Shown here: in pieces, positions 1 through 64,000 of the stretch
How the letters are laid out: each line of letters begins with the position of its first letter
Numbering within the stretch: position 1 is the stretch's first letter
Source: a virus
Taxonomy: Duplodnaviria; Heunggongvirae; Uroviricota; Caudoviricetes
DNA: 64,000 bases
Virus record (IMG/VR): IMGVR_UViG_3300027796_000011
Span: 41,850-105,849 of that record
Strand: one strand, 5' to 3'
Notes under the pieces: model-generated
Databases searched by the model: none
What the model was told of the DNA's origin: nothing
Seen by the model: only the letters and a program-made list of their open reading frames with translations
Position numbers and translations under genes: made by a program

Positions 1-321
1 CTTAGCCGTGGTGACGGCGGTGATCTGAAAGTTTCCAGCCGTGATAGCCAGCCCGGCAAGGGAAACGTCGGCAAGATCGGTAAGATTGATGATGTGTTTG
101 ATGCTATCACCAACGGACAGGCCAGTAACGGCGATGTTGGTGGCGGTAGCAGCACCAGTGACGGTGGTGAACTTCAGGTCTTGGACAGCGGAAGTCTCTG
201 TCTGAAGGGCCTCAATAGCCGCCTTCATTTCGGTAAGGATGGACTTCAGCCCACCTGTACCCTGCTCAGAGAGTTTCGAGCCGCCCTGCCCGAAGTTGGA
301 AGGAATAGCCTGCAAAGCCAT
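1..321 (-). CDS. small structural-module protein, partial; the ORF runs off the window edge, paralog of 364..606
   Basis: ATG at 321-319 preceded by AGGAGA; the C-terminal half shares the segment VTGLSVGD...VSLAGLAITAE with the next gene (AVSLAGLAITAG). Confidence 0.4.
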   Translation of the reverse strand, partial: MALQAIPSNFGQGGSKLSEQGTGGLKSILTEMKAAIEALQTETSAVQDLKFTTVTGAATATNIAVTGLSVGDSIKHIINLTDLADVSLAGLAITAGNFQITAVTTAK

Positions 322-363
322 GATCTATCTCCTATGCAAAAGTGCGTTTAACTTCAAAAAGAC

Positions 364-606
364 TTAGCCAGCGGAAGAGTCGATCCACAGAACGATCAGG
401 TTCTTGGAGGCGGTGGAGGCAGTCACCTGGAACTTACCAGCGGTGATAGCCAGACCAGCCAGGGACACCGCAGCCGGGGTGGTGATGTCGATGACCGACA
501 CAACAGTGTCACCAACAGCGAGGCCGGTGCAGGTAATGTCGGTAGCGGCATTAGCACCAGTGCAAAGGGACATCTTGATCTTCTCATGCTCATTCTTACA
601 AGACAT
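364..606 (-). CDS. small protein paralogous to 1..321, downstream of the capsid gene (possible decoration or minor head protein)
   Basis: 80 aa ORF with AGGAGA RBS 7 nt before the ATG; shares the SLAGLAITA block with the neighbouring ORF. Confidence 0.4.
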   Translation of the reverse strand: MSCKNEHEKIKMSLCTGANAATDITCTGLAVGDTVVSVIDITTPAAVSLAGLAITAGKFQVTASTASKNLIVLWIDSSAG

Positions 607-679
607 GGACGTATCTCCTTATGTGTTTTATGTGAATCGGGGGAGGGGTTTAGCCTCCCCCACAAGTTACGCGGGTTGG

Positions 680-1609
680 TTACGCGGGGGAAGCGATGTC
701 GGTGATGACCACCATACCAGCCTCGTCCTCAACAGCGAAGTCCGAACGCAGGGTCAGGACCACGATGAAGACGCGGCTACGGATGTCACGGTCAGTCTCC
801 ACCATGATGTCGCGCTGAATACCCCAGATCATGTTCTTCGGCTCAACGAACAGCATCTTGGTGTCGGGGATGAGGGCAGCGGACTCGACGGGGACGCCAA
901 ACGCCTGGATAGCGCGGTTGGTTTCCAGCAGGGAGTCACCAGTGGCGGTCTGACGATCAGCCAGCACATCACGGTACATCACTTCCTGGTTGGGCGAGAT
1001 GAAGAAGCGCATGGCCTGCTTGTTCCGCTGGTACTTCGCGGGCATCTCAAGCTGAGCCTTCTTGAACAGGGCCTTGCCCATAGCACCGCTGGAAAAGGAC
1101 ACGGTGTGGGAGGTGGCACGCTTGATGATACCGTCCTGAAGGGCCAGATCAGCATCGGTGGACGTGGTGTCACCAAGCAGGAAAGCCTCTTCCAGGTCAA
1201 GGGCAACCTGAGTAGCCATGTGGCCCATGATGGTGTTTTCCAGCCCACCCTTTTCAATGTTGTCTTCCAGCACATCGTAGGGGATGTGAATCTCCGCGAT
1301 GCGCTCCTTGGTCACGAGTTCCAGCTTGCTGGTGGTCGGCGCACCGCGCTTGCTGGCATCCAGAGTCACACCAGAAGAGGGGGCGGCATGGAGAATACGA
1401 CTACCGAAGCCGATCTTCTCAATGTAGCGGGTGGGGGCACCCATCTTCACCAAACGAGCCTGCTTCAGCAAGGTCGGCTCATTGTAGACCAGACCGATGA
1501 ACTTGTTGGCCTGCTCATGTTCCAGATAGCCGCCGTTGGAAACGAGGCTGGAAACCGCCAGATCGGCCTTGTCTGCCGTCACTAAATCCCGATTTGAAAT
1601 CTTCGACAT
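680..1609 (-). CDS. major capsid protein, HK97 fold family
   Basis: 309 aa counted from MSKISN (RBS AGGAGAAG); N-terminal SNGGYLEHE matches the GGYLvP signature of HK97-family capsid proteins; sits in the head module after the scaffold. Confidence 0.6.
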   Translation of the reverse strand: MSKISNRDLVTADKADLAVSSLVSNGGYLEHEQANKFIGLVYNEPTLLKQARLVKMGAPTRYIEKIGFGSRILHAAPSSGVTLDASKRGAPTTSKLELVTKERIAEIHIPYDVLEDNIEKGGLENTIMGHMATQVALDLEEAFLLGDTTSTDADLALQDGIIKRATSHTVSFSSGAMGKALFKKAQLEMPAKYQRNKQAMRFFISPNQEVMYRDVLADRQTATGDSLLETNRAIQAFGVPVESAALIPDTKMLFVEPKNMIWGIQRDIMVETDRDIRSRVFIVVLTLRSDFAVEDEAGMVVITDIASPA

Positions 1610-1632
1610 TGTGTCTTCTCCTGTATGTCCAA

Positions 1633-2592
1633 TTAGTAATTGGAGCATTTAAGTTCTTGATATGTACACCCAGGAATAGCGTGTGCTTGCCTGTGACATT
1701 GCTTACAGAGTGTTATGCAGTTGTCTACATCAGCAGATTCTATGGGGTTACTGACCACCGGGTCTACATGATGGCACTCCAGACTTTCTTCTACGCCAAC
1801 ACCGCACTTCTGACAGGTGTAGTTATCTCTTGCCAGAACTAACATGCGGAGTTCGGGTTGCACTTCTCTATTACCAGAAAACTCTAATAAGCCTGGAGTT
1901 AATGTTTTCTTGTAATAGACAGGGCACACCTGTTTGCACCCTTCAGAGCAGTAGAGGCGCATCTCGGCACCGGCAGACATTTTACCGTCTATGGCCTCTA
2001 AGCGGTTCTTAACCTGTCCATTGGTGGGTAGGAACCACTGCCCACAATAATTGCATTTAACTTCAATATACCCGGAGCCTGTACGCCTAACCGTGTCGTA
2101 CATACCTAAACGATCTCCGTATGTGTCAAATAAAGCCCAAGACTTTTTCCAGATTTTATTCAAGTCGCTGCTACGAACTACCCTGTCGGGGCTGGACGCT
2201 CTACGCTCTTTATTCTTAACTGAAATAACATCTTTATTAGCAGCATAATAAGTCGCGTGTTTTTCTTGCAACAACTCTTTTTTCTGATCTCTGTAGGATA
2301 CCTGATAAGCACGGTTCTGCTCAAGAAGTTTTGCTTTGTTCGCTTCATGATAAGCACGGTTCTGCTCAAGAAGTTTTGCTTTGTTCGCTTCATAATAGCG
2401 TTTCTTGGTAGCTAAACGCTTCTCACGGTTCTTGTCATAAGAGGCTTTATTAGTGGCAACAGCATCTTTCCTAGTACAAGAAATGCACCGGCTACACGGC
2501 TTTCCGGCCTCTTTCCCGGTCTTGTGGAAGTAGAACTCCGTAAGGGGCAGTTCTACTCCACACCCGTTGCATTTTTTGTGGCTGCTATCCAT
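1633..2592 (-). CDS. HNH homing endonuclease with internal 15-aa tandem duplication
   Basis: C-terminal ECHHVDPV...NCITLCKQCHRQAH HNH motif; N-terminal Cys4 cluster; the 45-bp perfect tandem repeat at 2304-2393 encodes HEANKAKLLEQNRAY twice. Confidence 0.75.
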   Translation of the reverse strand: MDSSHKKCNGCGVELPLTEFYFHKTGKEAGKPCSRCISCTRKDAVATNKASYDKNREKRLATKKRYYEANKAKLLEQNRAYHEANKAKLLEQNRAYQVSYRDQKKELLQEKHATYYAANKDVISVKNKERRASSPDRVVRSSDLNKIWKKSWALFDTYGDRLGMYDTVRRTGSGYIEVKCNYCGQWFLPTNGQVKNRLEAIDGKMSAGAEMRLYCSEGCKQVCPVYYKKTLTPGLLEFSGNREVQPELRMLVLARDNYTCQKCGVGVEESLECHHVDPVVSNPIESADVDNCITLCKQCHRQAHAIPGCTYQELKCSNY

Positions 2593-2614
2593 ATAAGTGC
2601 CTGGTTTTTAACGC

Positions 2615-3559
2615 TTAACTCGCGGTGCGGGTAATTTTGAGGTTCGTCTGCTCTGTGGGGTCCAGGAGACTTTGAAAAGGCATCGACAGAGTGATGGGGC
2701 CTTCACCCGAAACCGCAGTATCAGAACCAGAGTACACCAAGCGGGGAATCAGAATGGTGTAGGACTTGGTGGTGCCGTTCCCAAGCACGATCTCGACACT
2801 GGAAACAGTCTCGTTCACGAACTTGTTGAACATGGTAGTGTCCTGAAAGAACGCAGACAGCGTACCAGTGAGGTTGGACCGGCCCGCCGTAATACCAGCG
2901 GCGTTGCGGTTGCCCAGAACAAACAAGGCTTCCAGGCCGTTCTGCAACTGGATATCCAGCCCGGTCACAAGACCAATGGTGGTGCCACCTTCCTTAATGG
3001 TCCCGCTAAAGCCGTCGAACGGCAGTTCAGCCTGCGAAGCAGTGGGGGACGCATCGAGGGGGGTTCCGGTCATGGCTTCAACGGTCTTGGCAAGCATGTT
3101 GAAGGAACCAGTGACCATCGCGTTGGGCTTGATGGACAGAGAGAACGTGTTCACCATACAGCCCTTGTAGACCTGATACTGTCCGATATCAGAGAACGAG
3201 CGTTCGATGGAGAACGAGGAGACGGGGTTGGTCTTGGCGGGGGTGGACTCAGCATCCCAAGAAGCCTTGAGGACGTTGGAGTTCCACTTTCCGAAGCAAG
3301 CAGCTTCGAGGAAGGGATCAAACTCCTTCCAAGAGAACTCGAAGGCCACATCACCACCACCGCGCTGGTTGCCCTGCTTGAAGCCGTAAATCTGGCGGTC
3401 AGAACGAAGCTCGGCGGACTGAAAGGCGTCCTTCGTCAACTGCATGGAACAACTGGTGTAACGGAGGTCCACCATGCTAGGGGTTGTGGGGGTGGTCCCG
3501 TAAGTCACCTCGGGCACGTAGCGGAATCCCGCAGAACTTCCGGCAGCGTAAGCGCACAT
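2615..3559 (-). CDS. head structural protein (second capsid-like or decoration protein)
   Basis: 314 aa; AAGGAG RBS; lies directly downstream of the scaffold-like gene in the morphogenesis operon; beta-rich and G/S/T-rich composition typical of virion proteins. Confidence 0.4.
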   Translation of the reverse strand: MCAYAAGSSAGFRYVPEVTYGTTPTTPSMVDLRYTSCSMQLTKDAFQSAELRSDRQIYGFKQGNQRGGGDVAFEFSWKEFDPFLEAACFGKWNSNVLKASWDAESTPAKTNPVSSFSIERSFSDIGQYQVYKGCMVNTFSLSIKPNAMVTGSFNMLAKTVEAMTGTPLDASPTASQAELPFDGFSGTIKEGGTTIGLVTGLDIQLQNGLEALFVLGNRNAAGITAGRSNLTGTLSAFFQDTTMFNKFVNETVSSVEIVLGNGTTKSYTILIPRLVYSGSDTAVSGEGPITLSMPFQSLLDPTEQTNLKITRTAS

Positions 3560-3581
3560 AGCGTGTTACTCCTTATCCTTA

Positions 3582-4631
3582 TTAGCGGACGTTACCAAAG
3601 AGGGCACCAGTGAAATCACCCTTCTCGGCAGCGGTCTTTTCTTTGGTAGCGACAGGAGCATCCTCAGTCTTGTCCACAACCACACCAGGAACAAGGCTCT
3701 GCATCTTGGTGACTTCCTTCCCCATATCTTCAAACTTGGAAGCAAGACCAAGAACCAGGGTCTTCAGTTCAGTGATGGTGGCCTCAAGGGCAGCCTTCCC
3801 GCCATCCTCGGCTTTGGCCTCTTCCACAACGGCCTCTGCGGGGGTGGTAGCCTCTTCCTTCTGCTCGACCTTGGGTTCAGTCGAAGCAACAACGTCTTCG
3901 GTTTTCTCTTCCACAACAGTCTCCTTGACATCTTCGGTTTTAGGTTCTGCTTCGACTTCTCTCTTCGTCGGCAGGAACGCCTCTCCCTTCGTCACGCTCA
4001 ACACGTTATCGAGGAAAGACGTAAAGTTCTTCCAGATACCCTGGACGGCTTTCAACTTGGACTTGGCATCCCCTTCAGTCTGGTTCAAGATACCGGAGAT
4101 AGCAGCCCACAGGGCGTCCATCTCATCCCAAGTCTCCCAAGACATCATCTTGGTGACAGTTTCGGCGGGGATGGGGCCAACCTCATCATCAAGGACGATA
4201 ACTTCAGACTTCTGCTTGAAGAGTTTGCCAAGCAGCCCGCTCTTCTCCTCGTCCTTGGGGATACCAACGATGGCTTTGATCTTGTGTTCAGCATCGAGTT
4301 CCACAATCTCAAAAGAATCATCCTTGAAAGCCTCGCGGGCGTGCTGCACAAAGGACACACCAGAAGCAGACTCAAGAGAGGCATCAGACTTAAAGGTAGC
4401 CTGGATGTCCTCCCCCAAACACTGCTTGATGACCTCTACGTCAGTGCCCTTCGGGGCCAGAATCGAATGGATTACACGCATACCAACCTCGCTCTTATGG
4501 ATTTTTTGACTCTTCACAACCTTGAATGGTATCTGATTAGCCGCGTACTGAACGGCACTGACGTAAATAGCCTCTGGGTTAACCATGAAGTTGACTTCAC
4601 GTTCGGCTGTATGTGTCTCTTGAATTGGCAT
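3582..4631 (-). CDS. head scaffolding-like protein
   Basis: 349 aa, very acidic, with E/K-rich coiled-coil C-terminal half (KTEDVKETVVEEKTEDV...); positioned between the protease-like and capsid genes. Confidence 0.45.
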   Translation of the reverse strand: MPIQETHTAEREVNFMVNPEAIYVSAVQYAANQIPFKVVKSQKIHKSEVGMRVIHSILAPKGTDVEVIKQCLGEDIQATFKSDASLESASGVSFVQHAREAFKDDSFEIVELDAEHKIKAIVGIPKDEEKSGLLGKLFKQKSEVIVLDDEVGPIPAETVTKMMSWETWDEMDALWAAISGILNQTEGDAKSKLKAVQGIWKNFTSFLDNVLSVTKGEAFLPTKREVEAEPKTEDVKETVVEEKTEDVVASTEPKVEQKEEATTPAEAVVEEAKAEDGGKAALEATITELKTLVLGLASKFEDMGKEVTKMQSLVPGVVVDKTEDAPVATKEKTAAEKGDFTGALFGNVR

Positions 4632-4671
4632 GTGTGCTATCCTTCCCGCTTTTTGAAGTTAACTTCAGTGC

Positions 4672-5229
4672 TTACTCGACAAAAAAGCGGTGGGAGTGGG
4701 AAAGTTTGGTGGCTGTTGCGGTTGTGGTCAGAATGTCGTGCGTATGCTCGTAGGCTTTCTCACACACGGCCATCCCCACAGTACCGTCAGCATTAAACTC
4801 CACATAGATGGAGTGCTTGTGGACCGGGACTTCATCAGCAGAAACACTATCCTCGGTGTCTCCAAAGAAAATCTTGGCAACTTCGGTGATGACCTTCTTG
4901 GCGACTTTGTTGACACGCATCTGCACAGAGAAGCCGTTCAACTCACCTTTACTAATCATCTCCCAGGTGGGGTTCTCTTCGTCAACACGGACACCAAGCA
5001 CCCAAGCACCTTCGGGGTAGGTAGGATCATCTGATTTGGCAATGAACGATTCGACAACTTCACAACCGTTGATGATATTGTCGTGACCCGTGTCGATATT
5101 GAGAACTTTTCCAGAGGCAATGAAATCGTGAGCCATTTTCTTGATGTCAGCAGCCAGCATGGTTTCCCCATCCGTATCTAGGATGTTGGGGGCGTACACC
5201 ACGCCTTCTACATAATGCTTCTGACCCAT
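4672..5229 (-). CDS. prohead protease-like protein (XkdF/DUF2213-like)
   Basis: 185 aa; GAGGG RBS; positioned immediately upstream of the scaffold gene; weak resemblance only. Confidence 0.3.
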   Translation of the reverse strand: MGQKHYVEGVVYAPNILDTDGETMLAADIKKMAHDFIASGKVLNIDTGHDNIINGCEVVESFIAKSDDPTYPEGAWVLGVRVDEENPTWEMISKGELNGFSVQMRVNKVAKKVITEVAKIFFGDTEDSVSADEVPVHKHSIYVEFNADGTVGMAVCEKAYEHTHDILTTTATATKLSHSHRFFVE

Positions 5230-5404
5230 GATATGCCCTCATATTGACGATTTTTCGTCAAAATTTGAGGCTAATATAGCGATTTCTGGGAATTGTCAAG
5301 CAGAGGTTCTAATTGGCAGGGATACTTGAATATTTTCAATGAGAACTGTTGTTATATTTGACGGTATAGCATTAAATTAACGATATATCATAATTTAGGC
5401 ATAA

Positions 5405-5437
5405 AAAAAGACCCCCAATCTCTTGGGGGTCTTAGTA
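5405..5437 (-). terminator. rho-independent terminator
   Basis: GACCCCCAAGAGATTGGGGGTC hairpin followed by a T7 run on the minus strand, downstream of 5458..5673. Confidence 0.5.
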
Positions 5438-5457
5438 TGTAGTTGTTGTGTCCGGTG

Positions 5458-5673
5458 TTACAGTGACAAGTGTTCTTTTAGCATCCTTCGAGTACATTCG
5501 TCACATATATCGAGGATAATCACCCCGTTCACCCCCGAAATCTCCATAGTGCCCAGATACATGTGCTCAAACTTCTCCATGTCTTCTGATGTGGTGTACG
5601 CCTTCTGACAAGCATCACACTTCATGCTAAGAATCTTCATCATCCCCGTCTCTTCCTGATTATACGTCAGCAT
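5458..5673 (-). CDS. small zinc-ribbon protein
   Basis: 71 aa with CDAC...CDEC pairs. Confidence 0.35.
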   Translation of the reverse strand: MLTYNQEETGMMKILSMKCDACQKAYTTSEDMEKFEHMYLGTMEISGVNGVIILDICDECTRRMLKEHLSL

Positions 5674-5692
5674 GTACTTCCCCCCCCATTTG

Positions 5693-6187
5693 TTAAGATT
5701 TAGTCACTTCGGTCTTCAGAAGAGACACCACGACAGTACGCACCCCGAACTCTCTCATGTCTTTCTTGTTGGACACAAGTATATCAATAGTCTTCTTGTG
5801 TTTCTTGGGCATCAGGTCATTGATAACAAAAAGACCCACACCATGAACTTTGATGATCTTACCTTTAGACCATCCCGCTCTGTGCAGGTCTTGGGAGACG
5901 GCCACCCCACCAAGGAAGGGTTCCGTACCGAACGCAGTTTCGTTAGGGTTACTGTCGCAAGAGGCTTCTGTCGCCATATAGGCAGTAGCCTTGAGGGATA
6001 TCGTCTCAATGTGGGAGGTGTTCTGAAACACCTTGGCTGGCTCTGGGTCTGGCATCTCAATACGGGGGGCCGGATCGTGAATGACGGGTCTTCCAGACGA
6101 CAACTCTTTGGACAGAGTTCCCGCCAGAAGGACGATGGAGATAAACAGCAGAATGTACCAAATAACGCTTGCTTGCTCTTTCGACAT
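5693..6187 (-). CDS. membrane-anchored 3D-domain peptidoglycan hydrolase (lytic transglycosylase-like)
   Basis: N-terminal TM helix VIWYILLFISIVLLAG; C-terminal ATAYMATEASCD...GGVAVSQD...GKIIKVHGVG...DILV matches the 3D domain (YocH/MltA-like). Confidence 0.6.
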   Translation of the reverse strand: MSKEQASVIWYILLFISIVLLAGTLSKELSSGRPVIHDPAPRIEMPDPEPAKVFQNTSHIETISLKATAYMATEASCDSNPNETAFGTEPFLGGVAVSQDLHRAGWSKGKIIKVHGVGLFVINDLMPKKHKKTIDILVSNKKDMREFGVRTVVVSLLKTEVTKS

Positions 6188-6225
6188 ACTCTTCACATTT
6201 CTCTTTTTTGAAGTTAAGTTCAGTT

Positions 6226-6486
6226 TCAATCCACCCGTTTCCGAATCCATCTTAAATCTGTGTTAGCTGGTTTTTGTCGTGAGCGAATCCACAGCACATC
6301 GAAAATGCCAGGACTACCCACTACACAAAAACCAGTGGCTTCTGGATGCGTGTTTGCAGCAACAACTACAGGGCGTCCTAGAAATTTTACCATCCCAAGT
6401 AGTATCGGGTACAACCCTCTATCTGGGAGGGCATCTAAGCCATCCAAAGACATAAGTGTGACTACATCCCCTTTCCTAAGTCTCAT
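6226..6486 (-). CDS. hypothetical protein
   Basis: 86 aa ORF in operon context. Confidence 0.3.
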   Translation of the reverse strand: MRLRKGDVVTLMSLDGLDALPDRGLYPILLGMVKFLGRPVVVAANTHPEATGFCVVGSPGIFDVLWIRSRQKPANTDLRWIRKRVD

Positions 6487-6790
6487 TACAGCCTCCCACC
6501 CGCTTCCGAATCAGTCTTATATCCTTGTGTTCTGCATCCCGCCTTACTATCTCCACACAGTTGGGGGGCAGAATCCTGACATCCCCCGTGTCCATCTGTA
6601 TGATGTAGCCATCTTGGAGTTGGGCCAGCCCAAGAATGTATCCAAACGTAGTCCCCTTCAGAAACGGCTTTATGGGGTCTTCCAGAACGTACTTCGGAAG
6701 GTCTTTTATGCACCTCAGTTCCTTCCGGCTCTTGATGCGGCACCTTCTGTGTACGTTTTTGGTCAGTTCTTCTGTCGAGTATGTAACCAT
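6476..6790 (-). CDS. member of the HRDIRLIR small-protein family
   Basis: C-terminal AEHKDIRLIRKRVGG matches the array consensus at 11.4-15 kb. Confidence 0.45.
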   Translation of the reverse strand: MVTYSTEELTKNVHRRCRIKSRKELRCIKDLPKYVLEDPIKPFLKGTTFGYILGLAQLQDGYIIQMDTGDVRILPPNCVEIVRRDAEHKDIRLIRKRVGGCNET

Positions 6791-6821
6791 GTGCGTACCC
6801 TACACAGTCTTCTCTCTTTTG

Positions 6822-7031
6822 TCAAGAGATATCTCGCATACCTCTCATACAACCGCACGCGATGACCGTCCCGCCCTTCAAGTTGTCCACTCTGATGGTT
6901 TTTAGGTTCCCGCAGTTGAGGCACTTGCATATCCACCAAGTCTTACCGGAGTTATCCTGCGGGGTGGCTCTGGCCTTCACCAACAACTCCCCAAACTGCT
7001 GACCTACGAGGTTTGAAGGTCTTCGTGGCAT
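6822..7031 (-). CDS. small Cys-rich zinc-binding protein
   Basis: WICKCLNCGN...ACGC motif. Confidence 0.35.
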   Translation of the reverse strand: MPRRPSNLVGQQFGELLVKARATPQDNSGKTWWICKCLNCGNLKTIRVDNLKGGTVIACGCMRGMRDIS

Positions 7032-7354
7032 GTAACTTCCTCCTGCTTCACGAACTTGGCACAGCCGTAGTTACCCACGTTATGGAACAGTTCTGAGATG
7101 TAGAGACTTGCACCTTCTGGGTGGTAATACTTCACAAGTGTTCCGTACAGCCCGCACTTCCCGTAGAAGATGCCCTGGACATGGCTCTCTACAAAAGGCT
7201 CCAGCCTGTTCGCACAACTAAAACAATTCTCCTTGTGCATCCTACCCCCACTTTGGCTAGTATTTGTGCATGTCAACAACATCAGGCCCCAGGTAGGGGT
7301 CAAGCAGTTTCCGCCACAGTGTATATCCATTCTTGGTGAGATGCACCCCATCAA
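7004..7354 (-). CDS. hypothetical Cys-rich protein
   Basis: 116 aa ORF. Confidence 0.3.
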   Translation of the reverse strand: MMGCISPRMDIHCGGNCLTPTWGLMLLTCTNTSQSGGRMHKENCFSCANRLEPFVESHVQGIFYGKCGLYGTLVKYYHPEGASLYISELFHNVGNYGCAKFVKQEEVTCHEDLQTS

Positions 7355-7802
7355 CTGTGAAATTCTGACTCAATCTGTTGCTATTGTCAAGAAAAAACAG
7401 ATGAAAATCCAGAAAAAGAACCTTCGGGTCCATCATGTGGTGGCAGAGAAGTCGCAACTCTGTGTTCACCCTATACACATGGGGATTCAATTCATCTCGG
7501 CGGGTGGGCAGGACAGACTGCACATAAATCTGCGTCTCCGGGGAGCCAGCCCGAATTTTTTCAATCAGGGCTTGGTATTTTGCAGTCAACTTCAAATCTT
7601 GAATCTGATTGATACCCACCATGATGAAGATTTTCTTGGGCTTCTGTGTCAGCACCGTATCTACCATCTTGGACATATCAGCGATTGTGCCAGACACCTT
7701 CCCGACGATCACGGAACCGTTAGGAAGCAGCGGGGAGGACTCCCACCCCTTGGTGATAGAGTCCCCCAGAAACACCAGCAGAAACAGATAGACAGCACTC
7801 AT
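7257..7802 (-). CDS. SGNH/GDSL-family hydrolase (esterase)
   Basis: GGGAAGGG RBS before MSAVYLF; FLGDSIT block I with catalytic Ser; DGVHLT block V; signal-peptide-like N-terminus. Confidence 0.6.
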   Translation of the reverse strand: MSAVYLFLLVFLGDSITKGWESSPLLPNGSVIVGKVSGTIADMSKMVDTVLTQKPKKIFIMVGINQIQDLKLTAKYQALIEKIRAGSPETQIYVQSVLPTRRDELNPHVYRVNTELRLLCHHMMDPKVLFLDFHLFFLDNSNRLSQNFTVDGVHLTKNGYTLWRKLLDPYLGPDVVDMHKY

Positions 7803-8059
7803 TAACCCTTCCCCTCGCACGTAAAAGTTATCTGGTCTGGACGCCACAGCCAGTCCGCAGGACGTTTAGACAGGTGGTCCAGCAGTTCCTTGTGGGAGTT
7901 CACCACGATACAGTTATCACAGGAACTCGCCCACGGAGCATTTCCATACCCACACACAGGACACTTCCATCCCACCGGGACGGGCTGCGGAGTCTCACAG
8001 GTGTGTCCAGAACTCTCCACGATCTTGCCACAATACTGACAGTAAGTCTTATGGAACAC
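7802..8059 (-). CDS. zinc-ribbon protein
   Basis: CQYCG...CETP...CPVCG Cys4 pairs. Confidence 0.35.
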   Translation of the reverse strand: MFHKTYCQYCGKIVESSGHTCETPQPVPVGWKCPVCGYGNAPWASSCDNCIVVNSHKELLDHLSKRPADWLWRPDQITFTCEGKG

Positions 8060-8062
8060 GGT

Positions 8063-9079
8063 CTAAACCTCCACGTAACAGGATAAGATGAACTCATCTC
8101 CAACCCTTGGGTCATACAGGTTTTTCTCTGGCGGGTAGGCATCCTGCAATGCTTTGATTTCTTCCAGCCCATCAACCAGAATCTTCTCGCAGTCTGCCCA
8201 AGGAACCTTTCCTTGCTTCACTTCCAGCAACTTGTCGGCACACGGAAGCGGGAAGGAAACCCCCCAACCAGTAGTGAGAAGTTGGTGCATCTGATAGAGA
8301 CAGCGAAGGGCATGAGAGACTGCCTTCCAATCCACCCCCTCATTACTGGCTGCCTGAATAGCCCGCTGTCCGTAGCGTTCAAAATCGCCTGTAACGCGGG
8401 TGGCAAACTCCTGCATGGTGATACCCCCCATGTGGACCTTCCCGCAAAGCACGAGGCTTCTGGAGCCATTCACAACCTTCTCAAAGCAGTACGAGGCATC
8501 CCCACATTCCGCAAGAATCTCCGTCATCCAGAAGTCCAACTTGAACTCAAGGATTTTGGGGTGGGCCTTCGTCAGCCAATCATAGACTTTCTTGATGGCG
8601 TTGAGCCTGGACCCCTTGATCGAATACTTCTTCGTCTGCTGCATGATGTAGCCCAGGTAGCCCTGAACCTTGGCCGGGTCATACAGATATCTGTGAATCT
8701 CTAGGAGGTCATTAACGAGTGACCAATCATCCTGCAAGAAACACTTGGGGTTGGTATGGGCATACAGCAGATCGAGGGCGTTGGTGTCCCCCATCCCCAA
8801 CAGTTTGAACCAATACTGCACAGACCACAGTTGAATGTCTACGTCGTCAGGGCTGTTCTTTCCGTCCCCCTCCTTCGACTTGAAGGACAGGTGCTTGCAA
8901 GTCTTCCCAAGGAACAAAGACCTTGTGCTTGGCAGAAAGATGCCTTTCACATCTGTGTCAGACGCTTCCGTGTTGGTGCCGTACAGACGGCTCCCGAAAT
9001 GCGTGAGGTAGAGAAGTTCGTGTCCCTCCGTAGCACACATGCCCTCTGCCTTCTCTACCAATTGCTCATCAGTCCACAT
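8063..9079 (-). CDS. pol-beta superfamily nucleotidyltransferase
   Basis: LYGTNTEASDTDVKGIF matches hG[GS]x9-13DxD of minimal nucleotidyltransferases; 338 aa. Confidence 0.55.
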   Translation of the reverse strand: MWTDEQLVEKAEGMCATEGHELLYLTHFGSRLYGTNTEASDTDVKGIFLPSTRSLFLGKTCKHLSFKSKEGDGKNSPDDVDIQLWSVQYWFKLLGMGDTNALDLLYAHTNPKCFLQDDWSLVNDLLEIHRYLYDPAKVQGYLGYIMQQTKKYSIKGSRLNAIKKVYDWLTKAHPKILEFKLDFWMTEILAECGDASYCFEKVVNGSRSLVLCGKVHMGGITMQEFATRVTGDFERYGQRAIQAASNEGVDWKAVSHALRCLYQMHQLLTTGWGVSFPLPCADKLLEVKQGKVPWADCEKILVDGLEEIKALQDAYPPEKNLYDPRVGDEFILSCYVEV

Positions 9080-9254
9080 ACTTCCTCACCCCCAATCCCT
9101 CTAAGATTTTTGCACGACGCTCAATCCCACCCCGAAGCATGTACAGATATTCGGGTAGGCCCTCCAGGTCATCAAAAGCATCCAAGAGATCGAGTTCCCA
9201 TACAGTCTCTTCGATCAAATCTTGGAACAGTTCAACATGGCTTCTCTTTTCCAT
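9069..9254 (-). CDS. hypothetical acidic protein
   Basis: GGAGGGG RBS before MEKRSHVELF. Confidence 0.3.
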   Translation of the reverse strand: MEKRSHVELFQDLIEETVWELDLLDAFDDLEGLPEYLYMLRGGIERRAKILEGLGVRKYVD

Positions 9255-9446
9255 GCACCCCTCCAAAAGTAGCAGTCCACTCCCCGTCCGTAAACAGGTT
9301 CTCCCAATCCCGCTGAAGTTCCAGGTACTTGTCGTGGTGCTGATTAAGCATGAAGCGACAGGCATCTGGTACTTTCGTAGACACCGCGCCAAGATACACA
9401 CACTTGAACAGTAAGTCAAGTTTTTTGTTCAGTATGTCCATTTTTG

Positions 9447-9653
9447 TCACGAGTTAAAGTCCTCGTAAACGGTATTGATAACATAGTCCATGAGTGCCGG
9501 GGTTTTGGCAACTATAGCAAGCGCGGCTATCTTAGCCATGTGTTCGGGAACCAAGTCCTCGTCCTGCATGGTAGGAAGATACATACGCATAGAGCCATCC
9601 GGGGACATCACCAGAGCCGCCTCATCCTCCCCACACTTCAGATCAATCGTCAT
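9447..9653 (-). CDS. hypothetical protein
   Basis: starts MTIDLK with ATGA overlap to the upstream gene. Confidence 0.3.
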   Translation of the reverse strand: MTIDLKCGEDEAALVMSPDGSMRMYLPTMQDEDLVPEHMAKIAALAIVAKTPALMDYVINTVYEDFNS

Positions 9654-18655: not shown

Positions 18656-18937
18656 TTACTGGTTTCCCGGTATTGCCCGAAAAGCATAGACCGGCATACC
18701 AGTACGGCGTTCTTGTATCTCGAAATCGTACTCCCCGTATTCAACTAGCAATGCCTTGCCCCAATATTTTCGGCCCGTGCCGAGATAATCATTTTTACGT
18801 AACCAGGCAAAAAGCTTTCGTGGCGTTATGTCTTTATCCGCAAAAGTGACGGTTTCTAACTTGTGCGCGTCATTCCATGACCAGCCATAATCATCTCCCC
18901 ATGCATCTATTGACAACATTTCATATTTTCTTTTCAT
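18656..18937 (-). CDS. hypothetical protein
   Basis: 93 aa ORF. Confidence 0.3.
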   Translation of the reverse strand: MKRKYEMLSIDAWGDDYGWSWNDAHKLETVTFADKDITPRKLFAWLRKNDYLGTGRKYWGKALLVEYGEYDFEIQERRTGMPVYAFRAIPGNQ

Positions 18938-18964
18938 GCTTTTTCCTTCCCCGATTTTTAATTG

Positions 18965-19216
18965 TTACCCGATGACCAGAATACGCCGATTGTGCGGGCC
19001 TGTCGTCTCGCCCACACTAATGCCAGCCGCCCGTAAACGGGCAAGCAGGTTATGACGGCTGGCGCAATATCGACAAGAAAAAAGCTTGGCCTTACCCTTT
19101 AGCGTACTACCCGATAAATTTTCAATCCCATTTATAATCCCCCTTTGATAACTCCCACGGGCCAAGCTCCATGCCCGATTGTACACGTCCATGTCTTTGC
19201 AAACGGTCCATGACAT
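18965..19216 (-). CDS. hypothetical protein
   Basis: 83 aa ORF. Confidence 0.3.
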   Translation of the reverse strand: MSWTVCKDMDVYNRAWSLARGSYQRGIINGIENLSGSTLKGKAKLFSCRYCASRHNLLARLRAAGISVGETTGPHNRRILVIG

Positions 19217-19232
19217 GTCTTTTCTCTCTTTT

Positions 19233-19451
19233 TTAACTGTTACGGGCCTTGCGATACAGGCCGCCAGATAGCATAATGTCTGCCCCAGGCGTGCCGCTTT
19301 CCGCGCGCCACTTGCGCCGCGCGGTCATGTATGCCTGCCGCGCTTTCCGGGCCGTCTGCCTGCCCGGCAGAAAAAGCGCGTGCCGCATATGGAAATAGTT
19401 GCCGCGCGTATCATCCCATTCCCACGATTGTCCTTCCATCTTGAGCTGCAT
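19233..19451 (-). CDS. hypothetical protein
   Basis: 72 aa ORF. Confidence 0.25.
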   Translation of the reverse strand: MQLKMEGQSWEWDDTRGNYFHMRHALFLPGRQTARKARQAYMTARRKWRAESGTPGADIMLSGGLYRKARNS

Positions 19452-19472
19452 TGTGCTTTTCCTTCCCGCTTT

Positions 19473-19865
19473 TTAATTGTCTGCGTCGGTAAACGAAAAT
19501 GGCAGGCCACAAACCGTCTGGCCCGCACGAAACCCGGCATACAATCCAAGCGCCTGTAGCTGTTCCCGGATATGCCTCCCGATCAAGTCCGGGCGTTCTC
19601 GGCGTATCTGTGCGCCTACCTCGTCAAAAAATATCTTGCGCCCCTGGCCGTCATAGTAATAACCGCCCATTTTTTCCTCGCTTTTTTTAGGGTTGCGTTT
19701 CAAGCCGGGAACTGTTCCCGGCTTGTTTGCAATCCTTTGTCGGCTACTCTCGCCGGGCCTGTCCCGGCTAAGCTCTGGCCTGTCAATTTTCAGTGATCTT
19801 TGCGGGCCGCTTCCCCGCACGTCGTGATTATTTTCTAATCGCATTCTGGCCTTCCCGTCAAGCAT
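19473..19865 (-). CDS. hypothetical basic protein
   Basis: 130 aa ORF. Confidence 0.25.
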   Translation of the reverse strand: MLDGKARMRLENNHDVRGSGPQRSLKIDRPELSRDRPGESSRQRIANKPGTVPGLKRNPKKSEEKMGGYYYDGQGRKIFFDEVGAQIRRERPDLIGRHIREQLQALGLYAGFRAGQTVCGLPFSFTDADN

Positions 19866-19869
19866 TTTT

Positions 19870-20470
19870 TCTATCTTTTTTTGGCCCGCTCAAAAAATTG
19901 AAATCAATTTCAAAAAATGCCGTATGTAATGATCCGGGCGCGCGAAGAGCATTTTTCATGCCAAAAAATCTTGAAAAAGGCCATTTTTCCTTGTATTGCG
20001 CTAAAAATCTAAAAACGTATCCTTGCCTAGCAAAACATGCCCGGCGCGGCAAATCGCATTCTGGCGTGTTTCAGCCCTATATGCTTCGCATAGCATAACG
20101 AAAAAAACTGGAAAAAAGCTCGATAAAAAGATTTTTTTGGCATGGTTTTTGTCGTGGCATGAAATATGCTTGGCGTTTTTTCCTGCCAGATTTTTTTGCT
20201 TTTTTTTGCTTTTTTTCGCATTTTCTTGTGCTTTTCCTGGTTTTTGGCATGGAACGTGAATTGACAAAACTTTGACTATACTACCACGGCTTTTCTCGCA
20301 TATACTCTCGACATGACAAAAAAATGGCGCAGATTGCTTGCCTTATGCTTTCTTGGGCATATGCTTTCGCGGACATATGCTTGACCACGCCGATATGCTT
20401 TCTTGAACATATGCTAGCTCGGACATATGCTTTTTCTAACCTATGCTTTGTGGAGCATAACGCTGGCGGT
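19870..20470. other. candidate replication origin: AT-rich tract plus iterons
   Basis: poly-T tracts at 20150-20250; six spaced (A)CATATGCT iterons at 20338-20462; an outward-facing promoter TTGACAAAACTTTGACTATACT at 20261. Confidence 0.45.
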
Positions 20471-20572
20471 AGTCTGGTCTGGCGGGGCGGCGGCTAAGTT
20501 CCAGGTGGGGCAGCCTGCTTACCTGTTAGGTATTCTGTCTTAAATCCTTCCCCAAAAAATGCTACGTTGCAA

Positions 20573-20652
20573 GTTGCCGGTCCCCCCTACGTTGCGGGTT
20601 GCCGGTCCCTTTTCATTTCTTGACCTACGTTGCTTGTTGTCGTTCCCTTGGG
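20573..20652. repeat. three tandem CTACGTTGCnnGTTGCCGGTCCC direct repeats
   Basis: read directly; a second triple copy lies at 31490-31558. Confidence 0.8.
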
Positions 20653-20867
20653 TGCTTCCTGCCCGCTTCCTTGAGGTAGTGCTGATTGTTGTCAGGATGC
20701 CCTGTGCTGGACTTTCTTTTGATTCTTGGGGTTGGATACGGTCTGCTTGGTAGGCTGGCTTTAGAATGGCTTGTCTTTGGCTGGTTTTGAGTGTTCTTTG
20801 GCTGTTCGGGGTGGGTTCTTTTAGCCTAGTTCTGGTTGCTTTCCCACCCCGATTTTTTGGACTTCTG

Positions 20868-21101
20868 CTAGGCGTCGATGATCGTAAAAATATCCTCAAT
20901 CGGATCGCCTTCCATGTCAATGTCGGCACGACAATGCCTGCGGTTGCCCTCCCGCTCCATTGCTTTGAAAATCTCAAAATCCTCCCACGGAAGTACGCCT
21001 CCCCCAGAATCAGACATGGCATTGGGGGCTAACACGCTCCAAACGTCTTCAAACTGTTCACCTGAGTATCTGTCAACCCACTCCATTTGATATTTCGGCA
21101 T
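20868..21101 (-). CDS. small acidic protein, three-member paralog family (member 1)
   Basis: WVDRYSGEQFEDVW...LPWEDFEIFKAMEREG. Confidence 0.4.
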   Translation of the reverse strand: MPKYQMEWVDRYSGEQFEDVWSVLAPNAMSDSGGGVLPWEDFEIFKAMEREGNRRHCRADIDMEGDPIEDIFTIIDA

Positions 21102-21130
21102 GTGTTTCCTCCCCGATTTTTTGGGTTAGG

Positions 21131-21334
21131 CTAGTCTTTCAGAATGGTGTAAACATCCCCCTCGCACTCCCACTCTAAGAGGCCCTGAGACTTCATTTTT
21201 TCAAAAATCGCCACATCTCCTCCATGCATCGCGTGTTCATCCTCGCTGCATAACGTGTTAGGGGTAAGGTGGTCCCACAATCCCTCACAACGTCGGCCAG
21301 TAAAAACATCCATCCAACTGATCTTGTATAGCAT
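21131..21334 (-). CDS. small acidic protein, paralog family member 2
   Basis: WMDVFTGRRCEGLW...DVAIFEKMKSQG. Confidence 0.4.
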   Translation of the reverse strand: MLYKISWMDVFTGRRCEGLWDHLTPNTLCSEDEHAMHGGDVAIFEKMKSQGLLEWECEGDVYTILKD

Positions 21335-21363
21335 TTAGGATACCTCCCCGATTTTTGGTATGT

Positions 21364-21621
21364 TTAGATGTCCGATGGATCAGGCAGCGGAGGCTTCTGT
21401 GACACGATGTGGTTATGGTACAAAGCCCACCACTCTGCTAGCACGTTCTCGTGGGCCTTTGGCAGCCAGTCTCCCCCACAAGTAAAAACAGAAACGGCAA
21501 TAGCCGCAAACACCGCTTTCGGACACTGCTCGTAAAAAGATATCTGCCGACTGTACTCGTTTGTCACCTTCCCGGCCATAACCCCCCTTATTAAGCAGAA
21601 ATTTCGTATGTGTCTTCCCAC
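21364..21621 (-). CDS. hypothetical protein
   Basis: 85 aa ORF. Confidence 0.3.
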   Translation of the reverse strand: MGRHIRNFCLIRGVMAGKVTNEYSRQISFYEQCPKAVFAAIAVSVFTCGGDWLPKAHENVLAEWWALYHNHIVSQKPPLPDPSDI

Positions 21622-21851
21622 GCATCCCCGAAGTCACCCACCCCCCGCACAATCCGGGTACTCTCCCCCCGACGTTCCATGTCTTTGAACACCTTGAAGG
21701 CGTCAAACCCCATTATACAGTCGCTCTTCAAGTCCCTGGCCTCAATATCTAAGGTAGTCCACTTCAAGGTGTAGATATTCGTCCCCGGAGTTGCCATGTA
21801 CGTGTATGTGTAGAGCATACCCCCCCTTTGTTTTTTTGAAGTTGATTTCAA
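21591..21851 (-). CDS. small acidic protein, paralog family member 3
   Basis: GFDAFKVFKDMERRG. Confidence 0.35.
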   Translation of the reverse strand: MKSTSKKQRGGMLYTYTYMATPGTNIYTLKWTTLDIEARDLKSDCIMGFDAFKVFKDMERRGESTRIVRGVGDFGDAWEDTYEISA

Positions 21852-22087
21852 TCCCAGGCGTACTTGATGAAAAAAGTCTTACCCGGTTCGATGTTCTTTG
21901 TCAAGCCCATGTTTTCCATTTCTTGGAAAGTATCCGCTTCCGCCTTGGTCATGATAACACTCTTGTACATACCCTTCCGAAAATAGATAGGTACAGACAG
22001 GTATCCCTGCTTTGCCTCGTTCCAAGTGATCTCAAGGGCCTTGCCATCCCCCATACCTTCGCTGGCGTACTGTATCTTGTAGGTCAT
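21848..22087 (-). CDS. hypothetical protein
   Basis: starts MTYKIQY directly after the conserved leader and promoter at 22142. Confidence 0.4.
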   Translation of the reverse strand: MTYKIQYASEGMGDGKALEITWNEAKQGYLSVPIYFRKGMYKSVIMTKAEADTFQEMENMGLTKNIEPGKTFFIKYAWD

Positions 22088-22123
22088 GTGCTTTCCCTCC
22101 CGCTCGTTTGTTGAGTACAGACT

Positions 22124-22297
22124 ACCGCTTTCGGGCAGGTTTGTCAAGGTTTTTTATGACCAGTTTGGCCGCTTGCAGACGCTTCTCGTCTTCCTTGGTA
22201 TTCAACCACGGGCACATGTTCAACGCCTTGACCATATTCTTGAGTGCCCAAGCGGGCTGGTTCCCCACTATGCTTCTCGCTTCCTGTAATGTCATGA
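22124..22297 (-). CDS. hypothetical small protein (57 aa, absent from the ORF track)
   Basis: GGGAGGG RBS then ATG ACA TTA CAG...; [21 protein letters not shown]... Confidence 0.3.
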
Positions 22298-22298
22298 C

Positions 22299-22518
22299 CT
22301 AACCCTCCCGCCTCTTGTAACAAGGGCAATTCTCGTGCGGGGTTTCCGCTTCTACCATCACACCGTCAGCATGTGCCCCGGTGGGCGGAAGCGGGATGGT
22401 GTCCAGGTAAAAACATCGCCCCATAAAATGGTCATCCTCCGGGTATCCGTTGTGTGTCTCCCAGATCGTATTCCAGTTGCAATACTTACAGGTATGACAA
22501 GTCCCTTCCTTGAGTTGC
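22299..22518 (-). CDS. small Cys-rich protein
   Basis: conserved leader then MQLKEGTCHTCKYC. Confidence 0.35.
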
Positions 22519-22593
22519 ATAGGCTCCCCCTCATTCATTGAAGACATTATGTGCTTTTTCTTGGAAAATGTCAAGAGGTTAATCTGGTAAAAT

Positions 22594-23184
22594 CTAGTAA
22601 GTGTCTTCCCTATCAAATTCTTCCAGCCCCGCCCGGAATGCCTCCCACTTGAAGTCCACAAAGGCATCCCGTAGCCGCTCGATATGGCATTGCATAAGCC
22701 GCTCGAAGTCATCCAACTGCTTCGCACAACGCTGCAATGCCTCTTTCTCTATGAACTTGCCTAAACTCGCGTGGAAGTGTTCAAGGACCGGGATAAAGTC
22801 AATCTCCTGCCCGTCAAATGTGAAAGCGATCCGCTTGTCAAGGCACCCATCACCATGTACCTCCACCCCGGGAGCCTTTTCCAAAGCAAGGTAAAACAAC
22901 GACTTGACGAGGGTCAAGGAGCTGTCTGTGTGTAGTTCTCGGATAGTCGTTTCTTTTTTCATGTGCATACCCCCGGCATACTCCCGATTTTTTGCTTCGG
23001 CGTATGTCATAGCCTTGTCAAAATAATTCTGACGCTTGGCACCTATCCTGCCGATCTTGCGAACCGTTCGGCTCCTGTCGTTGAACACGCACCAGTAATC
23101 CCCTATGCTGCCCACCCGGCACGGGCCTGTGGTGGTTGGCGAATGGACGGCACCGCAGTAGTGATTTTCGTAAGTGTCTGACAT
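22594..23184 (-). CDS. hypothetical protein
   Basis: GGGGGGTAGGAACC ATG; 196 aa. Confidence 0.4.
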   Translation of the reverse strand: MSDTYENHYCGAVHSPTTTGPCRVGSIGDYWCVFNDRSRTVRKIGRIGAKRQNYFDKAMTYAEAKNREYAGGMHMKKETTIRELHTDSSLTLVKSLFYLALEKAPGVEVHGDGCLDKRIAFTFDGQEIDFIPVLEHFHASLGKFIEKEALQRCAKQLDDFERLMQCHIERLRDAFVDFKWEAFRAGLEEFDREDTY

Positions 23185-23211
23185 GGTTCCTACCCCCCTC
23201 ATTTGTTTTGT

Positions 23212-23370
23212 CTATCTGTCCACAACGCCATTCACGTACTGGCGGGATGCCTTCAAAGACTTCGCAAGGACAGCCCCAAGTTCAGGGTGCTTGCGGACTG
23301 CCTGCCACCCATCACTGTCAACTAACTGGCGAATTTGTGCGGCCTGCTTTCTGGAAATAATGGCATTCAT
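23212..23370 (-). CDS. small hypothetical protein
   Basis: conserved leader then MNAIISRKQ. Confidence 0.35.
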   Translation of the reverse strand: MNAIISRKQAAQIRQLVDSDGWQAVRKHPELGAVLAKSLKASRQYVNGVVDR

Positions 23371-23443
23371 GTTCCTACCCCCCTCATTTGTTAGAAACAG
23401 TATGTGATTTTTCTTGGAAAATGTCAAGCGTATTTTTAATTTG

Positions 23444-23692
23444 CTATTTAATCCCTTCGCGGATTCGGTTGGCACACCACAACACACGATCAGGATGTAG
23501 CCCGCAACAATCTGAGCTAAGTTCTGGATTTACCACCATATCGTCAGCCACATCGGCAGCACCGGGAAGGACTCGCCCAAGTAGATGTAGATACCCGATT
23601 GCATTTGCCACCCTGTCCCCCCCATAAGCCGGGTGGCGTCCCTCGAAGATCGCTGCGGATTCTCTCAAGATGTCAACGGTAGTGCTGTTCAT
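23444..23692 (-). CDS. hypothetical protein
   Basis: 82 aa after the conserved leader. Confidence 0.35.
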   Translation of the reverse strand: MNSTTVDILRESAAIFEGRHPAYGGDRVANAIGYLHLLGRVLPGAADVADDMVVNPELSSDCCGLHPDRVLWCANRIREGIK

Positions 23693-23778
23693 GACTCCCC
23701 CTCATTCGTTGAAGACATTATGTGCTTTTTCTTGGAAAATGTCAAGCGTTATTTTTAACTTGCAACTTGATCCCCCCA

Positions 23779-24063
23779 TTACTTCCATGCGGCATACTTT
23801 GCCAGGAAGTCTAGACGTTCCTGTTCCTGCGTCAAGGCGTCTGTGAGTGGGATCAGGGACTCTTCTACCCGCGCAGCCCTCTCCCGGTCAAGAAAAAAAC
23901 CTACCGTCTGATCCGCATAGTCTGACCGCACATCGGTCACGCTTGTATAAGTGTACTGGCAATGCGGGCAGTAATCCCACCCCGCACCCTGGCCCCGGAG
24001 GTGCGAACAAAACTCACAAGCCGAAGACGCGCTTGAGATGGCAACTCTTTCCATTCTTTCCAT
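23779..24063 (-). CDS. hypothetical Cys-rich protein
   Basis: 94 aa; CEFCSH...CPHC. Confidence 0.35.
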   Translation of the reverse strand: MERMERVAISSASSACEFCSHLRGQGAGWDYCPHCQYTYTSVTDVRSDYADQTVGFFLDRERAARVEESLIPLTDALTQEQERLDFLAKYAAWK

Positions 24064-24142
24064 GTTCCTACCCCCCTCATTTGTTAGAAACAGTATAGAC
24101 CAAGAATCCCAGAAATGTCAAGTAGTTTTTTCGCAGTCAAAT

Positions 24143-24607
24143 TCAATTATTGACCCGGATCATGCGGTATTGCGGGTTGGTAGTCGTCTCCGTTCCAAAT
24201 TCCAGATACAGATGACGCTTACCCTTGCGATAGATGACCAAGTACACCGAATCCGAATACAGACCAAGTTCCTTGTGCTTGGCGGTCATCTTGGCCCCGC
24301 TGTACCATTCCACCCGCACCTCGTCCCCCTCCCGCAAAAGGGACAGGATAGACTCCGCATGATATGCCGTGCTGTACAAAGCCGTGTAATAACATCCGCT
24401 CAAGTCCTTTGCCCTGGCCGAATAGTTTGAAAAATACGCCTTTGTCTCAAAAGCGTAGGTGTACTCCCCGTTCTCCCGCACGATGTGAAACTCCCACTTG
24501 CAAGTACCCGCCCCTGGCTCAGACCGTAAAACCAGGGACTTGCTCAGATACTTTTCAGCCTTGAGGACGTACTTGATAGCCTTGATGTCTTCCTTGGTAA
24601 GTTCCAT
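24143..24607 (-). CDS. hypothetical protein
   Basis: 154 aa ORF with leader. Confidence 0.4.
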   Translation of the reverse strand: MELTKEDIKAIKYVLKAEKYLSKSLVLRSEPGAGTCKWEFHIVRENGEYTYAFETKAYFSNYSARAKDLSGCYYTALYSTAYHAESILSLLREGDEVRVEWYSGAKMTAKHKELGLYSDSVYLVIYRKGKRHLYLEFGTETTTNPQYRMIRVNN

Positions 24608-24955
24608 AGTGTTTCCCTCCCGATTTTTTAATAAAGGGCATCCAAAGGAAGAACGATCTCATTTCCTACGCAACGCTCATTTTCTGCCGCTTCCTTGGAT
24701 GGAAAAACCCGGATTCGATTCAATACTCTTGTATAAGAGTTTTTGCTTCCAGGCTTGGCAACGTATCCACCTTCGCCACCTGTCCTTTTCAAAATGAATC
24801 CATTTGATTGCATGTGTGTTTCCCTCCCCGATTTGTTGAGTAGAGTATGCGCTAAAAACCTGGAAATGTCAAGAGGTTTTTTGAAGTTAATGGCGAAAAA
24901 AAAGCGGGAAGGCTTGCACCTTCCCGCACTAACTATTCAGGATTCTTTGAGATGT

Positions 24956-25897
24956 TTAGATTTCAATCAGCCGGATCAGTTCCGCCTTGTCCGGGGTTGT
25001 GATCGTCACGACAAGGCCGCTCGTGTGCCGGTATTCAGTGTCCCCGTAGGCGTCCTCCCCACTTTCCAGGTTCAGCCACCCCAGAGTCACCGTGGCCTTG
25101 TCACCCAAAGCCTTGCGGGCCTCCCGCAACTTCTCAATTTCGGCCAGTTCGGGCTTGTCGCGCTCGTTCCATCCCGCAGCCTCCCCCTCCCGGATTCCGG
25201 CGGGAAGTTTGGCGTCCGCCAGCACATTCACGACGTATTCCTGACGGGCCAGGGCCTTCCAATCAAAGCCCTCTTCAAGTCTGGCAAGCAGCAACTCCGA
25301 TCCATGCGCCTTGGCCCACTTCTCCAAAGCCGCCTCACCTTCTGCCGCTTCCTGCCGCTTGCGGGCCTCGTACTCGTCCCGGCTCTTTTCCATGTCCTGC
25401 CGCTTCCGCAACTGTTCGGCTAACTCCGCTTCACGCTTGGCTTTCTTGGCCTCTCCCGCCTCTACCAGTTGCGCTTTGATGCTGTCAAACTCTTCCTCAA
25501 CCCACCGATAGCGGGCCTTCTCAAACTCCAAGGCGGCGGAAAAACTCTCAAAAGGTGCGTCAAACCCCTCTTTCATGACATAAGAGGCAAGGGATGGGTC
25601 GTCCTTATCATGTCCAATTATGCCGATGATCGGGGAGCCGTGCTTGACAATGTACAGGCTGTCGGTGCTGATGGTCTGAGTGCCCTCCCGCTCCCGGCGG
25701 ATGGACACCCCACCCCCCACAACCTGAGTCTGCAAAAGGGCCAGGGTCAGGCTGCCGTCCCGGTCAACCTTAAAAAAGTCAACGTCTTCCGGGGAAATCT
25801 CGCCGGTCAAGGTCTGCATGGCCTTGCCGTCCAGCCCGCGCTTCAAAGCCTCACGCTGCCCAGCCTCAGTCAGCTTGTAAGTGATCGTCGCCTTCAT
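24956..25897 (-). CDS. hypothetical coiled-coil protein
   Basis: GGGAGGGAACGAAAA ATG; central E/K/R-rich helix. Confidence 0.4.
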   Translation of the reverse strand: MKATITYKLTEAGQREALKRGLDGKAMQTLTGEISPEDVDFFKVDRDGSLTLALLQTQVVGGGVSIRREREGTQTISTDSLYIVKHGSPIIGIIGHDKDDPSLASYVMKEGFDAPFESFSAALEFEKARYRWVEEEFDSIKAQLVEAGEAKKAKREAELAEQLRKRQDMEKSRDEYEARKRQEAAEGEAALEKWAKAHGSELLLARLEEGFDWKALARQEYVVNVLADAKLPAGIREGEAAGWNERDKPELAEIEKLREARKALGDKATVTLGWLNLESGEDAYGDTEYRHTSGLVVTITTPDKAELIRLIEI

Positions 25898-26037
25898 TTT
25901 TCGTTCCCTCCCGCCCGGCCCCTGCCGGGGTTGTTGTTTCATGTCCCGCGCCATCCCCAGACGGGGCGGTGTTCCCCATTCCGTTGAGTAGGAGTCTACT
26001 CAATCCTTCCAGGTTTGTCAAGCGTTTTCTTGTTTTT

Positions 26038-26137
26038 TGGTGGAGGCAGCCGGACTCGAACCGGCATCTACCGGCCCCTTACAGGGGTGCCCGCGTCCGG
26101 GCGTCCATTGTCGTTCTACCGATTAAACTATGCCCCC
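26038..26137 (-). ncRNA. tRNA-like element with non-canonical anticodon region
   Basis: 7-bp acceptor stem GGGGGCA/TGCCTCC; D arm TAGTTTAATCGGTAGAAC; perfect T arm GCCGGTTCGAGTCCGGC; 3' ACCA; the 46-nt middle forms GCCCG-GACG-CGGGC and CCCCT-GTA-AGGGG hairpins but no 5-bp/7-nt anticodon arm. Confidence 0.5.
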
Positions 26138-26181
26138 ATGAAGTAGAAGAATACTCAATCCTTCCAGGTTTGTCAAGAGAT

Positions 26182-26457
26182 TTAATAATAAACCCCTAAA
26201 GCCCGGCACGCCAGGAAAGAAAAATCTGTGTTGTGCCCGATGTGCTTGACGGCCATAGCCTGTAACAAGGCACCCTCAATCGTAGTGCATCCGCAGTTCG
26301 TGTCCCGCCCCTCCACATACGGGTGAAATATCCGGTGGTCCTCCTTGTCAAGATGCTCCACGATGCTGTACGGCCCGACCTCGTGGACTTCCACCACAAC
26401 CCCCCACACAAAGTCTATCGTATTACCGTAAATCTGTGTCGGTCTACGCACTTTCAT
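26182..26457 (-). CDS. hypothetical protein
   Basis: 91 aa ORF downstream of the promoter at 26172. Confidence 0.3.
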   Translation of the reverse strand: MKVRRPTQIYGNTIDFVWGVVVEVHEVGPYSIVEHLDKEDHRIFHPYVEGRDTNCGCTTIEGALLQAMAVKHIGHNTDFSFLACRALGVYY

Positions 26458-26692
26458 ACTCCTTCACCATATCCACCGCTTGTTGAAGAAGACTCATGCC
26501 TTCTGGGGTGGGGGAGTCCACGCATAAATCCTCAGCCACAGCAATAACCTTTTTCAAGAGTACACGAAGTTTCTCAAAGTCCTCCCACTCCACATAGGTG
26601 CCATCGGCGTCAAGTTCCATGTCACAGCCGGGGCAGTCGTCGTCACTGAGCCACAACGCACTGGACTCAAGAGAGTACCGTTTTATGCTCAT
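26444..26692 (-). CDS. hypothetical acidic protein
   Basis: 82 aa ORF. Confidence 0.3.
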   Translation of the reverse strand: MSIKRYSLESSALWLSDDDCPGCDMELDADGTYVEWEDFEKLRVLLKKVIAVAEDLCVDSPTPEGMSLLQQAVDMVKEYESA

Positions 26693-26994
26693 GTAGCCAA
26701 CCCCTTTTTGAAGTGCTTTCTCACTGCGGCCTTGTATTCCGACGGCAACGGCATAACCGTTATAAGCACCTGCGCCAGACTGTAAATGTACACCATTTCC
26801 CCGTAAATCTTGATGTCTTTGGGCTTGGAGTGGTGCGCGGAAAACAGCGCATCGAAATACTTTTCAAGCCTCCCCGTTGCGTGTCTCCTTCCCATGCCCT
26901 TACTGTAGGCGATTGTTGCAGTCCTGTCAAGGGCTTTCTTTGGGAGTCCAACCCTCTCTTTTAAGCGTCTCGCTGCATGGTATGTGGTATGCAT
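26689..26994 (-). CDS. hypothetical protein
   Basis: 101 aa ORF. Confidence 0.3.
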   Translation of the reverse strand: MHTTYHAARRLKERVGLPKKALDRTATIAYSKGMGRRHATGRLEKYFDALFSAHHSKPKDIKIYGEMVYIYSLAQVLITVMPLPSEYKAAVRKHFKKGLAT

Positions 26995-27003
26995 GGCCTC
27001 CCC

Positions 27004-27615
27004 CTACATCCTGGCGAAGACTGCAACGTCTCCGTTATAAGTGCGTTCGGACCAATAGCTGTCAATAAACAGGTCACGGGCGTATGCGTCATAGTCGAAA
27101 TACGCTTGCAGATGTTCGGGGATGGAATCCAATTCCCCCATTTCGTCAAGCAGTTGCTCCGCAAATGCTGTTTCAGAATCAAAAGTGCCCTGGAAAGCAT
27201 CCTGAAAATCATCCAGGGTTGCATCCCCACCGTTGTCGTTTGCGTAAATGGCGTAAGCCTCCCCACCCTCTTCCAGAAGCCCATCCAGCTCGACAATCCT
27301 GTCCAGCGGGGTGTACTCCTCGACCAGCCCGTAAAATCCCTCTGAGTCATGAATGGCCCACTCCTCCGCAGACGGGAACGGGGAGGGCAAAGCACCGCCA
27401 CAATCCGGGCACCGCTCCCATTTGGCGTCCACATAAACGTCGCAGTCCTTGCAACGTCTACGCATGACATTGGGGTACTTGCTCATGGCAAGCAAGGCGT
27501 TAATCTGCGACTGAAGGCTTTCCGCACTCTCCCCGTCAACGTCGATCCATGTGCCCCGCGCTTCCCCGTTGTTGTAGTCGGCCAGGATGGACACATAGAT
27601 TTTTCTGTCGCTCAT
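27004..27615 (-). CDS. ardA: ArdA-family anti-restriction protein with inserted zinc ribbon
   Basis: IYVSILADYNNGEARGTWIDV, EWAIHDSEGFYG, IPEHLQAYFDYDAYARDLF align with Tn916 ArdA (VYIANLGKYNEGELVGAWF...EYAIHDYE...LQNYIDYQAYGRDL); highly acidic; CKDCD...CPDCGG insertion. Confidence 0.75.
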   Translation of the reverse strand: MSDRKIYVSILADYNNGEARGTWIDVDGESAESLQSQINALLAMSKYPNVMRRRCKDCDVYVDAKWERCPDCGGALPSPFPSAEEWAIHDSEGFYGLVEEYTPLDRIVELDGLLEEGGEAYAIYANDNGGDATLDDFQDAFQGTFDSETAFAEQLLDEMGELDSIPEHLQAYFDYDAYARDLFIDSYWSERTYNGDVAVFARM

Positions 27616-27703
27616 TTCGTTACCCTCCCGCTTGATTTGTTGAAGTCAGTATGTGCTATTTTCCAGGTTTTGTCAAGCACTTTTCCCATTGACTTCACTA
27701 TTT

Positions 27704-28015
27704 TCAGGAAGGCGACCAACCGTGCAGACAAAAGACCCTGAGAAGCGGGTTAACCCGCTGCAAAGTGCTGCGAATGTCGTTCGTTTTACTGTACCCGGAA
27801 CCCCCCAGACGGAAATGAAAAGCCGGATATTGGCTATGCTTACTGTAAATCTGATCGGGCAGCATTTCCTTAGACTTTTTGCCAAGGTCCGAATCCGACG
27901 GCCAGAGGATATTCAACCCCTCACCCTCGTCCAGGTACACGGCAAAGCGCGTGTTAGAAAGTTGAAGGATGTAAGCCCGCTTTGCGTCCTGAATTTGTTC
28001 CGCTTGTGCCTTCAT
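27704..28015 (-). CDS. hypothetical protein
   Basis: conserved leader then MKAQAEQIQ. Confidence 0.4.
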   Translation of the reverse strand: MKAQAEQIQDAKRAYILQLSNTRFAVYLDEGEGLNILWPSDSDLGKKSKEMLPDQIYSKHSQYPAFHFRLGGSGYSKTNDIRSTLQRVNPLLRVFCLHGWSPS

Positions 28016-28042
28016 GTGTGTTCCCTCCCGATTTGTTGAAGT

Positions 28043-28071
28043 CAGTATGTTCTTTTTCTGGGAAAATGTCA
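28043..28071 (-). promoter_or_regulatory. representative copy of the conserved promoter and leader cassette
   Basis: minus strand reads TTGACATTTTCCCAGAAAAAGAACATACT then GACTTCAACAAATCGGGAGGGAACACAC ATG; -35 hexamers of similar copies lie near 22142, 22569, 23422, 23740, 24116, 24866, 26016, 26172, 27671, 28836, 29387, 30577, 31066, 31313, 33046, 34317, 35268, 38878, 47155, 49124, 50692, 61099 and 62363. Confidence 0.6.
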
Positions 28072-28092
28072 AGCGGTTTTTCACATTGACTT

Positions 28093-28128
28093 CAAAAAAA
28101 CGGGGGGCTTTTACACCCCCCGCACATG
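28093..28128 (-). terminator. rho-independent terminator
   Basis: GCGGGGGGTGTAAAAGCCCCCCG hairpin + T7 on the minus strand. Confidence 0.5.
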
Positions 28129-28130
28129 TC

Positions 28131-28784
28131 TTAAATGTGGCAGTCAACCAGGGCCACAAGCTCATGCCCCTTGATCTCCTCCCAAAGCACCCGGAATTGG
28201 TCTTCCCACTCGCAAGGGCGTTTCTCCTCAGACACGCAAGCCCACCAGCCCATTTTGCCGCGCTCGTACCACACGCCGTCTTTCAGCACGGCAAACGTGG
28301 TTTCAACATCCCCGGCCTGATCCTTCCGGCAAATGTCCTTGCCGTCAAACATACCGCGCCACCGCCCGCCGATCTCCCACCAATCCCATTTGGCGTCGGG
28401 ATTCTCCCAATAGCCGTAGCGGCCCTTCTCCAGGTCGCGCCCATCGTATCCATACCAACCTTTGGCAAACTCCTCCAAAGTTTCGTACTGGTCCAGGTGC
28501 GGCACCTTAACCCTCTCGCTGTCTGCCGGGTACTCCTGGCGGGAAGACAGGTCTTTCTTGAAACGATCATCCCACCGATAGAACATACGCCCATCTTTGA
28601 GACGCACTTTCTCCACAGAGCCTTGCTGATACTCCGCGATGACGGACTCTTCCTTGTCGTGGAACTCTAAAAGTTCCTTCGGGAAGTCATCCTCCCCGCT
28701 GTACTCCTCAAACGGAGCCAGGGCCTTGGCGATGGACTCTTTTGTGCCGTCCTCAGTGACAACCAATACCGTAAAGTGTGACAT
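28131..28784 (-). CDS. hypothetical Trp-rich protein (WDWWEIGGRW motif)
   Basis: conserved leader then MSHFTVLVV; 217 aa. Confidence 0.4.
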   Translation of the reverse strand: MSHFTVLVVTEDGTKESIAKALAPFEEYSGEDDFPKELLEFHDKEESVIAEYQQGSVEKVRLKDGRMFYRWDDRFKKDLSSRQEYPADSERVKVPHLDQYETLEEFAKGWYGYDGRDLEKGRYGYWENPDAKWDWWEIGGRWRGMFDGKDICRKDQAGDVETTFAVLKDGVWYERGKMGWWACVSEEKRPCEWEDQFRVLWEEIKGHELVALVDCHI

Positions 28785-29087
28785 GTGTGTTCCCTCCCGA
28801 TTTGTTGAAGTCAGTATGTTCTTTTTCTGGGAAAATGTCAAGCACTATTTTGAAGTTAGTGTGAGAATTTCTGTCAGGGTCGCATGGATGGAGAACAGAC
28901 GTTCTTCCAAGCCCTCCCGCTCCGGGGCGGGGAGGCAACCCACTACCGCCCGGATATCCGCCAAATGACTTCTCATCTGGCAAGCGGATGACATGAGGGC
29001 CGAAAGCGTCTGAGCGTCCATGTCATTTTCCCGCCTCAATTCCTTTCAGAATGAGCCACCCTACGCATATTGCCCATAACACGAGGA

Positions 29088-29330
29088 CTACCATGCGCGG
29101 GCCTCCCGGTCACTGTCCTGCGGCAAATCCACCCCCATCAAAACATGATGGGAAGGAACGTCATGGGACACCTTGTAGTGCCTGCCGTACACGGGCCAGA
29201 AGCCGTAGTCGTCACAAAACTCCCGGCAATACTCCGGCAGGGACGCCTGGATTTCCTCCAGGCTGTCATACTGCATCAAAGTGGACCAGCTACCATCCGC
29301 CCGCTTTTCCTGAAAGCTGTATTCGTACAT
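29088..29330 (-). CDS. hypothetical protein
   Basis: conserved leader then MYEYSFQEK. Confidence 0.35.
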   Translation of the reverse strand: MYEYSFQEKRADGSWSTLMQYDSLEEIQASLPEYCREFCDDYGFWPVYGRHYKVSHDVPSHHVLMGVDLPQDSDREARAW

Positions 29331-29388
29331 GGTTCTTTTCCTCCCGCTCATTTGTTAGGTGCATCCTACCCGGTTTTTCCAGGTTTTG

Positions 29389-29742
29389 TCAAGAGGTTTT
29401 ATCCCCTAAATTAGACAAAACTTCGCGCAGTTGGGCAAAAGCCACTTTGCACAGGTCAAAGTGCGTCCCTAGGGACGCAAATGCGTGTTCGATGTACCAC
29501 GTATCGGAGCAGTCCGCACAAACCACATGCAGCGTTTCATACAATTCCCGGCACTGTGCATACCATGCCGCTGCCGCAGCCACACGACGAAGGCGGGCGA
29601 TCTCCAGGGAGGCATCCCCGTTGGTATCAATAGCCCCCCGAAGCCACTCACGTAATTCATGAACTTCCGCATTTTTGACATCCAAAGCCGTCCGAAGAAA
29701 CTCAACCTCCTGACCACAGCCGCACGACTCGCACATTGACAT
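29389..29742 (-). CDS. hypothetical Cys-rich protein
   Basis: MSMCESCGCG...; 117 aa. Confidence 0.3.
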   Translation of the reverse strand: MSMCESCGCGQEVEFLRTALDVKNAEVHELREWLRGAIDTNGDASLEIARLRRVAAAAAWYAQCRELYETLHVVCADCSDTWYIEHAFASLGTHFDLCKVAFAQLREVLSNLGDKTS

Positions 29743-29761
29743 GGTAGCCCCCACTGGTCGG

Positions 29762-30247
29762 TTAGTTCTTGATTTTCGGGACGGCCTTCACCTTCGCATA
29801 CAGGTCAGTTTCTTCCGCAACCAGCCCGGACTTCGAGACGATGGCCTTCGACAGAAAAGCCTCTGTCGCAGTCAGGCCGACCTTTACCAATTTGAAAAAG
29901 TCCTGCTCCCGATCCCGTTCCTTGAGCCACTGAAAGAAGCGTAGCGGGTCAATGTCCCTGGACTTTTTGCCTTCCCACACCAGCATGGAGGCTTCACCCT
30001 CAAGGCTGGTCGTCTCCAGGTCTTCTGCCACCCCGGCCAACTCTTCCTTCAAAGCCTTTTCCTCTGCTTTCGCAGCGGCCAGGGATTCCTTGAAAGCCTT
30101 TTCCTTGAGGTCGATTTCAGTCATCAAAGTCGCCAGCCGGTCAACCTTTTCGGCCAATTCGTTGCGCTGTTTGGGGATGGTAACAGACAGCCCCTTGATA
30201 GCAGACACCGTAGACGATTCGCGGATAAGTCTCATTCCAGTTTCCAT
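29762..30247 (-). CDS. coiled-coil protein (possibly Gp157-like)
   Basis: 161 aa, central KEKAFKESLAAAKAEEKALKEELAG coiled coil. Confidence 0.3.
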   Translation of the reverse strand: METGMRLIRESSTVSAIKGLSVTIPKQRNELAEKVDRLATLMTEIDLKEKAFKESLAAAKAEEKALKEELAGVAEDLETTSLEGEASMLVWEGKKSRDIDPLRFFQWLKERDREQDFFKLVKVGLTATEAFLSKAIVSKSGLVAEETDLYAKVKAVPKIKN

Positions 30248-30273
30248 AGCTCCCTCGTGTTCTTGTCTACACG

Positions 30274-30525
30274 TTAGGCAATGATTTCAGACACCCATTC
30301 AGGAATCCAACCCCACACCCCATCATCCTCAAGAATATCAAAATAGTCATGCCGCACAACATACGATACAGTAACAACAGTTCCCAGATAAGCAAACATG
30401 TCAGGGACGATGCTGTCCACCCACATGGGGTTGCACAGGGCACCCGCAAAATCAATCCCTGTGGACGCACTTGCCAACTCTTCCAGCGTCTTCAGACGCA
30501 CTTTCATCCCAGGCTTAATTTCCAT
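30274..30525 (-). CDS. N-domain-only member of the HRDIRLIR family
   Basis: MEIKPGMKVRLKTLEEL, YLGTVVTVS, WGWIPEWV; lacks the C-terminal HRD motif. Confidence 0.45.
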   Translation of the reverse strand: MEIKPGMKVRLKTLEELASASTGIDFAGALCNPMWVDSIVPDMFAYLGTVVTVSYVVRHDYFDILEDDGVWGWIPEWVSEIIA

Positions 30526-30601
30526 CGCTCCTCCCGCTCAATTTGTTGAGTAGATTATGGACGTTTTTCCAGGTTTTGTCAAGAGGTTTTTCCCATTGAC
30601 T

Positions 30602-30817
30602 TCAAAAAATAATGTCAGGGTGTAAACGGTAGACCTGTTTCCCAAGAAACACCCGCACATCCTGCGGGCTGGCCTTGCCCAAGAATTGCGCCAGCTTTTG
30701 CCGGGATGCCTTCCCGCCCGGCCTGACTTGAAAGTACCGCTGCGGGAGGGTCTTAGCCTCACCCCGGATGGTTAATTCCTCGTCCGTTTCCATATTGATG
30801 AAATTGATATTGGTCAT
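30602..30817 (-). CDS. hypothetical protein
   Basis: 72 aa starting MTNINFINME. Confidence 0.3.
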   Translation of the reverse strand: MTNINFINMETDEELTIRGEAKTLPQRYFQVRPGGKASRQKLAQFLGKASPQDVRVFLGKQVYRLHPDIIF

Positions 30818-31442
30818 TTTAGTCGTCCCCTCCAAGCAAGTCTAGACGCTCTTCAAGCGTGCGAATATAGCACGCCAAGTCTTCCCTGTCCATTTCAAGT
30901 TCTTCTATCCGGGCTTCCAGCTTGGCTATTTCGGAGTCTTTGAGGTCAAGCTCTACAGCAACGTCTTCCCAAAGCACCCACTCCCCATGCTTGTCAGCCT
31001 TCATCGTGTATCTGTCCATATGCCCCCCGATTTGTTGAGTAGAGTATGTGCTTTTTCTGGGAAAATGTCAAGCACTATTTTTCCAGTAATTTACCGCGCA
31101 ATCCTCCAAGTTCGCTAGGTACTCACTGTGCCTGTCGGCTGCGGCGTCACTCCAACCATCCCGCCATGCCACACGGTCCACGCTATCAATAGTATAAGGG
31201 CTAGCAGACTCTTCCCGTCCCTCCAGAAAGGCACTGTACCCCAGGTCGTATGCTTCCATGTGGTCCCTCCCGCTCATTTGTTAGGTGCATCCTACCCGAA
31301 AAATCTAGGGTTTGTCAAGAGGTTTTTTGAAGTCAATGGGAAAAAGCGGGGCGGGTGGGAAAACAGCCGAAGCCCCCAAAGCATCCTATAAGACACTATG
31401 AGGGCTTCTGGCTCAACTACCCGGCTATCTACCCGGCTTACT

Positions 31443-31558
31443 TCATGGGTCACTTAGGGGGTCACTTAGGGGGTCACTTGATGGGTCTACGTTGTAAGTC
31501 GTCGGTCCCCTACGTTGAACCTTGCCGTTCCCTACGTTGCAACCCGCCGTTCCCTCGA
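31443..31558. repeat. intergenic repeat cluster: 3x GGTCACTTAGGG followed by 3x CTACGTTGnAAnnnGnCGnTCCC
   Basis: read directly; same repeat family as 20573-20652. Confidence 0.8.
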
Positions 31559-32431
31559 CTACTTTGTTATGTCTCCCAGGCTCACCATCGGAGTAACATC
31601 CCCAGAGATTTTGGGGAGGATACCATCCCACTTCTCAACAGTCTTGTAGCGCACCAGTTCGGGAGTGAGAGACTTCGCCAGAATGAGGTTAGCCTCTGCC
31701 TGTGCCTTCGCCTTCAACGTGATGCTTTCGGCCTCTCCACGGGCCTTCTCAACACTCTTAGCTGCCTCCGCAGCAGCCTCCCGGCGTTCATTCTCACGCT
31801 GTTCAGCACGCTGCGTAGCCTCAATCTTAGCGTTGATACTGGCAATAACTTTTTCGGGGAGCCGGAAGTCCCCCACAAGATAAATGCGGTCAATCAGGAT
31901 GCCAATCGGGAGACATTGCTCACGAACCATATTCTCAACATCAGCCATCAATTTGGCCTTACCTTGCCCATACACATTAGCCACGGGCTGTGTTGACGAC
32001 AACGCCACCAAAGCATCCCGCACCATGTTACGGAGGTAGATGTCCGTGATCTCGTTCACACCCTTACGGTACTTCTGGAACAAGATATCAACCATTTCAG
32101 GCTTCACAGAAAAAGAGATTCCAAAATCACCGTTGACAGACAGCCCCTCGGATGTCTGAAAAGTGATGGATTCATCTTCAGGGCTTCCTTCCCGCTTATC
32201 AGCAGTCCAGACATAGTTCTGCGTAAAAACAGGGAACAAAAACAGATCGGTGTTCCACCCCAAGAAGTAGTATCCCGTGCCAACCTCTTCAGCGTCCACA
32301 CCCTTGTCACCACCAAGCAGATAGACCTTGACACCCTTGTAGCCAGCAGGGACTTTGGCGCAACCAAAACAACCCCCCGTGAAGGGCACCGACAGTAGCA
32401 GCAGAACAACCAGCAAGCGACTAATTTTCAC
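31559..32431 (-). CDS. SPFH/band-7 (stomatin/HflKC-like) lipoprotein
   Basis: signal peptide with lipobox FTGGC; SPFH domain; C-terminal A/E/K-rich coiled coil typical of band-7 proteins. Confidence 0.65.
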   Translation of the reverse strand: MKISRLLVVLLLLSVPFTGGCFGCAKVPAGYKGVKVYLLGGDKGVDAEEVGTGYYFLGWNTDLFLFPVFTQNYVWTADKREGSPEDESITFQTSEGLSVNGDFGISFSVKPEMVDILFQKYRKGVNEITDIYLRNMVRDALVALSSTQPVANVYGQGKAKLMADVENMVREQCLPIGILIDRIYLVGDFRLPEKVIASINAKIEATQRAEQRENERREAAAEAAKSVEKARGEAESITLKAKAQAEANLILAKSLTPELVRYKTVEKWDGILPKISGDVTPMVSLGDITK

Positions 32432-32440
32432 AAAGCCTCC

Positions 32441-32662
32441 CTACTTGTTAAAGTGTTTGTCCACAAGAGGCTTCCCTATCTTGCACTCCCACTTGTAGAT
32501 CAGATATACAATGACGGGCATCACTCCAGTGATGTACGCCCACCCGCCAAACACCGCGAAAGTGCTTTTGTAGGAGAACAAGAACGGAACAACAATCCCT
32601 ACAGAAAACCCTATAAAAGTCACTAAAAACACAAGACCCCAGAAACACAGCAGATACCGCAT
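32441..32662 (-). CDS. small two-TM membrane protein, partner of the SPFH protein
   Basis: GGAGG RBS; hydrophobic LLCFWGLVFLVTFIGFSVGIVVPFLF and FGGWAYITGVMPVIVYLI. Confidence 0.45.
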   Translation of the reverse strand: MRYLLCFWGLVFLVTFIGFSVGIVVPFLFSYKSTFAVFGGWAYITGVMPVIVYLIYKWECKIGKPLVDKHFNK

Positions 32663-32768
32663 ACTACACGCCTCCATTACCGAGGGGGTTATCCCAGAGG
32701 AACTCTCTAGAACATACCCCCCTATCAAGAGTTGAAGTTGATTTCAAAAATCTGGGTGAATACCCCCC

Positions 32769-32987
32769 CTAGTGACAAATACTATAACCCCGGCCAATCA
32801 TGCACTGCTGGCACAAATCCATCTGCGTGAACATGTTCCCCAAGGCACCCTGACCCGCTTGGGCCATACAAAAACTGTAATCCGCATTGAACTGCTGCGT
32901 GTTAAGTCCGGGCTTGCACCACTTACCAGCACAACCAGCCATCCCCAAAACAAGAACCAACAAAGTCACACAACCAAAACGCTTCAT
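32769..32987 (-). CDS. small Cys-rich secreted lipoprotein
   Basis: signal peptide MKRFGCVTLLVLVLGMAGC (lipobox LGMAGC). Confidence 0.45.
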   Translation of the reverse strand: MKRFGCVTLLVLVLGMAGCAGKWCKPGLNTQQFNADYSFCMAQAGQGALGNMFTQMDLCQQCMIGRGYSICH

Positions 32988-33522
32988 TCTCTTGTCCTCC
33001 CTAACCTTGATTTGTTAGGGACAGTATGCACACTTTTCTAGGATTTGTCAAGAGGTTTTTCAAGAGATTCAAGTTCCTCAAATAACTCAAAAAGTGCGTT
33101 CCACATCAGATCAGTATGCAAGGCACTAGCACGTTCGTAGGGGTCGGCGTGCATAGTCAGCAGTTCATCCTGCCCATCGAACGTATTCCTGATGTCGCAG
33201 ATGCCCTGATACATGGTATGCCAGACATTCTGGCAGAACTCCGAATAGTCGTAGTTCTTCTTGGCTCTCAAAGCCAGAGAAAGAATCCTTGACAATCGCT
33301 CATAGTTAAAGACAAGAGCCACTAGGCGTCCCCCCCGCTCACTTCCACAGTCTCTCTGTAAAGGGCTTTCAGATTGTCACGAAGATGCACCGACCTTCCC
33401 ACCACATCGGCCAAGATGTTCAGGGTCTTTAGCACGTTGCCCTTGTTGAAGTAATAATGTGCAGCATTGGCGTCCTTAATCAAAGACTGAAACTCTTTCG
33501 TAACCGTTTCCACAATGACCTC

Positions 33523-34260
33523 CTAGATTGTGACCCACCAGCCCGTTCTGCCGGGGATGGAAAGGCCGATATACGTTGTATCCTTAATGGTCCTCTTAAC
33601 ATACCTGTGCCAGTGCCCAAAAAGACTCAAAGCGGGCCGGTACTCCTCAATAAGAGACTGCAAAGCCTTTGTAGATGGATCGTTCCTATCCTTCTGTCGC
33701 ATCTCCATCATGGTATCCACCATGCACTCCGGGCAAGTATGACTGATAAGTATGTCATACGTCTGATGCTTTACTGCATCTAAGTCCTCTTGAGAAATGA
33801 TCTCCTCCTTCGAGAACCAATCCCACCCATCAACACGCTGACGGAAATCAACAGAACTAGCTCCCCCCATAAAAAGGGCGCGACGGCCATCAGGAAGTTC
33901 ATAGTAGCTCCCACGGGGCATGTAATAGATGTTTTCTGCTACCTCTATGGGAACCCTCCCCCCCGCCTTATCCACCAGTTCTCTAAGCATGTGATGTTGG
34001 CAATGATTGCCGTCACAGAACAGAATCTTGGTCTTTTGAGGTTTGATAGCATGGAGATACGTCAGTACATCTCCCCGCTCCAACACCCCACTATTCTTCT
34101 CGAAGTTAGTACGGAGTACCCTCCCCCCGTCCCTGGAACCCTGCACCAGAGGCCAGTATCCCATATCCCCACACACAATGCAGATTTCGGGCTGCTTCTT
34201 GGCGAGGATGCTGTTTAACTCCCCGAACTCCCCATGCTGATCCCCACACACCAGTATCAT
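33523..34260 (-). CDS. calcineurin-like metallophosphoesterase
   Basis: ILVCGDQHGE (GDxHG), CIVCGDMGYW (GDxxD), CDGNHCQHH (GNHE-like), GHWH. Confidence 0.65.
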   Translation of the reverse strand: MILVCGDQHGEFGELNSILAKKQPEICIVCGDMGYWPLVQGSRDGGRVLRTNFEKNSGVLERGDVLTYLHAIKPQKTKILFCDGNHCQHHMLRELVDKAGGRVPIEVAENIYYMPRGSYYELPDGRRALFMGGASSVDFRQRVDGWDWFSKEEIISQEDLDAVKHQTYDILISHTCPECMVDTMMEMRQKDRNDPSTKALQSLIEEYRPALSLFGHWHRYVKRTIKDTTYIGLSIPGRTGWWVTI

Positions 34261-34927
34261 CTGGAATCCTCCCCGCTCGATTTGTTACAAACATCTTACC
34301 CAATTTTTCTAGGCATTGTCAAGAGGAATTTCGCAGTCAACTTCAAAATTTTCGGGGTCGGTTAACTCTTCCCGCAGAAGTTCTCTCACTTTAGTCCTTT
34401 CTGCCTGATGGTACATCTGCCGATCCTTCCCGCTCTTGGGGCCGCAACACCGGCACTTCCATCTGTACCAACTCATGGCGTCCAGCCCCAAACGCTTATC
34501 AACCTTATCCGTCTTCGCAGACGACTGCATACTGCCCCCCCCTAGTTAGTCAGGAAGAGGGAGGCAAACTCCTCCCAGAACTCATCCTCTTCCAGTTCGT
34601 ACCTACGTTGCTTCTTGCCGTTCCCATGTACCTTCGTCAGATACCTGGAGTCCTTGGGCATTGCATCCCGCCGTGCTTCTCTGTAAGCCCTGCGGGTTGC
34701 CTCCCCCACATCAATCTTCTGGCACTTCATATCGCTCCCCCTCCAACTCGTTACGGTATCTCTCAATACACCCATCTAGAGTGGTATCCCCATGCTTCTT
34801 CCAATACTCATACAAAAGCAAGTTCAACTCTTTTGACATCTTCTCAACTGCGTCAGGAAAAGTTGCACGGCTTCGGATACGCATTACAAGCCTCAAACAC
34901 TTATGCAAAAACAAGTCAACATCTGGA

Positions 34928-35212
34928 TCAATCATCGTCGTTATCCTCATCGTTGCTGTAGTCGCGGGAGGGACGCACCTTCCCCTGGTAAGAACCGTTT
35001 CCAGAATAAATGTTGGTGTCTCCATTGCTGGTCTTAGACATCCTTCCCAGATACTTGCCATCCGTAGACCACACCGTGGAGGTGGTTCCGTGGTCCTTAA
35101 CAACCGCCTTGTAATTTCCGCTGTTGTCGTAGATACGATACGTCTTTGTCTCCGCACCCGCAAAAGCGGGCAGGGTCACACACAAGGTCATTAACAAAAA
35201 AAGTGTCTTCAT
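34928..35212 (-). CDS. secreted small protein
   Basis: signal peptide MKTLFLLMTLCVTLPAFAGA after the conserved leader and promoter. Confidence 0.45.
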   Translation of the reverse strand: MKTLFLLMTLCVTLPAFAGAETKTYRIYDNSGNYKAVVKDHGTTSTVWSTDGKYLGRMSKTSNGDTNIYSGNGSYQGKVRPSRDYSNDEDNDDD

Positions 35213-35372
35213 CTCAAGCTCCTTTCGGCAGTTGGTATGAAGACACTATAGGTACTTATCTAGGTTTTGTCAAGACTTATTTTTTAGAAATTGCCTGTAC
35301 TCCCACTCCTCCATCAAAAGCCCATACGCAGCCACCACAAAAGACACCAGCAACAAAGGCCATGCAACATAG

Positions 35373-35717
35373 TTATACATCACAACCTCCGTCCAGGTCG
35401 GCCAGGGCACGATATAGGGCGTCAAACTGCTTCCGGCCCGTGCTGACCGACAGCATCCGCGCTGCTTGGGCCACATTGCGGAGCTTGGCGATTTCGGCCC
35501 GTGCTTTGGCATCGACTGACCCGACTTCGTTGAGCGTCGCCGTCAGCTCTTCAATGACGGAATCTTTTGCGAGAATGCCCCTGTTAAGCCGCGCAATCTC
35601 CTCGTCCTTGGCGGCGATTTCGGCGGCGTGGTCGGTGAAGATGGAAATAAAGTCCACGCAATTCTCAAGAGGGTGCCCGTGGTCATCAGTAAAGTGATAT
35701 CTCTTAATCCTGTCCAT
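35373..35717 (-). CDS. hypothetical coiled-coil protein
   Basis: AGAAGGGGGCAACG ATG; 114 aa. Confidence 0.35.
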   Translation of the reverse strand: MDRIKRYHFTDDHGHPLENCVDFISIFTDHAAEIAAKDEEIARLNRGILAKDSVIEELTATLNEVGSVDAKARAEIAKLRNVAQAARMLSVSTGRKQFDALYRALADLDGGCDV

Positions 35718-35969
35718 CGTTGCCCCCTTCTGGCTTTTCTGGCCCACCATGATTAGGACACGCAAGCCCAGGTATGTACCCGTTGTAGCGAAAGTCAGCG
35801 CGGAACACTTCGCCCGTGTATGGGTCTCTGTACTCCTTGCACGGCGGGCGACGGCCGTATGCCGGTTTGTCGCAAAACCCAGCGGGGCAACCAGATGTCC
35901 ACGCCGGAACAGAGCATTTTCCGACGCCGTTGGTAAGTTCATGGTGGTGCTTTTGTGTTCTTGACATGC

Positions 35970-36155
35970 TCATTCCCACTCCTTTTTCATGGGCCGCACA
36001 GAGTAGGCGATGCCGTTTACAACGATGGCCCCGGCACCAACACAGCGAATCAAGGATTTTTTGACGTTTACATTACCAAACGATATGCCCAGAATAAATC
36101 CCACAAGCAGCGCCACGAGAGTCCAGCCGTTCATGACTCTACCCCTTTCGGCCAC
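35970..36155 (-). CDS. small single-TM membrane protein (paralog pair, holin-like)
   Basis: MNGWTLVALLVGFILGI. Confidence 0.35.
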   Translation of the reverse strand: MAERGRVMNGWTLVALLVGFILGISFGNVNVKKSLIRCVGAGAIVVNGIAYSVRPMKKEWE

Positions 36156-36343
36156 ACGCTGTAGGTGAGGCCGCCATGGGCCATCTTGTTGCGAATCCTT
36201 GCGAGTTCTGCCTCTATTTCTCCCAGTTCTGCCAACGCGGCCTTGATGTTGTTGCTCTTCACTGGACCAGTATTCACAGTCGTCCTAGCCAAAACACCCG
36301 GGACGAAGCCCACAAGCAGTGCCACGAGAGTCCATCCACTCAT
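36131..36343 (-). CDS. small single-TM membrane protein (paralog of 35970..36155)
   Basis: MSGWTLVALLVGFVPGV. Confidence 0.35.
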   Translation of the reverse strand: MSGWTLVALLVGFVPGVLARTTVNTGPVKSNNIKAALAELGEIEAELARIRNKMAHGGLTYSVWPKGVES

Positions 36344-38137
36344 CCCTCCACCCTCCCCTTGACTTCCTTGGTCTGCCTGTAGTCTTCAATGCGCGACACC
36401 ATGAGGTACACCAACCCAAACGCCCTCTCTTCTGCGTACGCCTTTGCTTCCTCAAGCTCCTGGAAGCGGCCCGTGAGGGTGCTGTTACCGGCTTTAACCT
36501 GATACCCCCCGTTCGCCCACTCGATGTACACGTTGAAAGCAAGGCCGACAAGTCGAGAGCACCCGTATTGATGTTCAGTCCACTGCAACTTAGACATTCT
36601 CAATCCTCCCCTTGACTTCCTGCGCCACCGGGATGGGCAGGGCGGCGCGCGTACGAATGGCCTTCATTATCTCTTTTATGGTGGTCCATGGCACAAAGAC
36701 TTTGCGCAGATAGGTGTACGGCTCCCCTTCAGCATCCTCTGCGGCCGTTTCCTCTATAAAATAAAACTCCCCCATGTAGGCGGCCTTCGTTTCTGCTGAC
36801 GGTGTAATCGCCTCCCGCAGCCTCTCCACGCTATTCACCGCCTCGACGCAACGGTCGGCGTCCTCCTCGCGCTGGAAGAAAGCGACATCTTTGCCATCTT
36901 CATCCACGACATTATGACGGCAGTCTTCCTCAACATACCAATCAGACATCTTCCACCCCCTCCACCTCATTTTCCATGTCATAGTTGAGTGCTTCTATTT
37001 TCCTGCAAATGAGATTGATTTGGCGTTTGATATCTTGTTTCTTTTGTATACACTGAACCAACATCACCGCTAGCTCCCGCATCTGGTCGCCTTTAGCCTT
37101 CATCTTCCACCTCGATTTCCCATGTGATTTCAATCGCCTCACCAATCCGGCCACAGCCCTTCAAAGAGTCAGCATATTCTCGTGATGGGAAAACTGTTCC
37201 ACCAGGAAACGCCATTGATGTCCTGTGGATTGATGGAGCCGGTGGGTAGATGTTGATGTACCCTGTTTTCTTCTCCACCCGCATCCGCTTCGGCGGTTCT
37301 GCGGGGGTGATACAAACACCGGGCCAGTAGAGGTCGGGGGTTAAGTCCTCAGAGTGGAATCTCCCGTTGATGGCCCAAGAGTATGCCTGTTGATCTTTGA
37401 ACGGGGCGACACAGCACCTAAGGCAGGTGTCGTAAATTTCTTTGACCACAACCTTGCCAAACCGCAGGCTCACCAATTCATCCCCCACGCGCACCTTGGA
37501 CAAATCGCTTTTGACTTCCATCACATCCTCCTTATCATTTTCCCGTTACCGGGAATATGGTCACGCTTGGGGCCAGGACCGTTCCAGCCTCCACACACCG
37601 TGGGCCGGAGATTTAGTATGCGGCTACCGTATGCTATCGGACGGCCTGCCGTGGTGTGCTTGCACCCTCTCGGTAGTCCTGGCCCCAAGCGCGGCCCGGA
37701 TGGTTCCGGGCCTGATGCTACGCCATAGCCTTAATGCGCTGCTCTTCCTGCTCACACAGCACGTCATAGGAAGCATCTTCGACTTCAGGATACAGGGAGT
37801 AATCATATCCATCCCAATTATCCACCCCACCCCCCTCCAGCATCATTAGCTTGATCTCGCACTTACGCAACTTAAAGTACCTGTCCTTGCTAATAGTCAC
37901 TTCCCCTTCCATGTTAACCCTCCCGCTGACTGCGTTTGACGTTCCAAGGAGTTTGCTGCCGCATCTTGGACAGTGCCCTAGTCAAGTCCAGGCTGGCCCG
38001 CTTCAAAGCTCCTCCCTCTTTGGAGGCATACGGACTATCATTCACACCATGCACGGCAAGATACTCCATGTACTTAGTCAAAAAACGCTTTGCCTCTTCC
38101 GCAGCTTCAACAATATTCTTATACAGCACGGGGCCTC

Positions 38138-38821
38138 CTATGCAGCGGCTTCGTCTGCCGTAAAATTACCAGGGATAACCCCGTACCACTTACGGGCTTC
38201 CTCGATGTCATCGACGCTGAAAGCGCGGGACAGGAAGCGGGCCGCAATCTGCTCATCATTGTTGGTCATCTCAAGATACTTGTTAAAAGTCTCAACAATA
38301 GTCTGATACCTGGAAGCCTTACTCTTGCACTCGTAAAAGTCCCCCCACAGCCCGTCCGTTGCCTCCCGCATGGCCTTCACAGCATCCGCGTGTTCCTTAC
38401 GAGACTTTTCGTTCTTATTCTTAATCTCACGATTCTTGTCCAACACGCTCTTCTGATTCATAACTTCAGAGTAATCGCACAGGGTGACTTCTTCGATACT
38501 GTACGAGATGTACGGAGATGCGTACATGTAATCCGACCCGACACTGTACTCATAGTCAGCATGGGAAGGCTTGAGTGACGCAAACACCTGTGCCTCTTCC
38601 ATTGTCTTGAAAACGGCGTTGAACTCCTGATTGCCGTATTCCTTCTGGCCCCGAACTTTGTAGTAAGACTTCCGGGGAAGGTCCACCTCTTCAACCTCTT
38701 GAATGATTGGGACGGTGACTTTGACCACCCCGCGCTCCATCAATTCATAGTCCAGATACTTTTGAAGATCGTCTTCCGTAAGACCCGCCCGCTCCTGTTC
38801 AGTCATGTCCCAATAACGCAT
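38138..38821 (-). CDS. hypothetical protein
   Basis: conserved leader then MRYWDMTEQE; 228 aa. Confidence 0.4.
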   Translation of the reverse strand: MRYWDMTEQERAGLTEDDLQKYLDYELMERGVVKVTVPIIQEVEEVDLPRKSYYKVRGQKEYGNQEFNAVFKTMEEAQVFASLKPSHADYEYSVGSDYMYASPYISYSIEEVTLCDYSEVMNQKSVLDKNREIKNKNEKSRKEHADAVKAMREATDGLWGDFYECKSKASRYQTIVETFNKYLEMTNNDEQIAARFLSRAFSVDDIEEARKWYGVIPGNFTADEAAA

Positions 38822-39940
38822 TTTGATTTCCCTCCCGCTCGATTTGTTAGAAACAGTATGTGCTTTTTCTGGGAAAATGTCAAGCACTTTTTCACATTGA
38901 CTTCACAAATTTGGGTCTACCGACTTGGCTATGCAATAATCCCTAGCAGTTCCGTAAGGATCGTCCTTCCAGGTAGCAGCCATCAGGTTGTAAAGCCTCT
39001 CAACCACTACGAAAACTGCGGGGTGGTCTTCGACTGCGAACGCACCATCATGAGGCCCAAGTTTGAAACACAGTTCCTCTAACATGATAGCCAGAGAAGA
39101 GATGTCATCCTCGCTACTCGCATCCACAACGTCTTGGTAATCTCTTTGATCTAGCATGTAGCCCCTCCCGCCCACTCAACCTTCCCTATGGAAAGGGAAG
39201 GTTCCAGTTGGATGTGCAACATGAAATGCCCGGAACACGCAGCGCACTGCAAAGTTTTCACTACGTTGAGATCGTCCGGGTCCAAAACTACAAGCCTCTC
39301 ACCCTCTGCGGACTCTTCATTAGCAGCATCTACCAACGTAGTAGCACCACAGTTCGGGCATTTCACATTGAATTTCACTGCGTAGCCTTCCCGCTCTCGC
39401 GCTCCATCTTCAGAAGCTCAGGCATGAACGGAGTCTTGTACCAGTATACATCCCCCCGCTCATCTGTGAGCATCGTGGGCACATACTTGTCTTCTCCGTC
39501 CTTGGCAGAAAATTCATCCAGAAGGTTCAGTACAAACAACTCCAGAATCCCTTCAGCGAGTGCTTTGAGTACGTTCAGAATGGGCATGAACTGCCGGGGA
39601 GACTTCGGCAGTTTAGCCATTGCCAGAAGGACACCCCCATACCCAATCAACGCGCTGTGCATCTCAAAGAACTGCTGTTCGTGCTTGTGCGCTTTACGCA
39701 GTTTCGTACACATGTCAGGAAAGATTCCCATCGTAGCCATGAACTCCTCAAATCGGGAGGGCACACTACTAGAGTCCTCAAAAGAAACACCAAGCATCTT
39801 AAACCCTTCCAACATGGTAGACACCAAATCCTCATTGCTCAAAACAACTTTAGAACCAATCATCGTCCCCTCCGTCTCGGTTGTCCATACAGTGTATCAA
39901 GGTTGCTAACACCAGCACGAAACACAGAACTAGTCCCATA

Positions 39941-40609
39941 CTATCCATCACCGTTCCCCACCCCATCAAAGATGACAGGCACTTTTTCCCTAGCCTTTTC
40001 CAACATCATCTGAGCAATGACCCGCATGTTCGGGTGGGCTGCTTTTGCAGTCCGCAGTTCAAAGAAGTTCAACAAAGAACGCGGGTTGACAGTCATTACA
40101 ATCTCCGTAGCCAAAGACATATTCAATACCTGCCTAGCCTGTTCCGGCCTCCACCCCAACTCACGCAGAGCCTTGTAATTCTTCTCCGTCTGGATGCAGT
40201 CTGCAATGAAAACAGCCGTAGCTGTCCAATCATCCATTGTAGGGTACGCATTTGACAACTCTTGGTAGTCCCACTCACCAAGGAAATCAGCATTCATCCA
40301 GGCGGGAAGAAGGAACTCCATGGCATCCTTGTAGTCACAGTAGCGCGAGGACTCCACGGCGAAATTCGCAATGCGATGCCGTGTCATCTCTGCCAGGACA
40401 CCTCTATCCGTCTTGATACGAAACGTCATCACAAAGTGTTCTATCATGGCAGTATGCCCACGATTTATGAGCATCTTGACCATACGTTCCGCCGTCCCCG
40501 GCCCCGCCTTGTCAAAACTCTGGTAACAGGTTCTTGCCACCCCCTCAAGAAACTCCAAGGGATTCTCTGGACACGCAATAAGCTCAACTGTCGGCGCAAT
40601 CAGCCTCAT
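39941..40609 (-). CDS. thyX: flavin-dependent thymidylate synthase
   Basis: ThyX signature RHRX7S (MTRHRIANFAVESSRY); 222 aa. Confidence 0.85.
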   Translation of the reverse strand: MRLIAPTVELIACPENPLEFLEGVARTCYQSFDKAGPGTAERMVKMLINRGHTAMIEHFVMTFRIKTDRGVLAEMTRHRIANFAVESSRYCDYKDAMEFLLPAWMNADFLGEWDYQELSNAYPTMDDWTATAVFIADCIQTEKNYKALRELGWRPEQARQVLNMSLATEIVMTVNPRSLLNFFELRTAKAAHPNMRVIAQMMLEKAREKVPVIFDGVGNGDG

Positions 40610-40865
40610 ACTACTCCCCCTCTTGAGTTAGGGGGACGGAAACACCGTCCCCCCCATCCATGTAGGCATTACAGACCCTCGACACCCAGAGCCTCAAACC
40701 CCCTGCGAACCCTTGCATCAATTACATCCCCTTCAAAAGTAAAAAACAAGAGAACTGTCTTACCAAGCGGAGTGCAGTTGACTTCACTTGTCATCAAATG
40801 TTTTTTCATTTCAGTTAAAACGTCTTCCTGCACACCTTGAGTAGAGGCGGATGTATCTAAAAGCA

Positions 40866-41201
40866 TTAACGATTGTCCCCCGACCCGCCCAACACACCAC
40901 GGTCTTTACGGGAAAAAAGTTTCTCGATATTGGCAACCGCAGCCTCATCCAGCGACTTGTCCAACTCCGATGCTGCATTGGAAAGATACCACAAAACATC
41001 CCCAAGTTCCTGAATCAGAATGTCCCTGTTTTCCTGCGTGATCTCCCCCCTCTGATCCCGCCAAATCTTCTTCACCTTGTTGGCGAACTCCCCGGCCTCC
41101 CCGGCCAACCCCAACGCAACATAGGCAAGCCCTGTGAACTCACCAACCCCACCATAAATGGCCGTGGTCCTAGCCCTCATCTGGTACTCTTCAAAGTCCA
41201 T
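40866..41201 (-). CDS. mazG: MazG-like nucleoside triphosphate pyrophosphohydrolase
   Basis: AAGGAG RBS; ALGLAGEAGEFANKVKK...ELGDVLWYL matches the MazG/NTP-PPase EEXXE/D helix motifs. Confidence 0.75.
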   Translation of the reverse strand: MDFEEYQMRARTTAIYGGVGEFTGLAYVALGLAGEAGEFANKVKKIWRDQRGEITQENRDILIQELGDVLWYLSNAASELDKSLDEAAVANIEKLFSRKDRGVLGGSGDNR

Positions 41202-41829
41202 GCAACACGCTCCTTGTGCTGTTTTTTCAGAATCCAACTTTTATAGCAGAAAGCAACAAAAATGCAAGCCCTTTTCATTTCCTACTGGATACGTTCGCTT
41301 CTGCTAACCTCTTGGAAAACTGTTTCAAATTGGCATCTGTGAGTTCAAAAAAATCTTTTACGCCCTTTCCGTATGACGCGCACACCCCGAATCTGAAAGC
41401 CTCCACCTCTTCAGGTGTTTCAAACTCGTAGGTGTCAATGTGAACTTTAACCTTTTTCAGTTTCTTTGCATCCGTACAATTTACATCAAAATACGTGAGG
41501 ATTGAATCTTCATCAAACAACATGTGGATTTTGTGCATAAATTCCCGCCCAATCTACATAAGGTTTTCTCTTTCGGCCAGCCACCTCGGGATGACCAGCG
41601 TCACATCATCCCCCCGTTCAAGTGTTCCAATGGGCCACCCCCGATCCGTGCCCATGTCCGTAAAAAACCATTCCTTAATGTACCTCCGTGGGAAGAATAT
41701 TTCGCGTTCCGACATATCATCAAACAGACACACGGCTAAGTCTGTGATGGTCAAGACCGTCCCAAATCGCTCTATTGGTTCATTCCTCTCTTCGTGGGTC
41801 ATGTGCCCCTTCCCTCTTTGAAGTTAAGT

Positions 41830-44800
41830 TCAAAAAATCTGGGGTCGGCCTGTTCTGATCCTACGAACTTCTGTCCGTACCTCTTTCGTCTTCAACTGCT
41901 TCCCGCTGTTCACGGCCACTATCACATACGTTCCACCCGCCACGGCGTCTCCTACGTCCTTCCCACCCCCCTGTGGGTGGTCTGCCTTCTGCTTCTTCGG
42001 GTCGTACTTCAACTCTCGCAGTTCCTTCGTTAGTACAGGGTGGTCGGGAAGGATCAACCTGTCGTCACGTAGTCCCTGCTTCACTTCCATCCAGGGAGCC
42101 AAGTTCTTGTCCACAGAGACAATGGAACTCTTGATCTGAAACCCCCGATAATTCCTAAGTCTCCGCATACGTTGAAGCAGTGTGGCACTTTGAAACGTAT
42201 CCGATGTCACATAAATCAACGGAATCCAAGCGGCAATCAATTCAATCAAATCCCCGATCCTGTTAATGTCAATCTCATCGGACATGGGAGGAACGATCTG
42301 CAAGGCTCCATCAACAACAACCAGGGGCTTCTGCCCCGGAGTGGCCTCACGCACCTTCCCGGTTTTCTCATCGTAGTCGTAACTCTTCCCTACGTCCTTC
42401 CAGCCCCCCAAGTGCGTGACTGCCAATCCGGCACAGTCATTTGTCAAAGCCAAGTCCACATGAATCGCGTATTCATTCAAGGAATCAAGATAATCAGAAA
42501 TGTAGGTTTTGTCAAGTAGAAATTCAAGATTTTCAAAAGAATTTAAGTCTACCGAATCATGGGCGAACAGTTGCTTCCCGCTATATGCCTTGTGGTGGGC
42601 TTTAGTGGACCTGACAATAGATTCCCTGTCCTTGATGAACAGATTCACGCCACCCACCGGCACACCGGCTATATCACGGATAGCAGCATCTATATCACTC
42701 TGGAAATCGGGAAGGAAGTCCACAGGTACTTCAAGTACATCCTGAAGTTCTATCGCTTCCTCTTTGGATTGAATGATTCTGGAACGCCTTGTGTCATCCC
42801 CAACTTCAACCAGGAAGGTTTCATCAGAGAAAGTGCCTACCGGCTTGGCTTCCCACTGCGACAACGAGGAAAAGTAAATCGGGCAGGGAACACCCTTCGC
42901 CTTATAGTCATCAACCTCTGCTTTCTTGGTAGACACAAAGTCACCAGGATAGTGGGCCGAAGACATGATACACAACTTACCAGGAACCTTCCCGCGACGA
43001 TTGAAACGCGATTTGATACGTCTAGTGATGGTGCTGTAAAGTTTCTGTGCTTGGTTGTATTCTGCCTCCCCGGTGAACTTGGCCCTGGATGAGTTCTCAA
43101 TGTTCGCCATGAAGTTCACTTCGTCGAGACAATTATGTGCTATAAAAACACCGCTTCGTGCCTTTGCAAAAAACGCATGTGTATTAGGAACATTCTTCAG
43201 GTCATACACGGCACACTTTCTAAAAATAGGTTCAATCCCCATACACAAGACGGGTTGAAACCCTCTGCGAGTGCTTGGAACGTCACTTCTCTGACCTTCT
43301 CTCGAATAAGTTTTCGATACAACGCCCCCAAACCCATCTGCTGAAGAATTGCTTGCGTAACTAACCTGATGTTCTCTGTCTGACGTGCCGCAGTCATCTT
43401 TGTTAAAGTCTTTTCGTCTCGCAACCACAGGTTCCCCTTCACCTCGATAAGACCGAAAGATGTCTCGAAATCTGGTATATATATTTTCTTCTTCCCTTGA
43501 TATAGGTAAGGAAGCCTCTTGGACTCGTATTTGTATGGAATCACCAAGAAATCCAACCAAAAAGCAAACACCAACTCTAGTTTGGAAGCTAGTACCAATA
43601 AGGTGCCATCCGGGCGAAAATACCTCACCATCTTGCCACTGAACCCCGTCGCCAGAACAGCCTCCCTGCCCCGCATACAATGATATTCCATATTTGCTTT
43701 CTGCAATACGGACAACTTTAAGTACCGTTCCTTCGCGGCTAAAGACTTCGCGGCAGCATACTCCTGGTTCTGGTATAACTCTCGTAGTTTTGCAGGTCCG
43801 AGGTGCCGAACCTTCGCTATACCTCCGCGCAGGGCCTCTATAAACGCAGGGGCTTTTCTCTGCTCGTAAACATGCTCCCGTGCTTTTTCCGAACAAACCT
43901 CTGCAATGTCTTGCGCCTTCATTGTCGCTTTTGGAAATAGCTCCCGATACTTCGTAGGAGTCATGTTGTGTTTTTTCAAATGTGTCCCGGTTATCATACG
44001 CATCTCCGCACCGCACACTAGACACGGAACCAACTCCCCAGGAGATTTCCTTTTTCTCTGTGTCTCCATCATCTTCGGAGTACACAGTATCTCCCCTGGA
44101 AACATCTCCCGATACACCCTTCCAGTCATCGAATGTACGTTTTTCAAATGCTGTGTTAGATATGTAACCCGCGCTCCGCATATCTTGCATGTCAACAAAC
44201 TTAAAACACCTTCCTGGCATGTTTGAGGCTGCAATCCACTCACCGGAATCCTCCATAAACTTTTGGTCTTTAGTGCATATAATATGCTCTCCATTATCAA
44301 ACGAGACTTTATACAACTCCTTGTATCCAGTCAGTACGGACTCAACAGGACAATCAGTAGCCCTAATGACGGAACCCTCTACATCATAGGTTAAAACCGG
44401 AGAGCACCCCCCCGCATCCATGCGCACAAACGTACCATCGGAGGCAAGGTATTCTTGTTCTGGAGGAAAACAAGCAGTGAACACGTTCAAGCCCAAAGCG
44501 GACGTATCACCAGAAGCCACAGGCATGATGGTGACATCGCTCGGGAAACGGAGTTCCGTTGTAATGCTTTTGTCATACGGGAAATACTTCTGGAAGTACT
44601 CCCCCCGCCGTAGCATCTGGGAGAACTGATCGAACAGAACCTTTCTAGCAAGCGTCAGGCTCATGGATTGGAAAATCATGAAGATACTTGAGCCAGAAGA
44701 CAACCCGTACTCAAGTTGCGGGGTGTGGTAGCAAGACAGTTTATATAGCTGATACGCAAGAATTAACTGTGCGCGGAAGCTCTTACCAGAACCGATTGAG

Positions 44801-45180
44801 CCACCCAATACAACTTCTCTGATAATCGCTTCGTTTGGACCTTGAAAAATGTCATGCAATTCGGTTAACAGCATGGGCCACACCTGTCCACGAAGACCTA
44901 AAAAGAACGGGTCTTCAATGAACTGCACAATGGGAACAGGCTCCCACCGGAGTCCTGTCTTGGTTGTAAGTATGGAGTAGTCACCTGTCTGGATTGCCTT
45001 CCCGACTGATTGAAAGACCTTGGAGACTTCCTCAAGTTCAAGGAATCCATCCCCATCAGTCATGTAATGCAGCAGGGACTCTACCTCTTTCTCAACCAGG
45101 GGGCGGTGTTCTTTCGGGGTGTCCTCCAGAACCATGTCCATGCCTTCCAGGGCATCTTTTAACTTGATCTGGTCTGACAT
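41830..45180 (-). CDS. terminase large subunit precursor containing an intein
   Basis: Walker A GGSIGSGKS; intein begins CFPPEQEYLASDGTFVRMD (aa 237), block B-like TKDQKFMEDSGEWIAASNM, block F/G AVYDLKNVPNTHAFFAKARSGVFIAHN, +1 Cys directly precedes Walker B LDEVNF. Confidence 0.8.
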   Translation of the reverse strand: MSDQIKLKDALEGMDMVLEDTPKEHRPLVEKEVESLLHYMTDGDGFLELEEVSKVFQSVGKAIQTGDYSILTTKTGLRWEPVPIVQFIEDPFFLGLRGQVWPMLLTELHDIFQGPNEAIIREVVLGGSIGSGKSFRAQLILAYQLYKLSCYHTPQLEYGLSSGSSIFMIFQSMSLTLARKVLFDQFSQMLRRGEYFQKYFPYDKSITTELRFPSDVTIMPVASGDTSALGLNVFTACFPPEQEYLASDGTFVRMDAGGCSPVLTYDVEGSVIRATDCPVESVLTGYKELYKVSFDNGEHIICTKDQKFMEDSGEWIAASNMPGRCFKFVDMQDMRSAGYISNTAFEKRTFDDWKGVSGDVSRGDTVYSEDDGDTEKKEISWGVGSVSSVRCGDAYDNRDTFEKTQHDSYEVSGAISKSDNEGARHCRGLFGKSTGACLRAEKSPCVYRGPARRYSEGSAPRTCKTTRVIPEPGVCCREVFSREGTVLKVVRIAESKYGISLYAGQGGCSGDGVQWQDGEVFSPGWHLIGTSFQTRVGVCFLVGFLGDSIQIRVQEASLPISREEENIYTRFRDIFRSYRGEGEPVVARRKDFNKDDCGTSDREHQVSYASNSSADGFGGVVSKTYSREGQRSDVPSTRRGFQPVLCMGIEPIFRKCAVYDLKNVPNTHAFFAKARSGVFIAHNCLDEVNFMANIENSSRAKFTGEAEYNQAQKLYSTITRRIKSRFNRRGKVPGKLCIMSSAHYPGDFVSTKKAEVDDYKAKGVPCPIYFSSLSQWEAKPVGTFSDETFLVEVGDDTRRSRIIQSKEEAIELQDVLEVPVDFLPDFQSDIDAAIRDIAGVPVGGVNLFIKDRESIVRSTKAHHKAYSGKQLFAHDSVDLNSFENLEFLLDKTYISDYLDSLNEYAIHVDLALTNDCAGLAVTHLGGWKDVGKSYDYDEKTGKVREATPGQKPLVVVDGALQIVPPMSDEIDINRIGDLIELIAAWIPLIYVTSDTFQSATLLQRMRRLRNYRGFQIKSSIVSVDKNLAPWMEVKQGLRDDRLILPDHPVLTKELRELKYDPKKQKADHPQGGGKDVGDAVAGGTYVIVAVNSGKQLKTKEVRTEVRRIRTGRPQIF
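43132..44472 (-). other. intein (447 codons) within the terminase gene
   Basis: Cys1 at aa 237 and terminal HN at aa 682-683 in the terminase frame; the central part is kept stop-free but has odd composition. Confidence 0.7.
43197..44300 (-). CDS. +1-frame ORF nested in the intein: tandem Ros/MucR-type C2H2 zinc fingers + PD-(D/E)xK endonuclease
   Basis: CKICGARVTYLTQHLKNVHSMTGRVYREMFP and CLVCGAEMRMITGTHLKKHNMTPTKYRELFP (C-x2-C...H-x3-H-x-MT...YRE); C-terminal IYIPDFETSFGLIEVKG nuclease motif; the first ~40 codons of this span overlap the intein N-terminal splicing domain and are probably not coding. Confidence 0.55.
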   Translation of the reverse strand: MIMESILYALKTKSLWRIPVSGLQPQTCQEGVLSLLTCKICGARVTYLTQHLKNVHSMTGRVYREMFPGEILCTPKMMETQRKRKSPGELVPCLVCGAEMRMITGTHLKKHNMTPTKYRELFPKATMKAQDIAEVCSEKAREHVYEQRKAPAFIEALRGGIAKVRHLGPAKLRELYQNQEYAAAKSLAAKERYLKLSVLQKANMEYHCMRGREAVLATGFSGKMVRYFRPDGTLLVLASKLELVFAFWLDFLVIPYKYESKRLPYLYQGKKKIYIPDFETSFGLIEVKGNLWLRDEKTLTKMTAARQTENIRLVTQAILQQMGLGALYRKLIREKVREVTFQALAEGFNPSCVWGLNLFLESVPCMT

Positions 45181-46079
45181 TAGGACTCCTCCCCGCCAGG
45201 AAGCACATCAAGCACCAGGGGGCTTGTGGCAGGTTCCCGATCTACAGATTTGGTCTTGAGCCATCCCAACATGCGTTCCATCCCGGCCCCGACAGACTTG
45301 CGGGACTCTTCATCAAAGTTCTGGATGTACTTGTGGTAGGAGTTCCTTACGTTGTCAGCCAACTGTTCCTGCTGCGTCTTCAGAAGGTCAGCAGCAATCT
45401 GGAACTTGCCAAGCGTATCCCAAGTCTTACGAATGGAGTCCGCACAGGAGTCGATATCTTTCTCTGTTACCCCTAAATCCCCATCCATACTGCGCTTGAT
45501 AAGACCCTCAAAACGACGGTACTGCATCTTGATGAGGTTGTGTAACCCCCTGAACAGGTCATCATTGCTGTCATCAGCTAGGACTTGCTCCAGCACCTCG
45601 TCATAGGTGGCCGGTGTCTTTCGATCAAAATAGAGTTTCTTCGGTATGCCTTTTGTCTTTTCGGCTTCAATCTCCTTGGTGACTTCGATGATGACTTCTT
45701 CTGTAGGGAATTGGTACATCTCTTCAATCTCAAGAGAGTTATCACACACTCTTGCAAATCTACGGAGTTGCTTCTCCATCCCGCTACATTTCTCTTTCAG
45801 GTAGGTAATGACTTTAGCTGCGCTGTCCTCCCCCAACTTGGTGGCATTACGCATGGAACGTATGAACGTCACATCGTATTGGGTTGATTGGAGGATCGTG
45901 CCTATCAAGGCCAAAGCATGTCCGTCGATAGACGCCCTCCCGAAAATCTTCCAGCGAACAAGTCTATCTACCCCCTTGGATTGTCCCGCAGTCAATCCTT
46001 CCCTATCCTTACACCGCTCCTTAACCTCTTCCAGCATCTTCAACCGATAGTCGTGGTCTGACTTAGTAACTTCTGACAT
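45180..46079 (-). CDS. putative terminase small subunit / packaging-associated protein
   Basis: 299 aa gene immediately upstream of the large-terminase gene; assignment by position only. Confidence 0.3.
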   Translation of the reverse strand: MSEVTKSDHDYRLKMLEEVKERCKDREGLTAGQSKGVDRLVRWKIFGRASIDGHALALIGTILQSTQYDVTFIRSMRNATKLGEDSAAKVITYLKEKCSGMEKQLRRFARVCDNSLEIEEMYQFPTEEVIIEVTKEIEAEKTKGIPKKLYFDRKTPATYDEVLEQVLADDSNDDLFRGLHNLIKMQYRRFEGLIKRSMDGDLGVTEKDIDSCADSIRKTWDTLGKFQIAADLLKTQQEQLADNVRNSYHKYIQNFDEESRKSVGAGMERMLGWLKTKSVDREPATSPLVLDVLPGGEES

Positions 46080-46175
46080 TCTTGCTCCATAAGAGTTCCC
46101 TCCCCCTCACGCCGTATTGACGCTTGGGGGAGGGTTTCGGGAGGGGAAGGATTTTTGCAGACAACTTCAAAAAAT

Positions 46176-47102
46176 CTACTGGACCTTCCCCAACACTTGG
46201 TTCAAATCAACATCCGCCATAAGACTTTGCGTCAAATCATCCGCCTTCGGAGACTCAAACCCACCCATCAAGGCTTCGGCGGTGGGGGCGGAAGACGACT
46301 GCATCAGTTTGACACCGTAAGTCTTTTCCAGGCGGGCAATCGCCGCATCGAGAGTAACCCCTTCCGGCATGGCCTCCCGCAGTTCCATCCAATCACCCAG
46401 GATGGCCGCAGTGATCTCCTTGTCGGTTTTGAGATGAGGCCAGTTGCTTTTGCCCACTTCCAGGGCGGACTCAAAGGTAGTGGATTCGACACCTTCAAGC
46501 AGCCAGGAAATCTTGTGCTTCTGCTGCGTAGCATCCTTCGGGTCAATCTTCTTCGTCTCCTCCTTCAACTTGTCCTGAAGGGCCGGGACGGTCACTTCCT
46601 GCGCGAGGTCCAGAAGTTCCTCGATACGCCCCTTGATCTCTTCCTTTTTCTGGGAGATTTCCTCCACAGACATATCATTCTCGTCGAGCTTACGGGTAGC
46701 CTGCTCCCCGGCCCGCGCAATCGCCGCAGCCTTCGTCCACCCAATGGCCTGGACCCTCTCCTGGTCCAGTTTGTAGGTACGCACCATCTTGGCGACACTC
46801 ACCAGTTCGTAGGCAATCCGCGAGGACATATCCAGTTCGCCCTCAACGTATTCCTCAAAGTTCTTGTATCCCCAGGATTCATAGTATGCCTTCCGATCCC
46901 CAGACAACTTGCCAGACTCGTTCACTTCCAGAAGATCACGGGACAGGCTGAAGAACGCATCCTTGACGGCCTTACCGGCATTGCGAATCCGCAGACGGAC
47001 TTCAGCCATGTGACGTTCGGGAAGGGGAAGACTACTGAAATCATCCTCTGCCATCATAACTTCCGGCGTAATCACCTTGACCAACTCTTTAACTTCAGAC
47101 AT
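46176..47102 (-). CDS. hypothetical protein
   Basis: GGAGGGAG RBS before MSEVKELVK; 309 aa. Confidence 0.4.
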   Translation of the reverse strand: MSEVKELVKVITPEVMMAEDDFSSLPLPERHMAEVRLRIRNAGKAVKDAFFSLSRDLLEVNESGKLSGDRKAYYESWGYKNFEEYVEGELDMSSRIAYELVSVAKMVRTYKLDQERVQAIGWTKAAAIARAGEQATRKLDENDMSVEEISQKKEEIKGRIEELLDLAQEVTVPALQDKLKEETKKIDPKDATQQKHKISWLLEGVESTTFESALEVGKSNWPHLKTDKEITAAILGDWMELREAMPEGVTLDAAIARLEKTYGVKLMQSSSAPTAEALMGGFESPKADDLTQSLMADVDLNQVLGKVQ

Positions 47103-47180
47103 TTTTTCTCCCTCCAGAGTGTTGATGCACCTAATATACATCATTTTTGAGTTTTGTCAAGAGAAAACCTTGTTTTTCTC

Positions 47181-48764
47181 TTAATTTGATCGAATCAGGC
47201 GAGTAATCCCGCCCAAGGCGTCCTTTGCCTCTTGCACCCTCACCGCTTTGACAGAGGAAACCGGGGTGGCCCGCCCCTCCATCCAACGACGGAAGGCGTC
47301 AATGTTCTCCTTGTCGGTCTTGGAAAGGGGCACCATCTTGGAAGCCACCAGGGTCAAGATGTCGGTGGTAACGTCCTGGTTGCCGTCAAACGCCACATAC
47401 AAGCCCTCATCAACCACGGCCTCGATCTCTGCCCCAACAAAGCCTTCCGTAGCAGCAGAGAGCCTTGTGAGGTCAAAGTTCGCTACTTCCCGCCCGCGCT
47501 TGCGGAGGTGAATCGAAAAAATCTGCTCACGCTCAAAGTCGGCGGGAAGGTCAACCGCAAACACCTCATCCCAACGTCCTTTCCGAAACATAGCCCCATC
47601 AAGATTCCGAATGGTGTTGCAGGTCGCAATCTTGTAAATAGGGGCCTTGGTTTCGCTCATCCAAGTCAGCAGACTTCCGATGACCCGGCTGGTGACACCA
47701 GAGTCCGATTTGCCAGAGGACTCCAACCCCGCCAGGAGCTTTTCGGCTTCGTCAATCAGCAGACAGGCAGGGGCAACCGTCTCCAAGAGGCTCAAGGCTT
47801 CCTTGGTGGCCTGTTCGCTGCTGCCAACCACCCCACGGAACAGCGCACCCACATCCAGCCGATACAGCGGCAGATTCAGCACGCTGGCAATCGTCTTGGC
47901 GGAAAGGGTCTTGCCGGTTCCGGGCTGGCCGACCAGCATCAGTCCCTTGGGGGGCTTCAAGCCAAAGTCCAGGGCACTACGGTGTTCCTCGAAATAGCGA
48001 CGGCGACGGCGAACGTGTTCCTTCAGGTTGTCGAACCCTCCCAACGTATCAAAGGACTCGTCAGTCGGCATGTACTCCAAAACACCAGACTGCTTGATAG
48101 CCAACTGCTTCTCTTTCCGCAGCAGGTTGATGTCCACCCCGCGACTGCCCACAATGGAAAGAGCCATCGCGTTTTCGGCTTTCAGTCTGGTGAGTCCAGT
48201 AGCATTTTCCGCAGCCTTTTCCAGCATGTCATCAGAGATATCCAGCCCCATCGCTTCCTTGTACGCCTCGGTGATGGACGAAAACAAGGTCTTGATCTCT
48301 TCCTTGGTGGGGAGGTCAAAGTCAATGAAGGTGATGACCTCTGACAACTCTTCAGGACACTCAAATGCCGCCCCGACAAAGATCACATGAGAACCCTTGG
48401 TACGGATGGCGTAGGCGGCATCCCGAAGGGCCTGCTTGGAAAACGGGTTGTTGTCAATGAACGCCTTGGGGTTGAAGACAATGTAAAGCCTGTTCTTGTG
48501 GGGCCACCCATCATCCGACGTGGAGATGTAGCGCATCAACTCCCCAAGTTCCGTAGTGTCCTGAATCCGGTCACTGACAGGATCATCAGACGCATACGGG
48601 TACAGTCCGGTAGTGACCTTCCAGACAAAGACATTGAGAGGTTCTTCCAACCCGGCATGTTCCACGTTATGGACAATCTCTTGGAGTGCCCTTTCCTGCT
48701 CCGTAGTCCTCACATACAGACACGGATACCCTGCCAGAATATACGATGAAATATCAAAAGCCAT
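47181..48764 (-). CDS. AAA+ ATPase
   Basis: Walker A LVGQPGTGKT, Walker B CLLIDEAEK, sensor and arginine-finger region ATCNTIRNLDGAMFRKGRWD. Confidence 0.65.
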   Translation of the reverse strand: MAFDISSYILAGYPCLYVRTTEQERALQEIVHNVEHAGLEEPLNVFVWKVTTGLYPYASDDPVSDRIQDTTELGELMRYISTSDDGWPHKNRLYIVFNPKAFIDNNPFSKQALRDAAYAIRTKGSHVIFVGAAFECPEELSEVITFIDFDLPTKEEIKTLFSSITEAYKEAMGLDISDDMLEKAAENATGLTRLKAENAMALSIVGSRGVDINLLRKEKQLAIKQSGVLEYMPTDESFDTLGGFDNLKEHVRRRRRYFEEHRSALDFGLKPPKGLMLVGQPGTGKTLSAKTIASVLNLPLYRLDVGALFRGVVGSSEQATKEALSLLETVAPACLLIDEAEKLLAGLESSGKSDSGVTSRVIGSLLTWMSETKAPIYKIATCNTIRNLDGAMFRKGRWDEVFAVDLPADFEREQIFSIHLRKRGREVANFDLTRLSAATEGFVGAEIEAVVDEGLYVAFDGNQDVTTDILTLVASKMVPLSKTDKENIDAFRRWMEGRATPVSSVKAVRVQEAKDALGGITRLIRSN

Positions 48765-49135
48765 TAGTTTCTCCCTCCCACTATCTAGGAATTAAAGAGT
48801 TTCCCAATCACCGGATTCGTTCATGTACTGCATCTCTGTACATCCGTAGTTGCTCATAGCCCAATCAAGCGGGGCGAACGCAACGTCCTCACTCCCATCA
48901 TAGATGTCCTTCTTGGAGATACTACCAAGGAAGTACACGTTACCATCATCATCCAGAAGTCGGAACATCGTGCAGTCTTTCAAGGAAGCCTCTTTGGCAT
49001 AATACCCCGTCCCAACTTCTGTGTTCCTGCCCGCTTCTGGAATCAAGCAGCCTGTGATTACCCATCCCATGTTCTTTCCCTCCCCGATTTGTTGAGAACA
49101 TCCTACCTGAATTTTCCAGGTTTTGTCAAGAGAAA

Positions 49136-50242
49136 TTATCCCTTGATGTTCAAGATGGGCTTGAAGTGATTCACAACGTCGATCACAATGCCCTGCTGCC
49201 GATCAATCACCTCTTCCAAGTTCTTGTAGGCCATCGGGGACTCATCCAGGGTATGCTTGGAGACAGACGCCACAATGCCGTGCATCTCTTCCTCAAACTG
49301 CTCCACAGTAAATGCCTCCTTGGCCTTGGAACGACTCATCGTCCGTCCAGCCCCGTGAGAAGACGAGCACAGATAGTCCTCATTTCCAAGACCCTGCACG
49401 ATGTAAACCCCATCCCGCATGTTGCCGGGGATGATGCCGTACTGCCCCGCCATAGCCGGGGTGGCTCCCTTCCGGTGCAGAATACCGTCCTCAAGAATCT
49501 GTGCGTAGTTGTGAGGAACATCAATCACCAACTCCTCTTCAAAACCTATTTCAAACTCCCCCTCCTCAAAAAAATCCTCAAGAGACTCAATAACAGCCTC
49601 CAACATAGACAGGCGGTTGGTCACAGCCCAATCCACAGCAAACCGCATATCCTCATAGTATGCCCTTCCCAGGAGAGAATCGAATGCAAACCACTTTTCC
49701 CTCTTGAGGTAATGGGTACAGATACGGTGCCCCAAGTTACGAGAGCCAGAATGGATTGTGACTCCAACCTCTTTGGTAGCCGCAGACACCCCAAACTCAA
49801 TGAAGTGGTTTCCAGAGCCAAGCGTTCCTAACTGCGCGTACTGGTTGGCACGAACCTCTTCATCCAAGTCCTTATCTCCAAGGGATGACTTGAAGTCCCC
49901 AATCTCGCTGTTAGAGAACCTTCCAGTTCCCGTGGGGATATTTTTATGGATGGTATGAAACAGCCCAAGCAGATCAACATGCTCGAAAAAGTCCTCTTGG
50001 GAGATGCCGAGAGGGTAATGCAGCACGCCGCATCCGATGTCATAGCCAACGTAGCTAGGGGAGATGACGTTATCGAGGAGAGCCACCCCGCCAATGGGCA
50101 TGTCGTAGCCCGTATGACAGTCAGGCATGATAGCCACCCTCTTCACGAAGTCCAATGCAGCCACCTTCTCGATCTGATCCAGTGCTGAAGACTCAATATC
50201 CGCAATAGGCAGCATAAACGAAACCTTATCAAACTTTCCCAC
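49136..50242 (-). CDS. rtcB: RtcB-family RNA 3'-phosphate/5'-OH ligase
   Basis: MPDCHTGYDMPIGGV, DIGCGV, GSGNHFIEF, GAGR match the RtcB metal- and GTP-binding motifs. Confidence 0.8.
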   Translation of the reverse strand: MGKFDKVSFMLPIADIESSALDQIEKVAALDFVKRVAIMPDCHTGYDMPIGGVALLDNVISPSYVGYDIGCGVLHYPLGISQEDFFEHVDLLGLFHTIHKNIPTGTGRFSNSEIGDFKSSLGDKDLDEEVRANQYAQLGTLGSGNHFIEFGVSAATKEVGVTIHSGSRNLGHRICTHYLKREKWFAFDSLLGRAYYEDMRFAVDWAVTNRLSMLEAVIESLEDFFEEGEFEIGFEEELVIDVPHNYAQILEDGILHRKGATPAMAGQYGIIPGNMRDGVYIVQGLGNEDYLCSSSHGAGRTMSRSKAKEAFTVEQFEEEMHGIVASVSKHTLDESPMAYKNLEEVIDRQQGIVIDVVNHFKPILNIKG

Positions 50243-50256
50243 AACAACCTCCTAGT

Positions 50257-50634
50257 TTACAGGTACAAAGCACCCACATGCCAGTCTATAGCTCCAAGGA
50301 CCAGTTTAAGGCCTTGCTCAAGAGCATCAGCAGACAACACCAAGTCTTCTGTAAGTCTAGTGCGAAACATTTTAGGATATTCAGGCGCGTACACAGCGGT
50401 ATAAGTGTTTCCAAGAATAAAGCAATAATGGAATGAGGAGTCCATCCCACCAACAACAAAAGATACTGGCACCCTAAAGGTATTTTTAATAAACGGGGCC
50501 AGAACCTCCCCAGGAGCGTCTTCCACAGTAAAAACACCGAACTCTTTCAGGTTAAGTTCCTTGCATATACCACGAACTTCCTCCTCCTCCAAAACAAATC
50601 CAAAGAAAACAAAAGCCTTAGCGTCCATTCCCAT
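50257..50634 (-). CDS. hypothetical protein
   Basis: conserved leader GGGAGGGAACTAAC ATG. Confidence 0.35.
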   Translation of the reverse strand: MGMDAKAFVFFGFVLEEEEVRGICKELNLKEFGVFTVEDAPGEVLAPFIKNTFRVPVSFVVGGMDSSFHYCFILGNTYTAVYAPEYPKMFRTRLTEDLVLSADALEQGLKLVLGAIDWHVGALYL

Positions 50635-50783
50635 GTTAGTTCCCTCCCGATCAATTTGTTGTTGGGGAGATATTACCACTTTTTCTGGGTTTGTCAACAA
50701 AAAAGTTGAGGGCAGGACTTCTCCCACCCCCAACTCGTTAGAACTACTTAAAATGTTTTTGAAATTGACTTCAGAAATTCTAG

Positions 50784-51452
50784 CTAATCCATCAGCGGGG
50801 AGATGATCTCCCCCCACAACTTGTACCCTTCCAGGCTCAAATGAAGCCCATCTGTCGTCAGGTGAACCTTCATGTTGTTACCCTCCCCAACAAAATGAGA
50901 GTATAGATCGACAAACGTAAACGTCTTGATTTGTTTGGCATACGCAGCTAGGAGCAGGTTCGTCTTCGCTATCTGTGCCTTGTCCCGATGGTGCGTAAGC
51001 GTAAACCCTGTATGCACGGGCAGGATGCTCTGCACATAAACCTTCGTGCCTATGCTGTAGAAAGCGTTAGCAATCATCAAGATGTCCTGAACAACTCTGT
51101 CTGCGGCCTCTTGCGTTCCCCACCCGAAATTGTTGGTGCCTATCAAAAGGAACAGTTTCTTCGGATGCTCTTTTAACAGATCATACTGGCGGGCCAGCAC
51201 CCCAAGCGTAGTGTCACCAGATATACCACGATTCACCACATCCTTCTGAACAAAGTACTCAGCATAATTTGACTGCCCTTCGGTCACAGAATCTCCAACC
51301 AGAATGATTTTTCCAGTAGTAGGGTGACACCTGTACTCGTCCACCTTCTGTATGTAGTAGTCAGAAAAGGGCGGGAGGGCTTCCTTAACAGTCGCCTCCT
51401 TCCCGAACAACGCCATAATCCACACAACTATCTTCTGTAGCAGTTCTTTCAC
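50784..51452 (-). CDS. SGNH/GDSL-family hydrolase (second copy)
   Basis: GTG start after GGGGAGGAAGCAA; ILVGDSVTEGQ block I; TTDGLHLS block V. Confidence 0.55.
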   Translation of the reverse strand: MKELLQKIVVWIMALFGKEATVKEALPPFSDYYIQKVDEYRCHPTTGKIILVGDSVTEGQSNYAEYFVQKDVVNRGISGDTTLGVLARQYDLLKEHPKKLFLLIGTNNFGWGTQEAADRVVQDILMIANAFYSIGTKVYVQSILPVHTGFTLTHHRDKAQIAKTNLLLAAYAKQIKTFTFVDLYSHFVGEGNNMKVHLTTDGLHLSLEGYKLWGEIISPLMD

Positions 51453-51475
51453 TTGCTTCCTCCCCGAATTTGAAG

Positions 51476-52057
51476 TTAATTTCGGAAATTCCAAGACTGT
51501 TGCATTTCCGTCAGGAACCTTCCGTTATATGCCTTGAATTTCTCACGAAACTTGCTGCGCTTGGCATCGAGTTCTTCTGCCGGGGCCAGGGTGTGCCTCC
51601 CCAAAAGTGCCAAGGTAAAGCCGTCAGCTTCATCCCCATTGGCTACCGGCATCCCCCAAAAGTCTCGTATGGCAACCCTAACCTCTTTCTTGTCTGCTGA
51701 TGCCTTCCCGGTTGCAAATCCCTTGAGTATATTCGGCTCTGCCAACAGGAACGGGAGGCCAGTAATTTTCGGGATGGAGTGCTTTAAGTAGCCCATCATC
51801 TCCAGTCTATCAGCAGCATTACCTAACACTCCATACAATGCTGCTCTTGAGATGTCTTCAAAGACTACTACATCTCCTGGTTGAATAATGTTGAGTACCC
51901 CTTCCACCCCGATTTTTTGACGTTCCCACGACGTTTTATCTGGTTTGGTCGGGAGGGATAACGACGCAGTTTCATTCCTACCAAGGTCTATGATACCAAC
52001 CCCCGGCCTTGCCAACGAGATATCCAACCCAATGAACCTCATAGCATCAGCCTTCAT
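51476..52057 (-). CDS. RuvC-like Holliday junction resolvase
   Basis: FIGLDISLARPGVGII (RNase H-fold motif I), VVFEDISRAAL, GDEADGFTLALLG. Confidence 0.5.
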   Translation of the reverse strand: MKADAMRFIGLDISLARPGVGIIDLGRNETASLSLPTKPDKTSWERQKIGVEGVLNIIQPGDVVVFEDISRAALYGVLGNAADRLEMMGYLKHSIPKITGLPFLLAEPNILKGFATGKASADKKEVRVAIRDFWGMPVANGDEADGFTLALLGRHTLAPAEELDAKRSKFREKFKAYNGRFLTEMQQSWNFRN

Positions 52058-52380
52058 CTCCACTCTCCAGAGAGTCCAGCCAATCGAACTCCACATCTGT
52101 AGCCCAATTATACTTATTTGTAAGAAACTCTTGAAACTCTGCTCCCAACTCAGTGACATCCATATCAACCAACACTCCTTTCACAGGCACCTCTACACGC
52201 TCACCCATCAAAGTGACAATGTTCACCAATTTAAGGTGTTTCGCTGTCCCATAGCAATCCTTTATTGTATGTTCCAAACCCATACTTTTAGCAGGGATGT
52301 TCAACTTCTCAATGGCTACAACAACATTCTCACCCCAACCGATATACAACTTGCGCCCAACGATATCCCATTTCACACAG

Positions 52381-53739
52381 TTAGTCCTCATAATTATCCA
52401 CCATTTCAATACGTTTCCCGAGCCAACGCATTACGTTAACCGCCATTGAATTTCCCGACGCCTTATACCTTAGGCCATCAGGGCAATTCTCTGCGGGCTT
52501 ATTACGCCAAGGGATGGCGGTGTAGCTGTCTGGGAATCCCTGTAGTCTTTCGCACTCTGTTGGCGTCAGTCGGCGGACTTGGTAGGGGGGCTGGAATATC
52601 TTTGGCGTATTCCGCCCCGTCGCATTGGAGTTCGTGCCGATGGACGGGCAGTGAGGCGTCACAAGGACATCGCCGGATTGATTCTGGGTAAAGGCCACAG
52701 CCTGATACCCGTTCGCACCTAGAGCGTGAGCGCGGTTGTACCCTACAATGGGGTCTTGCGTAGCATGAACGCACAGTGTTTCACTTTCAAAATCTAGGCG
52801 CTGTTTAGTAGTAGTAGTAGTAGTAGCAACGTCTATAGATACACAACAACCACCACCAAAAGCACCTACTATATAAGAACCGTTATCAAGACAGTTCCTA
52901 ACTTTAGCCCCTAAAGGCCCAGATACCGTGGGGGAATGCCATAGGACATCTTCTCTAAGGCACTCCGCAATCTCGGCGGCAGCTACAATGCCTACTACAT
53001 GGGGCTGCGCTTGATCCAGCGTGTGAGTACACTCTTCACTTATTCCCCATCCGTTACTTGAGGTGTTCGCGCTCCTTCTGCCAAAGCTGTGTGTAGCATT
53101 GGAGGCAACGCTTTCCCCCGTTTTTCTGCACGGCGCAGAATCCCGGCGCACGCCTTCGCGCTCAAAAAGAATCTCTCTGGGATCGGCCCCGTCTCTAGGA
53201 CATGCGACAAGAAAGACACGCTTGCGCCGTTGTGCCAGACCGAAATATTGGGCGTCGAGGCATCTCCACGCGATTGCTCTTTCGGGACCAAGCACGAAAC
53301 CAGCGTCCGTCCATTTTCCCCCTGGAGGGAGGAGCGGACCATCTTCTCCGGCCAATGCGCCAAGTAGGCATCCGAAAGCGTTTGTTTTGTCGGACAAGAC
53401 TCCTGGCACGTTCTCCCATACTGCATATCTTGGACAAGATTCATTCACTATCCTCGCATATTGTAAAGTCAGGTTTCCACGGTCATCATTAAGTCCTTCC
53501 CTCAATCCTGCCACAGAGAAGGCTTGGCAAGGGCTACCACCAACAAGTACATCAATCCCTCTAAAGGCGTTCCCGTCAATCTGTGTAGCATCCCCAAGAT
53601 TAGGAATATTCGGGTGATGGAACTTCAACACTTCACAAGGGAAAGGGTCAATCTCTGAAAACGCTACAGGTTCCCACCCCAAACCCTTCCAAGAAACACT
53701 TGCAGCCTCTATTCCAGAAAACAAAGAAAGGTATTTCAA
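52381..53739 (-). CDS. DNA (cytosine-5)-methyltransferase
   Basis: motif I LSLFSGIEA, motif IV GGSPCQAFSVAG, motif VI AVWENVPG; variable region contains a (AGT)6 repeat encoding TTTTT. Confidence 0.8.
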   Translation of the reverse strand: MKYLSLFSGIEAASVSWKGLGWEPVAFSEIDPFPCEVLKFHHPNIPNLGDATQIDGNAFRGIDVLVGGSPCQAFSVAGLREGLNDDRGNLTLQYARIVNESCPRYAVWENVPGVLSDKTNAFGCLLGALAGEDGPLLPPGGKWTDAGFVLGPERAIAWRCLDAQYFGLAQRRKRVFLVACPRDGADPREILFEREGVRRDSAPCRKTGESVASNATHSFGRRSANTSSNGWGISEECTHTLDQAQPHVVGIVAAAEIAECLREDVLWHSPTVSGPLGAKVRNCLDNGSYIVGAFGGGCCVSIDVATTTTTTKQRLDFESETLCVHATQDPIVGYNRAHALGANGYQAVAFTQNQSGDVLVTPHCPSIGTNSNATGRNTPKIFQPPYQVRRLTPTECERLQGFPDSYTAIPWRNKPAENCPDGLRYKASGNSMAVNVMRWLGKRIEMVDNYED

Positions 53740-53742
53740 AAT

Positions 53743-53925
53743 CTAACCCTCGTATCGGTCACGGGTGCTGTAGAATCCTTCCCCCTTCAAATGAAAATTC
53801 TGGGTGGACAACTGCCGGTTTGCATCCCCACCACATCGTGGGCAGGGAGAAAACAGTACGTTCATTGGAGTCAATTCCTCAAACTCATGCTTGCATCTCG
53901 TACACTTCCATTCATATAATGGCAT
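53743..53925 (-). CDS. FmdB-family zinc-ribbon protein
   Basis: MPLYEWKCTRCKHEFE...CPRCGG. Confidence 0.5.
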   Translation of the reverse strand: MPLYEWKCTRCKHEFEELTPMNVLFSPCPRCGGDANRQLSTQNFHLKGEGFYSTRDRYEG

Positions 53926-54221
53926 AGGTTCTTGCCCTCCCGCCTAGTGGTATTGATCCAAAACACGAACACTATTCAAACCAAACAAGTATCTGCCGTC
54001 TTTTTGCTTCCCGAAAGAACTCATAGTCCAGAAGATAGTAGGATTGACCTCCGTCTCACATAGAGCATTTACGTCTTCTTCTGTCCTACCGTTTGCGTTG
54101 CAGACCTTACAACCCCACCCGGTGATAGCGGATAGGGTTGTAGGTACATGCTCTGAGGTTATCTCCGTTGCATCCCCACAATTCATGCAAATGACTACCA
54201 ATACATCTGCTTTGTGCATGG

Positions 54222-55139
54222 CTACGCCTGTATGGGAGTGGGTCTGGTTGACTGCACATCCATAAGGTACACCTTGTGTGCATATGTCCCATCATCGTAG
54301 ATATCAAAAACGACACATCCTGTATCTACAACGCCAGAGCATTGAGAGGCACCGTATATGGTGGACGGACCTTGCAGAGAGGGGAGGACCACACCGCGCC
54401 AACCTCTAGAAGCAGATTCATCGTAGTAGTGGACATGGCTACGAAGCATGATGTCTGCTTTGGGGGAGTAGTTGCGTTCATTCCACAAGATGTTCCAGAC
54501 ACGTTCTTTCTTGATGGCGGTTGCCCTCCCCCACGGGACAGAGGAACCACCTATCTTGTGCTTCACATCGAAGACCACCCCGTTCACATCCACCCACTCG
54601 TGACTTCCCACCCGCCCCTTGACGGCTTCGGCTACCAACTGCTCATAGTTGGTGAAGTCCTTCCCATTCACATGGTATGGGGTGCCCCTGGTGAACACGT
54701 TGGTTCTAGCGTCAATGAACTTGGCAATGTGAATCGCCATATCCGCCTGTTCTTTGAGGTCTGTGGTGGTCTGCTCCACCCCGCCAGACTTGTCACCCTT
54801 CCCGTCAATCAGATCACCGTTGCCGATCAGGACATCAATGGGTTGGATTTTTGAAATCAACTGCGAAAACCAATCCCACATTTCCACCTGAAGGTCAGCA
54901 TACATACGCTTCTTCTGGTCCGCTTCCTCATGCGGGGTGGATTGCCAAGGAGGCGGGGTTAGCCCCGCACGATGCCCACAATGCCAATCACCGGTAGCCA
55001 GTACCCGTTTGAAGGTTCCACGCTTATGACGGGCAAACAACCCCTGGAACGTAGACCACGGCATGTCCGTATGCCTCCATGCTTCCCGAACCTGACCACC
55101 AAACTCCTGCACCAAGTCAAAGACCTCTTTAGGCGTCAT
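54222..55139 (-). CDS. calcineurin-like metallophosphoesterase
   Basis: LATGDWHCGH, IGNGDLIDGKG, HVHYYD motifs. Confidence 0.55.
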   Translation of the reverse strand: MTPKEVFDLVQEFGGQVREAWRHTDMPWSTFQGLFARHKRGTFKRVLATGDWHCGHRAGLTPPPWQSTPHEEADQKKRMYADLQVEMWDWFSQLISKIQPIDVLIGNGDLIDGKGDKSGGVEQTTTDLKEQADMAIHIAKFIDARTNVFTRGTPYHVNGKDFTNYEQLVAEAVKGRVGSHEWVDVNGVVFDVKHKIGGSSVPWGRATAIKKERVWNILWNERNYSPKADIMLRSHVHYYDESASRGWRGVVLPSLQGPSTIYGASQCSGVVDTGCVVFDIYDDGTYAHKVYLMDVQSTRPTPIQA

Positions 55140-55749
55140 CTCTGGTATCCTCCCCGACTAAAATCTTGATCTTGCGTTCACACTGCTTGACCACCTCTCC
55201 AAACGAGTACATATGAGTCGGGATGGTCAGGAACAGACGATGCTTGTACTTGTACGGCAAATTCTCATACACAGCCCGTCTGCGATTCCAAAGAGCCTCA
55301 TCCACCATCTCATAACGATCAGGAGTTCCAAACTCCAACGTACTCATGCGCTCCCTGGCCGTCTTGTAATCCGCATCCAAGATGATCGTCAGAGGCGGGG
55401 TGGGAATCAGATTCTTCAACGCAGCATCCATAGCAGCATACTCAAGGGTCTTTCCCATCCCAGATGTTTCAATCTGGTACACATAGGTGCTGTCCGGCCC
55501 ACGATCAGCCAGATACACAACATCCATCTCCATGTTGTCCATCGTATGACGCATATCCGCCATGAAGAACAAGCATGAAGCCACTACACTCATGTCAGTA
55601 TCAGGGTCCAGCAACGTCTGGCGTACCAGTTTCCCAACTGACGTTTGACCAGGAAATCGAACAGACTGCCAATGCGGGTTGCGAGACATCAACTCCCGAA
55701 TAACGGTAGTCTTACCAGAGCCATCAACACCTTCAAACGTAATCAGCAT
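55129..55749 (-). CDS. tmk: thymidylate kinase
   Basis: ITFEGVDGSGKTT P-loop, RFPGQT (cf. REPGGT), LADRGPDSTYVYQ (cf. DRHDLSTQAYQ). Confidence 0.75.
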   Translation of the reverse strand: MLITFEGVDGSGKTTVIRELMSRNPHWQSVRFPGQTSVGKLVRQTLLDPDTDMSVVASCLFFMADMRHTMDNMEMDVVYLADRGPDSTYVYQIETSGMGKTLEYAAMDAALKNLIPTPPLTIILDADYKTARERMSTLEFGTPDRYEMVDEALWNRRRAVYENLPYKYKHRLFLTIPTHMYSFGEVVKQCERKIKILVGEDTRDDA

Positions 55750-56406
55750 CTATTCAATCTCCCTGTATATGTCTCTACACGATTCAAGTTCTTCCCTTGT
55801 AAACAACTCCCTAAGTCTGCCTATTGCCATACTAACGCGCAAGCATACGGCCTGCTTCGTAGTGCCTATCTCCTCCCCAATCATTCTGTAGTTTTTCTCT
55901 TGATGAAAGTACGCATCCAACAATTCTTTATCCTCTTCGGATAACAACTGTAACTTACAGCTCACTATAGCATAAAACCTTTGAAGTTCAAGTTGCTTAT
56001 CCGTAGTTTCTTGAGGGTCAAGACAACTACGCTCATTTAATGTGGTAGCCCCCTGAGTGTACCCATACAACTTTGTCAACTCATTAGCTACTGACTGCGC
56101 GATAGCCTTACGGATGTAAACAGTAAACTGCCCTATCTCCATTGAAGGCATGTTACGCAAGGCGACCATCACACCTAAAGCAGCCTCCCCCATACAAGAG
56201 TTTATCCAATCGTCCTTATCCACCCCAAAAATCTTAGATGTCTTATTGTAGGCATCAGTGCCCACACAGTTTTTGAAACGCCTCCAAACCTTATCCGCTA
56301 CAATCTTGAGTCGTGCATCAAACTCTTCCTTCGGAATATAACTCTTCTCCAACAGGAAGGGCTTTATAACCTCTTCAAACTCTTTCTTGTATGCTTCCTG
56401 TTTCAT
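55750..56406 (-). CDS. phage-encoded sigma-70-family sigma factor
   Basis: C-terminal region-4 HTH YRMIGEEIGTTKQAVCLRVSMAIGRLRE; region-2-like segment upstream; start MKQEAYKK. Confidence 0.6.
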   Translation of the reverse strand: MKQEAYKKEFEEVIKPFLLEKSYIPKEEFDARLKIVADKVWRRFKNCVGTDAYNKTSKIFGVDKDDWINSCMGEAALGVMVALRNMPSMEIGQFTVYIRKAIAQSVANELTKLYGYTQGATTLNERSCLDPQETTDKQLELQRFYAIVSCKLQLLSEEDKELLDAYFHQEKNYRMIGEEIGTTKQAVCLRVSMAIGRLRELFTREELESCRDIYREIE

Positions 56407-56407
56407 G

Positions 56408-59221
56408 CTAGCCACACGTTGTATAGCCGCAGGACAGGCAATGCCCACAACCATTCTCATATACATACGTTTTCTTACCACACTCTGTGCAGACCGCCCC
56501 CAACTCCTGTTCAATAATCTCCGCTTCTTCAGCATCCACTTCGGGCAGGTAAGTCCGAAGAATACGGGCAATCACCGCAGAGGCGTCCACCAGGGAATAA
56601 CTGCCCTTATCCAACTGCTTGATGACATACTCAAGCGGGATTCCGCTCCGCAGAAGAAGGCTCACCAAACGAGTGATCGTCTCCCACAGAGCATATTTCT
56701 CATTGAAGACGGCTTCGCTATACACACCGCCCCCGTTGATGCCAGCTTCGCGGGGCAGTTTCGCAAAGACTTCAACCGGGATGTCATCATCATCCAGGGA
56801 CACGATGATATACATCTTGGCACCCTTCCAAAGAACCCGGTGGCGTCTGGCCCGCTCCACTTCCAACAGATCACGGATCACCACGGACGGGAGGGCCAAC
56901 GTGTCTTCATCTTCATGCTTCTCAGTCTTCATGCTGGAAGAGGAGTCTTTAGAAATCAGAACACCGTCTTTGCACCCATCCCGAAAAACAGTGATGCCCT
57001 TCAAGCCCTTACCCCAGGCTTCGTAGTAGATATCTTCCATCTGCTCCGCAGTAGCCTCGCGGGGAAGGTTCGTCGTAGAACTGATAGATGCAGAGATATA
57101 CTTCTGAATAGCCGCCTGTACGGCAATACGGTCAGAAGGACTCACAGCATCCGCTTCAACATAACTCAGACTATCCCGCAACTCTTCCAGAGTCATGTTC
57201 TCGTACTTGGAAGGGTTGGACTCCACATGATCCAGAGCAGGGCCGTGGACACAATTAACCAGCGTATCAGAGAGGCGGGTGGCCCGCTGGTAGGAGAACT
57301 TGAAAATAGGCTCAATGCCAGAGGAACAATTCCCGGCCATGATACTGATGCTACCACAGGGGCCAACAGTGTTAAACCCAACATTCCGTAAACCATGTTG
57401 AACGATCTTTAACCTGAGTTCCGTATCCAAATAAAGATTCTTCACAAACAACGAATTGCAGAATCGAATACGTGCATCCGGGTCATTGAAAGCATCACAA
57501 CACCCAAAGTTATGAGCCAAGTCACACGAGGCATACAGTTGCTTAACTATCATCGCTTTTGTCAGTTGCGAACAAAAACGAAGAGAATCGTCACTACCAT
57601 ACTTAATGCCAAGCATTGCTAGTGCGTCGGCCAGCCCGGTGAACTCCAACCCAATACGTTTGCCAAACCTGTCAGCGTCCCGCTGTTCTTGAAGTGGGTG
57701 CTTGCTCATATTGATATCAGACATCGTATCCAGAAACAACGTAGCATCCCACACAGCGTCCTCAAAGCCTACCCAATCAAAACGGGCACTGTCCGTCCAA
57801 GGGTTAATCACAAACTTATGTAGAACCAGGGCGGCTAAAAGACAATTATTCCAATACCCTAGTGGCTGTTCGCCGCATTGCCCCGTGATAATACCAGTAG
57901 CCAACGCGATTTTATGTGTTGTAGGGATAGTACAGCAGTAGACAGTATGCTCTCCAGGTAGACACTCTATACTGCGGATGATCCCCCGATCACTATGCAC
58001 GCCTCTCGGATAACATGAGTCAAGAGCATCCCCAGGCTTCAGTTCTTTTGCCTGAAGTTTACTTCCGTCTTCCAAGTACATCGTATGGTACGGAGTCACA
58101 TCAATATAAGGGTCTTCCCGGAAGTGAATACGAAGAAGTTGCTGCCCCTCCCCCGTCACACGGAAGTTATTACATTGAACCCACGCGTTACCATCGAAAA
58201 CAGTGACTTCCTTCCCGACCAAATCCTTAATGGGGGTTGGACCGTTAGAGGTGGCAATCAACGTGTCACCACTGAAACAAGGATTAGTTCCCATAGGAAC
58301 CAACGACTCATGTACCGCAGAAGCAGGGTCTTCCTGCTGAACCCTGTCAATGAAGAGCATCCCCGGATCACCACATGACCAGTTCGCTTCGCAGATGTCT
58401 TTGAAAATTTCGCGGGCAGGAACCTTCCCAAAACTTTTGACCGGATAGCCATTCTTCAACCACGCATCATAGTTGCCATCCCACTCTTTGTTGTAGAGTT
58501 CTTTGTTGGCTTCAATGTCAGGGAAGATAAACTCCCACTCTTCATCGTTCTCATACGCATTCATGAAGTCATCTGTAACTTTGAGGCTGATGTTGGCCCC
58601 AGAGATATCAGGAACCCTACCCGTAAGGTTGTCCTTCCCGAAAACCCGCTCCGGGTTGGCCTTCGACCAAATGAAGTCCAAAGCATCTGGATGCCGGATG
58701 TCCAGGGACACAAGAAGTGCGCCGCGCCTCCCGTTCTGTCCGATGGTCTGTGTGACCTCAGAGAAGAGAGGCATGAAGGACACCGCACCAGAGGATGTCT
58801 TAGCAGCATTATCCACAGAAGAACTTTTAGGGCGCAAGATGGTGATATCCGTCCCGCAGCCCCCCCGCAGGGCGTAAGTGCGAGACATCTTCTTCTGTGC
58901 TTCAAAGATGCCTTCCAGGGAGTCTTCCTCGATCTTGATGAGGTAGCAGTTGGACAATGAGCAGCGGACTTCTGTGTTGCCAAGTCCGTAGAGAATAGAA
59001 CCAGCAGGGATGAACTTTCCATCCCGCAAAAGTTTAGCTATGGAGTCATCCTCTTCTGAGGAGTACTTGGAGACTTTGGTGAACTCCTGCACAACCCGCT
59101 CAATTACGTCGTCAAAAGACGATTCTCCTTGATGACAATACTTCTTCTGGGCGACCATACTGATGAAATCTTCCCGGTCTTTCAACCCGACTTCAATATC
59201 TTTCTTGGTAATGTGCGACAT
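56408..59221 (-). CDS. ribonucleotide reductase (probably class II, NrdJ-like) containing a mini-intein
   Basis: GTNP|C...|CGEQP: the active-site NPCGE is interrupted; C-terminal CTECG...CGHCLSC zinc ribbon; no glycyl-radical motif. Confidence 0.7.
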   Translation of the reverse strand: MSHITKKDIEVGLKDREDFISMVAQKKYCHQGESSFDDVIERVVQEFTKVSKYSSEEDDSIAKLLRDGKFIPAGSILYGLGNTEVRCSLSNCYLIKIEEDSLEGIFEAQKKMSRTYALRGGCGTDITILRPKSSSVDNAAKTSSGAVSFMPLFSEVTQTIGQNGRRGALLVSLDIRHPDALDFIWSKANPERVFGKDNLTGRVPDISGANISLKVTDDFMNAYENDEEWEFIFPDIEANKELYNKEWDGNYDAWLKNGYPVKSFGKVPAREIFKDICEANWSCGDPGMLFIDRVQQEDPASAVHESLVPMGTNPCFSGDTLIATSNGPTPIKDLVGKEVTVFDGNAWVQCNNFRVTGEGQQLLRIHFREDPYIDVTPYHTMYLEDGSKLQAKELKPGDALDSCYPRGVHSDRGIIRSIECLPGEHTVYCCTIPTTHKIALATGIITGQCGEQPLGYWNNCLLAALVLHKFVINPWTDSARFDWVGFEDAVWDATLFLDTMSDINMSKHPLQEQRDADRFGKRIGLEFTGLADALAMLGIKYGSDDSLRFCSQLTKAMIVKQLYASCDLAHNFGCCDAFNDPDARIRFCNSLFVKNLYLDTELRLKIVQHGLRNVGFNTVGPCGSISIMAGNCSSGIEPIFKFSYQRATRLSDTLVNCVHGPALDHVESNPSKYENMTLEELRDSLSYVEADAVSPSDRIAVQAAIQKYISASISSTTNLPREATAEQMEDIYYEAWGKGLKGITVFRDGCKDGVLISKDSSSSMKTEKHEDEDTLALPSVVIRDLLEVERARRHRVLWKGAKMYIIVSLDDDDIPVEVFAKLPREAGINGGGVYSEAVFNEKYALWETITRLVSLLLRSGIPLEYVIKQLDKGSYSLVDASAVIARILRTYLPEVDAEEAEIIEQELGAVCTECGKKTYVYENGCGHCLSCGYTTCG
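57878..58279 (-). other. mini-intein (134 aa) in the RNR, ending in Gln
   Basis: begins CFSGDTLIATSNG (block A), TPYHTMYLEDGSKLQAKELKPGDAL (block B), HTVYCCTIPTTHKIALATGIITGQ followed by the +1 Cys of NPCGE. Confidence 0.65.
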
Positions 59222-59327
59222 CCCGCCTCCGGGTAGATTTGTATTTTTGAAGTTGATTGCAGAAAAGTTTGGGAAGCCCCAACATCCATGTCAAGGCTTC
59301 CCTATTGCGGGGAGGGTGGGTAGCTAA

Positions 59328-59771
59328 CTAGGTGGTGGAAAACTTAAACCGGACACTAGGGCCAAGCATCCCGCGCAACCGCGAGATAAGCCCATGCTCA
59401 AACTCAGACACCGTAGACTTCCGAAGGGCTTCATACTGCTCCTTGGCACGCTGCTTCAGGCACCAATCACAGTTACACTCTGGGCCGTCATCGTCCTCTG
59501 CGTCTGCGTATCCCTCATCCACATCTTCCTCAAGAGACAGGTCTTCAGGGATATCATCCACCCCGGAATCGTGCTCGTAGAACTCAAAACCGTCAGTAAC
59601 GGTCTTGCCGTTTTCCTGCACAACCAGGAAATCGACAGAGCCAGAGCCGTCACGCTTCATGGTCAGCGTGAACTCTTCCAGTTCACCCTCACACATGTCA
59701 TCAAAAAAACACAGGGTGTTGTCGCAAAACTCCATCACTTCATCACGCTCTTCTTCACAAAACTGTTGCAC
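59328..59771 (-). CDS. highly acidic Cys-containing protein
   Basis: 147 aa, D/E-rich. Confidence 0.35.
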   Translation of the reverse strand: MQQFCEEERDEVMEFCDNTLCFFDDMCEGELEEFTLTMKRDGSGSVDFLVVQENGKTVTDGFEFYEHDSGVDDIPEDLSLEEDVDEGYADAEDDDGPECNCDWCLKQRAKEQYEALRKSTVSEFEHGLISRLRGMLGPSVRFKFSTT

Positions 59772-59797
59772 GTTGACCTCCCCGCTGTGGCGGGCTG

Positions 59798-60703
59798 TTA
59801 GAATGTCTGAGCAGCAGCTAGCTGCTCTTTATACCACTCTGGAAATCCTCTGGTAGCCACACGCAGTACATCCCTACCAAATATCTCCCAGAGTTTGTCC
59901 TTGATGTTGTCCTTCTCCTCTTCTGTGATGTCCGAAGTGATCTCCTTCAGAAGAGGGCCGATGTCCTGCGGAGTCTCTGTGAGCCTCCCATCTTCCCGCA
60001 AATGGTTTATAGCCTTATGCCAGCGGGCAGGAGTGCAGTACCCCTCAGACATAACTTCAAACTTACCCTTACCAGTGTTCTCTTTCTTCCAATTTGCGCC
60101 ATTCACCTCTTTGAACTTCTCAGACACAAATTTTCCACAAGTAACGGGGTACTCCTTGTCTTGGAAGTAATGCGTTTGAGCGTAGTTCTTAACAACAAAC
60201 CCCTCAATCATGCTACCACCAAGAAAGGACATCCTATTCAGCCACACAGAGAAATCCTCGCTGACGGAACAAGTCCCCGTGTAGATGAGGGGAGCTACGT
60301 CAATGCCTAACCGAGAAGCAATATCCTTCTTCTCCCCCCTGGTAACAAAGTTTTCCATTTTCAGATCATACACATCCCACAAGACCAGATTCCCTTTGGG
60401 GGTGTGATCGTAGGCCAACGTGTTGTGTTTCGGACGGCACAATGCCTCTGTGTAATAAATGTACCTGGATTCCAAAAGGCTCTCAACACTCAAAACATGT
60501 GCAATCGAAGGCTGAAATAACTTGTCAGCAGTACCCGCAAAAACTTCAGCACGCTTGCTACGGAAGTAGACCTCTGTGCTTGGCTTTGCGAACACAAAGC
60601 AAGAGCCGTCCACCTTCTCTTCCACGAAGACCTTTCCGTGAAACAACTTCCCAAGTCGCTTGTCTCCAATGGCGGCTATCTTTTGGAATCCAGGCAATTT
60701 CAT
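59798..60703 (-). CDS. ATP-dependent polynucleotide ligase (Rnl2-like RNA ligase or minimal DNA ligase)
   Basis: motif I EEKVDGSCF (KxDG), motif IV SMIEGFVVK, motif V CGKFVSEKFKE. Confidence 0.55.
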   Translation of the reverse strand: MKLPGFQKIAAIGDKRLGKLFHGKVFVEEKVDGSCFVFAKPSTEVYFRSKRAEVFAGTADKLFQPSIAHVLSVESLLESRYIYYTEALCRPKHNTLAYDHTPKGNLVLWDVYDLKMENFVTRGEKKDIASRLGIDVAPLIYTGTCSVSEDFSVWLNRMSFLGGSMIEGFVVKNYAQTHYFQDKEYPVTCGKFVSEKFKEVNGANWKKENTGKGKFEVMSEGYCTPARWHKAINHLREDGRLTETPQDIGPLLKEITSDITEEEKDNIKDKLWEIFGRDVLRVATRGFPEWYKEQLAAAQTF

Positions 60704-61100
60704 GCTACGCCCCCTTGGTAGCCGTAACAGACTTCCGCATGGTGGAACGGAAACTATCCTCCATGTTCCGCATGGAGAGGGTCCGAAGACAGATAGCCTG
60801 ATCCTTTGTCATCCCGCCCTCAACCTCAAACCGCTTGATGGCGTGCAACGTCTCATCCACACTGCAATCCGTGACATACCGAAGAGCCGCCCGAAAAATG
60901 GGGTCAACATCAGAAGCCAAAGTCTTGAGTGTTTGCACAAACGCCTTGAACTCCGGGTCATCCTTCAGAAACGGCAGCAGCCGCGCAAACTGAGCCAGTT
61001 CACTAATATCCAAGGTACTCCCTCCCAATTTTTTGAAGTTAATTTCAGGACTCCTGCCCCAACCGTCGAACGAGTATAATAAGTCGTTTCTCTAGGTTTG

Positions 61101-61994
61101 TCAAGAAGTTTTTTCAAAGTTTTTTTGACATTGCTCTTTCATAGGACAATTCCTACCCCGATACGTTGCGAAGGCTCCGTCCCGACACTCTGGGAGAGGG
61201 TCTGGAACATAGGTAGGGTCCACCACCCCGCGATTGAAGGACTCCAATGTGTCTTGGAGATACCCTACAACGTCAGGGTCTTTACGCACAGGGAACACCT
61301 TGACCGGGATACCCTTCTGGTGCCTCTTGCTGATGTAGGCAACAAAGCCCTTGTCAGGGTTGAACTGCACCGGAATCTGGGTATCTGCTTGCATCAGCAT
61401 CATGTAAGCATTGACCTGTATCGTGTGGTCCCCCTTCGGGGCGGTCATAGCCTCAAAGTCCTTCCCCGAACAGGTCTTGAAGTCCAAAATGCGAAGATCA
61501 CCTGGAGCCACTTCCACGAACCCGTCAATATGCCCCGTGACCCTGTAAGGGGTTTCCATCTTTAGGCTGTATTCAGAGTAGTTGATACACCTTACTGAGG
61601 AACCACAGCCAGAACACTCTTGAGAGGGACGCCGCCCGAAATACATAAAGCCGCAGTTAAGGCACTGCCACCAACCCAGGAAGTTCGTGGACAAATAGTC
61701 ACCAGAGTCTTGCAAGTACCTGTGAACAGCGTTACCAATGTCAAAGGTCATCTGCAATCCAGCCGGGGTGGCCCTCCCCCACATAACACCAGAGCGTAGT
61801 CCAAGAATCTTCTCACGAACACATACGTCATGCAGGGACGAACAACGTAAGAAGGACGAATACGGGAACTGCTCCCGCTTCGTAGTCATGTTGAACAGCG
61901 CGTGCGCCAAAAGTTGCGGGTCGGCTATGCCGTCCACTTCCGCACTCTTAACTGGTGCTGTCACATCTGAAGAGTAAGTCCTGATAAATCTCAT
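61101..61994 (-). CDS. Cas4/RecB-like PD-(D/E)xK nuclease with C-terminal Cys cluster
   Basis: GHIDGFVEV...LRILDFKTCS (D...D/ExK); C-terminal CRDGAFATYRGRNCPMKEQC Fe-S-like cluster; central Cys4 CLNCG...CSGCG. Confidence 0.5.
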   Translation of the reverse strand: MRFIRTYSSDVTAPVKSAEVDGIADPQLLAHALFNMTTKREQFPYSSFLRCSSLHDVCVREKILGLRSGVMWGRATPAGLQMTFDIGNAVHRYLQDSGDYLSTNFLGWWQCLNCGFMYFGRRPSQECSGCGSSVRCINYSEYSLKMETPYRVTGHIDGFVEVAPGDLRILDFKTCSGKDFEAMTAPKGDHTIQVNAYMMLMQADTQIPVQFNPDKGFVAYISKRHQKGIPVKVFPVRKDPDVVGYLQDTLESFNRGVVDPTYVPDPLPECRDGAFATYRGRNCPMKEQCQKNFEKTS

Positions 61995-62385
61995 CTTAAA
62001 AACCCCATACGTTGGCGTCTAAGAGCCACAATCTTTTCAAGCAGCGAGTCTAGCGTTTCAGTAGGCATATGCCATACGGTCTTACCCGTGGGCTTCACAT
62101 CCTGACCCCATCCCGCCATGTAATCCTGCCGCTTCATGCCAAGTTGCTCAATAACTTCCTGCACTACAGAATCTCTAGGTTCCTTCCACCCCAACCCATC
62201 TGTCAGGTAAATGAAGCCTTCGGCACAGTCACGTTGGAACCAAGCCCCCTCAACAATATCCCCAATAACCTCTGAGGCTGTGATGTCGTCATCCATCTGT
62301 TGAGTCCTCCCCAATTTTTTGAACTCAATTTCAGAGCGTATTATACACAATTTTCCAGATTTTGTCAAGAGAAATTATCGTGCTC

Positions 62386-62727
62386 CTACCTGTAGTGCGT
62401 GAACACCCAGAACCGCACATCCGGGGACTCTATCCCAAAGTGCTCAGTAATAAGGGCCTTCACCTTATTGCACTCAAGACGTGTTAAGTAGGGACTGATA
62501 GGCTCTAGTCCACCACACTCATCAGACCTGGATAGCACCCTCCCAATAAAGGTGTACTTCCCACACATGCCATCAAAAACAACCGTTAGTCCGTTGTGCG
62601 GAACTACTGGCTCAAAGGGATTATCCGTGTACGGCTCAACCACATCCCACATATCGTCGCCGCCTACCCCACCGTCACCTGGAAGTTTTACAGCATACAT
62701 GACGTAAGTGTTCTGTTGAACACTCAT
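62386..62727 (-). CDS. hypothetical protein
   Basis: AAGGAG RBS before MSVQQNTY. Confidence 0.35.
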   Translation of the reverse strand: MSVQQNTYVMYAVKLPGDGGVGGDDMWDVVEPYTDNPFEPVVPHNGLTVVFDGMCGKYTFIGRVLSRSDECGGLEPISPYLTRLECNKVKALITEHFGIESPDVRFWVFTHYR

Positions 62728-62953
62728 ACTGATCTCCTTTGTCAAGAAGTTTCTTCAATAAGCCCCTTGCGGGAAGCACACTCCGCACAATACACAGCAC
62801 CGCTACCTTCGGGGTCTGAATACCAATCCAAACTGAGCAAAAACTCCGGTATTGATATCCCAAAGTCACACAGATAACTGAGATCGTAATCGTCCTCAAT
62901 GCCGCAGTCATCACAAGCAACACACAACCTGCGAGAAATTCCCATAACACCCC

Positions 62954-63187
62954 CTACTTGTTGAAAAGAATCCACCCAGGAAGGAGCAGTATTGAAGCAC
63001 TCACCCAACCAACAAGAGTCGCCGCAAAAATCTTCACAAAGCCCCAACCAATGGTAAGCCCATCCATAGGGGTGGCTTGCACACCATCAACAATGCTCAC
63101 GATACCCCCGATGAAACAGACATACACTCCCATGTAAAGACCAAGAACAACACCACACAGCATCAAAAGTGAGCCTAACAGTTTCAT
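62954..63187 (-). CDS. two-TM membrane protein (holin-like)
   Basis: 77 aa, two hydrophobic helices. Confidence 0.35.
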   Translation of the reverse strand: MKLLGSLLMLCGVVLGLYMGVYVCFIGGIVSIVDGVQATPMDGLTIGWGFVKIFAATLVGWVSASILLLPGWILFNK

Positions 63188-63199
63188 GAAATCCCTCCC

Positions 63200-63694
63200 T
63201 CAAGATAAAAAATCGCCTGCTGACTTAGCAAACCAGTGACGGCACAGGTCGGGTAGGAGCAGCAGTCTATCCTCCCCGATCATGCTCAATGCCTTCTTGA
63301 ACTTACGCTTCCCGCCTCCCCGCCAGACACCCTTCACTTCCAGAAACAGTCCTGACTTCGGGAGGTAAAAATCCGCCGTGTACGAGTGAACTCCGTCTAT
63401 ATCCAACACTACCGATTCGTACTCGTACTCCCACCCCAAATCAAACTTCATTGTCTCTGCTACTATGCCTTCGTAGTTCGACCTGAACGCTTGGTTTAGT
63501 CTTGGGAACCAGATGTCACCAGGAGCCAGCCCGCTTGTAACCTTACTGCACTTGGTGGGAAGGCCCACATGGCGGGAAGTACGCACATACTCCACAAAGC
63601 AATTAAAAGAACAGAAAGCGGGACAGTCCACCTGGAGGTAGGATAAATCCTTTACGTTGAAACCTATCCCACCCCCACACACAGCACACAACAT
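63200..63694 (-). CDS. free-standing PD-(D/E)xK endonuclease related to the terminase-intein ORF
   Basis: DFYLPKSGLFLEVKG compares with IYIPDFETSFGLIEVKG; N-terminal CAVCGGG Cys cluster. Confidence 0.45.
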   Translation of the reverse strand: MLCAVCGGGIGFNVKDLSYLQVDCPAFCSFNCFVEYVRTSRHVGLPTKCSKVTSGLAPGDIWFPRLNQAFRSNYEGIVAETMKFDLGWEYEYESVVLDIDGVHSYTADFYLPKSGLFLEVKGVWRGGGKRKFKKALSMIGEDRLLLLPDLCRHWFAKSAGDFLS

Positions 63695-64000
63695 TATTCC
63701 CCCTCATCATCAAGTTTTTGAAACTGTTTGTATTGTCCTTCCCGCTTCATGCTATGGATGCAGCGCAGAGCGGCAGACGCTTCAGAGATGCGACCAGCAT
63801 ACACATAGGTCAGATGCTCAAAAACATCACACATCTCAGCGGAGTCTTCATCCCACACATCCTCAAAAGACATCCCAAGGTAGGCTAAGTCCCCCGTGCT
63901 GCCAAAGTTGAGTGCTGTTAAAAAGTTAGGATTTGCGGTATCCTCACATATACTGTGGTTGATGTCTTCAACCAATGCAATCAAGGCTTCTCTATCTTCT

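Follow-up and report, generated by a model that had tools for sequence, protein, structure and literature searches.

What is the short palindrome that recurs beside the promoters and between the genes of an uncultured phage with a genome of ~106 kb? The element spans 16–22 bp and is present in ~30 copies. In the 64,000-nucleotide stretch that we analysed (hereafter, the window), the 16-mer core TTGAAGTYRACTTCAA has 16 matches with at most two mismatches, 27 with at most three and 40 with at most four, compared with means of 0.06, 1.06 and 9.2 in fifty Markov shuffles. The 12-mer GAAGTTAACTTC occurs nine times with at most one mismatch (0.06 expected). The repeat is confirmed as real and lies far above chance. 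A copy was present at all 19 positions given in a preliminary description of this DNA, and further copies were found at 342, 2051, 4585, 7580, 10054, 15812, 19898, 24131, 27683, 28850, and 54851. That description called the copies perfect or near-perfect. The latter term is right and the former wrong, because the full 22-mer has no exact occurrence (the best copies carry 1–3 mismatches) and a perfect 12-mer core is found only in the copy at 4655. Pairs of sites are no closer to each other than chance (4 observed vs 3.1 expected).

The palindromes are strongly over-represented in non-coding DNA, which makes up ~12% of the window. Sixteen of the 27 sites with at most three mismatches are not wholly within a called coding sequence, whereas coding sequences wholly contain 87.7% of all 16-mers (binomial p = 1e-8). 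The earlier characterization of the repeat as intergenic therefore stands as an enrichment but not as a strict rule, as about 6–8 copies are truly intragenic, including 2051 and 7580 with at most two mismatches (0.06 such matches are expected for the entire window). The intragenic copies include 2051..2066 in an HNH endonuclease gene (two mismatches), 7580..7595 in a GDSL lipase gene (one mismatch), 4585..4600, located 46 nt into the gene of a 349-aa protein and 68 bp from the copy at 4653 (two mismatches), and 54851..54866 in a coding region (three mismatches). These four, like all copies below for which nothing else is stated, are on the minus strand.

Eleven palindromes, designated class A, lie upstream of −35 hexamers. 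The preliminary description placed them 15–30 bp upstream, but the measured core ends 7–9 bp from the hexamer (6 bp at 27683), and a distance of 18–19 bp is found only once, at the divergent pair 9938/9992. The TTGACA promoters of the phage are near-identical and number ~31, of which 12 (about a third) have the palindrome. Class A sites cover about −60 to −43, with an A-run at −45 to −40. On the plus strand, 12061..12076 ends 8 bp upstream of the −35 at 12085. The copies at 24131..24146 (9 bp; −35 at 24121) and 38891..38906 (7 bp; −35 at 38883) each provide, with their own TGA, the stop codon of the upstream gene. The copy at 24881..24896, with a degenerate left half, comes right after a G+C-rich terminator (8 bp; −35 at 24872), and 28080..28095 (TTGAAGTCAATGTGAA) also follows a terminator (7 bp; −35 at 28072). 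The copy at 28850..28865 is inverted relative to the latter at an otherwise identical promoter (−35 at 28841). The remaining copies on this strand are 27683..27698 (GTGAAGTCAATGGGAA; −35 at 27676) at the ardA promoter, 30590..30605 (TTGAAGTCAATGGGAA; 7 bp; −35 at 30582), 31327..31342 (TTCCCATTGACTTCAA; 8 bp; −35 at 31318) at the promoter of an RMF-like gene, and 34331..34346 (8 bp; −35 at 34322). The palindrome at 9957..9972, to which no strand is assigned, is shared by two divergent TTGACA-N16-TATATT promoters (−35 at 9938 for the minus-strand promoter and at 9992 for the plus-strand one), and lies 18 and 19 bp from these −35s. Therefore, its centre falls near −61.5, 26–27 bp from the −35s vs 16 bp elsewhere, which puts it one helical turn farther from the hexamers.

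The sequences of the promoters at 24872 and 15335 coincide from "ctcTTGACA" on, and only one of the two has the palindrome, which is a module separable from the promoter. The copy at 30590 is the exact inverse of that at 31327, and 28080 is a near-inverse of 28850; the adjoining promoters are near-identical in both pairs. The promoter-proximal half is the better one in ~4 class A cases and the distal half in ~6. The fixed spacing of 7–9 bp could stem from duplication of a promoter cassette rather than from function.

The sites outside class A are found either within the first 5–45 nt of a transcription unit or in the gap that separates a stop codon from the ribosome-binding site (RBS) after it. 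About 15 of them, designated class B, fill this gap or abut a −10 hexamer. As the preliminary description had noted, they can stand directly before an RBS inside operons: the core ends 15–32 nt ahead of the start codon at 12 of 15 sites. The distance to the Shine-Dalgarno sequence is variable (3 to 19 nt). At ordinary gene junctions the median gap is 3 nt, and it is the small, enlarged gaps that hold the palindrome. The copy at 4653..4668 (CTGAAGTTAACTTCAA) fills a 40-nt gap between a protease gene and the 349-aa structural gene, beginning 3 nt past the stop codon with the ATG 21 nt on. The copy at 342..357, with a degenerate right half, lies 6 nt past a stop codon and ~20 nt before an ATG, and 6208..6223 (CTGAACTTAACTTCAA) has its ATG 20 nt downstream. 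At 21836..21851 and 41818..41833, the TGA of the palindrome itself is the stop codon of the upstream gene (the terminase gene in the latter case, in a 27-nt gap), and the next ATG is 17 and 15 nt beyond the end, respectively. The copy at 51470..51485 occupies a 23-nt junction and is followed by a GTG start 17 nt on. On the plus strand, 15812..15827 precedes the ATG of a DUF7736 gene by 31 nt, and 10054..10069 is in the 5′ leader of phoH, ~30 nt past the −10 and 27 nt ahead of the ATG. Another leader copy, 61033..61048, begins 25 nt past the −10 of the promoter at 61104, with the start codon 19 nt on. Two copies are closer still to a −10 hexamer. The copy at 62319..62334 begins 5 nt past the TATAAT of a promoter that fits the consensus (−35 at 62368) and spans the expected transcription start (ATG 22 nt beyond the end), and 59247..59262 begins 2 nt past a weak −10 (TTGACA-N18-AAACTT), with the ribonucleotide reductase ATG 25 nt on. 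Further copies are 19898..19913 (TTGAAATTGATTTCAA), a compensated variant 32 nt upstream of a start codon; 32732..32747 (intergenic, one mismatch), 21 nt past a stop codon; 46155..46170 (intergenic), 5 nt past a stop codon and 75 nt ahead of the next start; and 50759..50774, past a stop codon and followed by a terminator (50736-50703) and then a promoter (−35 at 50697).

Comparison of the two halves indicates how the palindrome is maintained. Each 8-bp half is conserved to the same consensus independently of the other. In the 15 class B copies, the left half has the same information content as the right half, and the two positions of weakest conservation (6 and 11) mirror each other. Across 44 aligned copies, 66.4% of the cells are paired vs 69.1 ± 1.3% in shuffles (pairing was equal or better in 497 of 500), and there is no compensation (covariation score of 0.077 vs 0.110 in shuffles). 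Because both pairing and covariation are below the shuffles, the palindrome is produced by two half-site consensuses and not by base pairing.

The suggestions of an RNA hairpin and of an unusual A+U-rich terminator were accordingly not borne out. The T and A runs at the flanks, together with the several copies right past stop codons, are what an intrinsic terminator or an mRNA-processing hairpin might look like. However, no stable RNA or DNA hairpin was predicted; the minimum free energies of the sense strand are 0 to −4.6 kcal/mol, no better than shuffles (z-scores mostly +0.6 to −2). Whichever strand is read, the T-run comes before the palindrome and the A-run after it, so that on both strands the T-run is on the wrong side for a terminator. 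The upstream T-runs, where present, are the tails of separate G+C-rich terminators, and a terminator scan calls these neighbouring hairpins but never the palindromes themselves. With the missing covariation and no matching family in Rfam, we regard such a role as extremely improbable.

We consider it somewhat better than an even prospect that the palindrome is a double-stranded DNA site, TTT-YTGAAGT-YR-ACTTCAR-AAA, for a symmetric, dimeric, sequence-specific DNA-binding protein. Because the site is proposed to be recognised by such a protein, the copies would constitute a genome-wide operator array. The role of a transcription-factor operator, one of those put forward originally, is favoured by the symmetric halves, the lack of compensation, the use of both orientations, the copies at −10/+1, the intragenic copies, and a cluster in another element (described below). 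Several copies are at classic operator positions: 62319 and 59247 by −10 hexamers, L048:8295 over the probable −10/+1 of an operon encoding a ribbon-helix-helix (RHH) protein and an integrase, and 9957 between divergent promoters. Several observations count against the operator. Scans of the window proteins gave no HTH or RHH regulator (see below), the fixed spacing to the −35 may come from cassette copying, and pairs of sites are no closer than chance. In addition, class B copies are asymmetric with respect to transcription (CTGAA...TTCAA in nine and the mirror form in none; A/C at positions 6/11 in seven vs one), which a perfectly symmetric reader does not predict, and GACTTCAACAAATCGGGAGG, consisting of the right half and the A-run, aligns with AACTTCAAAAAATTGGGAGG of the conserved early mRNA leader.

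The single orientation of class B ahead of start codons and the alignment with the early-promoter leader argue for an element acting on translation initiation at the RNA level. Located just upstream of the Shine-Dalgarno sequence in the transcript, ...AACUUCAAAAA would then enhance initiation, serve as a standby site for the ribosome, or be bound by a protein or rRNA, like the SAS/ESAS of Cluster K mycobacteriophages or the epsilon sequence UUAACUUUA of T7 gene 10. The motif includes UUAACUUCA, which we take to be one base from the epsilon sequence, and A-rich contexts (AACAAAT/AAAAAATCGGGAGG) are general in the phage genome. However, this general RBS context accounts for the A-run with no need of a palindrome, and proximity to the RBS is forced by geometry, given the short ordinary junctions. 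The left half is conserved as well as the right, and the Shine-Dalgarno distance is not fixed. Moreover, 11 copies are upstream of promoters, some of them inverted, and several of these directly follow strong terminators, which leaves these several out of the transcript of the gene downstream. The good intragenic copies (2051, 7580, 4585) are not explained by an element acting in translation. We therefore consider this explanation unlikely. An RNA polymerase of the host programmed by a phage sigma-like protein, with the palindrome as a phage-specific promoter driving middle or late genes whose leaders would be very short, appears very unlikely. A sigma-factor-like protein is encoded in the window (gene 55750-56406), class B copies stand in one orientation ahead of genes for structural proteins and DNA metabolism, 15–32 nt from the start codon, and the left half (TGAAAT/TGAAGT) is similar to the −35 box in promoters of the ECF or sigma-28 type. 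Nevertheless, no second conserved box is present at any fixed spacing upstream or downstream, k-mer enrichment in intergenic DNA gave no further promoter-like motif, and the structural and terminase operons have TTGACA-N16-TATATT promoters of their own. A symmetric element used in both orientations, and found ahead of the −35 hexamers of other promoters as well as within genes, also does not fit a promoter.

The position of class A suggests an UP element, an A/T-rich dock for the C-terminal domain of RNA polymerase alpha that strengthens early promoters. The A-run fits the proximal UP subsite, and GAAGTTAACTTCAAAAA matches what we take to be the UP consensus at 11 of 14 specified positions. 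This is highly improbable as the function of the palindrome, since it is present at only 12 of ~31 otherwise identical promoters, the A-run also occurs without it, the conserved G and C positions are unlike UP elements, and about 15 copies have no promoter downstream. The palindrome might instead mark module boundaries as a short linker, spreading by copying and promoting the shuffling of cassettes within the phage and between co-infecting elements, perhaps through a phage nuclease or recombinase directed at it, comparable to the PeSL cassettes of T4-type phages and to recombination at the Cluster O repeats. It lies exactly at the upstream edge of duplicated promoter cassettes, and given imperfect variants recur across contexts and orientations: TTGAAGTCAATGTGAA at 28080, at 38891 and ahead of an RBS at L001:15667, and TTGAAGTCAATGGGAA at 30590, at 27683 and, inverted, at 31327. 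The Cluster O repeats flank insertions and deletions (PMC4351075). The palindrome is also common to the phage and an element with which it shares a gene. However, a half-site consensus kept over ~30 copies points to sequence-specific selection rather than mere homology, and no REP-associated tyrosine transposase (RAYT) was found. A role in recombination, which would be compatible with an operator role, seems unlikely as the explanation.

The second element is an integrase-bearing integrative element from the same habitat with otherwise unrelated genes, the one common gene being 89–92% identical. Six palindromes fall within 9.7 kb of it, and three of these precede tandem promoters in the divergent control region of the element. 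Comparison with the phage revealed no homology breakpoint at any palindrome, which speaks against the recombination linker, and no common regulator gene in the available sequence. The identical 16-mer is a presumed operator in the BCAM1947/1948 intergenic region of B. cenocepacia (PMC4525489), and it also forms a triple tandem array ahead of a gene on a contig with 40% G+C; both occurrences support the operator only by analogy.

The preliminary description proposed a search for a phage-encoded HTH protein. Pfam and PHROG scans of the 127 window proteins revealed no regulator of the HTH or RHH type; of the ~106-kb genome, about 28 kb was outside the sequence available. The scans gave only a sigma-like protein, whose region 4 stayed under the Pfam threshold, a zinc ribbon of the FmdB type, and a single PHROG match to "DNA binding protein" that was unlocated. 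The putative binding factor may be encoded by the phage or the host. A host-encoded factor is fully possible, because the palindrome is also present in the unrelated integrative element with no shared regulator gene in the available sequence. Overall, the interpretation in the preliminary description is partly supported.

Dispersed sites of this kind are already known, and the closest precedents are the Cluster O dyad repeats, stoperators, and SAS/ESAS elements. Cluster O mycobacteriophages have more than 30 copies per genome of a 17-bp dyad repeat, TGTTCGGNNNCCGAACA, for which a dimeric DNA-binding protein was inferred (PMC4351075). The two systems share dyad symmetry, many copies dispersed in one phage genome with no meaningful overall orientation, locations in short intergenic gaps, near gene 5′ ends and within genes, and a minority of copies near SigA-type promoters. 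In contrast, their sequences and hosts are unrelated, and the invariant half-sites of Cluster O are here degenerate, often with one good half only. Furthermore, one third of the present copies are at a fixed position upstream of a −35, and the repeat also occurs in a second, unrelated mobile element. The stoperators of Cluster A mycobacteriophages (L5, Bxb1) are asymmetric, strictly oriented sites of 13–14 bp for the monomeric immunity repressor of temperate phages (PMC9283540, PMC6550527). They are likewise dispersed in short intergenic regions inside operons, with one at an early promoter, and are proposed to block elongating RNA polymerase, the mechanism suggested here for class B. Our site is symmetric, and the phage, in which neither a repressor nor an integrase was seen, looks virulent. 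The ESAS of Cluster K mycobacteriophages are inverted repeats of 17 bp each with a variable spacer of 4–13 bp, always tied to SAS and nearly all in one orientation (PMC3203893). As in the present case, imperfect inverted repeats directly precede a conserved translation-initiation context at some of the genes, and the formation of hairpins is unsupported, whereas our palindrome is also found upstream of promoters, inverted, and within genes. UP elements share the position of class A (−60 to −40) and the A-tract by the −35, but identical promoters may have or lack the palindrome, its conserved positions include G/C, and more than half of its copies have no downstream promoter. In the KorB OB sites of plasmid RK2, the C1 operators of phage P1, and the conserved inverted repeats of phiC31, one regulator serves 12–20 palindromic or 17-bp sites per replicon, some adjoining a −35 and others far from promoters. 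Their sequences are unrelated to the present site, and the window showed no gene resembling those of ParB/KorB, C1 or the phiC31 repressor.

The region from −60 to −43 is the zone in which the C-terminal domain of RNA polymerase alpha docks (distal UP subsite). A dimer bound there would modulate, and most simply damp, about one third of the very strong early-type promoters of the phage. At sites inside transcription units, the dimer would act as a roadblock to elongating polymerase or occlude the start site. Because the dimer is proposed to bind both at promoters and inside transcription units, a single factor would co-ordinate a large number of operons, in the manner of immunity repressors at stoperators and of KorB at OB sites.

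The palindrome under study, represented by the 22-bp site TTTTTGAAGTTAACTTCAAAAA, is a genuine repeat of this phage. The 16-mer TTGAAGTYRACTTCAA has 16, 27, and 40 copies in the window at up to two, three, and four mismatches, compared with 0.06, 1.06, and 9.2 copies in shuffled sequences. All 19 positions listed in the preliminary description carry a copy, and about a dozen more were found. The copies are near-perfect, as had been described, but not perfect, because the exact 22-mer does not occur in the window and the perfect 12-mer core is present in one copy only. They had also been regarded as intergenic. Among the 27 copies with up to three mismatches, 16 are not fully contained within a called gene, whereas 87.7% of all 16-mer positions lie inside genes (p = 1e-8). 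The intergenic assignment does not hold for every copy, since six to eight are truly intragenic; the intragenic copies at 2051 and 7580 have two or fewer mismatches, a quality of which 0.06 copies would be expected in the whole window. Cooperative site pairs spaced about 67 bp apart showed no excess (4 observed versus 3.1 expected).

The 64-kb window derives from an uncultured tailed phage. A 106,007-bp contig, Logan contigs of SRR10466930, and two JGI contigs, Ga0066602_10000070 (75 kb) and Ga0066602_10000549 (30 kb), carry the same genes; the source samples are those of the JGI 3300004151 series and SRR104669xx. The window codes for a tail tube protein, a protease, an apparently insertion-split terminase, a class II ribonucleotide reductase, RtcB, an RNA ligase, PhoH, ThyX, a C5-methylase, ArdA, and numerous small early genes. 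Minus-strand genes occupy positions 1-9870 and 16300-64000 and plus-strand genes 9900-16200, with a coding fraction of 89.7% for a list of 129 genes (the gene calls of the collection and a few that we added). We found no close phage in INPHARED and no terminase relative in IMG/VR. The sequence suggests an intein or a large insertion in the large terminase subunit (41830-45180, minus strand; 1116 aa), since its alignments to other phage terminases are broken into two pieces and account for only 51-59% of its length. A homologue of ribosome modulation factor (RMF) is encoded at 31068-31277 (minus strand), directly behind a palindrome-bearing promoter (Pfam RMF, E = 8e-8; phmmer against E. coli RMF, E = 2.8e-7), and has no further relatives in the indexed protein collection. 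A 97-nt tRNA match (26041-26137, minus strand; Rfam RF00005, 48.6 bits), which is not called by ARAGORN, lies between two TTGACA promoters. The 600-nt non-coding gap at 20268-20867 contains 16-nt tandem repeats, TATGCTTTCTTGGGCA, at 20328-20448 and copies of a 23-nt repeat, CTACGTTGCnnGTTGCCGGTCCC, that recurs at 31487-31554 and 34603; the repeats of this gap could represent a replication origin or another set of binding sites. Seven paralogous small proteins of 86-110 aa (genes at 6226, 6476, 11394, 12148, 13227, 13864, and 14199) share a conserved basic C-terminal tail, ..H(R/K)DIRLIR(L/K)R.

We divided the copies into those located just upstream of the -35 hexamer of TTGACA promoters (class A) and those located in gaps between a stop codon and a ribosome-binding site or abutting a -10 hexamer (class B). 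The window contains about 31 near-identical sigma-70-type promoters, whose cassette consists, in order, of ctcTTGACA, aaaCCWGGAAAAA, CATACT or TAGGAT, the leader CAACAAATcgaGCGGGAGG, and ATG (for example, at 28072, 30582, 31318, and 38883 on the minus strand and at 12085 and 15335 on the plus strand). Conservation of the cassette extends well past both hexamers and includes the CCWGG-containing spacer box. The palindrome is present at 12 of these promoters, which are served by 11 palindromes, and absent from the other 20 or so. The class A core ends 7-9 bp upstream of the -35 hexamer, and the center of the palindrome is near position -51.5. The two divergent TTGACA-N16-TATATT promoters on either side of palindrome 9957 share this single copy, which lies at 18 and 19 bp from their -35 hexamers, one helical turn farther out than the other class A copies. 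The location upstream of -35 hexamers noted in the preliminary description thus applies to the 11 class A palindromes, but the distance given there (15-30 bp) has to be shortened for all except 9957. A promoter sub-class of the form TTGACA-N16-TATATTAGG, with -35 hexamers at 9938 (minus), 9992 (plus), 47160 (minus), and near 5300 (minus; N15 in this case), precedes the structural, terminase, and phoH operons and is distinct from the N17 CATACT type of the early region.

From ctcTTGACA onward, promoters 24872 and 15335 have identical sequences, and only one of the two carries the palindrome. Because identical promoters differ in this respect, the palindrome is a separable add-on and no part of the promoter. 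Most class A copies combine one good half with one degenerate half (TGTGAA, TGGGAA, or CTGCGA), and the good half may be on either side. Copy 30590 is the exact inverse of copy 31327, and copy 28080 is approximately the inverse of copy 28850; the promoters next to the two members of each pair hardly differ. The T-run found upstream of several class A copies is the tail of a separate G+C-rich terminator.

Approximately 15 copies belong to class B and lie within transcription units. In 12 of them, 15-32 nt lie between the core and the start codon, in agreement with the earlier observation of copies ahead of ribosome-binding sites inside operons. They are situated directly behind an upstream stop codon, in the 5' leader behind a promoter (10054 and 61033), or abutting a -10 hexamer, as at 62319 (5 nt past TATAAT) and 59247. 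The TGA of the motif serves as the stop codon of the upstream gene at two class B and three class A copies. At ordinary same-strand junctions the median gap is 3 nt, whereas the gaps that contain a palindrome range from 23 to 190 nt, and the smallest of them are taken up entirely by it. Because the palindrome fills small enlarged gaps, its proximity to ribosome-binding sites is largely geometric.

Besides an operator, the preliminary description had proposed an RNA hairpin or an AU-rich terminator. In class B, neither half is more informative than the other, and the two positions of weakest conservation, 6 and 11, mirror each other, but the half-sites do not co-vary, with A opposite C in 7-9 of 15 copies. 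In an alignment of 44 copies from the window and related loci, paired cells amounted to 66.4%, compared with 69.1 +/- 1.3% when the partners were shuffled (497 of 500 shuffles reached or exceeded the observed value), and the covariation score of 0.077 was below the shuffled mean of 0.110. RNA folding yielded sense-strand minimum free energies of only 0 to -4.6 kcal/mol with z-scores near 0, no better than those of shuffled sequences. No Rfam family matched at the palindrome sites. On both strands, a T-run precedes the palindrome on its 5' side and an A-run follows on its 3' side, and our terminator scan never reported the palindrome itself. A structured RNA hairpin was rejected because pairing is below that of the shuffles without compensatory change or an Rfam match, and an intrinsic (rho-independent) terminator because there is neither a stable G+C-rich stem-loop nor a U-run on the 3' side. 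The operator is the one of these three roles that the symmetric half-sites favor: as judged from the alignment, the palindrome is a pair of half-sites each held to one consensus, the signature expected of a symmetric DNA-binding protein. The main rival explanation is a role at the RNA level, to which the strand bias of class B would point. The form CTGAA...TTCAA occurs nine times and its mirror form not at all, A/C at positions 6/11 is found seven times versus once, and the right half with its A-run aligns with the conserved early leader. However, Shine-Dalgarno sequences throughout the genome follow an A-rich AACAAAT/AAAAAATCGGGAGG context, whether or not a palindrome is present, and the bias is reversed or absent in a related integrative element (described below). 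We interpret the bias as the general ribosome-binding-site context superimposed on the palindrome, possibly together with avoidance of mRNA structure.

Other element classes were considered at the level of DNA. An UP element would lie in an A/T-rich region from -40 to -60, a position that fits the 11 class A copies, but about 15 class B copies have no promoter downstream, and only 12 of the roughly 31 near-identical promoters carry the palindrome, which argues against an integral promoter part. A REP- or MITE-like extragenic palindrome is disfavored by the lack of a stable hairpin and of a RAYT or other transposase in the window. A promoter recognized by a sigma factor was rejected since there is no second conserved box and both orientations are in use; if it were meant for a phage sigma-like protein, the late and structural operons already have TTGACA-N16-TATATT promoters. 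Intergenic k-mers of the window revealed no further promoter-like motif. None of the binding sites of CodY, ArgR, MetR, TrpR, CRP/FNR, and IHF seems to correspond, as each differs in its spacing or in the sequence of its half-sites. A connection with the HincII/GTYRAC restriction site was rejected because only 9 of 38 GTYRAC sites are in palindromes. The genome otherwise avoids palindromic hexamers: at least twelve are wholly absent from the window, including GTCGAC, GGATCC, CTCGAG, TTTAAA, and AGATCT, and GTYRAC is depleted (38 observed versus 60 +/- 8 expected), which looks like restriction-site avoidance.

The best explanation, which we consider somewhat probable, is that the palindromes form an operator array for a dimeric DNA-binding protein. 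Such a protein would modulate promoters from the class A sites and act as a roadblock to elongating polymerase at the class B sites. A phage-encoded HTH protein had been suggested as a candidate, but Pfam and PHROG scans recognized no HTH or RHH regulator and no repressor gene among the 127 window proteins, with about 28 kb of the approximately 106-kb genome lying outside the available sequence. There are three weak leads. The first is a sigma-factor-like protein (55750-56406, minus strand; Sigma70_r4, E = 9e-5, below the Pfam threshold) that matches PHROG 1740 'RNA polymerase sigma factor' with E = 1.2e-6 and has FliA region 4 as its best PDB match; cognate promoters for it were not found. 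The others are an FmdB-type zinc ribbon (53746-53925) and one small protein, whose position was not located, that matches a PHROG 'DNA binding protein' family. A 52-aa early protein encoded within 23212-23370 looks HTH-like and is a further candidate.

The motif is absent from distant relatives found via the tube gene (L007, L008, L010-L012, and L050-L052). It is enriched in IMG/VR and JGI contigs of the same project (L048, identical to L126, and L005, L006, L024, L063, and L076), which have only the tube gene in common with the phage, at 70-92% amino-acid identity; the exception is L024, with two additional short weak matches. Three of them, L048 (1-9729; IMG/VR 3300004154_000250), L005 (3300027800_000079), and L006 (3300027800_000175), represent an integrative element that encodes an integrase, a CopG-type RHH protein (L048:8305-8502), an AAA_25 primase-helicase, a portal protein, an SU10/GP7-type capsid protein, and a protein with sigma region 4. 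Its structural tube gene is 89-92% identical to the phage copy, and it could represent a satellite or else a temperate phage of small size. The element terminates with the 59 nt at the 3' end of tRNA-Ser(GCU). Of the stretches of this fragment that were tested, the longest (32 nt) matches only 2 of 185,579 GTDB species genomes, both of them Thermodesulfobacteriota MAGs; the palindrome is absent from the loci fetched from these two MAGs, and the primase of the element has no match in the GTDB genomes. We regard a Thermodesulfobacteriota-like host as a tentative lead from sequence matching.

In the integrative element, the tandem TTGACA promoters that point toward the primase gene are preceded by three palindromes at a distance of about 42 bp. 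The RHH-integrase operon has a fourth, which overlaps its probable -10/+1 region, and further copies lie in gene junctions. Thus, both the promoter and the junction contexts recur in an unrelated replicon. The available sequence contains no regulator gene common to the phage and the palindrome-bearing elements: the RHH protein of the element has no homologue in the available phage sequence, and the sigma region 4 proteins at window position 55750 and at L006:2418 have no detectable homology. Because no such common regulator was found, the binder of the palindrome is equally likely to be encoded by the host or by the phage. We think it improbable that the palindrome constitutes a cis-regulatory code shared by the virulent-type phage and the tRNA-Ser element, with one trans-acting factor coupling their expression. 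That factor would be the RHH repressor of the element, a phage protein, or a host regulator. Phage and element could cross-activate each other like a satellite and its helper phage, or the roughly 30 operators on the replicating phage genome could titrate the repressor of the element and thereby induce it.

Scans of the collection with an 18-mer gave mostly chance matches or unrelated uses. In JAABU* metagenome contigs (L062, L067, L090, L096, L100, L103, L104, L107, L112, L113, L118, L122, L123, and L130), the same 18-mer lies in the middle of a 44-bp palindrome, CACATTCCACTTGTTTGAAGTTAACTTCAAACAAGTGGAATGTG, whose symmetry ranges from near-perfect to perfect. This palindrome is part of a longer repeat shared by many contigs of an organism of about 60% G+C, and the repeat family has no relation to the one studied here. 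Three tandem (T)TGAAGTTAACTTCAA copies about 39 bp apart, at 5110-5210 of contig L064 and 90-190 of L153, are upstream of an AAA ATPase gene (contig G+C, 40%) and look like a classical operator array using the same palindrome. The same 16-mer is a presumed operator in B. cenocepacia (PMC4525489). These occurrences in unrelated DNA indicate no more than that sequences of this kind are suitable for dimeric binders.

Analogous dispersed operator regulons include the KorB/OB sites, the P1 C1 operators, and the phiC31 inverted repeats. The closest precedent is the 17-bp dyad repeat of Cluster O mycobacteriophages, with 34 copies (14 intergenic, 10 near gene 5' ends, and 10 intragenic), a few of them near promoters; its authors inferred dimeric regulators, with the function unknown (PMC4351075). 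In both cases, tens of short dyad-symmetric copies occur across the genome far above chance, enriched in gaps but also intragenic and without consistent orientation, apart from the partial strand bias of class B. The consensus is different, however, and the present phage has no near match in INPHARED. The stoperators of Cluster A are likewise found in short gaps within operons, together with an operator at the early promoter, and blocked elongation is the mode that, by analogy, may apply to class B. Unlike the 16-22 bp symmetric palindrome, whose class A copies take both orientations and whose class B copies have only a mild strand bias, stoperators are asymmetric sites of 13-14 bp in one orientation, bound by a monomeric immunity repressor (PMC9283540, PMC6550527). 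The SAS/ESAS elements of Cluster K (PMC3203893) resemble the palindrome in their location just upstream of start codons and in the lack of hairpin support. However, the SAS is a 13-bp asymmetric sequence that overlaps the ribosome-binding site 3-8 bp before the start codon, whereas 15-32 nt separate the end of the palindrome from the start codon and 3-19 nt separate it from the Shine-Dalgarno sequence. The ribosome-binding sites of this phage do have a conserved context, AACAAATCGGGAGG, which is distinct from the palindrome. The ESAS, just upstream of the SAS, consists of paired 17-bp imperfect inverted repeats with a variable spacer, in contrast to the contiguous 8-bp half-sites at fixed spacing observed here.

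If the palindromes are an operator array, one protein would control or sense about 30 points of a 106-kb phage genome, among them many gene junctions and one in three of its strongest promoters. This would be a natural case of genome-wide control by roadblock or occlusion beyond the actinobacteriophages, the group from which such arrays were originally reported and in which understanding of them is still incomplete. The 22-bp site offers a ready bait for catching the regulator, and the palindrome can serve as a tag by which uncultured phages are linked to one host. Because it is common to the phage and an integrative element of the same probable host, it also offers a handle on the cross-talk between co-resident mobile elements.

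Follow-up and report, generated by a model that had tools for sequence, protein, structure and literature searches.

A TATGCT repeat array and two inverted-repeat modules in a 1.2-kb noncoding gap of an uncultured large siphovirus

What is the function of a 1.2-kb stretch without genes in a phage genome that is tightly packed everywhere else? The gap studied here lies within a 64,000-nucleotide stretch of DNA (the window) that covers ~60% of the ~106-kb genome of an uncultured tailed phage. A preliminary description of the window proposed that part of this gap is a replication origin. The repeat array at the heart of that proposal is genuine and highly non-random, and it is very probably a docking site for a DNA-binding protein, as judged from the pattern of conservation among its units. 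The available tests do not favour an origin over a gene-control or DNA-entry signal. On present evidence, the locus has a new sequence but belongs to a common kind of feature, the arrays of repeats that proteins bind in noncoding phage DNA.

Three metagenome contigs match the window with 100% identity wherever they overlap it: JGI 3300027719 (105,969 bp), JGI 3300004151 and the Logan assembly of SRR10466901. The gap is identical in these three independent samples and offers no variation to analyse. The assemblies are circular-looking or permuted, and one short assembly contig spans the gap unbroken. Flanking sequence taken from the same contigs extends the analysed DNA to 83 kb of the ~106 kb; positions are given in window coordinates (w) throughout. 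The tail-tube protein is ~41% identical to siphovirus counterparts from Pseudomonas, Xanthomonas and Vibrio phages, and with its ~106 kb the phage ranks among the large siphoviruses. Its genes form long blocks of constant orientation (Table 1). The protease, capsid and tail genes are found at 1-9 kb, and the 83 kb examined yielded no identifiable terminase or portal gene. Genes for DnaB, primase and helicase are at w~66-73.7 kb, ~45 kb from the gap, and two orphan genes for proteins of 394 and 293 aa directly precede the DnaB-like helicase gene.

Searches for relatives returned little. With blastn in near and distant modes, the window has no match among deposited phages, and it has no sequence similarity to plasmids. 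The proteins encoded on either side of the gap and the 394-aa orphan protein match only themselves among 5.8 billion sequences. Protein-based scans of IMG/VR gave no relatives. Scans of IMG/VR for the DNA pattern of the array gave only unrelated loci, as did a scan for the promoter palindrome and, among the matches listed, a scan of JGI metagenomes for the array pattern. One distant relative (L094) has a tail-tube protein that is 76% identical, and it covers the structural genes only.

The two genes that border the gap are both on the minus strand. One (19473-19670) encodes a 65-aa protein and has a GAGGA ribosome-binding site, and the other (20868-21101) encodes a protein of 77 aa. The region had been described as noncoding, and the reading of open frames and codon scores bears this out over an extent larger than was claimed. 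Log-odds scores for codon usage range from +0.06 to +0.43 bits per codon in 17 of 17 flanking small genes and from -0.21 to +0.08 in nine open reading frames within the gap, and a coding role for the latter was rejected. An 88-aa open reading frame at 20001-20267, placed by a metagenome gene caller, is among the nine that score low. [quoted passage not shown] Read along the minus strand, the order of its elements is a hairpin with a leader and ribosome-binding-site relic, a C/A-rich stretch, 23-nt repeats, the TATGCT array, a broken promoter cassette and A/T tracts. These are followed by a palindrome copy, a weak promoter-like element and the structured leader of the 65-aa gene.

Table 1. Gene blocks of the phage and sequence features of the noncoding gap, in window coordinates
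Feature	Position	Strand	Basis
Structural genes (capsid, tail tube, prohead protease)	1-9.9 kb	minus	
PhoH and other genes	10-16.2 kb	plus	
Many small genes of unknown function, ArdA, then nucleotide-metabolism genes and a sigma-70 region-4 domain protein	16.3-64 kb	minus	
Replication module: orphan proteins of 394 and 293 aa, DnaB-type helicase, Toprim primase, ResIII helicase	starts at w~65.77 kb	plus	
Largest noncoding gap of the window, 1197 bp	19671-20867		ORF reading
Structured leader of the 65-aa gene	19692-19840	minus	fold -55.3 kcal/mol, z -4.3
Weak sigma-70-like element TTGACG-N18-TAGAAA with upstream A-run	19832-19861	minus	sequence reading; fails the scan's T-at-position-6 rule
Phased A/T tracts, predicted to be intrinsically curved	19865-20250		tract counts, TRF, wedge model
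Palindrome copy TTGAAATCAATTTCAAAAAA of the phage-wide motif TTGAAGTnnACTTCAAAAAA	19897-19919		family D5, 12 copies in window
Second inverted-repeat module, TATGCT-tcgcat-AGCATAACG	20080-20100		family D8; 21 nt, 81% identical
11-nt tandem repeat, 2.8 copies	20099-20130		TRF
Solitary site GAAATATGCTTG between the two modules (TATGCT at 20165)	20162-20173	plus	family D6
10-nt tandem repeat TTTTTTTGCT, 4.3 copies	20191-20235		TRF
Degenerate copy of the phage promoter/5' UTR cassette, TTGACAAAAC, Shine-Dalgarno sequence lost	20261-20330	plus	alignment to six intact cassettes
Seven head-to-tail units, consensus (G)RACATATGCTTTC, core TATGCT	20341-20456	plus	repeat analysis, chance simulation
Inverted-repeat module TATGCT-ttgtgg-AGCATAACG capping the array (inverted AGCATA at 20454-20459)	20442-20462		repeat family D8
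Three copies of a 23-nt repeat (plus strand CTACGTTGYnnnnTGYCGKTCCC)	20562-20647	minus	family D8; zero chance matches expected
C/A-rich, G/U-poor, rut-like untranslated stretch downstream of the stop codon of gene 20868-21101	20660-20860	minus	composition
GC-rich hairpin GGGGTGGG...CCCACCCC	20806-20864		fold -25.6 kcal/mol, z -3.4; family D16; frame analysis

The array is the most conspicuous of these features. Its TATGCT cores start at 20344, 20360, 20376, 20394, 20410, 20426 and 20442, that is, in steps of 16, 16, 18, 16, 16 and 16 nt, and all lie within 20344-20447. The repeating unit is ~14 bp long with a consensus of about GRACATATGCTTTC and a period of 16 bp; TRF likewise reports a period of 16 with 6.5 copies. 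Six iterons at 20338-20462, spaced 17-20 bp apart, had been counted before. The repeats are present, but they number seven and their spacing is 16 bp except for the one step of 18. An exact CATATGCT occurs in four of the seven units, three of which also have ACATATGCT. TATGCT forms the densest cluster of any 6-mer in the window, with seven copies in 104 nt compared to a maximum of 3-4 per 110 nt in 30 random Markov sequences, and other intergenic regions show no enrichment of the motif. Not one of the seven units departs from the core, whereas the spacers have diverged, a pattern that points to a binding site under selection rather than to recent slippage. A period of 16 bp corresponds to 1.5 helical turns, such that successive sites are presented on opposite faces of the helix. 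The motif GRACATATGCTTTC at this period is a ready bait for finding its putative DNA-binding protein.

Three related elements had escaped the preliminary description: the inverted half-site that caps the array, the second inverted-repeat module and the solitary site at 20165. The second module has the same orientation as the array-capping module and lies 362 bp to its left, within the A/T-tract region. Two inverted-repeat modules with a common half-site are as expected of operators that a dimer might bind.

The DNA between the two modules is rich in short A and T tracts. The T-tract string quoted previously is indeed present, at 20192-20228. There are 21 runs of A or T of at least 5 nt in 19851-20350, compared to nine or fewer in any other 500-nt segment of the window. 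A wedge model predicts that 20066-20192 is the second most curved 126-bp segment of the window, whose other highly curved segments are promoter-bearing intergenic regions. The A/T-tract region ranks fourth for low GC content at 300 nt, and the eight least stable duplex segments do not include it at window sizes of 40, 60, 100 or 150 bp. Because they are predicted to be curved and are not unusually unstable, the tracts look more like bent DNA than like a clear unwinding element.

To the right of the array, the gap contains elements that recall the ends of transcription units. All seven copies of the 23-nt repeat in the window have the same orientation. Besides the three in the gap, three more are in tandem at 31487-31554, in a second noncoding region 10.9 kb away, and one is at 34603-34625. 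Between 31.3 and 31.56 kb, the order is stop codon, 23-nt repeats, C-rich 12-nt repeats, terminator-like hairpin and promoter, and this position between a stop codon and a hairpin with a promoter ties the family to transcription-unit boundaries. The adjoining stretch in the gap is extreme in composition. Segment 20721-20820 has the strongest C over G bias in the 48-kb leftward block (skew 0.48 versus a mean of -0.16 with a standard deviation of 0.15), with 37 C and 13 G on the minus strand, and 20561-20860 is the most A-poor 300 nt of the plus strand (U-poor in minus-strand RNA) in the window. By composition, this is a C-rich, G-poor stretch of at least 80 untranslated nucleotides past a stop codon, as in the weakly structured rut sites of Rho-dependent terminators, and Rho dependence is predicted. 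The hairpin at the right edge of the gap is followed by T6 on the plus strand and resembles a terminator. On the minus strand, it is a relic of the standard AAAAAATCGGGG(A)GG leader and ribosome-binding site that lacks a start codon, and a frame of 105 codons that is open but unlike coding sequence follows it. At the left edge, the leader of the 65-aa gene includes an 11-bp-stem hairpin (19701-19725) that, with its flanks (19690-19745, plus strand), folds at -30.7 kcal/mol with a z score of -6.0.

Promoters are distributed unevenly around the gap. A promoter/leader cassette of ~80 nt is repeated some twenty times in the phage, and the gap carries a broken copy. An outward-facing promoter had been placed at 20261. 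Its TTGACA is present at 20261-20266, but a proper -10 element is missing: the TATACT sequences at 20277-82 and 20301-06 leave spacers of 10 and 34 bp, whereas sigma-70 requires 17 +/- 1 bp. Sigma-70 scans are silent at this position, and the copy aligns to intact cassettes only with an indel. On the minus strand, 16 strong promoters (score of at least 10/12) are found in 16-32 kb, all of them at 22546-31318, and there are none between 16000 and 22500. The ten genes below the gap, from 19670 down to 16480, are thus left without a stereotyped promoter. The only cassette-like promoter that faces them is the TTGACG-N18-TAGAAA element; a weak extended -10-like TGGTAGTAT is also found on the minus strand at 20278-20286. 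A terminator scan detected no intrinsic terminator on the minus strand within the gap. Expression of these ten genes therefore depends either on transcripts that read through the untranslated 1.2 kb or on the weak promoter-like elements inside the gap.

This transcriptional context ranks a protein-bound boundary or control element slightly above an origin and makes it, tentatively, the best reading of the locus. The array would be a cis-acting docking site for a sequence-specific DNA-binding protein, probably encoded by the phage. Given an asymmetric site, the protein may bind head to tail along the seven sites spaced 16 bp apart, and as a dimer at both TATGCT-N6-AGCATAACG modules. The two modules bracket ~360 bp of A/T-tract DNA with predicted curvature and could draw it into a loop. 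The element would mark and control the border at which the early region, with its many promoters, gives way to the ten small genes that end the leftward block. Transcripts that come from the right would leave their last translated gene at 20868 and then traverse the C-rich, G-poor untranslated stretch, where Rho-dependent termination would be expected. The bound array, together with the curved DNA, could then set the expression of the downstream genes by activation, repression or a roadblock.

Several observations weigh against this assignment. There is no canonical promoter across the array. The two closest candidates are weak, and TTGACG-N18-TAGAAA is ~480-580 bp away. Seven tandem operators are more than most known repressors or activators use, and the search for a DNA-binding protein nearby identified none. 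A ribbon-helix-helix fold was considered for the 65-aa protein encoded directly downstream, whose low-confidence AlphaFold model (pLDDT 58) has a strand-helix-helix layout and no Foldseek or PDB sequence match. Repeats that flank A/T-rich DNA also suit a replication origin equally well.

An origin at this site is possible, and it is one of three comparably likely readings rather than the leading one. An initiator would bind the seven iterons and the inverted-repeat modules and open the A/T-tract DNA between them, and its gene would lie elsewhere; the orphan 394-aa or 293-aa gene just upstream of the DnaB-like helicase gene is an example of a candidate. Iteron origins of plasmids, phages and satellites, such as that of the PLE satellite with RepA (PMC7145576), share with the gap direct repeats in tandem around a conserved core, a half-site that is used again in an inverted repeat, and A/T-rich DNA bracketed by sites on both sides in a noncoding region with multiple repeats. 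Here, the bracketed DNA also holds tandem T/A-rich units of 10-11 nt. No competing iteron-like array occurs in or near the replication genes, where TATGCT is not clustered. The PLE origin is a multi-repeat noncoding region several genes away from repA, which provides a precedent for remote placement (PMC7145576). Were the gap an origin, its initiator would act at a long distance from where it is encoded, in a lineage of virulent phages whose candidate initiators are all orphan proteins.

Plasmids of the pSC101, F and pPS10 type likewise combine iterons with an inverted-repeat operator, and SaPI origins have iterons on both sides of an AT-rich segment. Other properties of the gap fit this architecture poorly. 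Classical iterons are units of 17-22 bp phased at ~21-23 bp, about two helical turns, whereas the phage unit is ~14 bp at a period of 16 bp. The A/T tracts are predicted to be curved and are not unusually easy to melt, and the promoter beside the array is defective. The gap contains no DnaA boxes and no IHF sites, and GATC is not enriched, with two sites (four matches on both strands) compared to 5.5 matches expected. The replication genes for DnaB, primase and helicase are ~45 kb away, and none is within 10 kb. The absence of an obvious initiator gene nearby had been remarked upon earlier, and it holds within +/-10 kb, where no initiator, replication or DNA-binding domain was matched in Pfam or PHROG. 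The preliminary description also named a GC-skew minimum located elsewhere as evidence against an origin here. The cumulative skew of 83 of the ~106 kb indeed has its minimum at w=65638, at a divergent junction beside the replication module, and the skew declines steadily across 16-64 kb with no inflection at 20 kb; such evidence is weak, because skew in phages follows transcription and gene orientation. The 'classic' iteron and DNA-unwinding-element architecture proposed for the gap is partly supported: an iteron-like array whose cores are conserved and whose spacers have diverged, an inverted repeat and A/T-rich DNA are present, but the A/T tracts do not stand out for ease of melting, the promoter is disrupted, and DnaA boxes, IHF sites, GATC enrichment, an adjacent initiator and a skew switch were not found.

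The resemblance to the untranslated regions of phage T5 suggests another role, in which the gap would be a DNA-entry, terminus or packaging signal located at a genome end or terminal-repeat boundary that is hidden by the circular-looking assembly. This is somewhat less likely. The terminal repeat of T5 contains three untranslated repeat regions, of which regions 2 and 3 share an element, and region 3, ~1.2 kb long, contains the injection stop signal and nine copies of one direct repeat (10.1101/866236; T5 annotation). The gap is likewise an untranslated region of ~1.2 kb (at least 1 kb, as for T5-type regions) among the small early genes of a siphovirus of more than 100 kb, it is packed with several repeat, inverted-repeat and palindrome families, and its 23-nt repeats recur in the noncoding region 10.9 kb away just as T5 regions 2 and 3 have an element in common. 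The genes on either side of the gap point in the same direction, as they do at a collapsed junction of the T7 type; repeat arrays also adjoin the T7 terminal repeat. However, the nine D repeats of T5 are spaced irregularly (25-81 bp for copies 1-6) and do not form a strict 16-bp tandem array. The phage has no sequence similarity to any deposited phage by blastn, T5 included, no paired DnaA boxes in the gap and no T5 marker-gene homologues that were noticed, and it is known from assembled sequence. The failure to identify terminase or portal genes in the 83 kb examined and the short contig that crosses the gap without a break also speak against a terminus. The mechanism of the T5 repeat regions is still unsettled many decades after their discovery. 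A transcription boundary or entry checkpoint in the present phage would add a second, unrelated example of T5-style untranslated repeat regions.

Elements of these roles might be combined, but the probability of this is lower still. A composite cis-acting control centre is conceivable in which an orphan protein polymerises on the array, whose successive sites alternate between the two faces of the helix, and connects it to the second module across the curved DNA to create a remote origin or a T5-like checkpoint for entry or transcription. The 23-nt repeats at 20.6 and 31.5 kb would then mark the limits of an early segment of ~11 kb, and the checkpoint would last until early proteins have been made.

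It is improbable that the gap acts at the level of RNA. It could belong to the early mRNA transcribed leftward, or to an antisense RNA of the plus strand that ends at the 20806-20860 hairpin and its T6, with repeats that, for example, are processed or that bind or sequester an RNA-binding protein. With no intrinsic terminator on the minus strand, a read-through RNA would carry every family of repeats in a single orientation. The array on the minus strand has a better fold than shuffled sequences (z -3.2), the seven copies of the 23-nt repeat share an orientation and sit at the 3' ends of genes, and the plus-strand hairpin with T6 lies at the right edge of the gap. The fold signal, however, is what any tandem array containing the palindrome CAUAUG would give, and it drops to a z score of -0.8 on the plus strand. 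The 23-nt repeats have no structure signal (z -0.45 and +0.10), and no functional promoter for a plus-strand RNA was found. No Rfam family matches the gap even at relaxed thresholds. Sequence 19500-21000 yielded only sub-threshold matches at chance level, and a tRNA at 26041-26137 is the sole match at gathering score to Rfam 15 in the whole window. The asymmetric conserved core and the inverted-repeat modules are better suited to recognition of duplex DNA.

There is an equally small chance that the gap is a decayed remnant, composed of wrecked gene cassettes and repeats made by slippage, with no present function. The broken promoter cassette is what such decay might leave behind, as is the start-less ribosome-binding-site relic with its 105 codons of non-coding-like frame. 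Decay accounts poorly for the array, where an invariant core (7/7) with diverged spacers is the opposite of recent slippage, and for the reuse of its half-site in two inverted-repeat modules 362 bp apart. Nor does it agree with the tight packing of the rest of the genome or with the identity of the gap in three independent samples.

If the array is a protein-bound boundary or control element, its closest functional parallels may be found among regulators that bind cooperatively or form filaments, such as P2 Cox and 186 Apl, the ribbon-helix-helix protein omega, and ParR/TubR. These proteins also use short asymmetric sites arranged head to tail, bend DNA and operate at transcription-unit boundaries. 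Their arrays have five to ten copies phased at ~7-12 bp, and they overlap promoters or adjoin genes for partition ATPases or GTPases. The phage array differs in its 16-bp period, and it has neither an overlapping promoter nor a recognised partner gene. A partition centromere of the parC, parS or tubC type was considered and rejected: an array is present, but no ParA, ParM, TubZ or ParB-like match was found among the window proteins scanned. In mycobacteriophage L5, single asymmetric sites dispersed over the genome, the stoperators, bind a repressor and stop elongation when they lie in one orientation. The phage sites resemble them in being asymmetric, in having one orientation with respect to transcription, and in their intergenic location inside a transcription unit. 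Unlike stoperators, all seven are gathered at one place, and other intergenic regions are not enriched for the motif.

MotA boxes of phage T4, (a/t)(a/t)(a/t)TGCTT(t/c)A, are located 12 +/- 1 bp upstream of a TAnnnT -10 element. TGCTT occurs in six of the seven array units, but the next TAnnnT begins 7 bp past the box. With this wrong spacing and no MotA or AsiA match among the proteins scanned, a MotA-dependent middle promoter was rejected. A lambda CII-like TTGC-N6-TTGC, a half-match to the Gram-positive LexA site (GAACATATG) and a boxA-like UGCUUUC were each judged by eye to be partial coincidences. The G/T-rich strand has no Chi sites. A sigma-54-like sequence, TGGCATGGTTTTTGT, is found at 20138-20152. 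It was not retained as a promoter, given that both other copies of its pattern fall within a convergent terminator region and that no enhancer-binding protein came to light. The sequence fits TGGCAYG-N4-TTGY, which has three matches in the window where 0.15 are expected.

On position alone, the best alternative site in which to seek an origin is a divergent gene junction of about 1.1 kb that lies just beyond the window end, at nucleotides 7930-9020 of the flanking sequence L087 (window ~64.7-65.8 kb). This junction adjoins the replication module and coincides with the cumulative GC-skew minimum. Its inverted repeat, palindrome and A-rich tandem are listed below, together with an open reading frame of doubtful status.

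Positions of repeats, motifs and other features in the window and in L087, the sequence flanking its end
Feature	Position	Strand	Description
Doubtful ORF	within L087 7930-9020		167 aa
Inverted repeat	within L087 7930-9020		39-nt arms
Palindrome	within L087 7930-9020		15-nt arms
A-rich tandem	within L087 7930-9020		11-nt
Palindrome	within 16174-16480		22-bp stem, CTATTGCCGATATATCGTGA...TCACGATATATCGGCAATAG
CTAGGCTTTATT repeats	within 16174-16480		n = 3
Sigma-54 consensus matches	16415, 16443	plus	TGGCACGG-N3-TTG(C/T)
Small acidic proteins	20868-22147	minus	77-aa member, MPKYQMEWVDRYSGEQFEDVW...; 67-aa member, MLYKISWMDVFTGRRCEGLW...
CTACGTTG...TCCC repeats	within 31300-31558		22-23 nt, n = 3
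GGGTCACTTAAG	within 31300-31558		3.4 copies
AGCCGGGTAG	within 31300-31558		n = 2
Promoter/leader cassette	22524-38909 and others, for example 9991-10022, 11339-11367, 24844-24872, 30554-30582, 62340-62368		A-run, cTTGACAAAACCTGGAAAAA..CATAMT..CAACAAATCGGGGAGG
Inverted repeat of cassettes	15328-15384 / 24823-24879		57 nt, 98%
Direct repeat of cassettes	28013-28074 / 28782-28843		62 nt, 100%
TTGAAGTnnACTTCAAAAAA	9956, 12060, 19897, 24880, 28079, 32731, 41817, 46154, 50758, 51469, 59246, 61032		Palindrome

Plus- and minus-strand gene blocks converge at 16174-16480. Two matches to the sigma-54 promoter consensus fall in this junction and a third is located at 20138, inside the studied gap, giving three matches where 0.15 are expected. 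Directly upstream of the gap is a group of genes encoding small acidic proteins of 67-99 amino acids that resemble each other by eye and on this basis appear to be paralogues. No homologue of the 77-residue member was found outside this phage among 5.8 billion proteins.

The copies of the 23-nt repeat that form the array at 20.6 kb occupy different reading frames, and the repeat is therefore an element that acts at the level of nucleic acid. A lone copy resides within a possible 39-codon open reading frame (MPKDSRYLTKVHGNGKKQRRYELEEDEFWEEFASLFLTN, window 34540-34660). A second repeat-rich noncoding region (31300-31558) is situated directly 3' of the stop codon of an SPFH/Band-7 gene; after its repeats come a hairpin that carries a T-run, and a promoter.

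About 20 copies of a stereotyped promoter/leader cassette of roughly 80 nt are present, usually preceding one or a few small genes. These copies are so alike that short-read assemblies break at them: the Logan contig, from an assembly of SRR10466901, has ends at 15355 and 22567 that fall within cassettes. One metagenome contig ends at 28072, within the direct-repeat pair. The palindrome TTGAAGTnnACTTCAAAAAA, with at least 12 copies in the window, is placed immediately 5' of either a -35 element or a ribosome-binding site, and it could be an operator or UP-like element.

Rfam calls a 97-nt tRNA on the minus strand at 26041-26137 (48.6 bits), which is absent from the ARAGORN output; this tRNA may carry an insertion or a long arm. 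Near-identical promoters lie on either side of it (25993-26021 and 26148-26176). The minus strand also encodes a 273-residue protein (window 55750-56571) in which Pfam recognises a sigma-70 region-4 domain (E = 1e-4) and which matches the PHROG entry 'RNA polymerase sigma factor' (E = 2e-6); through this protein the phage may redirect transcription. No promoter consensus matching this protein was identified. Finally, a near-perfect tandem duplication of 45 nt (2303-2397; 2.1 copies, 98%) sits in an HNH-endonuclease open reading frame, itself located between the capsid and tail-tube genes.

Follow-up and report, generated by a model that had tools for sequence, protein, structure and literature searches.

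Organization of the 20.5-39 kb region

Between 20.5 and 39 kb of the window (the whole stretch of 64,000 nucleotides analyzed here) lie 49 protein genes and one tRNA-like gene, interspersed with copies of a promoter-containing cassette that also recurs elsewhere in the window (Table 1). The gene set was obtained with a simple custom caller combining open reading frames, Shine-Dalgarno (SD) sequences, and a codon score, with a few manual additions, and the gene counts are therefore approximate. Only 17 of the 49 protein genes, together with the tRNA-like gene, possess their own promoter, which corresponds to ~2.7 genes per promoter (50 genes for 18 promoters). Many junctions are overlapping start/stop codons, and 21 genes overlap the upstream gene or lie at most 15 nt from it. 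Terminator-like sites are about as frequent as in shuffled sequences (22 versus 19.8), and only two to three between 20 and 39.5 kb are convincing. The segment from 35.3 to 38.8 kb forms what is essentially a single long operon starting from the 38883 promoter, although it contains a 193-nt gap (37525-37717). A sequence-only reading of this DNA had placed the cassette before most genes of the region and proposed one transcription unit per gene; neither claim is borne out. Abutting or overlapping genes and rare terminators point to small operons. With so few terminators, the promoters would mostly add to upstream read-through rather than insulate single genes.

Table 1. Promoter cassettes and associated features in the window (coordinates in nt; copies are named by the position of their -35 hexamer).
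Feature	Coordinates	Strand	Details
Full cassette, CATACT	38819..38893	-	TTGACA at 38883, 17-nt spacer TTTTCCCAGAAAAAGCA, ATG 38821
Long operon headed by the 38883 cassette	38821 to about 35373	-	
Promoter TTGACA-17-TATAGT	35210..35283	-	Different leader (AAGGAG SD), ATG 35212
Full cassette, 18-nt spacer, TAAGAT	34258..34332	-	Dyad motif TGAAGTTGACTGCG just upstream
Metallophosphoesterase gene	33523-34260	-	Driven by 34258..34332 cassette
Full cassette, CATACT	32985..33061	-	ATG 32987
Full cassette, 18-nt T-tract spacer, TAGGAT	31257..31328	-	Drives RMF-like gene
RMF-like gene, 63 aa	31068-31259	-	Behind 31257..31328 cassette
Full cassette	31017..31081	-	Core identical to 38883; leader of CTACTCAACAAAT type
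Full cassette, CATAAT	30523..30592	-	Spacer AAACCTGGAAAAACGTC
Full cassette, 18-nt spacer, TAGGAT	29328..29402	-	
Full cassette	28782..28851	-	Core and leader (57 nt) identical to 28072; flanks and coding sequence unrelated
Full cassette (28072 copy)	28013..28082	-	Intrinsic terminator immediately upstream
Intrinsic terminator	28100..28123	-	Hairpin GCGGGGGGTGTAAAAGCCCCCCGT, then T7
Full cassette	27613..27686	-	Drives ArdA anti-restriction gene 27004-27615
Promoter only, TTGACA-17-TATTCT	26138..26186	-	No SD leader; 10 nt before tRNA-like gene
tRNA-like gene, 97 nt	26041..26137	-	Encoded CCA; anticodon region expanded by ~25 nt; not found by ARAGORN
Twin promoter, TAGACT	25895..26031	-	Spacer same as 26176 promoter; long G+C-rich leader, 95 nt to ATG 25897
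Full cassette (24872 copy)	24811..24882	-	53 nt identical to plus-strand 15335; terminator upstream
Terminator	24904..24927	-	Hairpin GCGGGAAGGTGCAAGCCTTCCCGC, then T8
Full cassette, 18-nt spacer, TATACT	24061..24131	-	36 nt identical to 23427 from -10 through ATG; cores differ
Full cassette, CATAAT	23690..23755	-	Core identical to 22574
Full cassette, CATACT (23427 copy)	23368..23437	-	
Leader/ribosome-binding module, no promoter	23186..23207	-	AACAAATGAGGGGGGTAGGAAC; before gene 22594-23184
Full cassette, CATAAT (22574 copy)	22518..22584	-	
Weak variant TTGACA-17-TAGTCT	22085..22157	-	Standard leader CTCAACAAACGAGCGGGAGGG
Promoter TTGACA-16-TATATT	47100..47170	-	After AAA ATPase gene
Full cassette, 18-nt spacer, TAGGAT	49068..49139	-	
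Full cassette, 16-nt spacer, TAATAT	50632..50707	-	
Promoter TTGACA-17-TATTAT	61011..61114	-	62-nt leader containing dyad motif
Promoter TTGACA-17-TATAAT	62294..62378	-	12/12 matches; 43-nt leader containing dyad motif
Divergent pair, leftward, TTGACA-16-TATATT	9870..9948	-	
Divergent pair, rightward	9982..10099	+	77-nt leader with dyad motif, then PhoH-like gene
Cassette variant TTGACA-17-TAGAAT	11329..11396	+	Leader CAAGAAATTTGGGGAGGG
Full cassette	12075..12150	+	Core 93% identical to minus-strand 31318; dyad TGAAGTTGACTTCA just upstream
Full cassette	15325..15395	+	53 nt identical to minus-strand 24872

Detection of the promoter family

The family is real and comprises ~30 near-identical bacterial-type promoters, about two-thirds of which are joined to a very short leader and a strong ribosome-binding site. 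Motif and spacing emerge from the sequence statistics: scanning the window for TTGAC[AT], a 16-18 nt spacer, and a hexamer that has both A2 and T6 and agrees with TATAAT at 4/6 positions or more returned 33 sites (28 minus, 5 plus), compared with a mean of 3.19 (sd 1.87, maximum 9) in 200 dinucleotide shuffles. A correctly spaced -10 follows 31 of the 77 TTGACA hexamers in the window (40%; ~4.9% expected), and an nhmmer profile built from 15 copies gave 22 matches at E<1e-3. In a separate promoter scan of 20-39.5 kb (at least 10/12 matches), 20 minus-strand sites were found versus one on the plus strand. The 28 copies of the curated set all point in the direction of the next gene and are intergenic or located at gene 3' ends; weaker variants beyond this set occur at 22147, 6825, 5299, and 42515. 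The sequence-only reading counted at least 25 copies, which is correct for the promoter part, whereas the full cassette with the short AACAAAT-GGGAGG leader is present in 19 of the 28. All of its outlying copies are also present: the minus strand carries -35 hexamers at 47160, 49129, 50697, 61104, and 62368, and the plus strand carries them at 15335, 9992, 11339, and 12085. The coordinates given in that reading for outlying copies mark the low end of these hexamers. The 16-nt spacer of its formula is one base short (17 nt, or 18 nt in the TAGGAT subclass), and a pattern with that literal spacing matched almost nothing.

Cassette anatomy and conserved positions

The full cassette opens with an A-tract (-45..-40) and cTTGACA, continues through a patterned spacer of 17-18 nt to a -10 hexamer (CATACT, TAGGAT, or CATAAT) and a predicted YA start, and closes with AACAAAU, GGGAGG, and ATG. 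Strong conservation extends to positions not used for selection: among the 28 curated copies, W occurs at -42..-40 and at -29/-28 and R at -22 in all, C-36 and W-18 in 27 each, Y-1 in 26, A+1 in 23, C-25 in 21, and A at -45..-43 in 19-20; G is found at -15 in 20. As a control, C-36 and WW accompany 30 of the 31 TTGACA hexamers that have a -10, versus 13 and 14, respectively, of the 46 that do not. In the spacer pattern, -29/-28 are WW, -26/-25 are CC, -22 is a purine, and -21..-18 form an A- or T-tract; the type-A spacer is a near-palindrome of 13 bp, TTTTCC(C/A)AGAAAA. The -10 elements depart from consensus, with C replacing T at -12 in 12 of 28 copies and several hexamers having only 4/6 matches; alone, such hexamers would be weak. 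The sequence-only reading had recognized the strong promoter, the short leader, and the strong SD sequence, and had missed the A-tract, C-36, and a second dyad motif described below.

The start codon lies 23-35 nt from the -10 in 21 copies, and the predicted YA start, 7 nt after the -10, falls within the conserved CAACAAAT, so that the transcribed leader would be only 17-29 nt long. Extended by the first 30 nt of coding sequence, the leaders show no better folding than shuffled sequences (mean z = +0.41). The conserved leader, previously suspected of being a separate regulatory RNA element, is on this evidence a predicted start site followed by an unstructured ribosome-binding region and not a folded RNA. 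One copy, 10 nt upstream of the tRNA-like gene, has the promoter core without the SD leader, which indicates that the promoter module does not need the leader to work.

Spacer pattern and dyad motif as candidate operators

The spacer pattern is stronger than an ordinary promoter needs, and the type-A near-palindrome could be an operator; regulation by some protein may therefore be part of the picture. One possibility, which we regard as rather doubtful, is that the pattern W4-CCNRG-W4/5 and an upstream dyad, TGAARTYRACTTCA, are operators through which phage-encoded or host proteins switch the whole family together; if so, they could provide early shut-off or stoperator-like silencing. The type-A spacer matches on both strands, spacers contain one and the same core element in either orientation (AAAACCTGGAAAA and TTTCCAGGTTTTT), and TTTTTCAAGAAAA is kept in the spacers of a relative, L004, despite ~50% protein divergence. 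The dyad, found next to many cassettes, is enriched (25 versus 3.06 expected), intergenic, and oriented, and each relative has a dyad of its own at the corresponding places, which is what a co-evolving protein/site pair would produce. However, the spacer motif is confined to promoters and hence has no independent existence, and either an A- or a T-tract can stand at -21..-18 and at -29..-26, which suggests DNA shape rather than base-specific contacts. Moreover, the distance from dyad to -35 varies within and between phages, and the dyad also stands directly before SD sequences at promoterless places. Among 87 small ORFs, none matched an HTH or other classical DNA-binding domain at E≤1e-3, although ORFans could hide one.

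Host polymerase or phage sigma factor

We consider it quite probable that the cassettes serve as early promoters and that host RNA polymerase with its primary (sigma-70/sigma-A type) sigma factor reads them. The A-tract at -45..-40 may act like the promoter-proximal half of an UP element, upstream of an invariant cTTGACA -35 and a sub-consensus -10 that keeps the essential A-11 and T-7. [quoted passage not shown] In about two-thirds of copies, transcription would begin directly in AACAAAU and yield an unstructured, A-rich leader of 17-29 nt, followed by GGGAGG, 5-9 nt, and ATG, so that promoter, start site, and ribosome-binding site would form one compact expression module. Such modules recur about every two to three genes in a hyperplastic block of small genes (ORFan, anti-defence, and host-takeover) and are sparser among nucleotide-metabolism genes. 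Recognizable cargo, namely ArdA (match at 2.3e-34), a T7 gp5.9 RecBCD-inhibitor family protein, and an RMF-like protein, fits immediate-early or host-takeover expression, as the sequence-only reading proposed for the region; that part of its proposal stands without the single-gene units. Its strong host sigma-A promoter likewise agrees with the group 1 (sigma-70/sigma-A type) anatomy, but it presumed a Firmicute host, which nothing here indicates.

The phage also carries a sigma-like gene (55750-56571; Sigma70_r4 1.1e-4, TIGR02937 sigma70-ECF 2e-9), named earlier as a possible reader, and the -10 departs from TATAAT in a family-specific way (CATACT, TAGGAT), as might be expected if the cassettes were middle or late promoters for that factor. 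We judge this very improbable. The protein matches only ECF/FliA-type models, below family cut-offs; group 3/4 sigmas use other -35/-10 motifs, and, to our knowledge, the ECF/FliA-like class does not read TTGACA-17-TATAAT. The cassettes display a perfect group-1 -35, canonical 17±1 spacing, A-11/T-7, the UP-like A-tract, and the frequent G-15. Cassette promoters feed the leftward transcription block in which the sigma gene itself is located, and functions such as ArdA and the gp5.9-like protein would be useful only if made before any phage protein exists.

Conservation in relatives and comparison with known systems

In the relative L004 (52% identity in the large ATPase), the promoter style is retained (cTTGACA-AAATCTAAAAAT..TGTATGAT and CTTGACTTTTTCAAGAAAA), and one promoter, at L004 position 8041 after the AAA ATPase gene, is syntenic with the 47100..47170 promoter. 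In the more distant relatives L006 and L011 the promoters have different spacers, and no such promoters were found in the 22-kb locus of L014, which suggests that the exact cassette is lineage-specific.

Many short copies, some identical on both strands, might also suggest a dispersed repeat without function (MITE-like or other selfish DNA) whose likeness to a promoter is accidental. This we find scarcely credible: terminal inverted repeats and target duplications are lacking, orientation is strictly that of the downstream gene with a fixed start-codon distance, conservation peaks at sigma-70 recognition positions and is variable elsewhere, and the promoter position is kept at the syntenic L004 site although the DNA has diverged.

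Host-read early promoters may, secondarily and with less certainty, double as short recombination homologies that shuffle genes, a role that PeSL cassettes have in T4-type phages. A stronger version, in which the cassettes are primarily mobile or recombinogenic regulatory units of the PeSL type that would persist and spread through recombination between copies, which excises, inserts, and swaps the small genes that they flank, seems to us possible but on balance unlikely; promoter activity would then make each inserted gene immediately expressible. This version extends the promoter explanation and does not exclude it. Copy similarity is confined to the core and leader (0.70 and 0.68, compared with a background of 0.50-0.57 in flanks and coding sequence), ends precisely at the ATG, and fades out over ~30 nt on the upstream side of the -35. 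Chimeras join the same leader to different cores (23427/24121) or the same core to different leaders (31071/38883), with the junction near the -10. The identical stretches at 28072/28841 and at 24872(-)/15335(+) stand beside unrelated genes, a leader-only remnant is left at 23186-23207, and cassettes concentrate where gene order differs from L004, the flanking core genes being syntenic. Nevertheless, chimeric patterns could also arise through ordinary divergence and gene conversion, and the three other public copies of the phage genome are 100% identical to the window. The collections searched hold no relative more than 52% identical at the marker protein. Exact cassette searches in IMG/VR gave no match and blastn against cultured phages only chance-level matches (E = 0.3); nothing therefore indicates that the cassette has spread from one phage lineage to another.

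Among known systems, the PeSL cassettes of T4-type phages come closest. They combine an AT-rich region, a sigma-70 promoter with a stem-loop inside or next to it, an SD sequence, and ATG (PMC4122927), and their mapped crossovers (PMC2839356) fall in the same place as the chimera junctions observed here. The family is a known phage strategy in a new, uncultured phage of ~106 kb, and the mechanism itself is not new.

A family of predicted early promoters

About 30 predicted early promoters of the primary-sigma type make up a genuine, clearly delimited sequence family in a hyperplastic region of this phage with early/anti-defence genes, and in two thirds of them a minimal leader with a ribosome-binding site is joined to the promoter. 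Individual copies are designated here by the window position of their -35 hexamer, on the minus strand unless marked +. A mechanical scan of the window for TTGAC[AT], 16-18 nt and a hexamer with A2, T6 and at least four of six matches to TATAAT returned 33 sites, compared with 3.19 ± 1.87 (maximum 9) in 200 dinucleotide shuffles. The core idea of the sequence-only reading, a recurrent promoter cassette, was right. A correctly spaced -10 accompanies 31 of the 77 TTGACA hexamers in the window (40% vs about 4.9% expected), and a profile built from 15 copies gave 22 matches with E<1e-3. Between 20 and 39.5 kb, sites with at least 10 of 12 matches number 20 on the minus strand and one on the plus strand.

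Curation retained copies that are intergenic or at a gene 3' end, with all 28 sharing the direction of the next gene downstream; 18 lie within 22-39 kb, where the genes are small and for the most part match no known family. Five sites were excluded, of which 7390, 9419, 26930 and 37511+ are apparently due to chance. The fifth, 42515, which is located within the large ATPase gene and shows extra family features, is a possible internal promoter. At 22147, 6825 and 5299 there are weaker variants whose -10 is poorer or whose spacing is off. All outlying copies listed earlier were recovered in the hexamer scan, and the earlier figure of at least 25 copies holds for the promoter part (28 curated) and not for the complete short leader, which only 19 of the 28 copies carry, the remaining ones having a different, longer or no leader. 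The formula originally proposed wrote the spacer with 16 nt instead of the real 17 nt (18 nt in the subclass with a TAGGAT -10), and because its spacing is one base short, the literal pattern (7 nt between TTGACA and GAAAAA) has a single match.

Promoter architecture and the predicted polymerase

The -35 element is TTGACA in 28/28 curated copies, TTGACA having served as the search anchor. The spacer comprises 16 nt in five, 17 nt in 17 and 18 nt in six copies, and the -10 element takes the forms CATACT, CATAAT, TAGGAT, TATAAT and similar, with A at -11 and T at -7. Conservation extends to positions that had no part in the selection of the 28 copies. Upstream of the -35, A is found at -45..-43 in 19-20/28 copies, only A/T at -42..-40 in 28/28 and C at -36 in 27/28. 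Within the spacer, positions -29 and -28 are exclusively A/T and position -22 is a purine in all 28 copies, C occupies -26 in 18 and -25 in 21, an A-tract (a T-tract in five copies) covers -21..-18 with W at -18 in 27, and G stands at -15 in 20; the base at -12 is T in 16 and C in 12 copies. The start region has pyrimidines at -3..-1 (26/28 at -1), then A at the seventh base past the -10 (23/28), followed by ACAAAT. As a control, C-36 and WW occur in 30/31 TTGACA sites with a -10, compared with 13/46 (C-36) and 14/46 (WW) of those without one.

Strong -35-dependent promoters of primary sigma factors combine a proximal UP-element subsite (A-tract at -46..-38) with a -35 that matches the consensus perfectly, a spacer of 17 nt and A-11/T-7, and transcription from them starts at a YA step 7 nt further on. 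The cassette agrees with the group 1 consensus in its -35, 17±1 spacer, A-11/T-7 and purine start, and it points towards a gene. The sigma-like protein encoded by the phage itself was considered as the reader; it matches ECF/FliA-type models only, below the cut-offs of those models. Sigma factors of the ECF/FliA class (groups 3/4) are not known to use TTGACA-17-TATAAT, and with a cassette that fits the group 1 consensus and lacks group 3/4 motifs, this protein is an improbable reader.

[quoted passage not shown] In the cassettes, A- and T-tracts swap freely in the spacer and the central CCNRG element occurs in both orientations (AAAACCTGGAAAA and TTTCCAGGTTTTT), which suggests that the spacer pattern reflects the shape of the DNA and not contacts with specific bases. 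The type-A spacer, TTTTCC(C/A)AGAAAA, is a near-palindrome that is absent away from promoters, and the spacer dyad TTTTC-N3-GAAAA of seven type-A copies, being A/T-only, would form at most weak hairpins. An operator role for the type-A spacer is conceivable, with support pointing neither way.

Leaders and operons

Predicted transcripts start with AACAAAU at the conserved A and run 17-29 nt to the ATG, with GGGAGG 5-9 nt ahead of the start codon. The suggestion that this leader may be a regulatory RNA element was not borne out: the UTR together with 30 coding nt folds no better than shuffled sequences (mean z = +0.41), and Rfam recognized no family besides tRNA within the window and none at the leaders. 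Given also the short predicted UTR, a structured cis-regulatory RNA such as a riboswitch or an attenuator was rejected. Since fold and Rfam match are lacking and transcription is predicted to start at the conserved A, the leader is best described as a probable start site joined to an unstructured, A-rich translation initiation region with a strong Shine-Dalgarno sequence. Promoter-less genes mostly lack AACAAAT; several of those with free intergenic space (20868, 21131, 24143 and 15015+) have an AAAAAT(C/G)GGGAGG context, and the gene at 22594-23184 has the full leader module with the promoter absent.

Within 20.5-39 kb, 17 of 49 protein genes, as called by our own simple gene caller rather than an established one, and one tRNA-like gene have their own promoter, a smaller share than the 'most genes' of the sequence-only reading. 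In this region 21 genes abut or overlap the preceding gene, and the stretch from 37.5 to 35.4 kb contains ten genes in gapless succession. Terminator-like sites are not enriched (22 vs 19.8 in shuffles, 20-39.5 kb), and only two or three are convincing G+C-rich terminators, two of which (24904-24927 and 28100-28123) lie directly upstream of a cassette; a terminator ahead of every cassette is thus ruled out. Because few genes have their own promoter, many abut and terminators are rare, the arrangement appears to consist of short operons with additive promoters, and the idea of one transcription unit per gene had to be abandoned.

Genes behind the cassettes and genome context

Behind the cassettes, directly or within operons, lie genes with recognizable functions (Table), and RF-1 domain and phage endonuclease I-like proteins are also encoded among the small ORFs. 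Anti-restriction and anti-RecBCD proteins would presumably serve only if host polymerase makes them at once. The RMF-like protein shows a provisional 38% identity to E. coli RMF; its gene hints at a proteobacterial host and proves nothing. Relatives were binned with Victivallales and Desulfovibrio MAGs, which is weak evidence on the host. Two further placements support promoter function. A promoter core that shares its exact spacer with the adjacent copy 26021 and has no Shine-Dalgarno leader lies 10 nt upstream of the 97-nt tRNA-like gene, and the divergent pair 9938/9992 stands exactly at the leftward/rightward switch of gene orientation, genes running leftward at 1-9.9 kb, rightward at 9.9-16.2 kb and leftward at about 16.7-64 kb.

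The tRNA-like gene (Rfam tRNA, 48.6 bits; missed by ARAGORN) encodes its own CCA and keeps the acceptor, D and T arms intact. About 38 nt with two hairpins replace the anticodon region, one hairpin having a UGUAA loop with a possible GUA anticodon, and permuted tmRNA is weakly matched (16 bits) in its acceptor portion.

Features discussed in the text, with window coordinates where applicable
Feature	Position	Strand	Remark
ArdA anti-restriction protein	27004-27615	-	cassette 27676; Pfam 2.3e-34
RMF-like ribosome modulation factor, 63 aa	31068-31259	-	cassette 31318; Pfam 3.2e-7
T7 gp5.9 (RecBCD inhibitor) family protein	37718-37912	-	operon behind 38883
tRNA-like gene	26041-26137	-	97 nt
Sigma-like protein	55750-56571
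Large Walker-A ATPase (PF27249 family)	41830-45180	-	1116 aa
Six small paralogous proteins	11394-14196; 30274-30525	+; -	five clustered on the plus strand, one in the minus-strand early block
Second small paralogue family	20868, 21131, 21591
Identical 53-nt segments	24830-24882; 15332-15384	-; +	inverted, 9.5 kb apart
Dyad 14-mers (starts)	4654, 6209, 9958, 10055, 12062, 15813, 19899, 21837, 24132, 32733, 34332, 41819, 46156, 50760, 51471, 59248, 61034, 62320	+	starts given in plus-strand coordinates; copies oriented with the genes
23-nt repeat GGGACCGGCAACTTGCAACGTAG	20562-20647, 31487-31554, 34603-34625	-	7 matches vs 0 expected
Short non-coding repeat arrays	20328-20448, 31445-31480, 15700-16300
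Public contigs matching the window			JGI Ga0209800_10000227 (105,969 bp), JGI Ga0066602_10000549, Logan SRR10466930_5266

The window sequence is 100% identical to stretches of three public metagenome contigs (Table), which derive from samples JGI 3300027800, JGI 3300004151 and SRR10466930. Contig Ga0209800_10000227 stops at the point corresponding to window position 35603, past which the window runs on, so the assemblies are read as circular permutations of a genome of about 106 kb, which would be circularly permuted or terminally redundant. Phage-type genes in the window encode a class II-like ribonucleotide reductase, C5 cytosine methylase, PhoH, a sigma-like protein, ThyX, MazG, RtcB and dTMP kinase; neither a repressor nor an integrase was recognized within it, and T4 core genes are not among its recognized genes. 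Megablast of 20.5-39 kb found no DNA match in cultured phages, and all protein matches to cultured phages are below 35% identity. The large ATPase is longer than in relatives (about 680 aa), and its extra ~455 aa start at ...NVFTA/CFPPEQ and finish at ...FIAHN/CLDEVNF, edges with the hallmark residues of inteins (Cys1, His-Asn, Cys+1); in the relative L004 an intein is present in the AAA ATPase instead.

Modularity, possible shuffling and relatives

Among the 19 full cassettes, pairwise identity amounts to 0.70 (core) and 0.68 (leader), and it drops to the background level (0.50-0.57) over 120 nt of upstream sequence and over the initial 60 nt of the coding sequence. Copies 28072 and 28841 share 57 identical nt beside unrelated neighbouring genes, and 24872(-) and 15335(+), on opposite strands and with unrelated genes alongside, share 53. 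Chimeras also occur: 23427 and 24121 have 36 identical nt from the -10 through the ATG and different cores, and 31071 and 38883 have an identical core and different leaders. Co-duplication of a cassette with its gene is ruled out, small paralogue families being few and most cassette-driven genes unrelated. Exact cassette patterns had no match in IMG/VR, protein-based scans of IMG/VR returned no relatives, and blastn of one cassette against cultured phages gave chance-level matches only (E = 0.3).

The cores of 31318(-) and 12085(+) are 93% identical, and this inverted pair, like 24872/15335, is a potential inversion substrate for the segment between its members. Two families of small paralogues were recognized in the window, the six-member one showing about 30-47% identity over the aligned parts.

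Loci of relatives were found with an alignment of four homologous sequences. L004 (Logan SRR27457923), the nearest relative in the collections searched, has a large ATPase with 52% identity to that of the window, and the two phages share synteny over the core genes between dTMP kinase and ThyX. The promoters of L004 are in cassette style (cTTGACA-AAATCTAAAAATCGTG-TATGAT, cTTGACA-AATTTCTAAAAAAGTG-TATATT, CTTGACTTTTTCAAGAAAA...), one of them at the syntenic place after the AAA ATPase gene. Past ThyX synteny breaks down, and the small genes of L004 match window genes 10-30 kb off or none; gene order in the 22-39 kb block thus differs between the two phages, with syntenic core genes on its flanks. 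In each of the more distant relatives L006 and L011 a promoter cassette of its own is repeated, with a spacer that differs, and no such promoters were found in the 22-kb locus of L014 that was examined.

A companion dyad motif

A second motif, in gene sense (T-run)TGAARTYRACTTCA(A-run) and also written TGAAGTTAACTTCA, lies ahead of many cassettes, directly before the Shine-Dalgarno sequence of many promoter-less genes and inside long leaders. The window holds 25 matches at up to three mismatches, compared with 3.06 expected, and 18 copies are intergenic and oriented with the genes (Table). At least 11 cassette copies have the dyad or half of it upstream, and in seven promoters half-sites TGAAGTCAATG(G/T)G, in either orientation, are located directly upstream of the A-tract. 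Conservation is far stronger in the right half of the dyad than in the left, and in 11 of the 18 copies the sense strand has a mismatch, mostly A:C, at pair 5:10, which makes a sense-strand RNA hairpin unlikely. A terminator formed by the dyad or by its T/A runs is ruled out by the U-run before the stem and the A-run after it, in both directions. Relatives carry dyads in equivalent kinds of place, with a sequence that differs per relative: TTGAAC-CAA-GTTCAAAAAA in L004, including a syntenic site after the large ATPase gene, AGTGAACACGTGTTCACT in L011 and AGTGCAAACGTTTGCACT in L006. No HTH or other classical DNA-binding domain was recognized among 87 small ORFs. Our best guess is that the dyad is a putative operator of an as yet unrecognized protein.

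We consider it rather improbable that the cassettes and the companion dyad together constitute a clade-wide system of PeSL-like shuffling and dispersed operators outside T4-like phages. On that reading, cassettes may shuffle ORFan and anti-defence genes, the operator in about 20 copies may be stoperator-like or act as a global early/late switch, and the phage protein binding it may co-evolve with its sites.

Other repeats are present in the non-coding DNA. The 23-nt repeat GGGACCGGCAACTTGCAACGTAG is present at two intergenic sites, each with three copies nearly in tandem, and once more as an isolated copy, and looks like iterons or protein-binding arrays. Short arrays, with units CATATGCTT phased at 16 nt, CTAAGTGACCCC (x3), ACTAGGCTTTAT (x3) and TTACCACTTTGAC (x2), are grouped near the point of transcription convergence (~16.2-16.7 kb) and where the leftward early block ends, and may mark an origin or packaging region.

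Comparison with known systems

For this uncultured phage, with its genome of about 106 kb, the cassettes amount to a predicted map of transcription and flag ORFans as likely immediate-early, hence as candidates for a part in anti-defence or host takeover; the genes so flagged already include those for the ArdA, gp5.9-like and RMF-like proteins. The compact, uniform module of promoter, start site and ribosome-binding site is also a candidate part for synthetic biology.

The closest described counterpart is the promoter-early stem-loop (PeSL) cassette of T4-type phages (Arbiol et al., 2010, PMC2839356; Comeau et al., 2014, PMC4122927), in which an AT-rich region is combined with a sigma-70 promoter close to consensus (TTGACA-N17-TATAAT in RB49/phi1), a stem-loop that overlaps or adjoins this promoter, a Shine-Dalgarno sequence and an ATG (PMC4122927). 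PeSL cassettes are concentrated in hyperplastic ORFan regions, and crossovers were mapped between the -10 and the ATG (PMC2839356). The window cassettes similarly have an AT-rich stretch upstream, a sigma-70-like predicted early promoter and the Shine-Dalgarno sequence and ATG of a small ORFan, are present in many copies in hyperplastic regions, and include chimeras with junctions between -10 and ATG. They differ in that the stem-loop/terminator part seems weak or missing in most copies (two or three real terminators), in that leader and start site are far more tightly conserved, and in that the phage is uncultured and, as far as the window shows, not T4-like; residence among T4-type (Tevenvirinae-like) phages finds no backing in a DNA or close protein match to cultured phages. 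The cassette would therefore be PeSL-like in its working and stand outside the lineage-defined PeSL set. The architecture of regulatory cassettes in hyperplastic regions is thus extended from T4-type phages to an unrelated metagenomic lineage, which supports the view that cassettes are a general way to plug new genes into early expression.

In the host-takeover module of SPO1 (1998 work, summarized in PMC6873191), early genes, most of them small, are clustered and arranged in short operons, and their promoters and ribosome-binding sites are of the kind found at highly expressed genes; host polymerase reads the module before phage sigma factors take over (PMC6873191, PMC13401047). The present phage resembles SPO1 in its small, putatively early genes in short operons with strong predicted promoters and ribosome-binding sites. 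As a point of difference, the SPO1 module belongs to the terminal redundancy of a Herelleviridae genome with a Bacillus host. At the level of PHROGs matches, the subset of proteins scanned, with few small ORFs, showed no homology to SPO1 genes 37-60. To our knowledge, spacer and leader uniformity as extreme as in the window cassettes is not a described feature of SPO1.

Early promoters of T4 and T5 (e.g., PN25) form large families of very strong sigma-70 promoters conserved beyond the hexamers, as the window cassettes are, in an upstream A-rich region, an A/T-tract spacer and the initial transcribed region, with consensus sequences that differ from the window cassettes. In cluster A mycobacteriophages, about 20-30 stoperators, each a short, asymmetric motif with an orientation, occupy the gaps between genes. 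In cluster K mycobacteriophages, start-associated sequences (SAS) adjoin the start codon on its 5' side and encompass the ribosome-binding site. The window dyad with its A-run resembles both, the sequences being unrelated. The cassette architecture is that of PeSL-like and SPO1-like early promoter cassettes and involves no new mechanism, and the features of note in this phage are the dyad motif and the possible extension of cassette-mediated gene shuffling beyond T4-type phages.

Follow-up and report, generated by a model that had tools for sequence, protein, structure and literature searches.

The window analyzed here is a 64,000-nucleotide stretch from a novel, previously undescribed siphovirus, the genome of which assembles as a circle of ~105.8 kb. 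Within the early-gene region of this phage, we found seven copies of a bipartite 23-base motif, CTACGTTG-N8-CGKTCCC, a pattern common to all copies. They lie on one strand at three loci (81 kb of the ~105.8-kb genome was examined), namely a cluster at locus 1, a second cluster at locus 2, and a solitary copy (Table 1). We tentatively propose that these are iteron-like sites for a predicted phage protein, with locus 1 forming part of a replication origin and the others serving as auxiliary sites, by analogy to oriL and oriR of SPP1. The motif is new, but docking sites of this sort are commonplace.

Scored with a weight matrix derived from the copies, the seven sites reached 33 to 37 bits, while all other positions on both strands reached 14 bits or less and the maximum in shuffled sequence was 16 bits. 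When up to two mismatches to the degenerate pattern were allowed, nine matches were observed against an expectation of 0.17, and seven of the nine were perfect. The 23-bp repeats reported at two loci in the preliminary description are thus real and far beyond chance, and it was also correct that both clusters are intergenic and that the neighboring ORFs are spurious, since these lack ribosome-binding sites (RBS) or run antisense to real genes. Several details required revision. The exact ranges were shifted by 3 to 11 bp from the true units. What the two loci share is the bipartite pattern and not one 23-mer, as the exact sequence CTACGTTGCAAGTTGCCGGTCCC occurs only once, at 20562. A head-to-tail arrangement is found at locus 2, where the units start 23 and 22 bp apart, but not at locus 1, where start-to-start distances of 25 and 38 bp leave gaps of 2 and 15 bp. 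Finally, only two loci had been noted, and the seventh perfect-pattern copy at 34603 to 34625 was overlooked.

All copies agree in 15 of the 23 columns, and variation is confined to columns 9 to 14, 16, and 19. The right box in its extended form reads TTGYCGKTCCC, the transcribed-strand (RNA) form of the unit is GGGAMCG-N8-CAACGUAG, and the sites are asymmetric and nonpalindromic. Identity between copies is 96% in the boxes versus 52% in the centers; center (spacer) identity is 56% within a locus versus 47% between loci. Compared over 300 nt, the sequences flanking the two clusters resemble each other no more than shuffled controls do. Because the centers drift alike within and between clusters and the flanks are unrelated, selection on the boxes rather than recent duplication appears to have preserved the motif. 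Judged by sequence, the copies are individually conserved sites and not parts of a larger duplicated segment, the alternative raised in the preliminary description. The recombination hotspot that it also listed is neither supported nor excluded, although conservation limited to the boxes favors recognition by a protein over plain homology. Scans of IMG/VR and GTDB genomes did not turn up the motif, nor did it occur in metagenome loci retrieved around SPFH homologues or in fragments of the two nearest relatives, and no relatives informative for comparative support of the sites were found.

Table 1. Features at and around the 23-bp sites (window coordinates)
Feature	Position	Strand	Details
Low-GC noncoding segment beside the arrays	19870..20340		35-41% GC, A-tract-rich; candidate DNA-unwinding/bent region
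Second array, locus 1 only	20344..20449		16-bp unit x6.5, sense strand AAGCATATGTCCGNGN
Unit 1, locus 1	20562..20584	+	CTACGTTGCAAGTTGCCGGTCCC; minus (transcribed) strand GGGACCGGCAACTTGCAACGTAG; 37.3 bits
Unit 2, locus 1	20587..20609	+	25 bp from unit 1; 34.1 bits
Unit 3, locus 1	20625..20647	+	38 bp from unit 2; 35.0 bits
Noncoding trailer past last early gene	20650..20868	-	Sense RNA C/A-rich, G-poor (rut-like)
77-aa gene, last RBS-supported early gene before locus 1	20868..21101	-	
RMF-like gene, first gene downstream of locus 2	31068..31259	-	Driven by promoter P31318
40-nt hairpin	31369..31408	-	Followed by CUGUUUU on sense strand; z = -3.3
Two CTACCCGGCT copies	31417..31438		12-bp period
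12-bp repeat x3.4 adjoining locus 2 units	31447..31487		Consensus GGGTCACTTAAG; TRF
Unit 4, locus 2	31487..31509	+	32.8 bits
Unit 5, locus 2	31510..31532	+	Spacing 23; 33.8 bits
Unit 6, locus 2	31532..31554	+	Spacing 22, one base in common with unit 5; 33.7 bits
SPFH/Band-7 gene, stop codon adjoining locus 2	31559..32431	-	
Unit 7, solitary	34603..34625	+	Inside 62-aa gene 34542-34730(-); 35.8 bits
Spurious ORFs at the clusters	20540-21022, 20001-20267	-	No RBS or antisense
Spurious ORFs at the clusters	31128-31391, 31355-31996	+	No RBS or antisense

The solitary copy encodes GNGKKQRR, within the least conserved stretch of its 62-aa host protein. In two homologues of this protein (67% and 46% identity), the residues at this place could encode neither box, and the site is therefore a feature imposed on the coding sequence at the DNA level. 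For the two small proteins at this site, the structure models (pLDDT of 60 and 51) were too poor for use. The invariant boxes around a degenerate center, the common orientation, the 22- to 25-bp spacing, and the retention of a copy in a variable coding loop support the earlier suggestion of sites for a phage DNA-binding protein.

Locus 2 is placed between the stop codon of the SPFH/Band-7 gene, which behaves as a mobile “moron” rather than a core gene, and a terminator-like hairpin; unit 6 ends 5 bp from the stop codon. The hairpin is the probable terminator of the SPFH operon and lies just upstream of promoter P31318. Of the three GGTCACTTAGGG repeats previously described at this locus, two are exact copies (31448 and 31460), while the third is degenerate. 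The GC content of locus 2 is 54 to 57%, and it has no AT-rich segment.

Locus 1 is located within a noncoding stretch of ~1 kb after the last early gene. Its low-GC segment has the joint lowest GC content in the window at the 500-bp scale; it is not unique, as the whole block from 15.5 to 20.3 kb is low in GC, and it falls outside the ten least stable 100-bp windows. The locus borders this low-GC block, which lacks the usual promoter and RBS style of the phage. The trailer holds an 11-bp repeat in three copies (20774-20807) and a decayed 5′ untranslated region (UTR)/RBS copy without a start codon. Part of locus 1 thus looks like decayed promoter/5′ UTR cassettes, and because of these, part of its noncoding character reflects gene decay.

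Many sigma-70-type promoters drive the early genes among which the sites lie. The sites are at operon 3′ ends and not at promoters: either the nearest −35 hexamer is 170 to 280 bp downstream, or they follow the last gene of an operon. Between the two clusters are 10.9 kb of small early genes under strong host-type promoters, ArdA among them, and a gene for a gp5.9-like inhibitor of RecBCD is found just upstream of this block. The gene content (RNR, ThyX, dNMP kinase, RecBCD inhibitor, and ArdA) points to a virulent phage. A DnaB helicase and a Toprim primase are also encoded, and the genes for these are preceded by those for two proteins of 419 and 293 aa, in the positions that the origin binder and the helicase loader hold in lambda O-P and SPP1 38-39-40; the putative initiator has no detectable similarity to a known family or solved structure. 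Among ~120 proteins from the window and its flanks, we found no matches to Rep, HTH, RHH, or ParB families. The 23-bp sites are ~31 to 45 kb from the replication operon. Neither a repeat array nor a motif box was present in the replication genes or their promoter region, and thus the origin must lie elsewhere.

The sites, their statistics, the selective conservation within them, their placement, and the anatomy of locus 1 are direct observations; from these we infer that a protein binds the sites, that it is phage encoded, and that its role is in replication rather than in another DNA transaction. The seven units would be recognition sites for one sequence-specific DNA-binding protein, probably encoded by the phage, with two fixed contact boxes, CTACGTTG and CGKTCCC, flanking a tolerant center. 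The reading of each site would thus be asymmetric, through either a monomer with two modules or an asymmetric dimer. Iterons are typically phased by ~22 bp, a value matched by the spacings of 25, 23, and 22 bp seen here. Sites every 22 to 25 bp (about two helical turns) have the geometry of replication iterons, and this phasing would align the bound proteins on one face of the DNA and allow cooperative binding. Locus 1, with its three sites, the 16-bp array, and the A-tract low-GC segment, may then be part of an origin at the end of early transcription. Locus 2 and the 34603 site would act as auxiliary loci for the protein bound at locus 1. They could contribute to control by looping or handcuffing or, in the manner of SPP1 oriR, provide a second late-origin or fork-stalling site. 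Against an origin stand the missing AT-rich segment at locus 2, the absence of DnaA boxes near locus 1 or locus 2, the absence of a GC skew inflection inside the co-oriented gene block, the nonuniqueness of the low-GC segment and the signs of gene decay at locus 1, the lack of a binder among the proteins searched, and the lack of comparative support. The 16-bp array could also be the true origin iterons, with the 23-bp sites serving something else.

The strongest alternative, although unlikely, is that the units are regulatory nucleoprotein sites at the ends of early operons. Bound there, a phage protein would form a roadblock or boundary, or it would activate or silence the next promoter from upstream, and so aid the early-to-later switch. 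All sites fall where sigma-70-type early promoters are most densely packed (35.3-22.1 kb), each is at or near an operon 3′ end (locus 2 before the hairpin and locus 1 after the rut-like trailer), all seven are co-oriented with transcription, and the last locus 1 unit overlaps the −35 element of a degenerate promoter copy, TTGCAA-17-AAGGAT. However, the distance to the nearest functional −35 hexamer is 170 to 280 bp and not constant, sites are found near only 3 of the more than 25 promoters in this family, and one site is inside coding sequence. The palindromic element TGAAGT-NN-ACTTCA, placed at many promoters, appears to be a better operator candidate.

It is improbable that the units are packaging or DNA-entry signals, whether as edges of a ~10.9-kb long terminal repeat, a T5-like injection stop at the inner end of an early block that enters first, or terminase (pac) repeats. 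The bracketed early genes do resemble the T5 pre-early terminal repeat (10.1 kb) or the SPO1 host-takeover module, locus 1 recalls the T5 iss as an untranslated, repeat-dense region at the distal end of an early block, and the circular assembly is compatible with collapsed terminal repeats. Yet strong early promoters and the seventh site reach past locus 2 to 35.3 kb, and therefore the clusters do not delimit the early block. Furthermore, DnaA boxes and large inverted repeats like those of the T5 iss are absent, and no T5-group phage is among the relatives of TerL or the early metallophosphatase. Whereas a pac or cos site is a single locus, usually beside terS/terL, the units here are at three loci, 7 to 21 kb from the terminase operon, which weakens the earlier suggestion of pac sites. 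The record of the closest examined GenBank TerL relative begins at gene 1, the terminase operon, and suggests a circularly permuted genome with no sign of fixed long terminal repeats. An independent assembly is also uninterrupted across the points where other contigs end.

An RNA-level element, in which the units of early transcripts (3′ UTRs and one coding region) would bind an RNA-binding protein or small RNA for processing, stability, or as a decoy, is even less probable. All copies are on the transcribed strand of early operons, locus 2 precedes the operon terminator hairpin, and GGA motifs occur in each unit and in the locus 1 trailer, but a common orientation has a chance of ~1 in 4 when three independent loci are counted. 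In addition, inspection of the alignment columns revealed no conserved hairpin and no compensatory changes in the variable center, the folding of locus 1 RNA is no better than that of shuffled sequence (z = +0.18), and the fold signal of locus 2 comes from the terminator hairpin and not from the 23-bp units. Least probable of all are parS centromere-like sites, as proposed in the preliminary description, or recombination sites or scars without a protein-specific function: some plasmid and phage-plasmid centromeres, e.g., ParR/parC and omega sites, do consist of clustered direct repeats at several loci, and the clusters here lie at module junctions (the mobile SPFH moron and the low-GC block beside locus 1), but the units are asymmetric, the proteins scanned across 81 kb include no ParA/ParB/ParR-type domain, integrase, or recombinase, neither of the two proteins upstream of TerL is similar to the ParB-like protein that Rhodobacter phage RcZahn has at the equivalent position, the gene content points to a virulent phage, nothing suggests a plasmid or lysogenic lifestyle, and neutral scars would not hold 15 of 23 columns invariant around centers of 52% identity.

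Among known systems, the iteron-like sites proposed here can be compared with iteron origins and control loci of plasmids and phage-plasmids, such as P1 incC/incA, F incB/incC, and P4 ori/crr, in which extra clusters or single sites elsewhere bind the same initiator. Shared features are asymmetric direct repeats of ~17 to 23 bp, ~22-bp phasing, clusters of at least three, and additional clusters or single sites. Unlike in those replicons, neither a Rep-family protein nor DnaA boxes were found in the regions searched, the distance between clusters is greater, and the sites belong to an apparently virulent phage of ~106 kb rather than to a low-copy replicon with a need for handcuffing control. 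Terminase recognition repeats (lambda cosB R1-R3, SPP1 pacL/pacR boxes, and P1 pac hexamers) likewise comprise at least three short repeats to which a small DNA-binding subunit binds cooperatively, a mode of binding that is only proposed here; however, they are single loci in or beside terminase genes, in contrast to three loci 7 to 21 kb downstream of TerL. ParB-parS and ParR-parC also involve clustered repeats, in some cases spread over several loci, on which a higher-order protein-DNA complex is nucleated, as proposed for our sites, but parS is palindromic, and we found no partition genes and nothing plasmid-like in maintenance.

The T5 iss is a 1.66-kb untranslated, repeat-dense region (bioRxiv 10.1101/866236). 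Like locus 1, it is a long region of this type that forms the distal end of a block of small early genes under strong host-type promoters, and each phage has a repeated element at two places within its early block. T5 differs in having paired DnaA boxes in 131-bp inverted repeats, as opposed to direct 23-bp repeats without DnaA boxes, and neither TerL nor the early metallophosphatase has T5-group homology here. [quoted passage not shown] In contrast to SPP1, an AT-rich element is present at locus 1 only, the sites are far from the replication operon whereas oriL lies inside the initiator gene, and the putative initiator, for which binding is only predicted, has no detectable similarity to a known family or solved structure. 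As in SPP1, however, the same direct repeats cluster at two loci ~11 to 13 kb apart in a virulent siphovirus, one set of sites falls within a gene and another is intergenic, and a DnaB-type helicase gene has two genes ahead of it, in the initiator and loader positions.

Direct reading of both loci resolved the repeat into a bipartite unit of 23 bp, composed of an invariant CTACGTTG, eight looser bases and the box CGKTCCC. When we searched the window with this pattern, we found seven perfect matches, all on the plus strand, in two clusters of three and one solitary copy (see the table of features). The preliminary description had listed three head-to-tail copies of one 23-mer in each of the two clusters; the number per locus stands, but the exact 23-mer was found only once and the single copy at 34603 had been left out. 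Likewise, the three copies of GGTCACTTAGGG described for locus 2 proved to be a 12-bp array of 3.4 copies, two of them exact. A weight matrix built from the seven units gave them scores of 33 to 37 bits. No further position on either strand of the window scored above 14 bits, and shuffled sequence, which served as the control, peaked at 16 bits. The search for copies elsewhere that had been proposed, carried out over 81,080 bp of the ~105.8-kb genome (the window plus fetched flanks), yielded no site beyond these seven and no isolated boxes near the replication genes. Since genes from ~16.5 kb to past 64 kb lie on the minus strand nearly without exception, the motif reads GGGAMCG-N8-CAACGTAG on the sense strand.

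Features of the window, with two entries on L174, a metagenome fragment that extends past its right end
Feature	Position (nt)	Strand	Remarks
23-bp units, locus 1	20562, 20587, 20625	+	spacing 25 and 38 bp
23-bp units, locus 2	31487, 31510, 31532	+	spacing 23 and 22 bp
23-bp unit, solitary	34603	+	from the pattern search
Gene-free stretch at locus 1	20868 to about 19866
ORFs overlapping the loci	20540-21022, 20001-20267, 31128-31391, 31355-31996		spurious
Promoter/5'UTR cassettes	22147-35273, 38883, 47160, 49129, 50697, 61104, 62368	-
Promoter/5'UTR cassettes	9992, 11339, 12085, 15335	+
Palindrome TGAAGT-NN-ACTTCA	12050, 28082-28107, 30587-30609, 31323-31348, 34330-34349, 9950-9975, 21830-21852, 19897-19917		examples
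HNH endonuclease gene	1633-2592
45-bp unit in HNH gene	2303-2397		2.1 copies, 98% identity
Adjacent paralogues	11394-13493	+	C-terminal HRDIRLIR(M/L)RVG
RF-1-domain protein	13512-13880	+	122 aa
Low-GC block	~15500-20300		39-43% GC
Second paralogue family	20868-22087	-	67-79 aa
tRNA	26041-26137	-	97 nt; Rfam, 48.6 bits
ArdA gene	27004-27615	-
RMF-like gene	31068-31259	-	63 aa; Pfam RMF, E = 3e-7, above curated cut-off
gp5.9-like gene	37718-37912	-
TerL gene	41830-45180	-	1,116 aa
419-aa and 293-aa proteins	L174:5872-8005
HTH-repressor-like gene	L174:8569-8790		73 aa

The copies (INDEPENDENTLY) are invariant at 15 of 23 columns, the variable ones being 9-14, 16 and 19. Compared pairwise, the copies share 96% of box positions and 52% of centre positions, and the centres diverge inside a cluster (56% identity) as much as across clusters (47%). 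Over 300 nt, the sequences flanking the two clusters resemble each other no better than shuffled controls do. Membership in a larger duplicated segment had been named beforehand as the finding that would speak against an independent element; instead, the flanks are unrelated and the boxes alone have been kept. Judged from the alignment, this is the pattern left by selection on two contact boxes rather than by recent segmental duplication, and the 15 invariant positions are a clean putative recognition code. The seven bipartite sites are real, statistically solid and selectively conserved. They are a new instance of a familiar kind of element, clustered iteron-like repeats that would bind a protein.

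The solitary unit, a further argument for conservation of the sites themselves, lies inside a 62-aa gene, where it encodes GNGKKQRR. This gene is well supported, with a good ribosome-binding site and a gene call in public assemblies, and a search of 1.8 billion representative sequences returned two homologues of its product. Aligned with these, the GNGKKQRR stretch is the least conserved part of the protein, bordered by the conserved blocks DSRYLTKV and EE-EF; the residues of the homologues at this stretch are incompatible with encoding either box. No motif copy was found on L185, a 4.65-kb syntenic metagenome fragment of the relative with the closer homologue of the 62-aa protein. For the two proteins at 34603 (62 and 73 aa), single-sequence AlphaFold models were too uncertain for a fold search.

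The unit is asymmetric, without palindromy. This asymmetry, the conservation pattern, the shared orientation and the 22- to 25-bp phasing together point to one sequence-specific protein, which would dock cooperatively on co-oriented units spaced 22 to 25 bp apart, and we regard the units with good confidence as putative protein-binding sites on DNA. Iterons are at least three asymmetric direct repeats of ~17 to 23 bp at roughly two-turn spacing, a description that both three-site clusters fit. An iteron origin also has an AT-rich unwinding element alongside and a cognate Rep-, O- or gp38-like initiator from the same element, whose gene often adjoins or contains the repeats.

Locus 1 lies in the largest gene-free stretch, which follows the last early operon, extends over ~1 kb without genes supported by a ribosome-binding site and holds four tandem-repeat families. 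In sense-strand order, the last early gene (77 aa) is followed by a C/A-rich and G-poor trailer with an 11-bp repeat in three copies, the three 23-bp units, a GC-rich spacer with a decayed promoter/5'UTR cassette copy, a 16-bp array of 6.5 copies (AAGCATATG...) private to this locus, and a segment filled with A-tracts (35-41% GC). The A-tract segment ties for the lowest GC at the 500-bp scale, falls outside the ten least stable windows of 100 bp and sits inside a generally low-GC block. As had been suspected, the ORFs overlapping both loci are spurious: each is antisense to a real gene or has no ribosome-binding site. Two kinds of direct-repeat array and an A-tract-filled, low-GC segment within the largest gene-free stretch fit iterons, and replication iterons would be the best fit to unit geometry and locus 1 anatomy combined. 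From the point where the two transcription directions converge up to locus 1, a low-GC block contains genes that have neither the promoter cassette nor the GGGAGG ribosome-binding site usual for this phage; the block may have been acquired separately, as a module.

Locus 2 occupies 240 bp between the stop codon of the SPFH/Band-7 gene (31559) and P31318, the promoter that drives the RMF-like gene. On the sense strand, three 23-bp units, beginning 5 bp past the SPFH stop codon, are followed by the 12-bp array, by a 10-bp word present in two copies with a 12-bp period, and by a 40-nt hairpin and CUGUUUU, which together look like the terminator of the SPFH operon. There is no AT-rich segment at locus 2. 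The early gene directly downstream matches ribosome modulation factor, and its product would be a phage-borne ribosome-hibernation factor. An RF-1 (peptidyl-tRNA hydrolase, ArfB-like) domain is annotated by JGI on the same contig in a 122-aa protein, which would be another translation-related phage gene.

A replication operon lies just past the right end of the window and encodes, in an order as in lambda O-P and SPP1 38-39-40, 419-aa and 293-aa proteins, a DnaB helicase, a Toprim primase and an SNF2-type helicase. Neither its genes nor their promoter region contain repeat arrays or motif boxes, so that an origin is needed elsewhere. The reading that we rank first, and hold tentatively, is that the units are iteron-like sites, of which locus 1 would act as part of the origin and locus 2 and the solitary unit as auxiliary sites. 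Alternatively, the private 16-bp array, and not the units, could represent the true origin iterons. The 419-aa and 293-aa proteins had no match in Pfam or PHROGs; among PDB sequences, the former had none and the latter a marginal peroxidase match alone. Their genes immediately precede that of DnaB, and the two proteins make a candidate initiator/loader pair, which would be new. When ~120 proteins, including 60 small early ORFs joined as a polyprotein, were scanned against Pfam and/or PHROGs, no Rep, O, DnaD, HTH, RHH or ParB match was obtained. DnaA boxes beside iterons are common, not universal. Near the loci we found none: the window holds 7 matches to TTWTNCACA (5.3 expected), 0 of them within 3 kb of a locus. 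GC skew has no inflection. These negatives weaken the iteron reading, as do the missing AT-rich segment at locus 2 and the low-GC surroundings of the A-tract segment.

No GenBank phage closely matches the window. One copy of the phage is a contig of 105,969 bp whose ends overlap by 127 bp, and the genome thus assembles as a ~105.8-kb circle. It encodes a tail tube protein, a prohead protease and, just beyond the window, a 2,451-aa tape measure, as well as class II ribonucleotide reductase, ThyX, dNMP kinase, PhoH, RtcB, RNA ligase and C5 methyltransferase. An HNH endonuclease gene, itself containing a tandem repeat, is inserted between the tail-tube and capsid genes. The large terminase (TerL) is split by an ~450-aa intein, as judged from an insertion at residues ~236-685 that is missing from its closest homologue, P0122 (680 aa), and ends in AHN immediately before C. 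In L179, the fragment of a relative that encodes P0122, an intein is present in the neighbouring AAA+ ATPase, not in TerL. Rfam also detected a tRNA between two nearly identical promoters (26176 and 26021); ARAGORN missed it even in intron mode, and it is therefore probably interrupted or atypical. The same phage encodes, besides RtcB and RNA ligase, an RlaP-like nucleotidyltransferase.

A cassette of ~69 nt recurs densely in the block between 35.3 and 22.1 kb, where strong copies number 19 in 13 kb; more occur in other parts of the window. It combines a sigma-70 promoter close to consensus (TTGACA-N17/18-xAxxxT) with a conserved 5'UTR, the ribosome-binding site GGGAGG and ATG. The cassette family has >25 near-identical members sharing the 5'UTR CAACAAATCGGGAGGG, causes assembly breaks in public contigs, and recalls the promoter-early stem-loop cassettes of T4-type phages. 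Genes in the block are small and mostly without assigned function; they include ArdA (from the JGI contig annotation and an anti-restriction PHROG match), and a further early gene specifies a T7 gp5.9-like RecBCD inhibitor. The block is, by prediction, of an early, host-takeover type, and ArdA, the gp5.9-like inhibitor and RMF give a hint of a proteobacterial host. Two paralogue families were also seen: several adjacent genes with a nearly identical C-terminal peptide, and a set of small proteins sharing F..FK.ME..G.

The units sit at the 3' ends of operons and are co-oriented with transcription, which would suit a regulatory or transcription-boundary role, an explanation that we consider unlikely. 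An operator array would have units that overlap or flank regulated promoters, but the closest functional -35 hexamers lie at distances of 169 and 281 bp, units occur anywhere near just three of >25 promoters, and the sole promoter-like overlap with a unit is the degenerate copy at locus 1. What does sit right at many promoters, either in the 5'UTR or immediately before the -35 hexamer, is the palindrome TGAAGT-NN-ACTTCA, flanked by A/T runs, which is the probable operator of a global phage regulator. A similar palindrome is present in L179, and a weak HTH-repressor-like gene lies in a divergent region past the right end of the window. Promoters of a phage RNA polymerase or ECF sigma factor were rejected on inspection: the boxes are unsuitably spaced, the centre between them varies, and even the terminase operon is under host-type promoters.

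Packaging or DNA entry is an improbable role. The two clusters bracket 10.9 kb of early genes, much as the pre-early terminal repeat of T5 spans 10.1 kb, and the injection-stop signal of T5 is likewise housed in untranslated DNA dense in repeats (bioRxiv 10.1101/866236). Locus 1 is such a long region at the inner end of the early block. However, early promoters and the seventh site reach beyond locus 2, and the nearest GenBank TerL relative examined has no sign of fixed long repeats. A T5-like injection stop or long terminal repeat would come with DnaA boxes paired within large inverted repeats, with the pre-early genes A1/A2 and with ~10-kb direct terminal repeats, whereas DnaA boxes and large inverted repeats are missing at our loci, and T5-group homology is undetectable for TerL and the early metallophosphatase. 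A pac or cos site would be a single locus in or by terS-terL; here there are three loci, far from the terminase operon: counted downstream from the TerL stop codon, they lie at 7.2, 10.3 and 21.2 kb. Ends of the assembled contigs, which are k-mer overlaps or repeat-induced breaks, were rejected as termini: two assemblies place the 127-bp overlaps differently, and a third is continuous across them. The literature on terminal-repeat boundary motifs offered nothing usable. It is highly improbable that the co-oriented arrays are polar boundary elements of a first-entering early block, in the manner of a T5-style injection stop, a delimiter or the edge of a terminal repeat. On that account, a new 23-bp motif and its binder would operate in a siphovirus unrelated to T5, and the 10.9-kb interval would be a functional unit, for instance a pre-early segment or terminal repeat; units delimiting such a block would add a second and independent case of staged genome entry in the T5 manner.

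Strand and position would permit the units to act at the RNA level, which is very improbable: they have no special folding that would lend structural support, and Rfam returned nothing at the loci. A parS element or neutral scars deserve scarcely any credence, since partition sites would be palindromic (or boxA/boxB) and ours are asymmetric, the proteins scanned in 81 kb include no partition (ParA/ParB or ParR/ParM type) or recombinase genes, and conservation is selective for the boxes. The ParB- or TerS-like binder that had been proposed did not materialize, the proteins upstream of TerL being without similarity to the ParB-like protein of Rhodobacter phage RcZahn or to PDB sequences. Transposon ends, res sites and recombinase arm sites were discarded because the loci are direct rather than inverted, the units are non-palindromic and the proteins scanned include no recombinase.

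When tandem units were sought by exact pattern, IMG/VR gave three isolated matches, all in unrelated coding DNA upon inspection, and GTDB species genomes also gave three, which, judged by taxon and chance expectation, belong to unrelated taxa and are no more than the pattern would yield by chance. The motif looks private to this lineage. With SPFH as the anchor, the best non-self match was 66% identical; neither the motif, in the 160 loci fetched around SPFH homologues, nor arrays downstream of these genes were found, and synteny is lacking at these loci, SPFH being a mobile moron. Exact-protein look-ups retrieved the phage from three JGI metagenomes and two Logan runs with 100% identical sequence, which leaves no strain variation to exploit. 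L179, whose TerL protein is 52% identical, is syntenic, and its contig ends before the early block. The closest true relatives are fragments that stop short of this block or have no motif copy.

If the units are origin iterons, they offer a handle on replication start in an uncultured ~106-kb siphovirus lineage, namely a defined cis element and a bait for the initiator, which would probably be of an undescribed family because both DnaB neighbours match nothing known. On present evidence, the feature class is ordinary and the phage is novel. P4 ori/crr and the iteron control loci of P1 and F are further examples of a two-locus arrangement of this kind. Its direct precedent is SPP1 (PMC6316719).
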